IMG/VR virus record: IMGVR_UViG_3300028586_000397
Span: 1 to 49,197 of that record
Direction: 5' to 3' (one strand)
Source of the DNA: a virus
Taxonomy: Duplodnaviria; Caudoviricetes
Length of the DNA: 49,197 bases
A program made the translations under genes and the position numbers. The notes under the pieces were generated by a model. It was not told where the DNA came from. It made no database searches and saw nothing but the letters and a program-made list of their open reading frames with translations. Below, one piece after another: positions 1-49,197 of the stretch (the first letter of the stretch is position 1; each line of letters opens with the position of its first letter).

Positions 1-499
1 CTACCTGTTCGCCGGCACCATCCGCGACAATATCCGCTTCGTGGCGCCCGACGCCAGCGACGAGGAGATCGTGGCGGCGATGCGCGCGGCGTCCTGCGCC
101 TACCTGCTGGAGCGCTCGCCCGAGGGCCTGGACACCGTGATCGGCGAGCGCGGCATGAAGCTGTCGGGCGGCGAGAAGCAGCGCCTGTCGATCGCACGCG
201 CCCTGGTGCGCCAGCCGGCCCTGCTGATCTTCGACGAGGCGACCTCGGCCCTCGACTCGCTGACCGAGGAGCAGATCACCAACACGGTGCGCGAGATCTC
301 GGCGCGCGCCACGCAAATCACCATCCTCATCGCGCACCGCCTGTCGACGGTGATGCATGCCGACACCATCTTCGTGCTGGAGAAGGGGCAGGTCGTCGAG
401 CAGGGGTCGCACGCGGCGCTGCTGGAGGTGCGCGGGCTGTATTACGCGATGTGGCGCCAGCAGATCGGCGAGCGGCCGGTGCCGCCGGGCAGCGATTGA
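1..499 (+). CDS. ABC transporter ATP-binding/permease protein, C-terminal part (5' truncated by window)
   Basis: LSGGEKQR signature, Walker B LLIFDEATSALD, H-loop IAHRLST; the frame is open back to the window start. Confidence 0.95.
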   Translation, partial: YLFAGTIRDNIRFVAPDASDEEIVAAMRAASCAYLLERSPEGLDTVIGERGMKLSGGEKQRLSIARALVRQPALLIFDEATSALDSLTEEQITNTVREISARATQITILIAHRLSTVMHADTIFVLEKGQVVEQGSHAALLEVRGLYYAMWRQQIGERPVPPGSD

Positions 500-556
500 G
501 GTAGCGACTGAGGCGGCGAATGAGGTAGCGACTGAGGTAGCGACTGAGGCGGCCGC
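497..556 (+). repeat. 12-bp tandem repeat, 5 imperfect copies (TGAGGTAGCGAC / TGAGGCGGCGAA)
   Basis: Units at 497, 509, 521, 533 and 545, beginning at the ABC gene stop codon. Confidence 0.9.
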
Positions 557-689
557 GCCACGCGCGGCGGCCCCTGGTCAGGAGCTGGCAGCCTTCGATG
601 TTGCAGCTCAACAGGTTTTGCTTCAGTATAATCAAGCGCTTTATCCAAATCTGCGCGCGCCGCACCCAACCTCTCTCCTTAGGATGTGT

Positions 690-1421
690 ATGAACCCCGT
701 CGTCAAAGTCATCAGCCTGGCACGTTCGCTCGATCGCAGGCAGTCCTTCTCGGAGAGGAACGCGCACGTCGCATTCGAATTCGCCGACGCCATCGACGGG
801 CGCACCATCATGCACGAGGTCGACAATGCGCCGGACCTGTTCGAGCCGGGCCTGGACTACTCGCCGGGCGCCTTTGGTTGCGCGCTGTCGCACCTGGCGC
901 TATGGCAGGAGGCGGCCGACAACGGCTATCCGGTGACGGTGGTGGAAGACGACGTGGTGCTGCGCCACGACTTCGAAGCGCAAAGCGCAGCCTTGCTGGC
1001 GCAGTTGCCGGAGGACTGGGACATGGTGGTATGGGCCTGGAACTTCGATTCCATCCTGTCGTTGAATGTGATGCCGGGCATCTCGCGCACGGTGATGGTG
1101 TTCGACCAGGACGGGTTGCGCAAGTCGCTGGGGCGTTTCCAGGCCATGCAGGACAAGCCCTGCGCCTTGCCGCTGGACCGCTGCCTGGGCACCCCGGCCT
1201 ACACGATCAGCCCGGCGGGCGCGCGCAAGTTCATGCTCGAATGCTTCCCGCTGGAGAACTTCAACCTTGCCTTCCCGCTGCTGCCGACCCAGGTGCGCAA
1301 CAACGGCATCGACATCGCGATGAACCGGGTGTATCCGGTCACCAATTCGTATTGCAGCATGCCGCCGCTGGCGGTCACGCCGAACGAACACGCGTCGTCG
1401 CTGATCCAGAACCAGCCTTGA
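690..1421 (+). CDS. Glycosyltransferase family 25 protein
   Basis: N-terminal VISLARSLDRR, DAIDG, GCALSH, VVEDD, GTPAYTISPAGA motifs typical of GT25; start chosen at MNPVVK after AGGA. Confidence 0.88.
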   Translation: MNPVVKVISLARSLDRRQSFSERNAHVAFEFADAIDGRTIMHEVDNAPDLFEPGLDYSPGAFGCALSHLALWQEAADNGYPVTVVEDDVVLRHDFEAQSAALLAQLPEDWDMVVWAWNFDSILSLNVMPGISRTVMVFDQDGLRKSLGRFQAMQDKPCALPLDRCLGTPAYTISPAGARKFMLECFPLENFNLAFPLLPTQVRNNGIDIAMNRVYPVTNSYCSMPPLAVTPNEHASSLIQNQP

Positions 1422-1469
1422 GCGTCACGTAACCGAGGCGCCGGCCCGGAGCGGGCCGGCCGGCCTGTG

Positions 1470-2936
1470 TCAGCGTGCCTCGTTCTTCAGGCGCCACATC
1501 GACTTGCGGTCCTGGCGCGCATGGTAGGTCATGACGTCGTGCATGCAGCCCATGTTCTGGCTCAGGTCCTTGTACAGCTCGGTCACGGCCGGCTCGACCT
1601 TGTCGAGGTTCTGCTCGATCTCACGGGTGAGGGCGGCCACGTCGATGCGGTCGAGCACGGCGCGGAAGCCTTCGTGCGCGGCTTCGATCTCGCGGATCGT
1701 GGCCAGCACGCTGCCCGGATAGTTCGGGTACTCGAACACGGGCAGCGCCGAGATGGCGTCGCCCACGTCCTTGACGTCGACCGTCATGCCGCTGTCGACG
1801 TAGTTCGCCATTTCCAGGAAGCCGTTGTTGATCGATGCGTCCGACACCAGGGCGATGGTCGGGATCTGCTCGTCGGCCTTCTTGACGGTGTCGTACTGGG
1901 CCAGGATGTCGCTCTTGTTCTTCAGGTCGTGCAGCAGGAAGGTTTGCGGCTGGAAGCCGGCCGCCTTGTACAGGTGGCCGAGCGACCAGCCGGTTCCGCA
2001 CAGGTCGACCACCAGCGATTTGTCGTCGGCGATACCCTGGAAGTAGCGCAGGTAGGACTCCGACGGATTGATGCGCGCCAGGCGGCTGGTGTAGAAGTAC
2101 TCGGAGTCGACATGCCAGCCGGCGCGTTCCGAGAGCAGGCTGAAGATGCGCGAGAAGTACAGGCAGTCGCGGCTCGAGAACAGGATGTTCCGGATGCCGA
2201 TCTTTTTCGCCAGCAGCTTCAGCACCACCGAGGTCAGCACCAGCATCGGGATGTTGTTGTTGATCTGCAGGAGGCGCTGCGACACCTTCTCGCGGCCCAG
2301 GTGGCTGTCGAGCTGGGTCAGGCGCACTTCGCGCACCACGCGCGCCAGTTGCTCGAAGCCTTCCTTGCGCAGGAAGCTCTCGTGGGCGCTGGGCGCGCTG
2401 TTGGTCAGCTGCTCGGCGAACAGGCCCGCGGCCAGCGGCGAATTGACGTCGGAATGCAGGTTGTCGCCGACGTGCTGCTCGAGCGCCAGCGAGGCGTGAA
2501 TATCGGCCCAGATGCGGCCCGAATGCTTGCCGGCGCTGGAAATGACCAGCCCGACCTGCTTGCGCAGGCCGACCTTGTCGAGCAGGCGCAGGATGGCGGC
2601 GCGCGGCAGGTACATGTCGGTAACCAGGACGTCGCCGTTCTCGACCGCGTCGAGGTTTTCGCGGATGCCGATCGCATTCTCGACTTCGATGTCGATCTCG
2701 AGCCCTTTCAGCATCTCGGCCGTGTCGGCGTCGATGCCGAAATGCGCATGCAGGGCCCGATAGATATCGTCGAGCGTGTAAGGGCCGCCCGCCACCATCT
2801 GCTCGGCGCGGATGCGTTTCTGGATAAAGCCGTGCAGGCGCGCACGTTCCTCGACGGCCAGGAAAATGTTCTTCGGCTCGACGCAACGGCGGGCCAGGAG
2901 GGTATCGAAAATATCGAACGAATGGGGCTTGCGCAT
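1470..2936 (-). CDS. HAD-superfamily hydrolase-like protein (glycan-locus type)
   Basis: SFDIFDTLL motif I, VTDMY, K, HVGDN..SD motif IV; host-like codon usage. Confidence 0.8.
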   Translation of the reverse strand: MRKPHSFDIFDTLLARRCVEPKNIFLAVEERARLHGFIQKRIRAEQMVAGGPYTLDDIYRALHAHFGIDADTAEMLKGLEIDIEVENAIGIRENLDAVENGDVLVTDMYLPRAAILRLLDKVGLRKQVGLVISSAGKHSGRIWADIHASLALEQHVGDNLHSDVNSPLAAGLFAEQLTNSAPSAHESFLRKEGFEQLARVVREVRLTQLDSHLGREKVSQRLLQINNNIPMLVLTSVVLKLLAKKIGIRNILFSSRDCLYFSRIFSLLSERAGWHVDSEYFYTSRLARINPSESYLRYFQGIADDKSLVVDLCGTGWSLGHLYKAAGFQPQTFLLHDLKNKSDILAQYDTVKKADEQIPTIALVSDASINNGFLEMANYVDSGMTVDVKDVGDAISALPVFEYPNYPGSVLATIREIEAAHEGFRAVLDRIDVAALTREIEQNLDKVEPAVTELYKDLSQNMGCMHDVMTYHARQDRKSMWRLKNEAR

Positions 2937-3149
2937 GGCGGTCCTCAGGCTTGTTTCTTCTGGTGGATGGTTCGGATTTGTCGCAAGTTACCATGCCCGG
3001 TCGGCTCCAACAAGCCGGGGCGGCCGGCATGTCCCGGAAGATGCGCACCACCGTGCTGCGGCCGGGGCGCTCGCGGCTGAGGGAAGCGGGCATCGGCTGC
3101 GGTAGAATCGCATCCTTTTCCCTCTCTCACCACACCACCGCGACCCATC

Positions 3150-4088
3150 ATGGCAACCGAACCCAACCATCGCAAGCGGCGTGCACTCGTGACCGGGGCA
3201 AGCGGCTATGTCGGTTCGCAGCTGGCACGGCGCCTGGTTGCGGATGGCTGGGACGTGCACGTGCTGATGCGTCCGGCTTCCGACCTGGCGCCGCTGGCCA
3301 CCGTGCGCGCGGCGCTGACCGTGCACCGCTTCGGCGGCGGTACACCGGCACTCGTCGGCATCCTGCGCGACGCCGCGCCGGATGCCGTCTTCCACCTCGC
3401 CGCCGCTTTCCTGGCCCAGCATCGTCCAGAAGACGTCGAGACGCTGGTGGAAGCGAACCTGCTGTTCTCTACCCAGCTGCTGGAAGCGATGGACGCCGCG
3501 GGCGTGCGCCTGTTGGTGAACACCGGCACCGCCTGGCAGCATTTCGACAACCGGGACTACGATCCGGTGAACCTGTACGCGGCCACCAAGCAGGCCTTCG
3601 AAGCGATTCTTGCGTATTACGTGAACGCGCGCGGTTTCGCGGCCGCCACGCTGGCGCTGTTCGATACCTATGGGCCGCACGATCCGCGCCCGAAGCTGAT
3701 GAAAGCCCTGTGGCAGGCGGCACAGCACGGCAACAGGCTGGCGATGTCCTCGGGCGAGCAGCTGCTCGACATGGTGTATATCGACGACGTGGTCGACGCC
3801 TACCTGGCGGCCGAGCGTGCGCTGCGCGATGCGGGCCCGGTGCAGCTGCGCTACGGCGTGTCGTCGGGCGCGCCGCTGCGGCTGAAGGAACTGGTGGCGG
3901 CGTTCGGCCAGGCCACCGGCGCCCGCCTGGACGTGGGCTGGGGCGAGCGACCCGACCGTCCGCGCGACGTCAGGATCGCGTGGACGGGGTTTGCGCCGCC
4001 GCCCGGCTGGCAGGCGCGCGTGGGTTTTGCGGAAGGATTGCGGCGCATGGCGCAGGCCGAGGGCCTGGCCGCGGTGAAGGACACCTGA
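3150..4088 (+). CDS. NAD-dependent epimerase/dehydratase (CDP-dideoxyhexose synthase-like)
   Basis: VTGASGYVG Rossmann motif, FHLAA, YAATK (YxxxK), DTYGP. Confidence 0.9.
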   Translation: MATEPNHRKRRALVTGASGYVGSQLARRLVADGWDVHVLMRPASDLAPLATVRAALTVHRFGGGTPALVGILRDAAPDAVFHLAAAFLAQHRPEDVETLVEANLLFSTQLLEAMDAAGVRLLVNTGTAWQHFDNRDYDPVNLYAATKQAFEAILAYYVNARGFAAATLALFDTYGPHDPRPKLMKALWQAAQHGNRLAMSSGEQLLDMVYIDDVVDAYLAAERALRDAGPVQLRYGVSSGAPLRLKELVAAFGQATGARLDVGWGERPDRPRDVRIAWTGFAPPPGWQARVGFAEGLRRMAQAEGLAAVKDT

Positions 4089-4110
4089 TTCCCGGACGCC
4101 GCATGTGCGG

Positions 4111-4833
4111 TCAGATCATCCCGCGTTTGACGGCAATCAGGTTGACATCGGTGATCCCTGCAATGACATAGTCCCGGGTGCCGAACAACCGGTAGAACTC
4201 TTCGATTTTTCCGCCATGTTCACACTGGATGATGCTCGGCTGAAAGACCGTGTCCATCGCCGCGATCAGGTCCGCGTCCAGGCCTTCGACGTCGACCGAC
4301 AGGAAGTCCAGGTCTGCTCCATGCCGGCGCATCAACTCGTTGATGTGTACATTCGGAATGGTCAGCTTCTCGACAATCCCTTGCTCCCCACCGAACTGCG
4401 AGAACTTGGAAATATGCTGGACTGATACCGACGATAACTCGTCCTTCTCGTGAACATAAAATTCCACGGTCGCATTGAAGGTATTGGTGACGGCGCAATT
4501 CAGGACCACATCGTTTGGACGCACGCTTGCCAGGCGCTCGGCCAGCTTCGGAATCGCCTCGACCAATACCCCTTTCGCCTCATGGTTCTTGCTGAAGAGG
4601 TAGGTGGCGCTGGTCTGCACAGGATGGTTGGCGCCGATCTCCATGTAGCGGACCGACTGCATCTCCCGGCCGGACCTCAGCATTATTGCGCGCAACAAGG
4701 CCTCGATGATCAAGTCCTCATTGCACTGCGAATAGGTCTCCTGGATATTCGTGGCAATCGGCGCCGGCTCGATGGCAAGCCGTTCACATTCATGGGTAAT
4801 AAACGAATTGTGTGTTGTGTATTTCATCTTCAT
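4111..4833 (-). CDS. FkbM family methyltransferase
   Basis: YSQCNED, EIGANHP, GVLVEA, LSVDVEGLD motifs; GGAG RBS upstream of ATG at 4833. Confidence 0.85.
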   Translation of the reverse strand: MKMKYTTHNSFITHECERLAIEPAPIATNIQETYSQCNEDLIIEALLRAIMLRSGREMQSVRYMEIGANHPVQTSATYLFSKNHEAKGVLVEAIPKLAERLASVRPNDVVLNCAVTNTFNATVEFYVHEKDELSSVSVQHISKFSQFGGEQGIVEKLTIPNVHINELMRRHGADLDFLSVDVEGLDADLIAAMDTVFQPSIIQCEHGGKIEEFYRLFGTRDYVIAGITDVNLIAVKRGMI

Positions 4834-4977
4834 CGACTCCAAAAAATGTGTATCAGGCCCGCTCGGAGCGACGCAAACGACGCCCGGGATGTGGTATGGG
4901 AGCAGCTGCATGATTATAGGCGGTCTTTGTTGCCATGCCGATGGCCTCGCATGCTGAGCCGGCTGGCCCATTGCAGC

Positions 4978-5006
4978 TTGAGAGCATCCTCCACCTCCGG
5001 TAGAAT
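4978..5006 (+). promoter_or_regulatory. Putative native sigma70 promoter of dusA
   Basis: TTGAGA-17bp-TAGAAT about 70 nt upstream of the stranded dusA start. Confidence 0.55.
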
Positions 5007-5075
5007 GCGCCCCTTGCCCATCTTTTCCACGCGTCCATGCCGCTCCGCGGCAAGCCCCAGGCGCGCTCGTACCGC

Positions 5076-5147
5076 ATGACTTATCGCCCCCGCACCCTCA
5101 GTGTCGCTCCGATGATGGACTGGACGGAGGAAGCGGTTTCCTCATAG
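5076..5147 (+). pseudogene. dusA: Stranded native 5' end of dusA (MTYRPRTLSVAPMMDWT then EEAVSS*)
   Basis: Matches the DusA N-terminus at 46319 (MTYGKRKLSVAPMMDWT) and stops shortly after the att core. Confidence 0.92.
5100..5128 (+). repeat. Left attachment junction; core ATGATGGACTGGAC at 5112-5125
   Basis: 25/29 identical to 46343-46371, with mismatches only at third codon positions. Confidence 0.9.
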
Positions 5148-5162
5148 GAAGAGGGTTCTTTT

Positions 5163-5181
5163 TGTAGCAATCTTGTAGCAC
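5163..5181 (+). promoter_or_regulatory. Putative integrase arm-type site (TGTAGCAATCTTGTAGCAC); related copy at 5255-5271
   Basis: Tandem GTAGCA repeat nearly identical to 46217-46235 at the other prophage end. Confidence 0.65.
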
Positions 5182-5369
5182 GCTGATCAATTGCGTGCCG
5201 GATGATCGCCCCCATATGCTAAGGTAAGGCACATCGGGAAACAGAGGGCGTATCCGTAACAATCTGTAGCATAAGTGCCCGTGCTCTAATTGCTCATTTA
5301 CAATAATGGCCTGTTTCTGCTACGCTTGCGCGATTGAAGTTTTTGCACCTTCTTTTCGATGGAGCATCC

Positions 5370-6305
5370 ATGACGGTTGAGGTACTCGACGCTTTCACTG
5401 CCTTGGTAAAAAGCCAAGCTGACCGCGACATCATCTTGATCAGCAGAGCTATTTCACGAGAGCTGCACTACGATCTCTCCAAGCTAGTCGCCTCAGGGAG
5501 GCAGCATGATTTGTGCACCGTCTTTCTGACTACTCGGGGCGGCGATCCTGACGGTGGCTATCGGATGGCCCGGTGCCTTCAGCACCATTACAAACACATC
5601 AGATTGGTTATTCCGAGCCTGTGCAAGAGTGCAGGGACGCTGGTTGCCATTGGCGCACATGAGTTAGTGATTGGCGACTTGGGCGAGCTCGGCCCGTTGG
5701 ATATTCAGGTACGCAAGTCGTCAGAGCTGGAAGAGCGAAGCTCGGGGCTGGACATCATTCAGGCGCTCGGTGCCGCAGAGGGGCATGCTCATCAGGCATT
5801 CCAGAGCGCTTTGATCTCCATCAGACGAGGTGGGCGATTGTCCACTAAACTGGCAGGAGAATTCGCTGCTAATCTGGCGATCGGAATGGTAGCTCCTCTG
5901 TACAATCAGATCGACCCCAATCGTTTGGGGGAAATGCAACGGGCAATGAAAATTGCCACGGATTATGGCGAGCGTTTGAACCGGGCGTCGAAAGCGTTGC
6001 GACCGGATGCGCTCGACACCTTGGTGTCGGAGTACCCGTCACACAGTTTTGTGATCGATAGAAAAGAGGCACAAGACCTTTTTACGTCGGTTCAAAAACC
6101 AACAGCAGAAGAAGCAGAATTTGCAAGTCAACTATGGCACATTCTGGGCGAGCAAATGGGCATAGGACCCATCTTCGTCCGAGATGACAAGCCAAAAACG
6201 GGAGTGGATCATGATGGAATTATTGAAGGCAATGTCGAGCACGAACCAGAAGCAGAGCCAGGAGAAGTCGAACCAGCTCCAGGAGCGCCAGATGCGCAAG
6301 GCTAG
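5370..6305 (+). CDS. ClpP/SppA-fold serine protease (SDH family), prophage moron
   Basis: TTRGGD, CKSAGTLVAIGA (catalytic Ser), ELGPLDIQ, YPSHSFVID motifs; GGAG RBS before ATG 5370. Confidence 0.85.
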   Translation: MTVEVLDAFTALVKSQADRDIILISRAISRELHYDLSKLVASGRQHDLCTVFLTTRGGDPDGGYRMARCLQHHYKHIRLVIPSLCKSAGTLVAIGAHELVIGDLGELGPLDIQVRKSSELEERSSGLDIIQALGAAEGHAHQAFQSALISIRRGGRLSTKLAGEFAANLAIGMVAPLYNQIDPNRLGEMQRAMKIATDYGERLNRASKALRPDALDTLVSEYPSHSFVIDRKEAQDLFTSVQKPTAEEAEFASQLWHILGEQMGIGPIFVRDDKPKTGVDHDGIIEGNVEHEPEAEPGEVEPAPGAPDAQG

Positions 6306-6375
6306 TGAATTTGCCCGGAAGGTGTATGAGCGCCAAGTTGGTCATGAGAACAAACAGAAGACCGCATACGCTTAA
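6211..6375 (+). CDS. Small hypothetical protein (54 aa) overlapping the protease 3' end
   Basis: GGAG RBS at 6201, helical Q/K/E-rich sequence, ends just before a terminator. Confidence 0.55.
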   Translation: MMELLKAMSSTNQKQSQEKSNQLQERQMRKASEFARKVYERQVGHENKQKTAYA

Positions 6376-6389
6376 GCCTCCTGTCCCCC

Positions 6390-6419
6390 AAAAAAGCCCG
6401 CTCTCATGCGGGCTTTTTT
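6390..6419. terminator. Bidirectional rho-independent terminator
   Basis: AAAAAAGCCCGC-TCTCAT-GCGGGCTTTTTT between convergent genes. Confidence 0.9.
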
Positions 6420-6438
6420 ATTGCATTTATCCTGCAGG

Positions 6439-6717
6439 CTAACGCGGCCTTAGTAGCCTGTCGCGGAGGATGCGCTCAACGGCGTCGCCGAGCGTCATGT
6501 CCTTAAACTTAATGTACTTCTCAAGCGCTCGCTGGACTTCCTGCGAGACCACTACCTGGGGAAGCAAGGTCTTGCCCGCTGCCTCCAGTTTCGCAAGTCG
6601 CCGAGCCTGTCGCTGTGAGCCGGTGAGCGCCTTCCCAGTGGGCTTTCTTCCGCGTTTGGGTGCGGACTTCGCTGCTTCCGCAGCATCGTGAGTTGTCTCC
6701 ATCGCCATTACTCCCAT
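6439..6717 (-). CDS. Small basic phage protein, probably DNA-binding
   Basis: KRGRKPTGKALTGSQRQARR basic motif and a ribbon-helix-helix-like C-terminus; start uncertain (6702-6717). Confidence 0.65.
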   Translation of the reverse strand: MGVMAMETTHDAAEAAKSAPKRGRKPTGKALTGSQRQARRLAKLEAAGKTLLPQVVVSQEVQRALEKYIKFKDMTLGDAVERILRDRLLRPR

Positions 6718-6736
6718 AAGGAATTATCGTGAACAT

Positions 6737-6964
6737 TCACGAATTTGCTATGGGCTTTTTTCCTGCCGCCCTGAGCGCGTCAACGTAGGCAGCCACATCG
6801 CGGATGTCCGCGTGCAGTGGATCGCCGGCCATCGGAATAGGGAAGGTGTTTGCGGAACGGTGGTTATACGCCGTCTTGATCGACATGCCGATCGCATTGC
6901 ATACCTCTTTGAGGGTCAAGCGTGGCTTGTTGTAAATCGACAAGAGCATGAATTCGGTTTGCAT
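6737..6964 (-). CDS. Excisionase/AlpA/PrtN-like winged-HTH protein (75 aa)
   Basis: RLTLKEVCNAIGMSIKTAYNHRSANTFPIP HTH pattern; near the end of the early-left operon close to att. Confidence 0.7.
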   Translation of the reverse strand: MQTEFMLLSIYNKPRLTLKEVCNAIGMSIKTAYNHRSANTFPIPMAGDPLHADIRDVAAYVDALRAAGKKPIANS

Positions 6965-7032
6965 TTTAAAACTCGTCTTTGTGTTGGCAGATCCGACCAA
7001 GGCTTTGCCCCGGCCGGCTTCGATCAGGCGCT

Positions 7033-7299
7033 CTAAATTTCCAATATGACGCGGTGCCCGATCCCGATCTTTCCTGGCGTCGGGTGCGGCTGGTACCAGC
7101 AGAGGTAGCGCACGCCATCGTTGTCGCGCATCCAGCACTTGCCGTCGTAGGTGCCGGATGGATAGGTGCTGGAATACTCGGGTAGGCTGGCGATCTGGCG
7201 CCGCGTTAGAAGCACATGCTTGTCGTCCATTGGTGCCTCACGGATGTCGCTCGGCTGACGCCAGTGGCGACCCAGCGGGTCGGTCATTGCCGGGATCAT
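7033..7299 (-). CDS. Hypothetical phage protein (88 aa)
   Basis: ATGA overlap with the upstream gene; MIPAMTDPLGRHWRQP...PSGTYDGKCW. Confidence 0.65.
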   Translation of the reverse strand: MIPAMTDPLGRHWRQPSDIREAPMDDKHVLLTRRQIASLPEYSSTYPSGTYDGKCWMRDNDGVRYLCWYQPHPTPGKIGIGHRVILEI

Positions 7300-7760
7300 G
7301 CGGCACCGCCGTTCGCAGTCCAGTCGGTCATCGGGCTGGCCACGCCCAGTTGCTCGTGATCCCGCACGCCGGCTTCGAGCAGGTCTGCAGTCGCCATACA
7401 CGAGGAACAGTCGCAAAGTTGTCCGCCACATTCGCACTGCATGTAGCCGGCCACATCGAGGATGTCTATCTGCGGCCTGGCTTCGAAGCGAGGTATGCGC
7501 AGGCAACCTTGGCATAAGCAGCGATAGGTAAGCGGCGTAGCGTGCAGCAGCGCTTTCGACAACAGCCAGCTTTCACCAGCATCCATGGCGGCGAGGAAGG
7601 CCTCGAGTTCGGCGGGACCTTCTGCTGCTGGGAAATCGGCACTTGCAATTACCTGGCCGGCTTGCACCAGCTGCAGCTCCCAGCCGCCCCCTTGGGCAGC
7701 TTCGCGTGCACCAACCGCATACGAGTAGTGCGGCAAGGTCGCATCGGTTAGTCGTTTCAT
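7296..7760 (-). CDS. Hypothetical protein with Cys-rich (zinc-binding-like) C-terminus
   Basis: CLCQGC...CECGGQLCDCSSC; translationally coupled in the operon. Confidence 0.65.
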   Translation of the reverse strand: MKRLTDATLPHYSYAVGAREAAQGGGWELQLVQAGQVIASADFPAAEGPAELEAFLAAMDAGESWLLSKALLHATPLTYRCLCQGCLRIPRFEARPQIDILDVAGYMQCECGGQLCDCSSCMATADLLEAGVRDHEQLGVASPMTDWTANGGAA

Positions 7761-8530
7761 TACGCGGCCTCCTGGGTTTTGATCAGCTGCGGCGCCGGCG
7801 CAGGCGTGCTCGAGTCAAAGCCGCCCATGTCGAGCTCGTGCAAGAGGTAGTCGCGGAAAGACTCCACACCGCCACACGCAATCTCATGCAGGATCGCGTG
7901 GTAAAACGCCTTGTCGCGGGCCGGTGGGACGTCGATCACGGTGAAGCGGCGGCAACCTGCTGGAGTAGAGAAGTCTTCTGCTCCGCTCTGGAAAATGAAG
8001 TTGAGCGTGTTCGGGACTGCGCGCGGTTCACGGCCCCTGGAATGAAGGACGATTTCGGAAGCGGTCATGTAGCGCTTCATCCACATTGCGTCGGTCTCCG
8101 AGAAGCAGCCGTCAACAATGACCAACCCGCCGTCGCTGGCCCAGTCGTTGAAGATGTTCTGCAGCTGATAGCTCCGTATCCACGGAGCTTCGTTATGGAA
8201 CAGTTGCGCCACGACGTAGCGCAGAAAAAGAGTTTTCCCAGAACCGGCGCCACCGTTGAAAACGACCGCCGTCGACATGCGTGCGCCTGGTGTGCGCAGC
8301 TGCTGCGCCAGCCACCGGAGAACCCAGATGCGCATGGCGTCGTCATGGTCACAAAGGTGCGCGAGCAGGGTCATGATGTTGCCGAATGGGGCAGGGCGCA
8401 TGTCTGCTGCTGCGTCGAGGTCGCGCACGCTCTTCTGCAGCAGCGCAACGCCTGCAATGGTAGAGGCAGTAAAGCGGCGGACCGCAGCGTTGAATTGAAT
8501 GGCGGCGTTTTTCAGATCGATTTTTCTCAT
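7760..8530 (-). CDS. Stand-alone SF3 (NrS-1/D5-like) helicase domain, degenerate paralog of the phage primase-helicase
   Basis: Walker A GGAGSGKT; collinear similarity to the C-terminal part of 13139-16024. Confidence 0.85.
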   Translation of the reverse strand: MRKIDLKNAAIQFNAAVRRFTASTIAGVALLQKSVRDLDAAADMRPAPFGNIMTLLAHLCDHDDAMRIWVLRWLAQQLRTPGARMSTAVVFNGGAGSGKTLFLRYVVAQLFHNEAPWIRSYQLQNIFNDWASDGGLVIVDGCFSETDAMWMKRYMTASEIVLHSRGREPRAVPNTLNFIFQSGAEDFSTPAGCRRFTVIDVPPARDKAFYHAILHEIACGGVESFRDYLLHELDMGGFDSSTPAPAPQLIKTQEAA

Positions 8531-8576
8531 GGCTTTGTTGTCGTTCGTAGGTGTATAGGGTCATGCAAAACTGCGC

Positions 8577-10721
8577 TTATGCAGCAACTTCGGTGCTGCA
8601 GGCTGAAAATGGATACGCTTCTGCCGGCGGCTTTTCTCTAGTCCAAACGCCACCTGGTGCGTAGTGGTAACCGGCCTCTGTGGCCACTTCGAGAAGCACT
8701 TGGGTCAGTTCCCCGCGTGGAGACAGGTGGATCGCATCGGTCAGTTCGCTTAGCCGTTCCGGCTGGTTGCGGACAAACTCAACCAGGTCAGCCCTGTGCA
8801 TGCTTTTCACGTCGATAGGCGTCGACGTCGTCAGTTCGGTGAGGTCGGCTTGCGCGACTAAGCGATAGACGCCGCCATAGGGTGCGTAGCCGAGCTGACT
8901 GGCGGCGTCGACGAAGGCGGCCGTCAGCTCATCAGTGCCGCGATCGATAATTGCGCGTGCCAGGTCGTTGATCTGATCGGGGTTGGCTTCGATGAAGCCG
9001 AGTAGCTCGCCCGGCTGCAGCTTGGCCAGGTCAGGCGTAACGCTCCCGGCCTTTGCTGGCTCTGCATCAGCAGCGGCCGCCTTCTTAGCCTTCTGCTGCG
9101 CTGCCGGCTTTTTCTTCTTGTCGGCCTTGGCCTTTGCCTCAGCGTCAACCTCAGCGCGGATCTTCTTTGCATCGACCTTGGTGCGGACCGCGAAGGCGAG
9201 AATGTGCTCGGGCTTGGCTTTTGGATCGGTGTACACGCTGATGTCGAGTTCGCGGCAGAGCGAGCAATCGCGGATGAACTGGTTCAGCTGAGCTGGCGTC
9301 AATGCGGCGACGGCCTTCTTGATGTTCTCGCGGTACGGGTAGGCGACCGTCGCTTCGGTCCAGCCATACAGCTCCATCAGAAATTTCTTTGCAATCGTTC
9401 CGCCTGGCAGGCTGTCAAACATCTGCGCAGCGATGAGGCGAAGGTCCTCGTCGACCAGGTTCATCATCAGCGAGGCGTCGTGCGTTGCCTGCAGCAGGCG
9501 CTTGCGGTACTCGCGCTCGAGCTTTGCCGCAGCCTCCATCTCCTTTTCACGCGCGCTGCTCGAGCTCGACTTTTGCGGGACCGCCAGGCCTTTTGCCTGC
9601 AGTGCTGGCACTAGGTCGTCGAGCTTGATGATGTGGTGCAGCGTCTTGTCGTCGCTGCTCTCCAGGAGAGTCGTTTGCGGGAGGCTCTTGCCCAACATTT
9701 GGCGGTACGTGCGGTTCTTTTCGTCGGACCAGACCTTCTCGTCGACGGCGACATACCCACCGTTGAGACTTGTCGGGCCATAACGCATCACCTTTTTCGC
9801 CTCGGCGCCAGACAGGATAATCATTCCCGCGTTTCGCGCCTCCAGCTTGACGTTCTCGCGATGCTTCTCTTCCTTAGCTTTGAAGCACGTTGGATCGGTG
9901 CAGACGTCTGCACTGACGCCCTCGAACACCTCGGGCTGATTGCCGGCACGTTGCGGGCACGTGGTGCACGGGCCAAGGGCTGGTATCAGGGTTGCATCCG
10001 CAATCTTGAACACTGCTTTCTTCAGGTTCAGCATGTAGTTGCGTTCAACGTGGGTGACTGCCGTCCGATAAGACATGACCCCACCCCAATCGCTGGTGAC
10101 CTCTTTGAGGCATTTCTCCTGAAGTGTCTTCACTGGAATGCGTGCGATCAGCAGGGCGATCGATGCCGAGATTTTGTTCTCGAAAAAAACATCACGGGCC
10201 TTCTCGGTCAGGGCGCAGAGCTTCAGGCGGCCGTAGATGTACGAGCGGCTTTTGTTGACCTCCTCGGCCAGCTGGTCGGCGTTGTACCCGTGCTGCTGCA
10301 TCAGCAACTGGTATCCCTCCGCCTCCTCAATCGGATGCGGATCTTCACGCTGCAGGTTCTCAAGGATGCGGATCTTGGCCGCGTCCAGGTCGCTCAGATT
10401 GCGGCACAGTGCTGGGATCGTGGTCATGCCGGCGATGATCGATGCGCGGTAACGGCGCTCGCCAGCGACGATCTCGTATTCCTCCGGCGCCTCCTGGGTC
10501 GGCGTGACTGGGCGGATCAGGATCGGCTGCGCAACGCCCATCGCCTTGATGCTGGCGGCCAGCTCCTGCAGCGCGAGTTCATTGAAGCGCTTGCGATTGT
10601 CGGGAGACGGGCGCATGCGCACCAGTGGGTACAGGCCGTAGACGCCCTGGTCGGTGACGAGTTCGTCGACAACGATGGTCGAAGCGGCCGGCGCCAGGGT
10701 GGTGATAGCAGTATTGGTCAT
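8577..10721 (-). CDS. ParB/RepB/Spo0J family protein (714 aa)
   Basis: LAASIKAMGVAQPILIRP, IVAGERRYRA (CTPase motif), ENLQRED, HTH ADQLAEEVNKSRSYIYGRL, CxxC...C...C cluster. Confidence 0.92.
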   Translation of the reverse strand: MTNTAITTLAPAASTIVVDELVTDQGVYGLYPLVRMRPSPDNRKRFNELALQELAASIKAMGVAQPILIRPVTPTQEAPEEYEIVAGERRYRASIIAGMTTIPALCRNLSDLDAAKIRILENLQREDPHPIEEAEGYQLLMQQHGYNADQLAEEVNKSRSYIYGRLKLCALTEKARDVFFENKISASIALLIARIPVKTLQEKCLKEVTSDWGGVMSYRTAVTHVERNYMLNLKKAVFKIADATLIPALGPCTTCPQRAGNQPEVFEGVSADVCTDPTCFKAKEEKHRENVKLEARNAGMIILSGAEAKKVMRYGPTSLNGGYVAVDEKVWSDEKNRTYRQMLGKSLPQTTLLESSDDKTLHHIIKLDDLVPALQAKGLAVPQKSSSSSAREKEMEAAAKLEREYRKRLLQATHDASLMMNLVDEDLRLIAAQMFDSLPGGTIAKKFLMELYGWTEATVAYPYRENIKKAVAALTPAQLNQFIRDCSLCRELDISVYTDPKAKPEHILAFAVRTKVDAKKIRAEVDAEAKAKADKKKKPAAQQKAKKAAAADAEPAKAGSVTPDLAKLQPGELLGFIEANPDQINDLARAIIDRGTDELTAAFVDAASQLGYAPYGGVYRLVAQADLTELTTSTPIDVKSMHRADLVEFVRNQPERLSELTDAIHLSPRGELTQVLLEVATEAGYHYAPGGVWTREKPPAEAYPFSACSTEVAA
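9898..9913. repeat. 16-bp palindrome GTGCAGACGTCTGCAC, copy 1 (inside parB); candidate parS
   Basis: Perfect palindrome; recurs at 17690, 27774, 41914 and 44541. Confidence 0.75.
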
Positions 10722-11071
10722 GCGTGCTCCATGCGCGTTTTCCGTGCGCGCTTAGGTGGTGCGCCAGCAGGGGCTGGATTGACGGTGAAGAAGCCAATAT
10801 CGAACTCTGCCCGTGGCATGCGGATGTGTACGAGCCAACCAGTGAACCCTGGCTTGGGCTGCAGTGGTGCCCGCACAGGCTCCGCGACCTCAATGCCCCG
10901 CGAGCGCATCAGCTCGAAAACCTTGGGAAGTTCGAGGCGGCGGCCGTCAGTAGAGACCTGCTCTGCCGAACATGCGTGAGTGGCGCAAAACGAATTCAAA
11001 GCGGCCAGATCGCGAGCGGCTTCTAGCGCGCAATGCAGTTCGCCGGTGCCTAAGCGTGAGGCCATGGTCAT
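10718..11071 (-). CDS. Hypothetical phage protein (117 aa)
   Basis: ATGA-coupled to both neighbours. Confidence 0.65.
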   Translation of the reverse strand: MTMASRLGTGELHCALEAARDLAALNSFCATHACSAEQVSTDGRRLELPKVFELMRSRGIEVAEPVRAPLQPKPGFTGWLVHIRMPRAEFDIGFFTVNPAPAGAPPKRARKTRMEHA

Positions 11072-11211
11072 GCCGGCCTCACTGAAATGCTGTAGATACG
11101 ATCGCCCTGTTGTTCGGCTGCAGAGTCGTAGGCCAATGCTGCTGATGGTGCGATGGCGTAGTACATCCGCGGTTGCCCGCCTGTTCGAACTGTCACGTGA
11201 AAGCGCCGCAT
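11068..11211 (-). CDS. Small hypothetical protein (47 aa, MRRFHVTVRTGGQPRMYYAIAPSAALAY...), first gene of the early-left operon
   Basis: GGAGG RBS, stop overlaps the next start; below the ORF-track cutoff. Confidence 0.7.
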   Translation of the reverse strand: MRRFHVTVRTGGQPRMYYAIAPSAALAYDSAAEQQGDRIYSISVRPA

Positions 11212-11245
11212 ATTGCCTCCTGTAGTGGGAAGTGATAACGGCTCA

Positions 11246-11289
11246 ATATTACTAAACGGTAATGAGGTACGTCAACACCGTTTGGTAAT
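11246..11289 (-). promoter_or_regulatory. pL-like promoter with two operators (OL)
   Basis: TTGACG-18bp-TAATAT on the minus strand; operators ATTACTAAACGGTAAT and AACACCGTTTGGTAAT. Confidence 0.75.
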
Positions 11290-11316
11290 ATTCGGGATAT
11301 TGCGGGAATTTGGGCG

Positions 11317-11342
11317 AAAAAAACCGACACTCTAGGCGTCGG
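11317..11342 (-). terminator. Putative terminator of the repressor transcript
   Basis: CCGAC/GTCGG stem followed on the minus strand by a T7 run. Confidence 0.5.
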
Positions 11343-11364
11343 CAGTCAGTGAAAAAATGTCATC

Positions 11365-11384
11365 TACTGTATATTTGTACAGTA
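11365..11384. promoter_or_regulatory. LexA (SOS) box TACTGTATATTTGTACAGTA
   Basis: Perfect CTGT-N8-ACAG with TA flanks and AT-rich spacer, 60 nt upstream of the ORF at 11444. Confidence 0.88.
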
Positions 11385-11443
11385 ATTTTAGTGTAGGATA
11401 TTACGCACACGTAATATTGCGCGTGCAGAACGCAGGTGGCGAC

Positions 11444-11596
11444 GTGGAAGAGTATTTCAAAGAGATGAAGGAAGCGCTCCGGGCGATGACCCCGGAGGCG
11501 CGGAAGGAGATGCTGAAGCTGGCAAGGGCAATGGCTGCAAGGTATCCCGCCCAGGCTCAGCCATTGCTACGATTGGTGAGCGGAACCCGTTCCTAG
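11444..11596 (+). CDS. Putative SOS-inducible antirepressor (50 aa)
   Basis: GTG start after AGGTGG, downstream of the LexA box, convergent with and overlapping the repressor 3' end; function inferred. Confidence 0.6.
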   Translation: MEEYFKEMKEALRAMTPEARKEMLKLARAMAARYPAQAQPLLRLVSGTRS

Positions 11597-12010
11597 CTCG
11601 CTGGTAGCGGCCGATTCAGCCGCAATTTCGACGAGACCTTTTCCAGCGTCGCCCGCGTGACGGTAGTGCGTCAATAAGTCCAATTCTCGCTGTGTAACGT
11701 ACACCAGAGCCATCCACTGCGGCTCTACCGTTTCCACGATCCTGAGCCGTGCTCCTTGGCCGATCTTCTGAGGCTCGTTCGCGTTCGGCGCCGTGTCGTC
11801 GACTGGAGTATCCAGCCACCCTGTAGGTAAGTTGGATTTAGCTTCGAGCTTTCTGGCTTTTCTTTCCCCGAACGATTTTTTTGTGCGAAGCAGAGCCGAG
11901 ATCTCGCCCTGGTTCTCGCCCGTCTCGTCGATGTACCTGGCCTGCGAGCCCTCGTATCGCTCGTCTATCAGCTGCGCCAGTCGCGCCCGCCGGATGTCTT
12001 GAATTTCCAT
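11567..12010 (-). CDS. Prophage repressor (CI-like HTH, no S24 peptidase domain)
   Basis: IRRARLAQLI...SFGERKARKLE...LPTGWLD N-terminal domain; divergent from cro; only 147 aa. Confidence 0.85.
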   Translation of the reverse strand: MEIQDIRRARLAQLIDERYEGSQARYIDETGENQGEISALLRTKKSFGERKARKLEAKSNLPTGWLDTPVDDTAPNANEPQKIGQGARLRIVETVEPQWMALVYVTQRELDLLTHYRHAGDAGKGLVEIAAESAATSELGTGSAHQS

Positions 12011-12030
12011 AACTCCGATTGTCCTAGCCG

Positions 12031-12089
12031 ATTACTAAAGAGTAAATCACCAAATGGTATTGACTTTTCTCATTACCGTTTAGTAATAT
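12031..12089 (+). promoter_or_regulatory. pR-like promoter with three operators (OR)
   Basis: TTGACT-18bp-TAATAT; operators ATTACTAAAGAGTAAA, ATCACCAAATGGTATT and ATTACCGTTTAGTAAT; 12069-12089 is the exact reverse complement of 11246-11266. Confidence 0.8.
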
Positions 12090-12097
12090 GCTTGCCC

Positions 12098-12355
12098 ATG
12101 GACAAACTACTTCGATTTCTCAACGCCCTGACAAAGGGCGAGCGCACTGTTTTTTGTGCTGCGTGTGAAACCAGCGAGCGCTATTTGCGAAAAGCGGTTA
12201 GCGCGCACCAGCGACTCGGCGCAGACCTGTGCATCAAGATCGACAAAGCCTCGAAGGGCGAGATCCGCTGTGAGGATCTTCGTCCCGATGTTGACTGGGC
12301 CTACCTCCGAGAGTCAGTCAAGCAGCCAAGTTGTGATGACAACGAAGAGATGTGA
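12098..12355 (+). CDS. Cro/YdaS-like transcriptional regulator
   Basis: HTH followed by the IRCEDLRPDVDWAYLR C-terminal motif; divergent from the repressor. Confidence 0.85.
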   Translation: MDKLLRFLNALTKGERTVFCAACETSERYLRKAVSAHQRLGADLCIKIDKASKGEIRCEDLRPDVDWAYLRESVKQPSCDDNEEM

Positions 12356-12453
12356 GGCCAGGAGTGCGAACGGTGAAGAATCGAACGCGAGTCGATATGG
12401 AAATAGTAAGGCGCTCGTTGCAAAACGGGCAACCACAAGAAAAGGGGTTCACT

Positions 12454-12912
12454 GTGGATATTAAGAAATCTTTTCTCTCGATGATCAAGGCTTTTCCTGG
12501 CGGATGGGATGCCATGACGGGCGCTTTGGGTATGAGCCGTGATGCCCTCGAAAACCGCATCTTCGAACGCAAGGGCCAGGGGGTTCTCGTCGAAACCGCA
12601 CTGCAGATGCAGAAGCTCTCAGATACGACATGTTTCGCTGAGGCGGTCGCAGCAGTAAGTGGGGGTACGTTCGTCAAGCTGCCGGAAGTCGAGGTAGAGA
12701 ACGCCGACATCCTGCGCAAATTCAATGAGCTTTATGCGGAGCTGGGCCGCTTCTCGAGCGATTTTAACCAGGCCACAGCGGACGACGAGATCGATCGCCG
12801 GGAGGAGGCGCTGCTGCGCGACGATGCCGACCGGATGCATAAGACGCTGTCCGAGCTGGTTGCGCTCACGATGCGCGTGTATCGCAAGCCAGCGGGTCAG
12901 GAGGGAGCATGA
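12454..12912 (+). CDS. YmfL/CII-like phage regulatory protein
   Basis: MIKAFPGGWDAMTGALGMS..ALENRIFERKGQ and ADDEIDRRE motifs; GTG start after AAGGGG. Confidence 0.8.
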   Translation: MDIKKSFLSMIKAFPGGWDAMTGALGMSRDALENRIFERKGQGVLVETALQMQKLSDTTCFAEAVAAVSGGTFVKLPEVEVENADILRKFNELYAELGRFSSDFNQATADDEIDRREEALLRDDADRMHKTLSELVALTMRVYRKPAGQEGA

Positions 12913-13142
12913 CAACTGGCGCACGATTCGCTGAATGTGCCGACCTGGTCAGCGTAGGCGTACCGGCTACCACCACTGGCCCCGCGCCAGTTACGCGCCC
13001 CCTTTCCCCCGGGAATAGGGCACCCATCCGCGTGATGCGGCCGGGCGCATTTGACTACCGCGATATCCCATCGCTGTGCGGCCAGACACGCGTGCCGTTC
13101 AAAAGCAGCATTACGATCACCGACGAGGCAAAGCAAGGATGA
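12909..13142 (+). CDS. Hypothetical phage protein (77 aa)
   Basis: ATGA overlaps on both sides; RPGAFDYRDIPS motif. Confidence 0.65.
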   Translation: MTTGARFAECADLVSVGVPATTTGPAPVTRPLSPGNRAPIRVMRPGAFDYRDIPSLCGQTRVPFKSSITITDEAKQG

Positions 13143-16024
13143 GCAGCGAGCAACAAGTTTTGGCTCAGATGGTCGAGAGTGGTATTTCGCGACTTCCGCC
13201 AACGCCGCTGATCACCACTGGAAAATTCAGGCGTTTCGGGAAGGACAGCAAGGGCTGGTACATCCTGCGCGAGCTCGAATTGGACAGCGGCAAAACGGTG
13301 CTGACGGGTGCGTTCGGTTGGTTCCAGGGTGAGAACCGCAATACGGTGCCAGTCAAGGTCGACGCTGAAGCAATGTCGCCCGAAGATCGCCAGGCATATA
13401 AACGCAAGCTGCGCGAAGCGGAAAAGGCCGAGGAGGAGAAGCGTCAGCGCGAGATTCGTCTCGCAGCCAACCGTGCGCGTGACCAGTGGAATAAGGCTGC
13501 TGGCGTGCCGGTCGCGCATCCCTACCTGGTGCGCAAACAGGTTCCGGGCGAGGGGGTGCGTGTAGGCCATGACGGTATGTTACTCATCCCTCTCGTGCGC
13601 GATGGCCAGCTGCTCGGCCTGCAAAAGATCAGCGCGGCCGGCGTGAAAAAGCTGAATGCCGGCATGGATGCGATCGGCGTCATGCACGTGCTTGGCCAGC
13701 TCGACGGTGCGCCCGTCATCGCCCTGGGTGAGGGATATGCGACCTGTGCTAGCGCACGTCTGGCGCTCGCGCCTGGCTATGACTTGCCTGTCGTCGTCGC
13801 CCTGAATGCCGGCAACCTGATTCACGCCGCCCGCTGGTTGCGTAAGCACTACCCGACTGCGCACCTGCTGTTCCTCGCTGACGACGATTACCTGCTTGCC
13901 GAGCGGTTTGCCAGGCTCCTGCAGGACGAATTCAAGATCTCGTCGCCGGCGCCGATCGACGGCGTCACGCATCGCGTGGTTGCCGATGATGGTGAGACCG
14001 TCGACGTTATGGCCACCTGGCGTGCGGACATCAACGGTATCCGGTACATCAGCACCGATATCCGCAGGGGTAGGGCGGTCAGCTCGCCCACGTTCTCGAA
14101 CGCTGGCGTCTCAAGTTGCCACACTGCGGCCAGAGAAGTGGGCAATGCTTCGGTCGCTATTCCATTGTTTGCCGTCGACCGGGCCGGCCGCAAGCTGACC
14201 GACTTCAACGACCTGCATATCGAGGAAGGGCTCGACAAGGTCGCGGCGCAGATCGGGGTTTCCCTTCTCGCTGCGGAGCAGCGCAATGTGGACTCCCTGC
14301 CTGCACCCGCGCAAGCGGCCGAGGTGCCACTGCAGCCTGCGGCCGTCCTCTCCCTCGCTGCGCAGCAGCACAATACTCAGCCCTTCACCCCATCCGCGCC
14401 AGCGGTCGTGCAGGCACCGCAGTCGGGACCGATCCTTCCCTTCGCTGCGCAGCAGCGCACGACCGGTTCTCCCGCCCCCTCTCCGGCGGCGGCCGCAGCC
14501 GACGATTCATTTTCGGAGGGTTCGGTCCCAAATTCCCCCCCTCCCCCCGGTGCGGAGCAGCCGCGCGCGAGCGCGACAGGCGAGACGCCTGCGGAAATCG
14601 CGGCGCGATTTGACGAGGAAGCGGCTGGCAGTGGGGCGAAAACGCCACCAGCTGGCGACCGCTCCGCGCCGGGGGAGGGGGGCAACGACGAGGCGCCGCA
14701 TAAGAAGGACAAGCCCAAGAAGGTCTACGGGCAGGCCCACTGGGACGCCGTCGACGACGTGCTCGAGAACTTCATCCTGATCTACGGCGAAGACCTGGTA
14801 TGGGACTGCCGGCAGCGCATGCTGATGAAGGTCTCGGCCATGCGCACCATCGTGGCCAACAACGATGTGATGAAGTTCTGGTCCGGCGAGTCGCGTAAGT
14901 GGGTGCTGAAAAAGAACATCGTGTTCGATCCGACCGAGGCTCCCAGTCCGGCCAAGAGCGGTCCCACGGCGACGGTCAACCTGTTCAGCGGCTGGAAGAT
15001 GCGCCCGAAGAAGGGCAACTGCATGCAGATCCAGGTGCTGCTGTCGCACCTGTGTGACGGCAACGACGACCTGGCGACGTGGATACTGCGCTGGCTCGCC
15101 TACCCGCTGCGCAACCCAGGCGCGAAGATGGAAACCTCGATCATCATGCACGGCGACGAGGGCAGCGGTAAAAACTTCTTCTTCGAGAAGGTGGTCAAGG
15201 CCATTTACGGCGAGTACGGCTACGTCATCGGCAATGCGCAGCTGGAGTCGAACTTCAACGACTGGGCATCCATGAAGCTGTTCATGGTGGCCGACGAGGT
15301 GGTAACTCGGGCCGAGCTTAAGCAGATGAAGGGCAAGCTCAAGTACCTGGTGTCGGGCGACACCGTCATTGTCAATCCGAAGGGGCTGCCCGAGCACAGC
15401 GAAGCGAACCAGATGAACTTCGTGTTCCTGTCGAACGAGCTGCAGCCGCTCGCCCTGGACAAGACTGATCGCCGCTACCTGGTGGTGTGGACGCCGCCGG
15501 CGCTCGGCCGCGAGTTCTACGTGGGGGTGGCCAATGAGATCAAGGCGGGCGGCATCGAGGCCTTCTACCACTACCTGGTGTACGAGCTGGACATGGGTGA
15601 CTTCAACGAGCACACGAAGCCGCTCTACAACGAGGCCAAGGACAAGCTCATCGAAAAGAGCCTGGCGCCGGCCGAGCGCTTTTACCGCGAGTGGTCGAAA
15701 GGTCTGCTTCCTTTGCCATTCATCACGTGCGGCGTGCAGCAGCTATATGACGCCTTCCAGGTGTGGTGCAACCGGTCGGGCGAATCGAAGTACACGTCAC
15801 TGACCATTTTCAGCCCGACCGTCGAGCGCTATGCCGGCAGCGTTCTGCAGAAGAAAGCAATCCTCTACGAGTACGGCGAGAAGGTGAAGCAGCGGTTCGT
15901 GTTCCTGGTGGGCGACCAGCCGCATGGCAAGTCTTTCCGCGAGTGGGCGGAGGATGCCTGTGGCCTGTTCGATTCACAGCTGAAGTCGTACCGCGCGCGT
16001 GGCGTGGGTGATGTTGAGGGTTGA
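13139..16024 (+). CDS. Primase-helicase replication protein (TOPRIM + SF3 helicase)
   Basis: HPYLVRK, GEGYAT, ADDD, TDFNDL primase motifs; GDEGSGKN Walker A, VADE Walker B, FLSN, DRRY. Confidence 0.92.
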   Translation: MSSEQQVLAQMVESGISRLPPTPLITTGKFRRFGKDSKGWYILRELELDSGKTVLTGAFGWFQGENRNTVPVKVDAEAMSPEDRQAYKRKLREAEKAEEEKRQREIRLAANRARDQWNKAAGVPVAHPYLVRKQVPGEGVRVGHDGMLLIPLVRDGQLLGLQKISAAGVKKLNAGMDAIGVMHVLGQLDGAPVIALGEGYATCASARLALAPGYDLPVVVALNAGNLIHAARWLRKHYPTAHLLFLADDDYLLAERFARLLQDEFKISSPAPIDGVTHRVVADDGETVDVMATWRADINGIRYISTDIRRGRAVSSPTFSNAGVSSCHTAAREVGNASVAIPLFAVDRAGRKLTDFNDLHIEEGLDKVAAQIGVSLLAAEQRNVDSLPAPAQAAEVPLQPAAVLSLAAQQHNTQPFTPSAPAVVQAPQSGPILPFAAQQRTTGSPAPSPAAAAADDSFSEGSVPNSPPPPGAEQPRASATGETPAEIAARFDEEAAGSGAKTPPAGDRSAPGEGGNDEAPHKKDKPKKVYGQAHWDAVDDVLENFILIYGEDLVWDCRQRMLMKVSAMRTIVANNDVMKFWSGESRKWVLKKNIVFDPTEAPSPAKSGPTATVNLFSGWKMRPKKGNCMQIQVLLSHLCDGNDDLATWILRWLAYPLRNPGAKMETSIIMHGDEGSGKNFFFEKVVKAIYGEYGYVIGNAQLESNFNDWASMKLFMVADEVVTRAELKQMKGKLKYLVSGDTVIVNPKGLPEHSEANQMNFVFLSNELQPLALDKTDRRYLVVWTPPALGREFYVGVANEIKAGGIEAFYHYLVYELDMGDFNEHTKPLYNEAKDKLIEKSLAPAERFYREWSKGLLPLPFITCGVQQLYDAFQVWCNRSGESKYTSLTIFSPTVERYAGSVLQKKAILYEYGEKVKQRFVFLVGDQPHGKSFREWAEDACGLFDSQLKSYRARGVGDVEG
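14259..14510 (+). repeat. Three degenerate 87-bp (29-aa) tandem repeats in the primase-helicase linker
   Basis: TCGCTGCG(G/C)AGCAGC anchors at 14268, 14355 and 14442 (period 87). Confidence 0.75.
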
Positions 16025-16280
16025 CCGTCCACATTGCTACTAGCTCCAACATGCGTAAGTCTTTGAATAATAAAGCGATGTGGAAGGTATTGAGGGTATT
16101 GGTGGTTTTTTGAGGCTCCATGCGCGTGCGCACGTGAGTAATAAGGCGAGCCAAGAGAAGAAGCGACGAGATTAATTGCTGTCTGATTTTATTTAAACCA
16201 TCAATAGTCTCAATACTGTCAATAAAGACAATGAAAACAATGAGTTAAGTATGTTGAGGGTATGTTGACGGTGTTGAGGG
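16012..16280. other. Putative phage replication origin
   Basis: AT-rich non-coding region after the primase-helicase with about ten 9-bp T(G/A)TTGA(G/C)GG-type repeats in both orientations. Confidence 0.7.
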
Positions 16281-16320
16281 TTTGCTAAAAAGAAACTTTA
16301 GGAAATTCAGGAGGCAGGGG

Positions 16321-16608
16321 ATGGCAAGAGGAAGCATGCGCGAACAGATGCCGACAGTGGCGGCCTGGATCGATCAGATGCGGGCAGCGTTCGGCAAAGA
16401 GCACATCGATCGGCAGATCCGGGCCGGTATGAAAGGGCAGCCAGTCTTCTTCGCCAGCGAGAACGGGCACACACTCGGGACGAAGCCAAGGCGCGGCTGG
16501 CGGGTACTAAAGGATGAGCGGGGTAACCCGATAGCAGTAGATGGCGATGGCAAACGGTGGCGATATGTGGACGGCGAGTACCGTCCTGTGGATCAAGGGG
16601 AAACGTGA
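16321..16608 (+). CDS. Hypothetical phage protein
   Basis: GGAGG RBS; MREQMPTVAAWIDQMRAAFG...FFASENGHTLGT. Confidence 0.7.
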   Translation: MARGSMREQMPTVAAWIDQMRAAFGKEHIDRQIRAGMKGQPVFFASENGHTLGTKPRRGWRVLKDERGNPIAVDGDGKRWRYVDGEYRPVDQGET

Positions 16609-17288
16609 TGGGAGTGATAGGTATGGAAGCAGGGCAGCAAGGCATTTTTCAGGACGCAGGGCAGGCCGTGCACGTGGCCTTCGTGGTCTTGGGGCAGGAG
16701 GCGTCGCATGGCACGCCATTCAGGACGGCGCTGCTGCGGGTAATGGAGCAATCCACCCTGGACGTGGGCCAGCAGCACTGGCTCGATCAGCTGCGCGGTG
16801 ATCGGGCCGGCACGGTGGACTTTGTAGGCCTCAGCACGCTCGACGTGCGCGCGCAATGCGCACTGATTGCTCAGGCGATCAAGAAGCTGCCTGAGGTCGA
16901 GATGTGTGTCCTGCAGGCGAAATACGGGCAGACCGACTTCGAGGATGTCGCCGGCGTACGGCGGTTCGCTTTCTCGGCCGAGCGGATCGCGGCCATTCAC
17001 GGGCTGTCGAAGTGGATGGCGCCGATGTTCTCACGCATCAAGCCGCTAGCCCTGGACTGCATGCTTGGCCGGATGTTCGCCAACCATAAGCGGATCGACA
17101 TCAGCGCGCGCGATCTGGCGGCGCAGTTTGGAGGGTGTCACAAGAAATACATCCGCGCTTCGTACAAGATGAAAAACCATCTGCGCATGCTCGAGGAGAA
17201 GGCGATCGCTCGGCTCGGGCCATATTTTGCTGAGCATGGCCTAATTCGTGAGGATAGTGTTGCTGAATCTGTGCAGCATTACTGCTAA
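16608..17288 (+). CDS. Putative late-gene regulator (Q-like position)
   Basis: Last gene before a promoter-terminator pair; C-terminal HTH-like SARDLAAQFG; function inferred from synteny. Confidence 0.55.
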   Translation: MGVIGMEAGQQGIFQDAGQAVHVAFVVLGQEASHGTPFRTALLRVMEQSTLDVGQQHWLDQLRGDRAGTVDFVGLSTLDVRAQCALIAQAIKKLPEVEMCVLQAKYGQTDFEDVAGVRRFAFSAERIAAIHGLSKWMAPMFSRIKPLALDCMLGRMFANHKRIDISARDLAAQFGGCHKKYIRASYKMKNHLRMLEEKAIARLGPYFAEHGLIREDSVAESVQHYC

Positions 17289-17302
17289 TTGGAAATAATG
17301 CG

Positions 17303-17332
17303 TTGACGCAATCGCCCCAGCTCAGCTATATT
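17303..17332 (+). promoter_or_regulatory. pR'-like late promoter
   Basis: TTGACG-18bp-TATATT directly after the putative Q gene. Confidence 0.6.
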
Positions 17333-17359
17333 TTCGCCATGCTCGCAGTCAATGTAAGC

Positions 17360-17384
17360 AAAGCCCGCTGATGCGGGCTTTTTT
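17360..17384 (+). terminator. tR'-like terminator
   Basis: AAAGCCCGC-TGAT-GCGGGCTTTTTT. Confidence 0.85.
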
Positions 17385-17448
17385 GCGTTTACAGCCTGCA
17401 TCGCAGCGTCCAGGCTCTGCGTCTCCCCTTGCACCGATGGGTGCTTCA

Positions 17449-17483
17449 GCCCCGCCAGGCATCGTGCCGGCGGGGCATTTTTT
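17449..17483 (+). terminator. Second terminator in the late leader
   Basis: GCCCCGCC(A)GGCA-TCG-TGCCGGCGGGGC followed by ATTTTTT. Confidence 0.75.
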
Positions 17484-17580
17484 CGGAAGATGTGCTGCGC
17501 AAGAATCTCAACGACGAAAGGTGGTGATCCTGTCTCGATCCGCTGGAAAGCGGGGGATACAAGGCTTCATGTTCGTTTTC

Positions 17581-17603
17581 GCCCGGATCATCCGGGCTTT
17601 TTT
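17581..17603 (+). terminator. Third terminator in the late leader
   Basis: GCCCGGA-TCA-TCCGGGC-TTTTTT. Confidence 0.8.
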
Positions 17604-17689
17604 ATTCCCAGGACACGGCGTCATCTTAAAGCGAGCGGCGCCGTATCCCAAGCACTATGTTGGACGGAACTCAGCGAAAAGTTGTGGCT

Positions 17690-17705
17690 GTGTAGACGTC
17701 TGCAC
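17690..17705. repeat. 16-bp palindrome copy 2 (GTGTAGACGTCTGCAC, 1 mismatch)
   Basis: Immediately upstream of the RBS of the first late gene. Confidence 0.7.
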
Positions 17706-17718
17706 TCAGGAGAACCCG

Positions 17719-18474
17719 ATGGCTGTTGACGTGCGCGATGCGATCAGGCAGCTCACGGCGGGTATGCAGCTGGAGGAGAAGCAGCTCAAGTTCGCTACCC
17801 GCGTGGCCTTGACCCGCGTGGCCAAGAAGGCCGAGGCTGCCGAGGGCCGCGAGATGCGGGACATCTTCGACCGGCCTACGCCGTTCACCATGTCTGGCCT
17901 GTTCGTTCGGCCAGCGACAGCGACCAACCTCACGGCTGAAGTGAAGCTGAAGGACTTTGCTGGCAAGAGCAGCTCTCCAGCGGCTACCTACCTGGCTGCG
18001 CAAATCAAGGGCGGCATGCGCGGCGAGAAGCGCTTCGAGCGTGCGCTGCGGTCTGTTGGTGCGCTGCCACCTGGCCACCGCGTGGTGCCGGGCGAGGGCG
18101 CCGATGTCGATTCGTACGGCAACATGAGCAGGGGCCAGATCGTCCAGATCCTGGCGTACTTCCGCGCATTTCCCGAGGCTGGCTACAAGGCCAACATGAC
18201 CGACAAGCGCCGACAGGCCTTGGCGCGCGGGTCTAGAACCAGGCAGGGCGTTTCGTACTTCTGTGGCAGTCCTGGTGACCGCCTGCCGATGGGCATCTGG
18301 CAGCGTGTTCATTTCGCCCAGGGCACGGCGCTCAAGCCGGTCATGATCTTCGTTCGATCTGCAATCTACCAGGCCGTGTTCGACTTTCAGTACGTCGCGG
18401 AGTCGACGGTCGAGCGCGAGTTTCCTGCCGAGTTCGCCGCCGCTCTGGCCCAGGCGCGAGCCACCCAGCGGTAG
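17719..18474 (+). CDS. Phage protein, probable virion morphogenesis/tail-completion (gpZ-like)
   Basis: AGGAGA RBS; ATRVALTRVA...FDRPTPFT pattern; precedes the small terminase. Confidence 0.6.
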   Translation: MAVDVRDAIRQLTAGMQLEEKQLKFATRVALTRVAKKAEAAEGREMRDIFDRPTPFTMSGLFVRPATATNLTAEVKLKDFAGKSSSPAATYLAAQIKGGMRGEKRFERALRSVGALPPGHRVVPGEGADVDSYGNMSRGQIVQILAYFRAFPEAGYKANMTDKRRQALARGSRTRQGVSYFCGSPGDRLPMGIWQRVHFAQGTALKPVMIFVRSAIYQAVFDFQYVAESTVEREFPAEFAAALAQARATQR

Positions 18475-18572
18475 GCCCGAGCGTTCCCAAGGTACTCCGG
18501 CGAGGGGGGCCTTCAAGGGTAATTCGAACCCCGAGTTTTCTCTAGTCACATACCCATCCTAAGGGGGTTGTA
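18475..18572. other. Probable cos packaging region
   Basis: Non-coding gap directly before Nu1/gpA-type terminase genes, containing GAGGGGGG and GGGTAATTCGAACCCC; exact cut site not determinable. Confidence 0.45.
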
Positions 18573-19097
18573 TTGTCGGACCTTGACCTTTCCAAGCCTA
18601 TGACCCAGGCAGCGTTCGGTGCGCTCGTCGGTGTCAGCCAGCAGGCGATCGGCAACCTGGTCGGACGCGGCATCCTCGACACCAGCGTGCTTGGTCACCA
18701 GTTGCTGCAGACCTACTGTTCGCATCTGCGGGAGCAGGCCGCCGGCCGCGCGACCAATGGCGAACTGGATCTCGCGACCGAGCGCGCAGGCCTGGCCAAG
18801 GCCCAGCGTGAAAAGATCGAGATGCAGAACGCGGTAACGCGCAGCGAGCTGGCGCCCGTGGCGTTGATCGAGGAAGTGCTGGGCCGCGCGGGCAGCAAGA
18901 TCGCCGGCATCTTCGATGCCATCCCTGGCGGGGTGCGGCGCCGCGTGCCGAGCCTGCCGGCGGACGAGATCAAGAACATCGCGGCCGAGATTGCGCGTGT
19001 GCGCAACATCGTCGCCGGCATGTCCTTGGCCGATCTTCGGAGCGACGGGGAGGAGGGTGATGACGACGAGGCACCGGAAGAGGAGCTCGACGTATGA
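18573..19097 (+). CDS. Terminase small subunit (Nu1-like)
   Basis: N-terminal wHTH TQAAFGALVGVSQQAI, coiled coil ERAGLAKAQREKIEMQN; TTG start; overlaps the large subunit. Confidence 0.88.
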   Translation: MSDLDLSKPMTQAAFGALVGVSQQAIGNLVGRGILDTSVLGHQLLQTYCSHLREQAAGRATNGELDLATERAGLAKAQREKIEMQNAVTRSELAPVALIEEVLGRAGSKIAGIFDAIPGGVRRRVPSLPADEIKNIAAEIARVRNIVAGMSLADLRSDGEEGDDDEAPEEELDV

Positions 19098-21175
19098 GCG
19101 CCATGCACGAGGTCGTGAACTGGCAATCGCCCGAGCTGGCCAAGACGGTGACGCGCGGTCTGGGCACCTTCGGTGTGCCGGCGCCGTTGACGCTCGAGGA
19201 GTGGGCGCGGCAGCACTTCTACCTGTCCAAGGAGTCGTCCTACGTCGAGCAGAGCTGGGTGCCGTGGCCGTTCCAGCGGGCGATCCTGGCCTGCATCAGT
19301 AACGACGACATCCGCAATATCGACTTCAAGAAGTCGGCTCGCGTGGGCTACACAAAGATGCTGCTCGCGGCGGTCGGATACTTCGCTGAACACAAGCGCA
19401 GGAACCAGGCGTTGTGGCAACCGACCGATGGAGACAGCGACGAGTTCGTGAAGACTGAACTCGACACGATGCTGCGCGATGTGAAGATCATGCGCAAGGC
19501 GATGCCGGCGCACGTGTCCCGGCACAAGGACAACACGCTCGCGCAGAAGCGATTCCTCGGCTGCCTGCTGCACACGCGCGGCGGGACAGCTGCGCGCGCG
19601 TATCGCCGGATCTCGGTCGACGTGGCCCTGCTCGACGAGCTGGATGCGTTCGACCGCGACATCGAAAAGGAGGGCTCGCCCGACGTGCTGGCGGAGAAGC
19701 GGGTCGAGGGGGCAACGTTCCCGAAGCTGATCACCGGATCGACGCCAAAGCTGCAGGGCTTCTCGCTGATCGACGACCGCTTCCAGAAGGCGGACGAGCG
19801 TTTCAGGTATGCGATTCCGTGTCCGGAATGCGGTGGCTTCCACCCGCTGTCCTGGGGCAAGAAGGACGAGGCAACCGGCTTCAAGTGGGTCGACGGCGAT
19901 CCGGACTCGGTTCGCCATCTCTGCCCGCATTGCCACAGCCTGATCGACCAGGCGCAGTACCTGGCAGTCGCAGACCGCGGTCGATGGCAGAACGTCGACG
20001 GCAGCATCACGATCGATGCCGTCGGCATCTTCCGTAACGCCAGCGGTGCAGTGATCACGGCGCTGGAGCATATCGCCTTCCATGTCTGGACGGCGTACAG
20101 CCCGCTGGTGGCCTGGTCGAAGCTGGTCGAGGAATTCCTGGACGCCTACGAAAAGGCGCAGGCCGGCGACATTACCAAGCTGAAGGCATTCACGAACACG
20201 ACCCTTGGCGAGGTGTGGGCACTGGAGCAGGAGAAGAGCGATGCCGACCAGCTGAAGGAGCGAGCCGAGCGGTACAAGTTCGGCACGGTGCCGATGGGCT
20301 GTGTCCGCTTGCTGGCCAGCTGCGACACGCAGGATAACCGTATCGAGGTTTCCGTGCGTGGTTACGGCCGCGCATGCGAGACCTGGCAAATCGACTATCG
20401 AATCTTTTACGGCAACCCGAGTGAAGACCAGGTGTGGCAGGACGTCGCCGAGTATTTGTTCGAGGCCGAGTTCCAGCACGTGGCCGGATCGAAGCTGCAG
20501 ATCTACGCGTCGGCGATCGACACGGCAGGTCACCACACCCAGGCGGTCTACAACTTCGTGCACACGCATGCTGCCCGTGGTCGCCGGATCTACGGTGTCA
20601 AGGGCCGGTCTGGGCGAGAGAAACACATCAAGGACGGAGCATCGAAGGTCGACATCGACTGGCGCGGCAAGACACGCAAGAAAGGGATGATCCTCTGGCA
20701 GGTCGGCACCAATCTCGCGAAGGACTTGATCTACGGCCGGCTGCAGATCACGAAGCCTGGGCCGGGCTACATGCACTTCTCGACAGATGCGCCTGATGAG
20801 TTCTACGCGCAGATGGCCGGCGAAGCGCGCGTCGAGCGTGCAACGGCTGGTGGGCGCGAGTCTCGCTGGACGGCATTGCGCAAGCGCGTCGAGGCGTGGG
20901 ACTGCACGGTCTACGGAGTCTGGTTGGAGACGCACCTCGACCTAGCCAAGAAGCCGGCGAAGTGGTGGGACGCACTTGAAGCGGAAGTGCAGCCAAAGAT
21001 CGTAGACCTGTTCGCGCAGCCGGCGCCGGAACTAGTTGTTGAGCCGATCGAGGAGCAAGTGAAGGTACAGCAGAAACAGCAGGAAGAAAAAAGGGTTGCG
21101 CCACCGGCGCCGCCACTCAGGCACGGAGGAAACCCCTTCGTATCCGATGATTGGTCACATAGAGGATTTGAATAA
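19094..21175 (+). CDS. Terminase large subunit (lambda gpA family)
   Basis: KSARVGYTK Walker A, LLDELD, GSTP, CPECG/CPHC, DTQDNR and EAWDC nuclease motifs. Confidence 0.96.
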   Translation: MSAMHEVVNWQSPELAKTVTRGLGTFGVPAPLTLEEWARQHFYLSKESSYVEQSWVPWPFQRAILACISNDDIRNIDFKKSARVGYTKMLLAAVGYFAEHKRRNQALWQPTDGDSDEFVKTELDTMLRDVKIMRKAMPAHVSRHKDNTLAQKRFLGCLLHTRGGTAARAYRRISVDVALLDELDAFDRDIEKEGSPDVLAEKRVEGATFPKLITGSTPKLQGFSLIDDRFQKADERFRYAIPCPECGGFHPLSWGKKDEATGFKWVDGDPDSVRHLCPHCHSLIDQAQYLAVADRGRWQNVDGSITIDAVGIFRNASGAVITALEHIAFHVWTAYSPLVAWSKLVEEFLDAYEKAQAGDITKLKAFTNTTLGEVWALEQEKSDADQLKERAERYKFGTVPMGCVRLLASCDTQDNRIEVSVRGYGRACETWQIDYRIFYGNPSEDQVWQDVAEYLFEAEFQHVAGSKLQIYASAIDTAGHHTQAVYNFVHTHAARGRRIYGVKGRSGREKHIKDGASKVDIDWRGKTRKKGMILWQVGTNLAKDLIYGRLQITKPGPGYMHFSTDAPDEFYAQMAGEARVERATAGGRESRWTALRKRVEAWDCTVYGVWLETHLDLAKKPAKWWDALEAEVQPKIVDLFAQPAPELVVEPIEEQVKVQQKQQEEKRVAPPAPPLRHGGNPFVSDDWSHRGFE

Positions 21176-21453
21176 TGCGGGTTGAGCACAACGATATCGT
21201 CGGGTATTTCGTGAGCTTGGTGGGCGCCACGCTCGGGCTGGGCGTCTTCACCCCAGAGAAGCAGCGGGAGATCGATACCAAGCTCCGGTCGCAATGGGGC
21301 GGCCAGGAGGTTTATATCAAAAAAAGTGACGTTGATGTGGAGGCCCGTGCCCTCGCGATCAGGACCAAGTACAACGGCCGCAATCGGCGTGAGCTGATGA
21401 TCGAGTACAACATCAGCCGGGCGCAGTTCTACAAAATCATCAAGGGCGATTAA
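21175..21453 (+). CDS. Mor/C-family transcription activator
   Basis: WGGQEVYI followed by YNGRNRRELMIEYNISRAQFYKII HTH. Confidence 0.82.
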   Translation: MRVEHNDIVGYFVSLVGATLGLGVFTPEKQREIDTKLRSQWGGQEVYIKKSDVDVEARALAIRTKYNGRNRRELMIEYNISRAQFYKIIKGD

Positions 21454-21522
21454 AGGTAGGGAGCTTGTTTAACTTTGGTCCTGGGGTCGATTACATCTGC
21501 CATCGACCCCAAGGCGGAACAA

Positions 21523-21717
21523 CTACCGTGCTTTGCAAGAACCATTAAGCATTCTAACGATGACGTCTCGCGATACCCCCTCATCCGCAAGCATTACTTC
21601 TGCACGGCGCGGCCCAAGCAATTCTTTGATAATCAACGCTGCATTGACATATGCTGCATGTACATGATTCCGGCGTCGGCAAAGATTGACTTGAGAAATA
21701 GTTGGTTTATCTCCCAT
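21523..21717 (-). CDS. Small hypothetical protein (64 aa) in moron
   Basis: AT-rich insert antisense to the head genes; plausible helical protein. Confidence 0.5.
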   Translation of the reverse strand: MGDKPTISQVNLCRRRNHVHAAYVNAALIIKELLGPRRAEVMLADEGVSRDVIVRMLNGSCKAR

Positions 21718-21793
21718 ACCATAAATATACTTGATATTATGGCATGGGTGAAACCTACTATTGGCCCAATAGCAAATTTATCGTAACGTGCAC

Positions 21794-22291
21794 TTATGAC
21801 ATTCGCCGAAAGCTGGACGCGGGATTGATAGCCTCGAAATGATTGAGAAGTAACTTGGAAACCTGTTCATATGAAACCGGCTTAGGCAAGTGAACGTCGA
21901 ACCCTGCGTCGAGAGATTTACGGACGGTCTTTGCGTCATTCCAACCGCTAACAGCAACAAGAAGTGGTTGAGGCCACGTGCCAGCCCTGATCGCTTGTGC
22001 CAAATCATGACCACTTACCCTTGGCATTCCAATATCAGAAAAGATTACGTGGGGGGAATAATCAAGGATGACGTCAAGTGCATTTGTTGCTGAAAAGACA
22101 GCTTGGCATTCATAGCCTAAAGTCAAAATTAACGTGGAGAAAAGCTGCGCCAAATCCTCGTTGTCATCGACAACTAGAACTCGGCCAAGTGGCAGAGGTA
22201 TCACGACGTACAGGCCTATAGTTGCGACGAACCAGAGCACGACGCGAGAGGAGGAGTGACTATCTGAGATAGATAGGAAGGAGGGGAGCAC
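21794..22291 (-). CDS. Stand-alone response-regulator receiver domain (moron)
   Basis: RVLVVDDN, IFSDIGMP (phospho-acceptor D), AVSGW, DAGFDVHLPKP; true start may be GTG 22204. Confidence 0.85.
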   Translation of the reverse strand: MLPSFLSISDSHSSSRVVLWFVATIGLYVVIPLPLGRVLVVDDNEDLAQLFSTLILTLGYECQAVFSATNALDVILDYSPHVIFSDIGMPRVSGHDLAQAIRAGTWPQPLLVAVSGWNDAKTVRKSLDAGFDVHLPKPVSYEQVSKLLLNHFEAINPASSFRRMS

Positions 22292-22558
22292 CTAGACTAC
22301 CATAGATTAGTTCGATCGCATACGCATGAATGCCGTCCTGGGCAATGTTCGCCGTTGCCATTCTCGGCCGTTCAGTGTGAAGGAGCTACCAAGCCGAAGC
22401 AGACGGCATATGGCTAAAACGTCGGTGCCTGCAAAATTTAGTTTAAGCCTGCATGGAATGTTGATGTGCGAGGGTAACGTCCGCTTTTAGCAGATTTTAG
22501 GGTGGCCAAAGGCCTTAATCAAATAACGTTGGCATCTGAGCAAGTAAAGCATCTTAAT

Positions 22559-22601
22559 GTCTCATCTCTCCCTAGAAATGAGACAAACCCATTGATACTG
22601 T
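22559..22601 (+). promoter_or_regulatory. Late promoter element 1: palindrome GTCTCATCTCTCCCTAGAAATGAGAC plus -10 TACTGT
   Basis: 26-bp inverted repeat that recurs at 24469 and 41836; upstream of the gpW/portal genes. Confidence 0.75.
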
Positions 22602-22628
22602 TGGGCCTCCATTTCATTGGGGGTTCAA

Positions 22629-22871
22629 ATGTCGTCGTCACAATTCTCGCCATCGGCCATGTTGGCCAAGTATCTCGAGGCCGAGCAAGCCGTCCTCGCA
22701 GGTAAAACGATCACTTTCCAGGGCCGATCGATGGGGATGGAAAACCTCAGCGAGATCCGCACGGGCCGACGTGAGTGGCAGCAGCGCGTCGCCCAGGAGG
22801 ATCGACGTGCGAGCGGGCGCCCATCGATCGGCGGCATGTCCTACTCGGTCGCCAGCTTCAACCAGGACTGA
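22629..22871 (+). CDS. Head-tail joining protein (gpW-like)
   Basis: YLEAEQAVLAGKTITFQGRS..ENLSEIR; directly before the portal. Confidence 0.75.
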   Translation: MSSSQFSPSAMLAKYLEAEQAVLAGKTITFQGRSMGMENLSEIRTGRREWQQRVAQEDRRASGRPSIGGMSYSVASFNQD

Positions 22872-22873
22872 GC

Positions 22874-24412
22874 ATGCAAGCGAAGTCCCCAGTTCGACTC
22901 AACGCGGTCGACCACATCGTCTCGTTCTTTTCCCCTGCAGCCGGCGTGCGGCGCTTGGCCGCGCGCAGTGTGCTGAACCAGTACGAAGCAGCGAAGCCAT
23001 CCCGGATGCGCAAGGGCGCCAAGGATAACCGTTCCCCCAACGCCCAGGTGCAGCAAGGCGCTGTTGCACTTCGAGGCCTGGCCCGAAACCTCGAGCAGAA
23101 TCACGATATCGCTCGCGGTGCGTTGCGCGTCCTGGTGAACAACGTCATCGGTGCGAGTGGGATCGGAGTCGAGCCGCAGCCGCGTCGGAAGGACGGCACC
23201 ATTCATGAGGACTTCGCCGCGTCGTTGCGCAAGGCCTATCGCGATTGGCAGCAAAAGCCAGAGGTCACGCAGAGGTTCACCTGGACCAAGGTGCAGCGCC
23301 TAGTGGCAAAAACTTGGATGCGTGATGGCGAATGCTTTGCACAGCGTCTAATCGGCACGGTTCCGCTGCTCGACCATGCGACTAAGGTCCCGTATTCGCT
23401 GGAGCTGATCGAGGCGGACATGATCCCTCTGGACTATCACGACCCAGCAAAAGGTATCCAGCAGGGCATTGAGCGCAATACTTGGGGCAAGCCCACAGCT
23501 TTCTGGGCGTACAAGCAATTCCCAGGTGAATCGTGGACCACGCGGAGCTACGACCTCAAACGTATCGAAGCAAGCCGCATGCATCACATCGCGGCGATTG
23601 ATCGTATTGGGCAGATGCGTGGAGTCTCCGAGTTCGCAAGCGTGGTGACCCGTCTCGAAGACATCAAGGATTACGAGGAGTCCGAGCGCATCGCCGCCAA
23701 GGTCGCAGCATCCTTGACCGCATACATCAAGAAGGGCGCACCGGAAGACTTCGCCGGCTCTGCGGATGGGGAGCCTGGCCAGCCGCGCGAGCTTCGATTC
23801 TCGCCTGGCATGATCATCGATTCGCTGGGTGTTGGCGAAGAGATCGGGATGATCGATTCGAACCGTCCGAACCCGAACCTGGTCACCTTCCGCCAGGGCC
23901 AGCTGCGCGCTGTCGCTGCCGGCCTGGGCGGTAGTTACTCGAGCATCGCGCGCGACTACAGCGGCACCTATTCTTCACAGCGGCAGGAGCTGGTCGAGCA
24001 ATGGATCAACTACGCGGTCTTGTGCGACGAATTCGTGGGCCAATTTGTGCAGCCGACGTGGAAGGATTTCGTGCAGGCCGCGGTCTTGTCTGGTGTGGTG
24101 CGTATGCCGCGCGATCTCGATCCGGAGACTGCAGACGACGCCTTGTTCGTAGGCCAATCGATGCCATGGATTGACCCTCTGAAAGAGGCTATGGCCTGGC
24201 AGGCTCTGGTCGAGGCAGGCTTCGCAAGCGAGGTCGAGGTCATGCGCAAGCGCGGCGTCAATCCACGTGACGTGCTCGAGCAGATCCTGGCACACCGCGA
24301 AGAGTGCAAGAAAAAAGGCTTGGTATTTTCGTCCAACTTCGAAAACAAAAACAAGACGCCGCCGCCGGCACCGCCGCCAGAGGAGAAGCCAGCTGAAGAG
24401 GCTACCGAGTAG
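22874..24412 (+). CDS. Portal protein, lambda family
   Basis: YEAA, ARNLEQN, RDGECF, GQMRGVS, YSSQRQEL, WIDPLKE motifs. Confidence 0.95.
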   Translation: MQAKSPVRLNAVDHIVSFFSPAAGVRRLAARSVLNQYEAAKPSRMRKGAKDNRSPNAQVQQGAVALRGLARNLEQNHDIARGALRVLVNNVIGASGIGVEPQPRRKDGTIHEDFAASLRKAYRDWQQKPEVTQRFTWTKVQRLVAKTWMRDGECFAQRLIGTVPLLDHATKVPYSLELIEADMIPLDYHDPAKGIQQGIERNTWGKPTAFWAYKQFPGESWTTRSYDLKRIEASRMHHIAAIDRIGQMRGVSEFASVVTRLEDIKDYEESERIAAKVAASLTAYIKKGAPEDFAGSADGEPGQPRELRFSPGMIIDSLGVGEEIGMIDSNRPNPNLVTFRQGQLRAVAAGLGGSYSSIARDYSGTYSSQRQELVEQWINYAVLCDEFVGQFVQPTWKDFVQAAVLSGVVRMPRDLDPETADDALFVGQSMPWIDPLKEAMAWQALVEAGFASEVEVMRKRGVNPRDVLEQILAHREECKKKGLVFSSNFENKNKTPPPAPPPEEKPAEEATE

Positions 24413-24418
24413 CCAATG

Positions 24419-24445
24419 AAAAACCGCCTGCAGGCGGTTTTTTTT
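24419..24445. terminator. Terminator after the portal
   Basis: AAAAACCGCC-TGCA-GGCGGTTTTTTTT. Confidence 0.85.
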
Positions 24446-24468
24446 CGACCGTACTCAAGGAAAAATCT

Positions 24469-24511
24469 GTCTCATTTCTCCCTAGAAATGAGACTGCCCG
24501 ACAAACAAACT
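24469..24511 (+). promoter_or_regulatory. Late promoter element 2: GTCTCATTTCTCCCTAGAAATGAGAC plus -10 CAAACT
   Basis: Lies just after the terminator and upstream of the capsid gene. Confidence 0.75.
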
Positions 24512-24550
24512 ACAGGCTTCAACACGACCGCAATCGACAAGGAACGGACG

Positions 24551-26593
24551 ATGCCTGCACCGACAGACGTACAGAACAAAGTAGCACCGTGGTACACCAT
24601 CCGCGCCCGCGCGGGTACCAAGGCAAGTGCCGCCGGCGGCGCCCAAGCGGCTGCGGCCGAGATCCTGATCTACGGCGATATCGGCGAGAGCTGGTACGGC
24701 GACACCATCGCCGCCAGTAATTTCGTTCGCGACGTGGCCGCCCTGGACGTGGAGCAGCTGACCGTGCGCATCAACAGTTACGGTGGCTCGGTCACCGATG
24801 GCATCGCGATCCACAACTCGCTCAAGCGTCACAAGGCGCACGTCACTACCGTCGTCGACGGCATCGCCGCATCGATCTCGAGCTTGATCGCGATGGCTGG
24901 CGACACGGTCGAAATGGCCGAGAACGCACAGCTGATGATCCATGCGCCATGGGGCTGGAACTCGGGCAACAGCACCGCCATGCGCGAATACGCCGACATG
25001 CTCGACAGCTGGGCTGACGCCATGTCCACCACTTACGCATCGAAGACCGGCACCGACAAAGCTGAAATCCTGGCACTGCTCACCGACGGCAAGGACCACT
25101 GGTACACGGCCGAGCAGGCGCTCGAAGCGAAGTTCGTCGACACCGTGATCACGAGCGTGCCAATTGCCGCAATGGCCAGCATCAAGGATTCAATCAAGGC
25201 GCGGGTTGCTTCGATCCCGCAGTCCACTCAACCGGCGGCAGCTGCCGCGCCTCAACCACAACAGAAAGAGGGCAATACCATGACCGAAGAAGAGAAGAAG
25301 GCGGCCGCTCAGGCAGCCGCGAAAGCCGCGCTGGAAGCGGACAAGGCACGCCGCTCCGGCATCGCCGCCGCATTCGCCAAGTTCACGAACCAGACCGGCG
25401 TGGCCGCGCTGCTGCAGACCTGCTCCGATGACCACGACTGCACCATCGAGCAGGCAAGCCAGAAGCTGCTGGCCCACCTGGGCAGCGGCGCTGCGCCTGT
25501 CGCCGGCAACTACATCGTCACCCTGGAAGACGAGCGCGACAAATTCCGCGCGGGCGCCCAGGCTTCGATCCTGGCCCGCGCGAACATCGAGAAGGACGAC
25601 ACGAAGAACAACTACCGTGGCTTCTCGGTGATGGACCTGGCGCGCGAGTGCCTGGCGCATGCCGGCGTGAACGCTCGCGGCATGGGCAAGATGGACGTGG
25701 TTGCGGCCGCTTTCACCCACACCAGCTCGGACTTCCCACTGCTGCTGTCGAACGTGGCCAACAAGTCGATGATGAAGGGCTACGAAGAAGCCGAGGAAAC
25801 CTTCCAGCTCTGGACTTCGCAGGGCAGCCTGGGCGACTTCAAGCCGGGCAAGCGCCTCGACCTGAACACCTTCCCGGCGCTGGACAAAGTCCAGGATGGC
25901 GGCGAATACAAGTACGCCCAGGTCGGCGAACGCGGCGAGACCGTCCAGCTGGCCACCTACGGCAAGATGTTCTCGCTGACCCGCCAGACCATCATCAACG
26001 ATGACCTGGACGCCTTCACCAAGATCCCGCGCCGTATGGGCCGCGCCGCGATCCGCACCATCGGCGACCTGGTGTACGCCATCCTGACCGGCAATCCAAA
26101 GATGGCCGACGGCAAGTCGCTCTTCCACGCCGACCACAAGAACCTGCTGGCCGGCATGGGCATCACCACCGCCGGCGTCGACGCGATGCGTGTGGCAATG
26201 GGCAAGCAGACCGATGGCAACGCCACGCTGAATATCCGTCTGGCGAAGCTGCTGGTTCCCCTCGCACTCGAAGGCATGGCAAAGGTGGTGCGCGAGAGCG
26301 AGTTCGAGGTCTCGGCCGGCGCCCGTGACAGCACGGTGCCGAATTCGGTCAAGGGCACTTTCGAAGTCATCAGCGACGCTCGCCTCGACGTGGCATCGGC
26401 GTCGGCCTGGTACGGCGCCGCAGATCAGAACGCTCACGACACCGTCGAGGTGCAGTACCTGGACGGCAATACCGCGCCGACCCTCGAGCAGGAAACCGGC
26501 TGGAGCCGTGATGGCGTCGAGTTCAAGGTCCGCATGGACGCCGGCGTGAAAGCCCTCGACTTCCGCACCCTGGCTGCCAACCCAGGCGCGTAA
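24551..26593 (+). CDS. ClpP-like prohead protease / major capsid protein fusion
   Basis: INSYGG, AASISS, MIHAPW protease motifs then HTSSDFP...DAGVKALDFR capsid region. Confidence 0.93.
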   Translation: MPAPTDVQNKVAPWYTIRARAGTKASAAGGAQAAAAEILIYGDIGESWYGDTIAASNFVRDVAALDVEQLTVRINSYGGSVTDGIAIHNSLKRHKAHVTTVVDGIAASISSLIAMAGDTVEMAENAQLMIHAPWGWNSGNSTAMREYADMLDSWADAMSTTYASKTGTDKAEILALLTDGKDHWYTAEQALEAKFVDTVITSVPIAAMASIKDSIKARVASIPQSTQPAAAAAPQPQQKEGNTMTEEEKKAAAQAAAKAALEADKARRSGIAAAFAKFTNQTGVAALLQTCSDDHDCTIEQASQKLLAHLGSGAAPVAGNYIVTLEDERDKFRAGAQASILARANIEKDDTKNNYRGFSVMDLARECLAHAGVNARGMGKMDVVAAAFTHTSSDFPLLLSNVANKSMMKGYEEAEETFQLWTSQGSLGDFKPGKRLDLNTFPALDKVQDGGEYKYAQVGERGETVQLATYGKMFSLTRQTIINDDLDAFTKIPRRMGRAAIRTIGDLVYAILTGNPKMADGKSLFHADHKNLLAGMGITTAGVDAMRVAMGKQTDGNATLNIRLAKLLVPLALEGMAKVVRESEFEVSAGARDSTVPNSVKGTFEVISDARLDVASASAWYGAADQNAHDTVEVQYLDGNTAPTLEQETGWSRDGVEFKVRMDAGVKALDFRTLAANPGA

Positions 26594-26648
26594 TCAAAGA
26601 ACCCGGCACCGCAGGTGCGGTGCCGTCTGAACCGAAAAGGAAACAGGA

Positions 26649-26978
26649 ATGGCAAAGAATTATTACGGCGAGGGCGAGGTCGTCGATGTCACCGCTGGTG
26701 GTGTAGCAATCGCCTCGGGTGCGGTTGTCGTGATCGGTGCGCGTTTGGGCATCGCTCTGGCTGATATTCCGGCACTGGAAACTGGCAGCGCCGCTGTGAC
26801 CGGCGTGTGGACGCTGAAGAAGGCCGCAGCCGATGTGGTCGCACAGGGCGCGCTGCTCTACTGGGACCCGGACGACTTCCAGCTGACCACCGTCGCTGCA
26901 GGTAACGTCCCGGCCGGCTATGCCTGGAAGGCTGCCGGTGCTGGCACGAGCATCGCCCACGTCAAGATCAACGCCTGA
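26649..26978 (+). CDS. Capsid cement/decoration protein (DUF2190-like)
   Basis: MAKNY..G, SGAVV, GVWTLKK, GALLYWD pattern after the capsid gene. Confidence 0.8.
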   Translation: MAKNYYGEGEVVDVTAGGVAIASGAVVVIGARLGIALADIPALETGSAAVTGVWTLKKAAADVVAQGALLYWDPDDFQLTTVAAGNVPAGYAWKAAGAGTSIAHVKINA

Positions 26979-27277
26979 TGTTCGACGAGCTCGAGGCGCG
27001 ACTGAACCGGCTAGCGATGGAGCGCCTCGCCAACGCGACCGCCGTGATCAACGGCGAGGACGTGCCGGTGATCTTCGACGCGGAATACCAGGCAGGCACG
27101 GTCGGCGTGGGTATGGGTGCGGCAGTGCCGCAGATGGTCATCGCAAACACCCGCGTGCCGGCCGCGTTCATCGAGTCGCGCATCACCGTCAACGGCGCCA
27201 GGTGGCGCGTCGCTGACTGCCAGGCCGAAAACAGCCTGCCCACCGGCTTGAGCCTCGTACTGCTGGAGAAAGCATGA
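26978..27277 (+). CDS. Head-tail joining protein (gpFII-like)
   Basis: Size, synteny and beta-rich sequence (VPVIFD). Confidence 0.65.
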   Translation: MFDELEARLNRLAMERLANATAVINGEDVPVIFDAEYQAGTVGVGMGAAVPQMVIANTRVPAAFIESRITVNGARWRVADCQAENSLPTGLSLVLLEKA

Positions 27278-27720
27278 CCACTCAGCACATGGCAATCGCA
27301 CAGGCCCTGCAGGAGCGCCTGCAGTTGGCGTCGATCGCGGGCGGCCTGGTCTACATCAACCGCAGCCGCGCGCTGCCCAGCGACCGCGACAGCGCAGTCA
27401 ACGTGCGCCTTGCACGCGGCGCCTCGCAGGAGGCCTCGATGCTGGGCGGGCGCACCACCTGGAACACCCTGGTCGAGATCGAGTGCTATGGCCGCGATGG
27501 CGTCGACGACGTGGCCGGCGCCAAAGCCGACGAGGTGCTCGAAACCGTGTTCGACAACCTCGATAACGCAGACGGCTTTGCCTACGGCGTGATGGAAGTC
27601 TCTCCGCTGCCAGGCGACACGCTGGCGTGGGACTTCGACCAGCTGGACGCGAGCGTGGCCTGTATCACCGCACGCTTTGTAGTGAAACACCAAACCAATG
27701 GGAGAACCCTGAAGTTATGA
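27274..27720 (+). CDS. Tail terminator-like protein
   Basis: Synteny before the tail tube; 148 aa. Confidence 0.6.
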   Translation: MTTQHMAIAQALQERLQLASIAGGLVYINRSRALPSDRDSAVNVRLARGASQEASMLGGRTTWNTLVEIECYGRDGVDDVAGAKADEVLETVFDNLDNADGFAYGVMEVSPLPGDTLAWDFDQLDASVACITARFVVKHQTNGRTLKL

Positions 27721-27908
27721 AAACCCTAATCGACACCGCGGCCCCGGCTGCGGTCGCCGCTTCGCCCAGCGCTGTGCAGACGTCTGCACAGCAGTCGGCC
27801 GAGGTGCTGCACCAAGAACCAAGCACCGGCGGCAGCTACACCCGCAACCCCGAAACCGGCGACCTGGTCCGTGCAGACCAGGCGCCCGCCACCCCAGCGC
27901 AGGAGTAA
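27717..27908 (+). CDS. Small hypothetical protein (GGSYTRNPETGDLV motif)
   Basis: ATGA overlap; precedes the tail tube gene. Confidence 0.6.
   Translation: MKTLIDTAAPAAVAASPSAVQTSAQQSAEVLHQEPSTGGSYTRNPETGDLVRADQAPATPAQE
27771..27792. repeat. Palindrome copy 3 (22-bp perfect GCTGTGCAGACGTCTGCACAGC)
   Basis: Perfect; within the small tail-region ORF. Confidence 0.75.
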
Positions 27909-27911
27909 GTC

Positions 27912-28892
27912 ATGGCTGACCCACGTCTGATCAGGAAGACCGTCGTCCTGGCCAAGCTCGAAACCACGTATGGCGTTGACGCTGCCCCGACTGGCGCCGC
28001 TAATGCGCTGGTCGTGAGCAACCTGAGCGTCAACCCGCTGAATGCGGAATACATCGCGCGTGACATCATCCGCGATTACCTGGGCGGTTCGGAAGAGCTG
28101 GCCGGTGCACGCTACATGGAATGCGGCTTCGATATCGAGCTGGTTGGCTCCGGCCTGAACGCCGTGGCCCCTGCCTGGGGGCCGCTGATGCGTTCCATCG
28201 GCTTTGCCGAGGTCATCACGCCTGCCATACGCGTGGACTACGTGCCAATCTCCGGCGCCTTCGAATCGTCGACCATCTACTGGTATGACGATGGCGTGCT
28301 GCACAAGCTGCTTGGTGTGCGCGGTACGGCCACCCTCGACCTGGGCGTCGGCAAGAAGCCTGTCATCTCGTTCAAATTCATGGGCGTCGACGGCGGCAGC
28401 ACGGCAGTGCCAAACGTCAGCACCACCCTGACGGCTTGGCGCGTGCCCCAGGTTGTGCTGGATGCGAACTCCGGCAAGCTGACCTTCGGCGCGACGCACG
28501 CTGCAGCGACAGCGCCGGCGTTCATTGGCGGCACGCCATATCCGAGCGACGGCTTGACCATCGACCTGGGTATCAAGGCCCAGTTCCAGAAATTGCTGGG
28601 TGGTGAACGGATCAGCATTTCGGAACGCGACGTCACTGGTGCCGCCAAGCTGCAGCTGTCGGCAGCGGAAGAAGTCTCGTTCCTGAACGACATCAAGGCC
28701 AACAAGCTCACCAGCATTGGCTTGATCCACGGCACCGTCGCCAACGACAAGGTCGGCATCTTCATGCCTGCAGTGCAGCTGAAGGAGCCGACGAAGGAAG
28801 AGCTGAACGGCGAGCGCCTGATCGGCTACAAGCTGGGCATCAAGCCAAAAGTCGGCAACGACGAGATCCGCATCTTCACCAGCTTCGCATAA
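27912..28892 (+). CDS. Major tail tube protein
   Basis: LAKLETTYGVD N-terminus, GNDEIRI C-terminus, position before the chaperones. Confidence 0.85.
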   Translation: MADPRLIRKTVVLAKLETTYGVDAAPTGAANALVVSNLSVNPLNAEYIARDIIRDYLGGSEELAGARYMECGFDIELVGSGLNAVAPAWGPLMRSIGFAEVITPAIRVDYVPISGAFESSTIYWYDDGVLHKLLGVRGTATLDLGVGKKPVISFKFMGVDGGSTAVPNVSTTLTAWRVPQVVLDANSGKLTFGATHAAATAPAFIGGTPYPSDGLTIDLGIKAQFQKLLGGERISISERDVTGAAKLQLSAAEEVSFLNDIKANKLTSIGLIHGTVANDKVGIFMPAVQLKEPTKEELNGERLIGYKLGIKPKVGNDEIRIFTSFA

Positions 28893-28934
28893 ACCCCCGG
28901 GGCCGCGTGCCCCGGCAACCCAATAGGAATTCCC

Positions 28935-29279
28935 ATGGCAAAGAAATACAAGATCGCAGTGAGCAACACCGTCCCTGTGGTGGTCAAGGCAACCATCGCC
29001 GATGAGCACGGCAAGCTGGTCAACCACAAATTCACGCTGACCTGCGAGCGCCGCGACGCGGAGCAAATGAAGGACGTGGTGGCCGGCAGCTTCAACGCGC
29101 GCGACTTCATGAAGGAGGTAACCACCGGCTGGGAAGGCCAGCGCCTGGTTCTGGAAGAAGACGGCTCGCCGGCCGCGTTTGAACCCGATGCCCTCGAGGC
29201 GCTGCTCAACATCGGTGGCCTGGCCATGGTGGCATTCATCGCCTACGGCAAGGACTCGGCGGCCCAGGCAAAAAACTAG
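28935..29279 (+). CDS. Tail assembly chaperone (gpG-like)
   Basis: VTTGWEG motif; ends AKN* on a slippery site. Confidence 0.85.
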   Translation: MAKKYKIAVSNTVPVVVKATIADEHGKLVNHKFTLTCERRDAEQMKDVVAGSFNARDFMKEVTTGWEGQRLVLEEDGSPAAFEPDALEALLNIGGLAMVAFIAYGKDSAAQAKN

Positions 29280-29638
29280 AACAGGTCGCGCGCTGCGCGG
29301 CACTCGGGCTGATTGTTGACGACTCCCAGGAAGAAAGCGAGGCGTCGACGGTTGACGAGGCGGCCGCCGCTTTCGGCCTGATTCCAGTCTACGAACAAGA
29401 GCAGGTCTGGCCGCTGTACCTCTGGCCCGAGAACGTCCGGGCCTACATGTTTTTCAATGCGGTCTCGACCCAGTGGGTGGTCGGTCCCGGCGGCGTGGTC
29501 GGTCTCAACTACGTGGGCGTGGAAGTTGTCCGCGATGCCTGGCAGATCAAGCGGAAGGAATGGCCGAAGCTCTTCTCGGAATTGCAGGTGATGGAGCGCG
29601 CGACCTTGGCAGCGTGGAGAGAGAAAAAAAATAAATGA
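29270..29638 (+). CDS. -1 frameshift extension of the chaperone (gpGT-like, DUF1799-like)
   Basis: A AAA AAC slippery heptamer at 29270-29276; -1 frame open to 29638 encoding LWPEN...TQW..GLNY...LQVMERA. Confidence 0.85.
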   Translation, partial: KKLEQVARCAALGLIVDDSQEESEASTVDEAAAAFGLIPVYEQEQVWPLYLWPENVRAYMFFNAVSTQWVVGPGGVVGLNYVGVEVVRDAWQIKRKEWPKLFSELQVMERATLAAWREKKNK

Positions 29639-32600
29639 GCGAATCGAGAGTTGTAATTACCGCCGAGATTACTCGGGCCTTGGCCGAGTTCCGGCGCTTC
29701 CGCGAGCAGGCTACTGGCGCCCTGGAAGGAGTTGCCGCTATTGGCGGCAAGCTCAATGTCATGCTGGGCGCTGTTGGCCTTGCTCTATCGGCCGGGGCCA
29801 TCGTCGGCTGGATCAAGGGCGCGATCGACGCTACGGACGCCGCGTCCGACCTGTCGCAGAAAACTGGCATCGCGATCCAGGACCTCGCGGGCCTGGAACT
29901 GGCCTACCAGATGGGCGGCATGGAGGCCGAGGCCCTGGCCAGTAGCCAGACCAAACTGTCGAAGGCCATCGTCGACGGCAGCGAAGGGCTGGAGAAATTG
30001 CATATCAGCTCCAAGAACCTGGACGGCTCGTTCAAGAGCAACAAGCAGGTGATGTACGAGATCGCCGACCGCTTCGCCGGCATGGAAGACGGTGCCCAGA
30101 AAACTGCCCTGGCGATGTCGATCTTCGGCAAGTCCGGCGCCGACATGATCCCCATGCTCAATGGCGGATCGGACGGTATGCGCGAACTCGACGAGATGGC
30201 CAGGAAGCTCGGCCTCACGCTGGACGAAGAGGCAGTCGAGAACGCAGGCAACTTCAATGACACGCTCGACCTGTTGATGCTCGGCGGCCAGGGCGTGGCG
30301 CGCGGTATCGCCGCGGAGTTACTCCCTACGCTCAGCAGCTTGGCCGGTTCCTTCCTCACCGCCATGACCGAAGGCGATCGCCTTAAGACCGTTGGGCAGC
30401 TGATCGCGGGCGTGTTCAAGACCATCTATACGCTGGGCGTGCCTGTCGTCGAGCTGTTCTCGACGATCGGCAAGGTCATTGCTGGATTCGCAGCGATGGT
30501 TACGACCAACCTTACCGGCACGATCGACGTGCTGAAGAAGGTCGCCGGCGGCGATTTCAAGGGGGCATGGGACACGATCAAGCAAACGTCCGCATCCACG
30601 TCGGCCACGATCATCGATGTGGGCTCCGACATTGGCAAGGGCTGGACTGGCGCCTGGGATAACGTCGTCAACGTGTGGACCGACGGCGGCAACAAGATGG
30701 TCGACACGATGGTGGGCATCAAGCGTGAGGCTACCGTCGTTGGGCAAAGCGCGGCCGAAATAGCGAAGCAAGCTGCTGCTGCGAAGAAGGAGCAGGACGC
30801 CCAGGCGAAGATCCTGGCTGAATTGTCGGGCGTGACCTCCACATACATGGAGGACCTCTCCCGCCTGAACAGCATGTATCAGAAAGGGACTATCACCCAG
30901 GAGCAGTACGTCGCGCGGGTGACTGACTTGATCAACAAGCAGCCGGGTGTGAAAGCCGCGATCGAGGCCGAGACGAAGGCGCGCAAGGAAGCCGCAGATT
31001 TCGAAGAGCAGTACCTGGTTGCGAAGTCGAAGGTCGCCGACCTGCTGGGCGACCAGGTCAAGGCGGCCAAGGAAGAGGCCCAGCAGCAGGAAGACCTGGC
31101 GCGCACCTTTGGCTTGAGCCGCATCGAAATCGAGAAGCTCGAGCTGGCACGCCTTGAGGAACAGCTTGCCCAGCGTAGCTCGCTCGGGCTGACGCTGGAC
31201 GAAATCGAAACGCTGGAAAAGCTGATCGGCGCCAAGCAGCGCACGATGAATGCCTTGCGTAAGACCGAAGATCTCCAGGGGCAACGCGACCTGTGGGAGT
31301 CGATCGAGCGTACGGCGCACGACACGTTCATCAGCATCTTCGACAGCGGCAAGTCCGCGTTCGACCGCCTGAAGGACACGCTCAAGAACGGCTTGTACGA
31401 GCTGCTGTACCAGATGACGGTGAAGAAGTGGATCATCAACGTCACCGGCCAGGTCAACGGCCAGGGCGGAATTGCACAGATTGCCGACATGGTCAGCGGC
31501 TCAGGAACGGGGTCGGGGACCGGCGTGCTCGGGAATATTTCCAGCCTGATGAGCATCGGCAAGACCATCTATTCAGGCTTCTCGACTGGCCTGGCCAGCA
31601 GCATGGGCGGCTACATCACGCAGTTCGGTAACCTGATCGGCTCGCAGGGCATCTCAGCTTTCGGGACGGGGATGGGCCTGACCACATCCCAGGCCGGGGC
31701 TGCGGCATCGGCATATGGTGCCGCAGGCAACACCACAGTAGCAGGTGGGCTGAGTGCAGGTAGCAGCGTGGGCACTTACGCGATTCCGATTGCAGGGTGG
31801 GTCATGGCCGGCATGGCGTTGTCGAACTCCCTCTATAAACAGGGCTGGGATACCCACAATGGGACGGTAAAAGATCCTCTGCAATTGGGCGGCGGTATTC
31901 GGCTTTTTGACAATGCGTTGCGTGGCCTCGGCCTGAGTAACTCGGCCGCTAACATTTTCTCGGGCCAGGCTACCTTCGCGGCATTGTTCGGACGGAAGGC
32001 GCCGGTGGTTAAAGAGCATGGCCTGGAAGGAACGATCAACAGCTCCGGCTTTGTCGGGGATCGTTATGCCTATACGGTTGCCAAGGGCGGGGTGTTCCGC
32101 AGCGATAAATGGGATACCGTCCGGGCTGATCTCAGTAAGGAGCAGGATGCGAGCTTGGACACGACCGTCCAGGCAATGATCGCGGCGGTAAAGGGCTTTG
32201 GCGCTGCGTTGGGCGTTGAGACTTCAGTGATCGACGGGTACAGCAAAAAGATCATGTTCCAGCTCACGGACGACGACGCGAAGAACCAGGAGCTTATTGC
32301 CAAGATGTTCGGCGAGGTGGGCGACGAGCTGTCGCTCCGACTGGTTCCCTCAATCGGAAATCTTAGCAAAGCCGGTGAGACCGCCTCGGTTACTTTGCAG
32401 CGCGTGGCCACGAACTATGCCGGCGTCGACGCCGCGCTGACGTCCATCGGCAAGGAGTTTGCACAAAAGGGTCTGCAGTCCATCCCCGCGCGTGAGAGGC
32501 TGGTGGATCTGTTCGGTGGCGTCGACGTCCTGCTGCAAGCAACGGACGCCTATGCGCAAAACTTCCTGAACGAAGCCGAACGGATGAACCCTGTCGCGGC

Positions 32601-33699
32601 GGCGCTCGCCAACGAAATGGCTGGGCTTGGCCTTTCCAGCGTCACGACCCGTGCACAGTTCAAGCAGGTAATCGATGGCCTGGATGTGAGCACCGTGGCA
32701 GGTGCTCAGCAGTACGCCGCCATGATGAAGCTGGCCGGCGCATTTGCCGCTGTGTACCCCGAGATGGAGGCGGCGAACGATGCACTGCGAACCCAGGCAG
32801 ACATCCTCAGCGAACGTGCGGGCCTTCAGCGCGAGCTGGACCAGCTGACCATGACCACCTCCGAGCAGCGCGCGAAAGAGCGGGCTGCCCTCGACGCAAG
32901 CAATCGCGCCCTCTACGACCAGGTCATCCTGCAGCGCGACCTCAAGGCATCCACGCAAGCAGCATCCGAGGCCCTGCAGGATACGGTCGAAAGGCTGACC
33001 GCGACCAGGGATAGCACCACGGAGTATCGCAACTCGCTGATGCTGGGCAGCTTGTCGACCCTCACACCGTTGCAGAAGTACCTGGAAACCCAGCGGCAGT
33101 ACACCGACCAGGTGCAAAAGGCGCTGGCCAATCCAGCTGACTCCGCTGCCGTGTCCAGCGCCCAGGAAGCCGCAACGGCGTGGCTGACTGCGAGCCAGGT
33201 GGTGAACGCATCGAGCGCGGCGTTCATCGGCGACAAGTCGAAGGTGCTGAGCGACATGGAGCAGCTGGCCGCCATCGCCGGCGTGCAGATGACGGATGCC
33301 CAACGCCAGCTGTCTGCACTCGACAAGCAGGTGGTCGGGATCTCCCAGCTGAACGAGACCGCGGTTGCCATCCAGCAGGCGATTACCAGCCAGGCCGTGG
33401 AACCCGCCATGCCGGTGCCGGTATTCGACGTGCAGCGATATGCCGCCGCGTCGAGCGCGGCCAGCGAAACGCTGACGCAAGAGGTAAAGCAGCTCCGTCT
33501 CGAAAACGCAGCGCAACGCCTGGCACAAGCGGCCTTGCTCGGCGAGATGAAGCAGCTGCGCGCGGATGCGGCCCGTCATAGCGAAGCGCTCCTCACGGCA
33601 ACTGAAGGGATGGGTGACGCCATCACCGAGGGGGTCGGCGGTGCGTTCGAAAAGACCGCCTACAGGATGAGCAGCTTGACCAGGGTGGCTCCACGTTGA
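29635..33699 (+). CDS. Tail tape measure protein (1354 aa)
   Basis: Long Ala/Gly-rich helical protein after the chaperones; IFGKSGADMIPMLN motif. Confidence 0.93.
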   Translation: MSESRVVITAEITRALAEFRRFREQATGALEGVAAIGGKLNVMLGAVGLALSAGAIVGWIKGAIDATDAASDLSQKTGIAIQDLAGLELAYQMGGMEAEALASSQTKLSKAIVDGSEGLEKLHISSKNLDGSFKSNKQVMYEIADRFAGMEDGAQKTALAMSIFGKSGADMIPMLNGGSDGMRELDEMARKLGLTLDEEAVENAGNFNDTLDLLMLGGQGVARGIAAELLPTLSSLAGSFLTAMTEGDRLKTVGQLIAGVFKTIYTLGVPVVELFSTIGKVIAGFAAMVTTNLTGTIDVLKKVAGGDFKGAWDTIKQTSASTSATIIDVGSDIGKGWTGAWDNVVNVWTDGGNKMVDTMVGIKREATVVGQSAAEIAKQAAAAKKEQDAQAKILAELSGVTSTYMEDLSRLNSMYQKGTITQEQYVARVTDLINKQPGVKAAIEAETKARKEAADFEEQYLVAKSKVADLLGDQVKAAKEEAQQQEDLARTFGLSRIEIEKLELARLEEQLAQRSSLGLTLDEIETLEKLIGAKQRTMNALRKTEDLQGQRDLWESIERTAHDTFISIFDSGKSAFDRLKDTLKNGLYELLYQMTVKKWIINVTGQVNGQGGIAQIADMVSGSGTGSGTGVLGNISSLMSIGKTIYSGFSTGLASSMGGYITQFGNLIGSQGISAFGTGMGLTTSQAGAAASAYGAAGNTTVAGGLSAGSSVGTYAIPIAGWVMAGMALSNSLYKQGWDTHNGTVKDPLQLGGGIRLFDNALRGLGLSNSAANIFSGQATFAALFGRKAPVVKEHGLEGTINSSGFVGDRYAYTVAKGGVFRSDKWDTVRADLSKEQDASLDTTVQAMIAAVKGFGAALGVETSVIDGYSKKIMFQLTDDDAKNQELIAKMFGEVGDELSLRLVPSIGNLSKAGETASVTLQRVATNYAGVDAALTSIGKEFAQKGLQSIPARERLVDLFGGVDVLLQATDAYAQNFLNEAERMNPVAAALANEMAGLGLSSVTTRAQFKQVIDGLDVSTVAGAQQYAAMMKLAGAFAAVYPEMEAANDALRTQADILSERAGLQRELDQLTMTTSEQRAKERAALDASNRALYDQVILQRDLKASTQAASEALQDTVERLTATRDSTTEYRNSLMLGSLSTLTPLQKYLETQRQYTDQVQKALANPADSAAVSSAQEAATAWLTASQVVNASSAAFIGDKSKVLSDMEQLAAIAGVQMTDAQRQLSALDKQVVGISQLNETAVAIQQAITSQAVEPAMPVPVFDVQRYAAASSAASETLTQEVKQLRLENAAQRLAQAALLGEMKQLRADAARHSEALLTATEGMGDAITEGVGGAFEKTAYRMSSLTRVAPR

Positions 33700-33805
33700 A
33701 CTCCATAAAACTAGAAGCGAAGATGATGATTCACGAAACAACAGCGGTCGCTGCGCGCGGTACTGGCGCCCAACCTTCCATTGAACTGGAAGAGGGGGCT
33801 GGCCA

Positions 33806-36370
33806 ATGACCGCCAAGTTTGACCGCACCGCCGCCGATACGTACTTCTCGGCGCCAGACCATTCCGGCCTGACTATCCCAGTGTCCCCCGTGACTTGGGC
33901 TCTGGGCCTGGTCCTTTGCTTCGATGGCCTGACCACCGGGGACAACCCGCAGTATCTCGTTTCGACCAAGATGACCGGCAATTCCGGTGCGTTCAATATT
34001 GCGTACATGACGGACGAGGTGGCCACGGTGGAGCATCGCAACCGGATTGCGATGTATTTCAACACGCTTGTGGCGCCCACCCTGGTGACCGCCAACGACA
34101 TCAAGCCCGGCGAAAAATGGCTGTACGTGTTCCAGCAGACTGGCAGCACGGTCACCGTACGTCGGTGCCCGATCCTCAAGAATATGCCGACCGACGGCTC
34201 AGCTGTTGTTGCAGACGGCTCGGCGACGCGTAGCGCTGCCCTGGATGCCGGCGGCTTGTGGCTGGGCGCCCGTGCAAACGTGTCCGCAGACCGCATGCTC
34301 GATCAATCGATGGGCCGTTCGTTCTTCATATGGGGTTCGTTGACCGATCTGGAAGTTGCCAAGCTGGCCCACGGCGTGGAGATCACCGACCTGGGCAAGG
34401 CGCCTACATGGTATGCCCGCCTGGACAACGCCGATGATTTCGCCAATCGTGGCAGTCTGCCTATCGCATTCACCAAGAACGGCGCGATCGCGAACGGCAC
34501 CGACCCTGGCTTTGGCTACGGTGCTCCCGTCGAGGCGACGGCGCCCGCAATCAACGGCAAGCCAGCAATCAACGGTGCTGCTCAGGTCGGCCAGGCGGTA
34601 GGCTATACCCCTGCCGGTGCGACTGGATCGAATGCGCGTGCGCAGCAATGGTACGTCGACGGCGCCCTGGTTGGCACGGGCGCCACATACACGCCGGTCG
34701 CGAGCGACGTCGATAAAGCGCTGACCGTGCGCCAGCGCGAAACGAACGATACCGGCGTCACCAGTGCCGACAGCGACCCGGTTATCGTTACGGCTGTCTC
34801 GGCCAACAGCATCGACTTGGCCGCCGGCACCGCAGAGCGGATCTACCAGCGCATCGGAGGGAGCGCAGCCGTAGCGCTCTCGGGTGCCTACGTTGGCGTC
34901 CAGCCGACCAGCATCGAATACCAGCTGTACGCCGAGGACGGCGTCACCGTGCGTCAGGCTTGGGCGTCGATTGCCAGCCCGGCGATCGCCGGCGGCGCCT
35001 GGTCAGGCACGCCACAGATACCGCAGGGCGGCATGTACCGCCGGGCCGTGCGCAGCAAGAACGGGTCAAGTGTGCTGGCCACCTCGCCGGTCAGCGCCGA
35101 GCTGTTCGGCGTGGGCGACCTGTTCGCGTATGCCGGCTCCAGCAGCGCCGAGAAGCGCTTCGATTCAACCTCGGGCACTGGCTTTGTCGCGGCAGCGAAT
35201 GTGCGGAAGTACAGCTCGGCAGGCTGGGCCAAGTTCGGCACCGTAGGTTGCGGCATCATCGAAGCGAATGGCTTCGCGGCTGCAGCTGGCGTGCCCGTCG
35301 GCCTGATCGCTTATGGCTATGGCGGCTCGACCCTGGCGCAGTGGATCAACCTGACCCACGCACGCTGGACCAACTTCCGAAATGCGGTAACCGCTGTCGG
35401 CGGCAAGCTGGCCGGCGTATTGATCTTTGTCGGCTCGAATGACGCGGCAGATAACCTCGTCGTGTCGCGTGCGCAGCATGCCGCCAACCTGCGCACGTTG
35501 ATCTCCCGTATTCGCGCGCACGTCGAGCAGCCGGATCTGCCAATGCTGCTCAGCGGCTTCAATCGCCGCACCTCCAGCACGACCGACACCCAGGCGAATT
35601 TTGTGCGGATGGCCGAGAACGATGTCGGCGACGACGACGACGTGTGTCACGTCCAGACGCTCGACCTGCTGCTGTCCGGCGATGGCGTGCACCTGGCGAC
35701 TTCTGCCGCAGGCTTTCCCGCCAGTGCAAGTCGAAACGTCGACATATTCGGCCCATTCGTCTACCAGGGCGTCTACAAACGCGGGCCGAAAATGCTCGGG
35801 CTGGCGGTCATCGGCACCTCGGGCGTGGTCGAGCTGTCGCACCGAAGCGGCAATGATTTCAGCCCGGCTGCTGCGATCACCGGATTCGTTGCGACCGATG
35901 CACAAGGCGGCGCCGTCGAGATCACCGCAGCGACCCGTGTCAACGCTACGCACATTGCTCTGACCTTTGCCAGCCGGCCCGCCAGTCTCACTTACTTGGC
36001 CGGCGCCGCGCCTGCAGTAGGGACGCAAGTATTCGACAACGGCGTGCCGCCATTGCCGATGCACGTGCAGGCCGAGCCGCTCGCGGTGCCGGCGGAAGAG
36101 GAGGGCAACTACATCCGGGGCATTCTGGCGACGCGCAGCGGCGTGCTGCATCGCGACCTGGACAGCGTGGAGTGGGCGTTATTCAAGGAGTTGTCGCCAG
36201 CTTCGTTTGGTGCGCCAGTGGCAAAGGGCGTGCACGCGATGCCGTCCGGATCGGCAGGTCTTGAGGTCCTGGTCTCGGCGGCTGCTGTTCCTGCAGGCTG
36301 GTACATGCTGGTGTTGGCCAACCCGAGCGGAACGATGACGATGGCCTCTCCGATCCTGGTGGGCGAATGA
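33806..36370 (+). CDS. Tail-associated multidomain protein: LamG-like + Ig-like + SGNH (acetyl)esterase
   Basis: AGSSS / GYGGS / GSND / DGVH blocks; P.I.G.AQVGQ...QW Ig-like repeat. Confidence 0.7.
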   Translation: MTAKFDRTAADTYFSAPDHSGLTIPVSPVTWALGLVLCFDGLTTGDNPQYLVSTKMTGNSGAFNIAYMTDEVATVEHRNRIAMYFNTLVAPTLVTANDIKPGEKWLYVFQQTGSTVTVRRCPILKNMPTDGSAVVADGSATRSAALDAGGLWLGARANVSADRMLDQSMGRSFFIWGSLTDLEVAKLAHGVEITDLGKAPTWYARLDNADDFANRGSLPIAFTKNGAIANGTDPGFGYGAPVEATAPAINGKPAINGAAQVGQAVGYTPAGATGSNARAQQWYVDGALVGTGATYTPVASDVDKALTVRQRETNDTGVTSADSDPVIVTAVSANSIDLAAGTAERIYQRIGGSAAVALSGAYVGVQPTSIEYQLYAEDGVTVRQAWASIASPAIAGGAWSGTPQIPQGGMYRRAVRSKNGSSVLATSPVSAELFGVGDLFAYAGSSSAEKRFDSTSGTGFVAAANVRKYSSAGWAKFGTVGCGIIEANGFAAAAGVPVGLIAYGYGGSTLAQWINLTHARWTNFRNAVTAVGGKLAGVLIFVGSNDAADNLVVSRAQHAANLRTLISRIRAHVEQPDLPMLLSGFNRRTSSTTDTQANFVRMAENDVGDDDDVCHVQTLDLLLSGDGVHLATSAAGFPASASRNVDIFGPFVYQGVYKRGPKMLGLAVIGTSGVVELSHRSGNDFSPAAAITGFVATDAQGGAVEITAATRVNATHIALTFASRPASLTYLAGAAPAVGTQVFDNGVPPLPMHVQAEPLAVPAEEEGNYIRGILATRSGVLHRDLDSVEWALFKELSPASFGAPVAKGVHAMPSGSAGLEVLVSAAAVPAGWYMLVLANPSGTMTMASPILVGE

Positions 36371-37938
36371 CAGCGCTGATTTTTGATACGGCTCGTCTGG
36401 CCGATAGCAGCTTCGTTTTCGATAGCCCTTCAATTGCACCTGCAGAGCCTGCAGCGCCGTCGATTACCGACGCGGACTTTGCGGCCTGGCTGGCCAGCGA
36501 TGACGCGATCACGAACATCCTGGTCGAGACCTGGGCGCTCGTCGACGGCGTGCGCACGCCGTTCTTCTGGTCGACCAACGGCTACACCACCGAGGGCACG
36601 AACAATCCGGTCTTCTATGCGCCAGTGGTGGGCGTGAGCATCCCGTTCACGGAGGCGCTGTCGCTGACGTCGACGGCGTCGCTGTCGGCCGGCGACATCG
36701 AGATCGACAACACCAACGGGATGAACGAGCACTTCGCACACTACATCTGGGCAGATGAGGTGCTGGCCGTGGTGGGCGATGTCCGCTGGCCGCGTTCCGA
36801 CTACCGCCCGATCTTCGTCGGCCACTCGGTGGGCCTGGTGCGCAAAGGTCCGCGCGCATTCGCGCTGCGCTTGCGGGACATGATGGAGGGGTTGAACTAC
36901 CCGATCAGCGAGCGCAAGTTCGGCGGCGCCGGCGTGAACGCGGACACCCTGATCCCCCTGACCTTCGGGGAGTGCTGCAACGCCAGTGGGGAGTGGAGCA
37001 ACACCAACACGCTCGAGCGTCAATGGCACGACGGCCCGATCGAGGGCATCGTCGAAACGCGCGCCAACGGCATTCCGATCAGCGAGCAGGTCATCGTGTC
37101 CGAGAGCACCGGCAAATCGCTCCTGACGGTGAATAACGAAAGCGCGACCATTACCGCCACTGTCCAGGGTGACAAGTTCGGCGGGGTCTTCCGCAAAACG
37201 ATCGCGAAGCTGATCGAACGCCTCATCACTGGCTACGGCAAGGACGTCGGCCGCTACACCCTGGCCAACATCGATACGGGGAATTTCGCGGAGTTCGACG
37301 CGGCGCATCCGCAGCCGGTTGGGCTGCACGTGCGCGAGCGCCTGAACGTCATCGATGCGTGCACGATGCTTGCCGGCAGCGTGGGTGCCCAGCTGGCCCC
37401 TTCACTCGACGGCAAGCTGCAGCTGATCCAGATCGCGTTGCCGGCTGCAGGACCTGCAATGGAGATCCGGGCCAAGCACATGGTCGACGGCACTTTGCGC
37501 CACGTGCAGCACATCGACCCGGTGGCGGCCGTGAAGCTGGGCTACTGCCGGAACTGGACGGCGCAGCCAGGACTGCAGAGCAACCTGCCGGCTGAACACA
37601 AGGTGCTCTTCGAGAAGGAGTGGCCGCTTACCGTGACCCGCGTCGACGATGACATAAAGCGTAAGTACAAGCTCGACGGCGATCCGGTCATGCGCGCCAC
37701 GATGCTGCTGCGCGGCGACGATGCGGCGCCTGAAGCCGATCGCGAACTGGTCCTGTGGGGGCCGGGGCGCGACATCTACGAATTCGACGGTATCCCCGAT
37801 CTGCTCATGCTCAAGAAGGGACAGCGCCTGGTCGTCTACCACGAGCAGGACGGAATGATCGCCGGCGTCGAAGCCCAGGTGATCGAGATCCAGCGCGACT
37901 GGTGGACGCGCACCGTAACTGTGAGGTTCCTGAAATGA
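36367..37938 (+). CDS. Tail tip/hub protein
   Basis: GDIEIDN, PLTFGECCN, KLGYCRNWT; coupled in the tail operon. Confidence 0.7.
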   Translation: MTALIFDTARLADSSFVFDSPSIAPAEPAAPSITDADFAAWLASDDAITNILVETWALVDGVRTPFFWSTNGYTTEGTNNPVFYAPVVGVSIPFTEALSLTSTASLSAGDIEIDNTNGMNEHFAHYIWADEVLAVVGDVRWPRSDYRPIFVGHSVGLVRKGPRAFALRLRDMMEGLNYPISERKFGGAGVNADTLIPLTFGECCNASGEWSNTNTLERQWHDGPIEGIVETRANGIPISEQVIVSESTGKSLLTVNNESATITATVQGDKFGGVFRKTIAKLIERLITGYGKDVGRYTLANIDTGNFAEFDAAHPQPVGLHVRERLNVIDACTMLAGSVGAQLAPSLDGKLQLIQIALPAAGPAMEIRAKHMVDGTLRHVQHIDPVAAVKLGYCRNWTAQPGLQSNLPAEHKVLFEKEWPLTVTRVDDDIKRKYKLDGDPVMRATMLLRGDDAAPEADRELVLWGPGRDIYEFDGIPDLLMLKKGQRLVVYHEQDGMIAGVEAQVIEIQRDWWTRTVTVRFLK

Positions 37939-40358
37939 CCACTGCAATCAACGATATCGACCGCCTGCTGCAAGCGGCGCCTGTACGCGTCATCCACCTG
38001 GGCCAGGCGCAGGTGATCGTCACTGCGGCGCCGCCGCTCTTCCACCTGCTGGCCGATGGCATGCCGGAATACCCGGAGATCGAGCTCGAGGCGACGGTCA
38101 TCGGTCTGACTGGTGAGGTCGTCTGGACGTGCTCGGGCGGCACCCTGAGCGAAGTGAACGGCGCCACCGCGAAGCTGCGCTATGTCGACCTGGTGGCCGG
38201 CGCCGCCACCGTGGTCGCGTCAGTCACCTATGCCGGCGAGGAGATCATCGGCCGGGCCAGCATCTCCGTGGTGCGCGATGGCTCGGCCAGCGCGGGCGCC
38301 AAGCTCCTCGAGCTCAATCCGTCGGAGCAGGTTTTCAAAATCAACGCTGCAGGCGAACACAGCCCGGCCGCCATTTCGCTGACCGCCATCGGCCAGAACC
38401 TGGCGGGCACGCCGCGGTTCACGTTCGCCTCCGGAAGCGGGACCCTGGCGGCCGGCGCGACGTCGTCGCAAAAGGTCCTGTCCTTCGACAATATGGTGAC
38501 CGACACCGTCACGATTCAGGTCGAGCAGGACGGTCAGGTCGACCGCGTCACGATCAGCAAGCTGCGTGACGGAGGCAACGGCGCCGCCGGCATCACGGCA
38601 CTGCTGACGAATGAGACGGTGGCACTGCCAGCCAGCAGCGCGGGTGCTGTGTCGAGCCTGACCACGGCTGTGTGCACGATGAAGGTCTACCGGGGCACCG
38701 TCGACGATACCGACAACTGGTCGTTCTCCTTCTCGCCGGCGTCCAACGCGGCCAACGTCGCGTACACCACCGACAAGAGCACCGTCACCGTCACGGGGAT
38801 GGGCGCCGGCGTCGACGCGGCGTTCATCGATATCAAGGCGAGCAGGGACGGTGCAGCGCCGATCAGGAAGCGCTTCTCGCTGACGAAGAGCAAGGCCGGT
38901 GCGAAGGGCGAGGAGGGCACTGGCCTGCAGGGGCAACGCGGCACCGTCAACATCCCGGTGGCGATCACCGGGGTAGCATGGTCCGACGGCGCCGCTGCAG
39001 CAGGCCTCACGAACGGCGGCTATGGCTTGCCGATCCGCTTCGACCTGGTCACGCTGGTCAACACGGCTGCCGGGTACATCGAGACCAAGGTCTGGGACGG
39101 CGACACCTGGGAAGATCCGGGGCTGATCCTGAACGGCAACCTGACGGCACCAGGCTCGATCCTGACGCGCGCACTTGCAGCTGAGGCTGTAACTGCTGAA
39201 AAGATTAATAGTCGGGGTTTAGATATTAAAGACCGTGCGGGAAATGTGATCTTCTCGTCAGGCATCCCACTTGCACAGCAGGTAGCAAGCAACCCCAACC
39301 TCGCGCCAAATTGCATGGGCCTCACCGTCTTCAACGGCGCCAGTAAGAACAGAAACGGTGACGCCCGTTTTGGTGATGGGCAGTTTCTCTGGCTACCGGA
39401 GACGCAAACGAATGGTTTATACGTAGCAGGCGAAACTGGCGCGCTCAACATCCCGCGCGGTGCGCAATACACGGTCAGTTTTGATGCGAACTGCACATTG
39501 GCCGGTAGCCAGCGACGTCTGTGGGTGGACCTTGTCGGCGACGGAATTGATACTGCTGGTCTCGGAATTATCCCAACGACGACAATGACCCGGCATAAAT
39601 TTACCGAGACCATGCCTGATTTGCCCGGCGCCACCGGAGTACGCCTGCGCGTGTTCTCCACAGAGGCTTGGGGCGGTCACATCTGCATCGCAAATATTAA
39701 AGTAGAGCTGGGCGGCAAAGAAACCCCGTGGAACGATTCGGTTATCACCCCGGAAAATGCCTCGACCTTTATCCTAGCCGCCGCCATCAAGTTGGCGATG
39801 ATCGACAAGGCGTCGATCGGCCAACTGTCTGCGCTTTCAGCTTACCTCGGGACCGTGGAGCTCGGGCCAAACGGGTGGCTTCGTCAGGGCATGACCGACT
39901 ACAAGGTCGGCAAAGGCATTTGGATGGGCATGCATGGCGGTGTGCCTAAACTCGTGGTTGGCGACCCAAACAGCGGCATGCTGGAATGGGATGGCAACCA
40001 GCTGATACTCCAGAAGGCAAAAGAGGTCTCTCCGTTCAGGGGCACCTTGCCTTCCATTGACCGACGCAGCCAGGTTAATACGTCGACGCTGGTGACTTAC
40101 GCAACCCTGACTCCGACCCTTTTTGACGGTGCTTCCCCCTATCAGTCCTATCGCTGGTCAATGAACGCGGAAGTCGGTCCCAGCGGCGAGGTAGTTATGG
40201 CTGGCGACCCTCGCGGCGGATCGATCACGATCAAAGGGCGGGGCAGCAACCTCGTCAATGTGGTTTGGGTATCACTCGAAGTCGTAGACGCCAATGGCGC
40301 CGTCGCGCGCATGGGGTGTCAAATTTATTGGCAGCACGGATCAGGACAAATTCAATGA
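37935..40358 (+). CDS. Tail fiber/host-specificity protein
   Basis: Ig-like repeats, short collagen-like GAKGEEGTGLQGQRG, LAAEAVTAEKI, CBM-like insert. Confidence 0.75.
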   Translation: MTTAINDIDRLLQAAPVRVIHLGQAQVIVTAAPPLFHLLADGMPEYPEIELEATVIGLTGEVVWTCSGGTLSEVNGATAKLRYVDLVAGAATVVASVTYAGEEIIGRASISVVRDGSASAGAKLLELNPSEQVFKINAAGEHSPAAISLTAIGQNLAGTPRFTFASGSGTLAAGATSSQKVLSFDNMVTDTVTIQVEQDGQVDRVTISKLRDGGNGAAGITALLTNETVALPASSAGAVSSLTTAVCTMKVYRGTVDDTDNWSFSFSPASNAANVAYTTDKSTVTVTGMGAGVDAAFIDIKASRDGAAPIRKRFSLTKSKAGAKGEEGTGLQGQRGTVNIPVAITGVAWSDGAAAAGLTNGGYGLPIRFDLVTLVNTAAGYIETKVWDGDTWEDPGLILNGNLTAPGSILTRALAAEAVTAEKINSRGLDIKDRAGNVIFSSGIPLAQQVASNPNLAPNCMGLTVFNGASKNRNGDARFGDGQFLWLPETQTNGLYVAGETGALNIPRGAQYTVSFDANCTLAGSQRRLWVDLVGDGIDTAGLGIIPTTTMTRHKFTETMPDLPGATGVRLRVFSTEAWGGHICIANIKVELGGKETPWNDSVITPENASTFILAAAIKLAMIDKASIGQLSALSAYLGTVELGPNGWLRQGMTDYKVGKGIWMGMHGGVPKLVVGDPNSGMLEWDGNQLILQKAKEVSPFRGTLPSIDRRSQVNTSTLVTYATLTPTLFDGASPYQSYRWSMNAEVGPSGEVVMAGDPRGGSITIKGRGSNLVNVVWVSLEVVDANGAVARMGCQIYWQHGSGQIQ

Positions 40359-40945
40359 CACGACCATTTCTCATGCTGCAGGGTGTAGACAAGATCATCC
40401 TCGGCCTCTCGTATGAAGCAGATCCAGACGACGGTCCGATACTGCCAAAAGCCCCGCAGGAGCCAGGTATCACACTGGTTCGATTCGACGGCGAGTTCTC
40501 GCGCGAGGGGCGCCGCGACAGCGAGGTGGCGCAGCTGGTTGGCGACGATATCGTATGGACCGAAACAGCCTCGCTGGAGCAGCTGCGCGAGGAAAAGGCG
40601 AGCGAAATCGGCGGTGCGTGTCGTGAGCACATCGAGCGGGGCTTCGAGTGTCTTGCGTTGGGGAGTTCGCACCTGTACCCGGCCAACGCGCAGGACCAGG
40701 CGAACCTGGTTGCGTCGGTGACCGACTCGCTGCTGGCCGGAGACGATCCCGACTGGCGTACGCCGTTTTGGTGCGTCGACGCGGTCAATCTCCAATGGGA
40801 GTTCCGCCAGCACACGGCCGCGCAGATCCGACAGGTTGGCCGCGAAGGCAAGGCATCGATCCTGGCGGCGATGCAGAAGAACGAAGCGTTGCGGCGCCAG
40901 ATAGCCGTGGCGACCGCTGAAGAACTTAAAACTATCACCTGGTGA
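40355..40945 (+). CDS. Tail fiber assembly-type protein (DUF4376-like)
   Basis: C...I..GF...ALG..H.Y...DQ.NL...HTAAQIRQV...EELKTITW pattern. Confidence 0.75.
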   Translation: MTRPFLMLQGVDKIILGLSYEADPDDGPILPKAPQEPGITLVRFDGEFSREGRRDSEVAQLVGDDIVWTETASLEQLREEKASEIGGACREHIERGFECLALGSSHLYPANAQDQANLVASVTDSLLAGDDPDWRTPFWCVDAVNLQWEFRQHTAAQIRQVGREGKASILAAMQKNEALRRQIAVATAEELKTITW

Positions 40946-40949
40946 CCGA

Positions 40950-41780
40950 ATGCCGAATCTGATAATCATGAACGACAACGCAGCCGGCCGTGCTGTTATC
41001 TCGGCCGCGCCAGTGGCTCCTGGCATGGCGGCGGCCGCAATGCTGACCGACGTGAAGTCCCATGTGTGCCGATCGACGAGCACGGAGATGGAGATCGTCT
41101 TGACCTGGGACGTCGCCGAGCGGATCGGCGGTGTTCACCTGCCCTGGTGTAACGGCTCGCCGCTGACCACGATCGAGGTCCTCGGCTATTCCGACAAGGC
41201 CGGCGTCAACAACGTGCTCAGCACTGGCGTGCGGCTTGCCTGCCCCGCCCGCGCACGCGCGCTGCTGCCGCCCTGGACGCCGCGCAGCGCTGCCAGCGCG
41301 TATGCCTACGGCGGAGGCGCGCATGCCTTTACCTGGTTCGAGAACACGAGCGTCAAGCGTCTAGTCATCCGGCTCAAGGACCCTGGAAACCTGCAGGGCT
41401 ACCTCGAGGTCGCGCGGCTGTTCGTTGGCGAGGCCACCAGCCCGGATGAAAACGCGGCCTATAGCCCGGCTCGCACTGCCATCAGCACGAGCACGTCGTT
41501 CCGGACCGGCGCCGGCGATCGTCGTTCGATCCGAGGGACGAAGAGCTGGCGGCTCGCGATCGAACTGCCAAGCATGACGGAGCGCGATCGCGCGTTCATC
41601 TGCGATATGTCGGTGGCCAACGACATCGAGGTGCCGGTCATCGTCAGCCTGTACCCAGGCGACCCTTCGCATGAGCGTGAGCGGGACCATCAGATTTACG
41701 GTGCCCTGGTGCAGACCGCGGCGATGCGCCGGCCAAACTTCGTCGACCACGCCACGTCGCTTGAATGGGAGAGCATGTAA
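40950..41780 (+). CDS. Minor tail protein (possible distal-tail-like)
   Basis: GYLEVARLFVG, RTGAG, VIVSLYP; end of the tail operon. Confidence 0.6.
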   Translation: MPNLIIMNDNAAGRAVISAAPVAPGMAAAAMLTDVKSHVCRSTSTEMEIVLTWDVAERIGGVHLPWCNGSPLTTIEVLGYSDKAGVNNVLSTGVRLACPARARALLPPWTPRSAASAYAYGGGAHAFTWFENTSVKRLVIRLKDPGNLQGYLEVARLFVGEATSPDENAAYSPARTAISTSTSFRTGAGDRRSIRGTKSWRLAIELPSMTERDRAFICDMSVANDIEVPVIVSLYPGDPSHERERDHQIYGALVQTAAMRRPNFVDHATSLEWESM

Positions 41781-41835
41781 GGCATAGCTTCGCCTGCTGA
41801 GCGGGCGTTTGGTGGATGCGCAACACGTCGAAGAA

Positions 41836-41878
41836 GTCTCATTTCTCCCTAGAAATGAGACAGGTCGATTGTTAACGT
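41836..41878 (+). promoter_or_regulatory. Late promoter element 3: GTCTCATTTCTCCCTAGAAATGAGAC plus -10 TAACGT
   Basis: Identical to the copy at 24469; upstream of the lysis cassette. Confidence 0.75.
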
Positions 41879-41913
41879 TGGGAGGTCTTATTCCTCCCGA
41901 CCCAGACCTCGAT

Positions 41914-41929
41914 GTGCAGACGTCTCCAC
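41914..41929. repeat. Palindrome copy 4 (GTGCAGACGTCTCCAC, 1 mismatch)
   Basis: In the holin leader. Confidence 0.7.
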
Positions 41930-41946
41930 TAAAAATGAAAGAAGCT

Positions 41947-42375
41947 ATGTCCCTTGAAACTACCGCCGGCGCCGGTGCCCTGATCAAACTCTTCGGCGGC
42001 GCCGCCCTTGCCGGCGGCGCTGCGGCCGCTATCGGCTACATCGTCATGTGGCCGAAAAGCCGTCGTGAAGCGGCCAGCCGCTTTGCTTGCTCCATCGCCG
42101 CCTCGGTGATGTTCGGCCCGGCCCTGGCGATCGCGATGCACTCGGTCTGGCCAGGCCTGTTCGCGTCTGCCGGCGACCTCGCCGTGCAGGCTGGCGAAGC
42201 GCGCGACCTCGGCCTGCTGGTGGTCTCCGTTCCCTTCTTGGTGGTAGCCGCGCTGCCGGCGTGGTGGCTCCTTGGCGCCCTGGTCCTGTGGCTGGACAAA
42301 CGTCGCGGCAAGGACTTGGGCGAAATGGCTCAGGACGCCGCCGGTGTCGTGCGTGACGTGCGGGAGTCCTTGTAA
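41947..42375 (+). CDS. Putative holin
   Basis: Three hydrophobic segments, charged C-terminus, directly before the endolysin; alternative ATG at 41935. Confidence 0.72.
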   Translation: MSLETTAGAGALIKLFGGAALAGGAAAAIGYIVMWPKSRREAASRFACSIAASVMFGPALAIAMHSVWPGLFASAGDLAVQAGEARDLGLLVVSVPFLVVAALPAWWLLGALVLWLDKRRGKDLGEMAQDAAGVVRDVRESL

Positions 42376-42839
42376 TGCCGCCGACCGCATTCCTCAAAAT
42401 GCTGGTTCCCTTTGCGCAGGCCTGCCAGCGTGCCACGGGCGTGCCAGCGTCGATCACCCTGGCGCAGGCGGCAATCGAGTCGGGCTGGGGCGAGCGGGCA
42501 CTCGGAAACAACCTGTTCGGCATCAAGGCTGACCGGAGCTGGAAGGGCAAGACGGTCCAGTTCCGGACGCGTGAACACATCGCTGGCAGGGACTGGTCGA
42601 TCGTCGGCACCTTCCGTGCATATGACAGCTGGGAAGAGAGCATGGTCGACCACGCTCAGTTCTTCCTGAAAAACCCGCGCTATAACGCGTGCTTTAAGGA
42701 GACGACTGCCGAAGGTTGGGCGCGTGCTGTCGCTGCGGCCGGCTATGCCACCGATCCGCACTATGCGCAGGTGCTGATCGACGTCATGAAGGGCCGGAAC
42801 ATGGCCCAGTACGACGTCTGGCCAAAGGTGGCAGCGTGA
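42375..42839 (+). CDS. Endolysin, GH73 glucosaminidase (FlgJ-like)
   Basis: AQAAIESGWG, NNLFGIKA, FRAYDSW, GYATDP.Y. Confidence 0.93.
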   Translation: MPPTAFLKMLVPFAQACQRATGVPASITLAQAAIESGWGERALGNNLFGIKADRSWKGKTVQFRTREHIAGRDWSIVGTFRAYDSWEESMVDHAQFFLKNPRYNACFKETTAEGWARAVAAAGYATDPHYAQVLIDVMKGRNMAQYDVWPKVAA

Positions 42840-43318
42840 GCCGTCTCGAAAGCATCCTGATCAGCGTTATTGCCTTGGCCGGCTTGCTGTCCGTGGGCGG
42901 CATCGGCGTGCGTTGGTACGGCACCATGCAGTATCACGCGGGGCATATCGCCGCCATCGAGGAACGGGCAGCTGCAGACAGCCTGGCTATCCTTAACCGC
43001 ACCAAAGAAAACGTCGTCATGGCCATGAGTCAGGGCGCCGCCAACCTGAAAATCACCGAGGTCAAAAATGAAGAGCTTGCTCCTGTGCGCGAGCGTATTG
43101 TCACTCAGCGCGTGTACGTCGGTTCCGCAATCTGTGGATCTGCTACCGCCACCGAAAACGCCGGCGCCGGCGGCGGCGACGAAGCCAATCCCGCCGGCCG
43201 GCTGGTTCGAGAAGACGTTGAGCGAGATATTAGAGCGCTGAAGGTAGCGGTCGAGGAGCACCTGGCCACTGGTAGAGCGTGCCAGGCCGTGCTGCGTGAG
43301 AATGCATTGGCGCCGTAA
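42836..43318 (+). CDS. Inner-membrane spanin (Rz-like)
   Basis: GTG overlap, N-terminal TM, helical periplasmic region, ACQA near the C-terminus. Confidence 0.8.
   Translation: MSRLESILISVIALAGLLSVGGIGVRWYGTMQYHAGHIAAIEERAAADSLAILNRTKENVVMAMSQGAANLKITEVKNEELAPVRERIVTQRVYVGSAICGSATATENAGAGGGDEANPAGRLVREDVERDIRALKVAVEEHLATGRACQAVLRENALAP
43068..43241 (+). CDS. Outer-membrane spanin lipoprotein (Rz1-like), embedded in Rz
   Basis: GAGG RBS; MKSLLLCASVLSLSAC lipobox; Pro-rich 57 aa in the +1 frame; not in the ORF track. Confidence 0.85.
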   Translation: MKSLLLCASVLSLSACTSVPQSVDLLPPPKTPAPAAATKPIPPAGWFEKTLSEILER

Positions 43319-43360
43319 TGGACTTCCATCTTGCAACGCCGGAGGGCGATATTTATCTGT

Positions 43361-43570
43361 TCAGCTACGACGGACACGCGGTGCAGATCCCGCTAACTCC
43401 TCCAGCGGCCTCAACGAGAAGATGCGTTGCTGAGCAAGAAAAGTCCACGCCCGCGCCCACCGAATCGCCGTAGCGCGTGACCGATCATCTGCAGCAATAG
43501 CGAATCGATCCAACGCAACAGATGCCCGATAGCGGGCGTATTGGCTGGCGGTAAGAAGTGGGGGTTTCAT
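43361..43570 (-). CDS. Small hypothetical protein (moron, 69 aa)
   Basis: Antisense ORF between the lysis cassette and the methylase; AIRWARAW motif. Confidence 0.5.
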   Translation of the reverse strand: MKPPLLTASQYARYRASVALDRFAIAADDRSRATAIRWARAWTFLAQQRIFSLRPLEELAGSAPRVRRS

Positions 43571-43734
43571 AAACACACTATACCGCTAGTTAAAGACAGG
43601 GCGCCAGGTCCGATTGCGTCAACAATCGAACCTGGCCTCAATCCACTGACGCAGCCAGTGAACCGAGCAAAGGCTCTGCCACCTTCCGGAAGGCGGGCGG
43701 AGTCTAGCATGTTTATTAAGAAAAAGGTTTACAG

Positions 43735-44529
43735 ATGGCAACCCCAATCGTTCCATGGCTAGGCGGCAAACGTCGCTTGGCTGACCACATTATTCCTCAG
43801 TTCCCCGCTCATAAGTGCTACGTGGAGGTGTTCGCTGGCGGCGCTGCGCTTTACTTCATGCGGCCGCCTGCAGACGTCGAGGTGATCAACGACATCAACG
43901 GCGAGCTCGTTCGGCTCTACCGCGTCGTGCAAAACCACCTCGAGGAATTCGTGCGGCACTTCAAGTTTGCGCTTACCAGTCGAGAGGTGTTCAAGTGGCA
44001 CCAGGTGACGCCACCCGAGACCCTGACGGATATTCAAAGGGCGGTGCGGTTCTTCTATCTGCAGCAGCAATCGTTTGGGGGCAAGGTGCAGGGTCAGTCC
44101 TGGGGCACGGCTACTACGGCGCCCCCGATCAACCTGCTCCGCATTGAGGAGAACCTCTCGGCCGCGCACCTGCGGCTCGCTGGCACGTACATTGAAAACA
44201 TGGACTGGCACAAGCTGATGGAGCGCTACGACCGGCCACATACGCTCTTCTACCTGGACCCGCCATACTGGGAGACTGAGGGTTACGGCGTCGAATTTCC
44301 CTTCGACGAATACGTACGCATGGCTGCGTTGTTGAAGCGGCTGAAGGGTAAGGCGGTCATCAGCCTGAACGACCATCCGGACATCCGGCGGGTCTTTGCC
44401 GACTTCCAGATGGACACCGTGCCGATTAAATACTCTTGCGGTTCAGATGCGGCAGGGCGTGGCACGCAGCGATCAGAAGTTGTGATCTACAGCTGGGACC
44501 GTACAGCAGAGCCTGCAGGCTTGTTCTAA
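43735..44529 (+). CDS. DNA adenine methyltransferase, D12/Dam class (orphan)
   Basis: PWLGGK, YVEVFAGGAA, NDIN, YLDPPY. Confidence 0.93.
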   Translation: MATPIVPWLGGKRRLADHIIPQFPAHKCYVEVFAGGAALYFMRPPADVEVINDINGELVRLYRVVQNHLEEFVRHFKFALTSREVFKWHQVTPPETLTDIQRAVRFFYLQQQSFGGKVQGQSWGTATTAPPINLLRIEENLSAAHLRLAGTYIENMDWHKLMERYDRPHTLFYLDPPYWETEGYGVEFPFDEYVRMAALLKRLKGKAVISLNDHPDIRRVFADFQMDTVPIKYSCGSDAAGRGTQRSEVVIYSWDRTAEPAGLF

Positions 44530-44536
44530 TATTTCG

Positions 44537-44560
44537 GGCTGTGCAGACGTCTGCACAGCC
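44537..44560. repeat. Palindrome copy 5 (24-bp perfect GGCTGTGCAGACGTCTGCACAGCC)
   Basis: Intergenic between the convergent methylase and receiver genes. Confidence 0.75.
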
Positions 44561-44568
44561 TTTAAATT

Positions 44569-44964
44569 TTATTGGAACTTGCGTGCTGAAGGTGTTGCTA
44601 TTACCTTCACAAGCTCCGCGTTGATAGCCGGCATAGTGAACGGCTTTTGCACATAGCCGTCGATCGACTCAGGCAAAGCTGAGGGCGGGGGATACCCACT
44701 CACGACAATGACCTTCAAGCCATGCTGGAGTCTTTTCGCTTTCGCTGCAAACTCTTCTCCGCTTGGGTCTCCAAGGGTGAGGCTGATTAACATCGCATCG
44801 AAGTGAACGTTTTGCAACAGGTCAAACGCACGTTCGGTAGTGTTGGCTGATACCGCAACGTAGCTGATGGCCTCAAGCATGTAGGCCATCGTTTCACGGG
44901 TGAGGTTGTCGAGTTCTACAACAAGGATACAGCCGAGTAGTGGCGACGGAGAAGGTAGGGACAT
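44569..44964 (-). CDS. Atypical (pseudo-)receiver domain protein
   Basis: ILVVELD, FDAMLIS (Ser at the phospho-acceptor position), VVSGY, VQKPF. Confidence 0.75.
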   Translation of the reverse strand: MSLPSPSPLLGCILVVELDNLTRETMAYMLEAISYVAVSANTTERAFDLLQNVHFDAMLISLTLGDPSGEEFAAKAKRLQHGLKVIVVSGYPPPSALPESIDGYVQKPFTMPAINAELVKVIATPSARKFQ

Positions 44965-45191
44965 ATGCCCATCATTTTAACCGCTGGGCTTATACGGTTT
45001 CTAGTAGTCTGTACCAACGATGCCACAGGAAAACTGACCACTTGTCGATACTCCAACATAAACAGCCTCAGGATCTACCTATAGGGAGGAGGACCTAAAG
45101 CCTGAACGGCCAAGCGTTCCTCTTCTAGCTCCTGGCACGTCTGGTTGCTCTCCGGTTGCGACTGTACGAAGTGGCATCGGACATCGCCTTT

Positions 45192-46217
45192 TTAGTTGTT
45201 ACGGTGAAGATCTCGAGCTTTAATTTGTGTGTATCTGGCAAGCATTTTCCAATCGCGATGACCGGACACTAATGCAACCTCTTGGATCTGATAGCCCTGC
45301 TCGAACAGCCGGGACACGCCTTCGTGGCGTAAGTCGTGAAAGTGCAAGTCTTCGATCTTAAGTGCTTTTTTTGCACGTGGGAAGATTGTGGACACTGTGT
45401 CGGCCAAGACGGGGAAGATCCGGCTCTCTGGCGTTAGGTTCGCCGGCTTGGGCTGGCGTTGCACGATCTCGAATGTACGGCCCAGCAGAGGCACCTCCTG
45501 GTCGTTACCGACCTTTTCTCGTGGGTGCTTTCGGTTTCGGATAATTATTGTCCGGTCGCCTTCATTGAGGTCGATCCAACGCAGCAGCGTGATCTCCTCA
45601 ATACGCATGGCGGATTCGATCGCGAAATGGATAATATCCCGCATAGGAAGAGAAGAGTGCTTGTCTAGGTAGTCGCACAGTTGGTCGATCTCCTCCTCAG
45701 TCGGCCGCCGCTTACGCTCCGTCGACTTAGTCGATATTTTCAGATGCCCCATGTTGGCACGTGCGGCCTCGATAGGCTCAAGGCTGATTGGGAGCTTCCA
45801 CAGTCCCTTGGCAGTTTTGAAGACGCCGGCGAGGTAGGTGAGATCAATCCCGATCGTAACGCCCGAGGCGCCTCCTTTGCGGCGATCACGTACGAATTTA
45901 GTCAAGTAGTCGTCCGTAATGTCTGCTACAGCGACGTCACCGTGGTTGCGGCACCAAGCATTAAGCACTGCCGTTTTATTTTTCCCGAACGGATGCTCGG
46001 CTCCGATCTCCTCGATGTACCGGTCAATGAGCTGTTTTAAGGTAAGATTCGCCAGTCCACGCACGTCCTTGAAGCGCTTCGCATCCATCTCCGCCTCGAT
46101 CTTCCGGGCCCATTGGGTCGCCTGGGCTTTGGTCGAGAATGTTTCCGCTACCGATTTGTGTCCCTTGCGGCGTATTTGCGCCCGCCAGGTGTCGCCGATT
46201 TTTAGGATGGAAGCCAT
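45192..46217 (-). CDS. int: Tyrosine recombinase/integrase (dusA-associated)
   Basis: WRAQIRRKG arm-binding N-terminus, AMRIEEI (R), HDLRH, SGH, RY catalytic residues; divergent from dusA. Confidence 0.96.
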   Translation of the reverse strand: MASILKIGDTWRAQIRRKGHKSVAETFSTKAQATQWARKIEAEMDAKRFKDVRGLANLTLKQLIDRYIEEIGAEHPFGKNKTAVLNAWCRNHGDVAVADITDDYLTKFVRDRRKGGASGVTIGIDLTYLAGVFKTAKGLWKLPISLEPIEAARANMGHLKISTKSTERKRRPTEEEIDQLCDYLDKHSSLPMRDIIHFAIESAMRIEEITLLRWIDLNEGDRTIIIRNRKHPREKVGNDQEVPLLGRTFEIVQRQPKPANLTPESRIFPVLADTVSTIFPRAKKALKIEDLHFHDLRHEGVSRLFEQGYQIQEVALVSGHRDWKMLARYTQIKARDLHRNN

Positions 46218-46235
46218 GTAGCAATTTCGTAGCAC
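46217..46235 (+). promoter_or_regulatory. Putative integrase arm-type site (TGTAGCAATTTCGTAGCAC) overlapping the int start
   Basis: 17/19 identical to 5163-5181. Confidence 0.65.
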
Positions 46236-46318
46236 TGCGGTTGAGATAGTGCGGAATTTTGCGGGAAAGTGCGGGAAATAGCAAACTACTGATTACATAG
46301 GAAAAAGCAGGTGCTTCA

Positions 46319-47305
46319 ATGACTTACGGAAAGCGAAAACTAAGTGTAGCGCCCATGATGGACTGGACCGACCGCCACTGCCGCGTCTTCCACCGCCAGA
46401 TCACGAAACACACCTGGCTCTACACCGAGATGGTCACCACCGGTGCGCTGGTGTATGGCGACGTCGAGCGCCACCTGCGCTATGACGACATCGAGCACCC
46501 GATCGCCCTGCAGCTCGGCGGCAGCGAGCCGGCCGACCTGGCCAAGAGCGCGAAGCTGGGCCAGGAGTGGGGCTACGACGAGATCAACCTGAACTGCGGC
46601 TGCCCGTCCGAGCGCGTGCAGAAGGGCGCATTCGGCGCCTGCCTGATGAACGAGCCGCAGCTGGTGGCGGACTGCGTCAAGGCGATGCGCGACGCGGTGA
46701 TGATCGACGTCACTGTCAAACACCGCATCGGCATCGACAAGAACGAGGAGTACGGGTTCGTGCGCGACTTCGTCGGCACGATTGCGGACGCCGGTTGCCG
46801 CACCTTCATCGTCCACGCCCGCAATGCGGTCCTGAAGGGCCTGTCGCCGAAGGAAAACCGCGAGATCCCGCCGCTGCGCTACGAAGTGGCCTACCAGCTC
46901 AAGCGCGAGTTCCCGGAGCTGGAAATCCTGATCAACGGCGGCATCAAGACGAACGACGAGATCGCGCTGCACCTGCAGCACGTGGACGGCGTCATGCTGG
47001 GTCGCGAGGCCTATCACAATCCCTACCTCATGGCCGAGTGGGATGCGCGCTTCTATGGCGACGACGTGCCGGCGAATACCCGTGCCGAGGTGCTGGCGGC
47101 GATGGTGCCGTACATCGCCGGCCAGCTGGCGCGCTACGGCCAGTACGGCCTGAAGCTGAACAGCATCACCCGTCACATGCTGGGCCTGACCGCCGGCCTG
47201 CCGGGCGCGCGCGCCTTCCGCCAGATGCTGTCGGACCCGAAGAAGCTGGCCACGGCCGATCCGCAGCTGCTGCTGGAGGCGGCGGCCGGTATCCGCAACC
47301 TGTAG
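46319..47305 (+). CDS. dusA: tRNA-dihydrouridine(20/20a) synthase, with phage-supplied 5' end
   Basis: SVAPMMDWTDRHCR, NLNCGCPSERVQ, VHARNA, GLSPKENR. Confidence 0.97.
   Translation: MTYGKRKLSVAPMMDWTDRHCRVFHRQITKHTWLYTEMVTTGALVYGDVERHLRYDDIEHPIALQLGGSEPADLAKSAKLGQEWGYDEINLNCGCPSERVQKGAFGACLMNEPQLVADCVKAMRDAVMIDVTVKHRIGIDKNEEYGFVRDFVGTIADAGCRTFIVHARNAVLKGLSPKENREIPPLRYEVAYQLKREFPELEILINGGIKTNDEIALHLQHVDGVMLGREAYHNPYLMAEWDARFYGDDVPANTRAEVLAAMVPYIAGQLARYGQYGLKLNSITRHMLGLTAGLPGARAFRQMLSDPKKLATADPQLLLEAAAGIRNL
46343..46371 (+). repeat. Right attachment junction; core at 46355-46368
   Basis: Direct repeat of 5100-5128. Confidence 0.9.
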
Positions 47306-47809
47306 CAGGTTTGCCCCCGCAAGCGGGCAGGCAGCAGCGGTACTTTCAGACAGCGGCGCCCAAGGGCGCCGTTGTTGCGTTTACGCCTGTAGCGCGTTCG
47401 CAAAACGCCGGCCTGGCGAATCGAACACACGCTTACCCGGATCCTTATTTCCTCACAGATATAACTACTTCCACATGGCAAATAAGGTGGCGTACGTAAC
47501 AAGAACTTACTTGTTTTTTTCGCTAAATGTCGGAAATTTGCTACATGGAAACACCAATTTGTGTAGACAGCTCAAGCGCAAGCTTGCTCTACAGCAAGAG
47601 CCAATCCATAATTTCTCAGGTAGCAAACGAAGATTTGCTGGAGAAACGCTCCGGTCCGGCGAGCCGTTTCTTGCAGACGCAGATTTTTTCGTGTGATGTC
47701 GCACGATTTGATTTATCCTTTCGGAAACTATTTCCGTACGGGAAATCTGCGTTCATCATGCGGGCACTGATTCCAGGCATATCTGACTTAACAGAATAGG
47801 GAAGGCGAA

Positions 47810-49197
47810 ATGAATTTATCGAACATGAAGGTCGGTATGCGCTTGGGACTGGGGTTCGCCCTGGTGCTGGTGTTGCTGGTGGCGGTGACGGTGGTCGGCG
47901 TGCTGCGCATGGCCCAGATCCAGGATCGCCTCGATCACGTGGTGAGCGTGAACAATGTTTCGAGCCGTATGGTCATCGAGATGCGCAACAACGTGCAGGA
48001 CCGTCTGGCATCGCTGCGCGTGCTGACCCTGATGGCCGACCCTGCCGACATGGAGCCGGAACTCAAGAAGTTCAAGGAACAGTCCGCCAAGTACAACGAA
48101 GCCCAGACCAAGGTCAGCCAGATCTTCGCGACCGACGGCAGCGACGCCGAGAAGGCCCTGCTGGCCGAAGTCAAGCAGCACGAAGCCGCCGCCCTGCCGG
48201 CGATTGCCAAGGCTTCGGAACTCTACCTCGCCAACGACGCCATGAACGCCACCCGCGTGATGGTCAAGGAAGTGCGTCCGGTCCAGAAGAAGTGGACCGA
48301 AGCGCTGGACAAGCTGGTGCAGCTGGAAGACAAGCAGAGCGCGCAGAGCCAGGCCGATGCCGCCGCCGCTTTCGTGAATGCCCGTAACTTCATGGTCATC
48401 ATGCTGGTCGTCGCCGTCGTCATGGGCGTGGCCGCCGCCTGGTTCATCACCCGCGGCCTGATCAAGCAGCTGGGCGGCGAGCCCGACTATACCACCAGGA
48501 TCGCCGGCAGCATCGCTCACGGCAACCTGGCCATCGACATCGACACCAGCACCGCCGACAAAGGCAGCCTGCTGTCGGAAATGAACGAAATGCGCAACAG
48601 CCTGGTCGGCATCGTCGGCCAGGTGCGCCGCGGCACCGAGACCATCGGCACCGCCTCGCGTGAAATCGCCGCCGGCAACATCGACCTGTCCTCGCGTACC
48701 GAACTGCAGGCCAGCTCGCTGGAAAAGACCGCTTCGGCGATGGAAACCCTGACCACCACCGTGCGCCAGAACGCCGAGCACGCTCGTGAAGCGAACCAGC
48801 TGGCCGCCAGCGCCTCGGACGTGGCCCGCAAGGGCGGCGACGTGGTGTCGCAAGTGGTGGGCACCATGGGCGAGATCAACAGCTCGGCCAGCAAGATCGC
48901 CGACATCATCGGCGTGATCGATGGCATCGCCTTCCAGACCAACATCCTGGCGCTGAACGCGGCAGTCGAAGCGGCCCGTGCCGGCGAACAAGGCCGCGGC
49001 TTCGCGGTCGTGGCATCGGAAGTGCGCAACCTGGCCCAGCGTTCGGCTGCGGCGGCAAAAGAAATCAAGACCCTGATCGGCGACTCCGTCGAGAAGGTCG
49101 AGCGCGGCAGCAAGCTGGTCGGCCAGGCCGGCGTGACGATGGACGAAGTGGTGGCGAGCGTGAAACGCGTGACCGACATCATGGGCGAGATCGCCAA
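47810..49197 (+). CDS. Methyl-accepting chemotaxis protein (3' truncated by window)
   Basis: [18 protein letters not shown], four-helix sensor, [35 protein letters not shown]; absent from the ORF track because no stop lies in the window. Confidence 0.95.

Follow-up and report, generated by a model that had tools for sequence, protein, structure and literature searches.

A 16-bp palindrome that recurs five times in an integrated prophage is tied to the orphan ParB encoded by the same prophage, and sequence comparison shows that this association extends over many unrelated phage backbones. Because of its near-exclusive co-occurrence with the orphan parB, and because one copy is written inside that gene, the palindrome is very likely a ParB docking site; we consider it highly probable that the sites bind the protein. 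On balance we slightly favour the reading that the palindromes load a ParA-less ParB clamp. Rather than driving segregation, this predicted CTP-gated clamp would serve as phage chromatin and hold back the late and lysis genes. Granted that the sites bind ParB, we put a chromatin or late-gene brake role at an even chance. A survey counted 872 prophage-encoded parB genes (available text of PMC12704722). In the searchable literature we found neither a target site nor a function for orphan prophage ParB proteins, and no paper on this 16-bp site or on the function of this ParB family, most subscription papers being outside the search; the 16-mer and 14-mer strings gave no literature match and the 12-mer appeared only in two unrelated papers. 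The palindrome is offered as a specific candidate target for a widespread family of orphan prophage ParB proteins.

The prophage and its five palindromes

The stretch of DNA analysed, hereafter the window, comprises 49,197 nucleotides of viral sequence (IMGVR_UViG_3300028586_000397) and has the following features:

5112..46368: integrated lambdoid prophage of ~41.2 kb, inserted in the 5' end of dusA
8577..10721, minus strand: orphan ParB, 714 aa
9898..9913: site 1, perfect, inside parB, where it encodes the codons S-A-D-V-C-T
11567..12355: switch of a repressor (minus strand) and a Cro-like gene (plus strand)
17690..17705: site 2, one mismatch, in the late leader upstream of the first late gene
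27771..27792: site 3, perfect over 22 bp, in an ORF of 64 codons that precedes the tail tube gene
41914..41929: site 4, one mismatch, 5 nt upstream of the start of the likely holin gene
44537..44560: site 5, perfect over 24 bp, between the convergent Dam methylase and receiver-domain genes
45192..46235, minus strand: tyrosine integrase, adjoining dusA (46319-47305)

The att core ATGATGGACTGGAC is repeated at window positions 5112-5125 and 46355-46368, and the GC content of the prophage is close to that of the host. Downstream of the repressor, the leftward early arm contains parB. The best ParB relatives were found in Massilia/Oxalobacteraceae.

A scan of the window for matches within three mismatches returned exactly five, at the places named in the preliminary description (9898, 27774 and 44541 with no mismatch, 17690 and 41914 with one); all remaining positions have at least four mismatches to the 16-bp palindrome. 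Shuffled windows contained a mean of 0.39 matches and a maximum of 2, and 0 of 100 shuffles reached five. The same description had stated that the palindrome is missing from the host flanks, is longer at two sites and differs from chromosomal parS. Each of these statements was borne out: the ~8 kb of flank contained 0 copies, with all five lying between the att repeats; the sequences starting at 27771 (22 bp) and 44537 (24 bp) are both perfect palindromes; and parS has 0 matches in the window within three mismatches. Site 2, noted as abutting the first late RBS, ends 13 nt upstream of the start codon (ATG, 17719) of the first late gene; a sigma70-like promoter with its terminators lies ~360 nt upstream of the site. 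Site 3 is inside an ORF, not in a leader, and no site was found at the homologous place in ParB-less relatives. Site 4 had been assigned to a holin leader; it ends 5 nt before ORF 41935-42375 (DUF6107/phrog_1024). No tool called this ORF a holin, a likely identity given its location ahead of the endolysin.

Among ParB proteins of 35-85% identity, the palindrome within the gene is conserved at synonymous codon positions. Its Ala codon is GCA in 80/89 cases versus 17% elsewhere in the same genes, and the preceding Ser codon is AGT in 57/61 versus 6% elsewhere in the same genes. These comparisons of coding sequence show DNA-level selection on the palindrome copy within parB. Since rare codons are selected there, the palindrome is no codon by-product, and an artefact of codon usage or of the encoded ADVC was ruled out. 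A separate proposal, that loss of the in-gene site is compensated by a nearby upstream site, was unsupported (p 0.43).

The palindrome is tied to the orphan ParB

Forty-two related phages were selected through their terminase, primase or capsid, independently of ParB and of the motif. The preliminary description had raised the absence of the palindrome from ParB-carrying relatives as a refutation; instead, 2-6 sites were present in 27/27 of the phages with ParB, and no site was found in 14/15 of those without it, the 15th record being truncated. Such phages are, by their relatedness, non-independent samples for co-occurrence counts. A search that started from the motif recovered this ParB in 43/50 records. 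Three ParB-negative relatives with core structural genes 60-86% identical to those of the window had 0 sites even at two mismatches, and of the 46 window proteins ParB alone was common to all of six distant site-bearing phages.

Host DNA, in which the palindrome might have been equally common, gave a similar picture. Among whole host-family genomes, all seven with ParB carried 2-5 sites, and of the 114 without ParB, 102 had no site and 10 had one. Since 102/121 host-family genomes are site-free, the palindrome is neither a REP-like element nor the parS of the host, and both candidates were ruled out; it is confined to prophages and missing from nearly all host chromosomes. The notion that the sites are private to this phage did not survive. 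The exact 16-mer occurs in ~680 stored viral stretches and is family-wide, being common to phages with ParBs only 35-50% identical, and it would therefore distinguish phage from host, not phage from phage.

Two phages retain several sites without ParB_N: G075 has five and carries a NACHT gene in the early arm instead, and G047, which is 95% complete, has three. Both would suit a reading in which another protein, either a CII-like activator or a host factor, binds the palindrome and the copy in parB is an operator or an ADVC by-product. Nearly all of these phages have CII-like genes, which occur in 28/30 of those with ParB and also in G075. However, such genes are found in the site-less relatives G095, G096 and G118 as well, rare codons are selected in parB, host chromosomes are without the palindrome, and four of the five window sites, like 122 of the 145 sites in a placement set of 30 genomes, are outside parB; we thus regard this reading as very improbable. 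In a third exception, the Malikia phage G019, two ParB copies with the usual HTH were accompanied by 0 sites at one mismatch and one site at two. No convincing alternative palindrome was found for the Malikia ParB, nor for divergent homologues whose recognition helix is altered (Acidobacteria, Myxococcus plasmid). Co-variation of the HTH with the site, suggested at the outset as a check, was not seen within the ParB family: in a comparison of 5 high with 51 low rows, no HTH residue tracks the GAC/CAC variant. On a quick tree, the CAC variant clusters.

ParB domains and likeness to known systems

As claimed from the translation, ParB keeps its CTPase motif (GERRYRA) and HTH, with ParB_N (the CTPase fold) at residues 42-124 and HTH_ParB at 126-211. 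These are followed by a Cys4 domain (~252-279, pattern CxxC..ADVC..C), a predicted dimerisation domain (~392-529), a Lys/Ala-rich linker and a tail of two ~58-aa repeats (564-623 and 637-693). The CTPase Box II/III motifs recur among homologues (GERR in 116/127, ENxxR in 126/127). A homodimer prediction for residues 226-560, made with our own alignment, scored 0.78, the best of three controls being 0.00; the score mark was reached by 20/30 solved pairs and 1/23 single chains. The runs agreed in at least 77% of contacts with pLDDT of at least 77; the predicted dimer forms through a new C-terminal domain. A C-terminal dimer is a requirement for closing a clamp. Residues 226-560 had no Foldseek match at E<=0.001, the best VIA hit (Z 5.5 over 65 residues, rmsd 2.8) was uninformative, and an Atlas search with the ParB tail returned hypothetical clusters only.

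The closest solved relatives are chromosomal ParB/Noc proteins, both by sequence (E 7e-48) and by fold, at 136-166 bits versus 73 bits (E 2e-19) for KorB. Chromosomal ParABS (Caulobacter 6t1f, Myxococcus 7bnk) and Noc-NBS share with the prophage ParB the CTPase boxes, the HTH and a 16-bp palindrome with central ACGT. In B. subtilis spo0J, a site is likewise inside the parB gene. The prophage ParB differs from chromosomal ParABS in having no ParA, no ParA-binding motif and a different site, which is dispersed over the prophage; the extra Cys4 domain, the C-terminal domain without clear PDB match and the variable tails are its own. R173 reads the central G of parS (available text of PMC7383237), and the equivalent position is R or K in 64/66 homologues. 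At the specificity positions defined in the same text, the window ParB has R-R-A-S, compared with R-T-A-G in ParB and Q-K-K-R in Noc, and R201 occurs in 0/66.

The absence of a ParA, noted earlier, was confirmed by 0 AAA_31 matches in the window, against matches in 14/14 control genomes. No ParA was found in the related phage records (0/42), and the ParA-binding motif (L/F/I)G(K/R)G(L/F/I), as defined in the available text of PMC12704722, was present in 0/127 homologues, a pattern that P1-type divergent motifs would escape. With no ParA, no ParA-binding motif and an integrase present, segregation of excised circles is the weakest of the options first proposed. A host ParA or SMC could in principle segregate or position extrachromosomal phage circles in trans; the closeness of this ParB to chromosomal ParB agrees with that, as does a Comamonas circular 36.9-kb 'plasmid' deposit, which is a family member with six sites. 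These phages nevertheless carry integrases, the Comamonas circle included, and their sites are dispersed, not clustered, and we judge the trans mechanism improbable.

Other mobile elements offer partial parallels. N15 (sopAB, dispersed centromeres) and P1 (parABS) also combine a phage ParB with dispersed palindromic sites partly inside genes, but their prophages are plasmids with a ParA, whereas the prophage described here integrates and has none. The PRTRC-system ParB (TIGR03734), an orphan on mobile DNA to which other long ParBs of plasmids and ICEs are related, matches over the Cys-rich region (38-293); the score of 144.5 is below the cut-off of 278.6, no PRTRC cassette genes are among the window ORFs, and no description of a site for this ParB was found in the literature. 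KorB of plasmid RK2 is a ParB-family clamp with 16-bp OB sites that controls genes at a distance from operators both near and far from promoters, strong repression requiring KorA (available text of PMC11790492). The prophage sites share the pattern of dispersed 16-bp sites proximal and distal to gene starts, although the prophage ParB is more distant in sequence, and belongs to a phage and not a plasmid; among linked neighbours no conserved KorA-like partner was found, the best neighbour family occurring in 11/30 genomes. IncC is the cognate ParA of KorB, and the prophage ParB is without such a partner.

VirB of Shigella pINV, acting at virS, is an orphan ParB that works as a CTP clamp and opposes H-NS (available text of PMC10676424). 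The prophage ParB resembles it as an orphan of the ParB family, in a proposed use for transcription and in a link to H-NS; the prophage family differs in that some relatives themselves bear an H-NS DNA-binding domain, the site is a palindromic 16-mer, and the sites do not lie in AT-rich DNA. With this precedent, and with an H-NS DNA-binding domain in 23/129 homologue tails, without the oligomerisation part (the TGRGK motif was intact in one sequence inspected), a spreading clamp might displace host H-NS-type silencers and turn phage genes on. We consider this unlikely, as 20% of the 145 sites fall in the lowest-GC fifth (1-kb windows, a proxy), which equals chance, the GC of the prophage is near that of its host, and the domain is missing from 106/129 tails and from the window ParB.

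Site placement and a proposed role

Within the placement set, 98/145 sites are in coding sequences of varying genes, as would be expected of long-range loading sites, and 38/145 are at most 60 nt from a gene start versus 8% by chance. The parB strand is opposite to the late strand in 29/30 genomes. With parB in the repressor-controlled leftward early arm, synthesis of the protein would be expected upon infection or induction but not in the lysogen. ParB dimers would then dock at a site, undergo CTP-dependent closure and slide away; every base of the 41-kb circle is at most ~7 kb from the nearest site, so the coat could cover the entire genome. The swappable C-terminal tails may add non-specific DNA bridging, through the H-NS DNA-binding domain in many relatives and the Lys/Ala linker plus repeats here. 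Clamps loaded at the late leader and upstream of the lysis genes would impede the elongating polymerase until replication outruns them. The favoured reading is thus an early-expressed clamp that would coat phage DNA and likely brake late genes in the manner of KorB or VirB.

The same ParB-site pair could alternatively form a coat whose main role is to protect phage DNA against host defences or to label it as phage. The DNA in question would be incoming or excised, and the defences nucleases, restriction or SMC-type plasmid-cutting systems. An early-arm parB and a single family-wide site suited to a phage-versus-host mark are in keeping with shielding, as is a site spacing somewhat more even than expected by chance (28 non-independent genomes, combined p 0.004). 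On a plasmid with its own parAB, a distant homologue is found close to an anti-restriction gene (ArdC), but it has another HTH and no site, and shielding does not require the enrichment of sites before gene starts; we hold this explanation to be possible but rather unlikely.

More tentatively than the clamp-and-brake reading, we suggest that a large family of phages that integrate in betaproteobacteria makes a chromatin of its own, in which a palindrome-addressed CTP clamp drags interchangeable effector tails genome-wide. Tails of the H-NS DNA-binding, FtsK-gamma, SWIB and histone-like types would be the effectors. Such chromatin would condense the genome, set the moment of lysis and ward off host silencers or defences; with one address common to all, the clamp of one phage could be borrowed or titrated by another that co-infects or that has no ParB. 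If true, phage development would join segregation and plasmid gene control as a use of CTP clamps, and the ParB-site pair, orthogonal to chromosomal parS, would be usable for DNA labelling. The cultured, inducible phage VarioGold, whose soil host (Variovorax) is harmless, carries six sites, and provides one phage in which binding, spreading and phenotype become testable together.

The prophage and its palindromes

Within the window, a lambdoid prophage of ~41.2 kb has integrated into the 5' end of dusA; integrases associated with dusA are a known phenomenon. Its gene content comprises an integrase, a repressor/Cro/CII-like switch, a primase, a lambda-type head, a tail and lysis genes. The parB gene follows the repressor in the leftward early arm, a position that we read against the early-arm logic of lambda.

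5112-5125 and 46355-46368: att core
8577..10721 (-): parB (714 aa)
9898..9913: site 1, inside parB
17690..17705: site 2, late leader
27774: site 3
41914..41929: site 4, just before the likely holin gene
44541: site 5

The preliminary description had placed five copies of the 16-bp palindrome GTGCASACGTSTGCAC at these positions, with none in the host flanks and no ParA. All of this held: the copies are far over chance (the shuffled window gave a mean of 0.39 and a maximum of 2 matches at 3 mismatches), every one lies within the prophage, and no ParA was found in the window.

Co-occurrence of ParB and the palindrome

Genome-wide motif tests were run on relatives of the window phage. Loci found by the ParB protein carried the motif in 5/5 cases; circularity was avoided by selecting records by terminase (20), primase (39) or capsid (59 loci), resulting, once shorter records and repeats were dropped, in 42 distinct viral records of at least 30 kb. 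ParB was encoded by 27 of these, every one with two to six sites (≤1 mismatch of GTGCASACGTSTGCAC), and 14 of the 15 records lacking ParB had no site at the same threshold. The exception, G067, has four sites, is 81% complete and stops where parB would begin. Three records (G095, G096 and G118) have a structural block in common with the window, with core genes at 60–86% identity; they lack ParB, contain no site at ≤2 mismatches, and are siteless at the homologous places too. In the reverse direction, ParB was encoded by 43 of the first 50 distinct motif-bearing records of at least 30 kb among 127 loci. The other seven were four single-site records, G067, and two true exceptions, G075 (L415-L416; five sites, the early arm filled by a 1011-aa NACHT gene) and G047 (L413-L414; three sites), which could be decayed or using the ParB of another phage.

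Six distant phages that bear sites, among them the HK97-type phages Aval and VarioGold as well as an acidobacterial prophage, all share just one protein with the window, namely ParB. The parts of PMC9658991 available to us list VarioGold gene 35 as ParB and leave palindromes unmentioned. Comamonas 'plasmid unnamed2' (L504, NZ_CP083453.1) is a complete circular phage with an integrase, a ParB of the window family and six sites.

Among 40 ParB-holding bacterial genomes (from 40 of 80 loci), 31 carried one to nine sites, with ~0 for the reversed-motif control, and among the matches listed most sites fell within ~35 kb on one contig. The nine siteless genomes were G017, in which five 2-mismatch sites surround parB, G019, a counter-example with ParB present, and seven with divergent homologues outside Betaproteobacteria. 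A sample of 121 Massilia-family genomes, three already known as ParB carriers, gave two to five sites in 7/7 ParB-positive genomes. The palindrome was missing from most genomes without ParB (102/114), ten having one site and two having two or three. In one of the latter, G211, a truncated parB lies between two of the three sites, and the remaining site is in phage-like DNA; the other is G178 (unpublished), on which only this count rests. Some single sites (L495-L498) are away from phage genes. That ParB and the palindrome form a ParB-site pair is well supported.

The ParB protein and the site within its gene

The in-gene site encodes S-A-D-V-C-T within a Cys4 domain found in 127/127 ParB homologues. 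Across 118 proteins below 90% identity, the in-site Ala codon was GCA in 80/89 (vs 17% elsewhere in the same genes) and the Ser codon AGT in 57/61 (vs 6%), with GAC for Asp in 83/91 and GTC for Val in 70/99; the bias persists at a 75% identity threshold. Some of the loci had been retrieved through the motif and related phages are not independent samples, and the effect is too large for either to produce. The parB gene and the palindrome move together as one cassette; a parS copy within spo0J is a known precedent.

Among solved structures, ParB is nearest to chromosomal ParB and Noc rather than to KorB (model pLDDT 88), and the CTPase motifs are kept. The window ParB carries R-R-A-S at the four positions that PMC7383237, in the portion consulted, gives for specificity; the same portion has the central G of parS read by R173. 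Compared with parS, the palindrome keeps the central ACGT; the differences lie in the outer arms and, on the protein side, in residues 179/201. A confident fold is predicted for residues 226-560 (pLDDT 92), with no clear match in a PDB structural search of this model, and dimerisation is predicted to occur through 392-529 (score 0.78, best control 0.00; the mark was reached by 20/30 pairs and 1/23 single chains).

Beyond this region the tails are modular. Among 129 tails, not dereplicated, 23 had an H-NS C-terminal DNA-binding domain, FtsK-gamma occurred once over and once under the cut-off, and SWIB once; FtsK-gamma is present in 89% of an Atlas viral cluster. In the tail of the window ParB, a Lys/Ala linker is found together with two unnamed repeats of 58 aa. 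Orphan and prophage ParBs are described as common and mostly uncharacterised in the sections seen of PMC12704722, whose searched text, including six supplement files, contained no H-NS or FtsK-gamma fusion. Myxococcus plasmid pYRE (L505 36400-49050), which has its own parAB, encodes a distant homologue with another HTH, surrounded by ~seven repeated units of two short palindromes apiece.

Site placement and a candidate mode of action

Placement was surveyed in 30 chosen ParB-bearing prophages (of which six were truncated at 40,000 nt and one was a 40-kb slice), using our own simple gene-calling script and ≤2 mismatches. Of 145 sites, 23 were in parB, 75 in other genes and 47 intergenic (9% expected), and 38 lay ≤60 nt upstream of a start (8% expected). 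The genes hit vary from phage to phage; the recurring place is the late leader. In the window that site lies ~360 nt downstream of a promoter-like sequence (17303-17332) and its terminators, which makes its position that of a roadblock rather than of an operator. The sites are spaced somewhat more evenly than at random (combined p 0.004 over 28 genomes that are not independent), and the base farthest from any site is 7 kb away in the window (median 8 kb), inside the ~15 kb quoted for ParB spreading in the part seen of PMC9242446.

Judged from sequence, the best reading is an early CTP clamp that would work like KorB or VirB: (i) ParB would be expressed early and load at the palindromes, (ii) it would coat the phage DNA, its tail bridging DNA, and (iii) the coat would likely brake late and lysis transcription. 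The same coat might instead shield phage DNA, or the clamp might act in anti-silencing. A further rival is host-assisted segregation; ParA was found in 0/42 of the phage records and its binding motif in 0/127 homologues. Against the clamp reading stand the genomes G019, G047 and G075, and within the family neither the suggested HTH co-variation with the site, nor a compensation signal for the in-gene site, nor a conserved partner was found. The window ParB falls outside ParABS, ParA being missing here, and by lineage outside KorB, despite the KorB-like working proposed; it is likewise neither a Noc nor a PRTRC ParB. Phages N15 and P1 serve as further comparison systems.

Several other prophage features were observed:

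5334-6305 (+): cargo gene for an SDH-type Clp-fold protease, at the left end of the prophage
7760-8530 (-): primase-C-terminal-like P-loop ATPase, second in the window, directly after parB
11366-11381: CTGT-N8-ACAG box between the repressor and the parB arm
21794-22291 (-) and 44569-44964 (-): stand-alone receiver domains of response regulators
22559-22584, 24469-24494 and 41836-41861: 26-bp inverted repeat GTCTCATTTCTCCCTAGAAATGAGAC, a second dispersed element
33806-36370 (+): protein of the tail region (854 aa) that carries a sialic-acid acetylesterase (SASA) domain

The ATPase family occurs ≤3 genes downstream of parB in 11/30 relatives. The box, which we take to be LexA-like, would put a small early gene under SOS control, and the SASA-domain protein is likely a tail protein modifying surface polysaccharide. 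The GTCTCATTTCTCCCTAGAAATGAGAC copies precede the head, capsid and lysis modules, the third lying 50 nt upstream of ParB site 4, and are likely the operator of a Mor-family activator (21175-21453).
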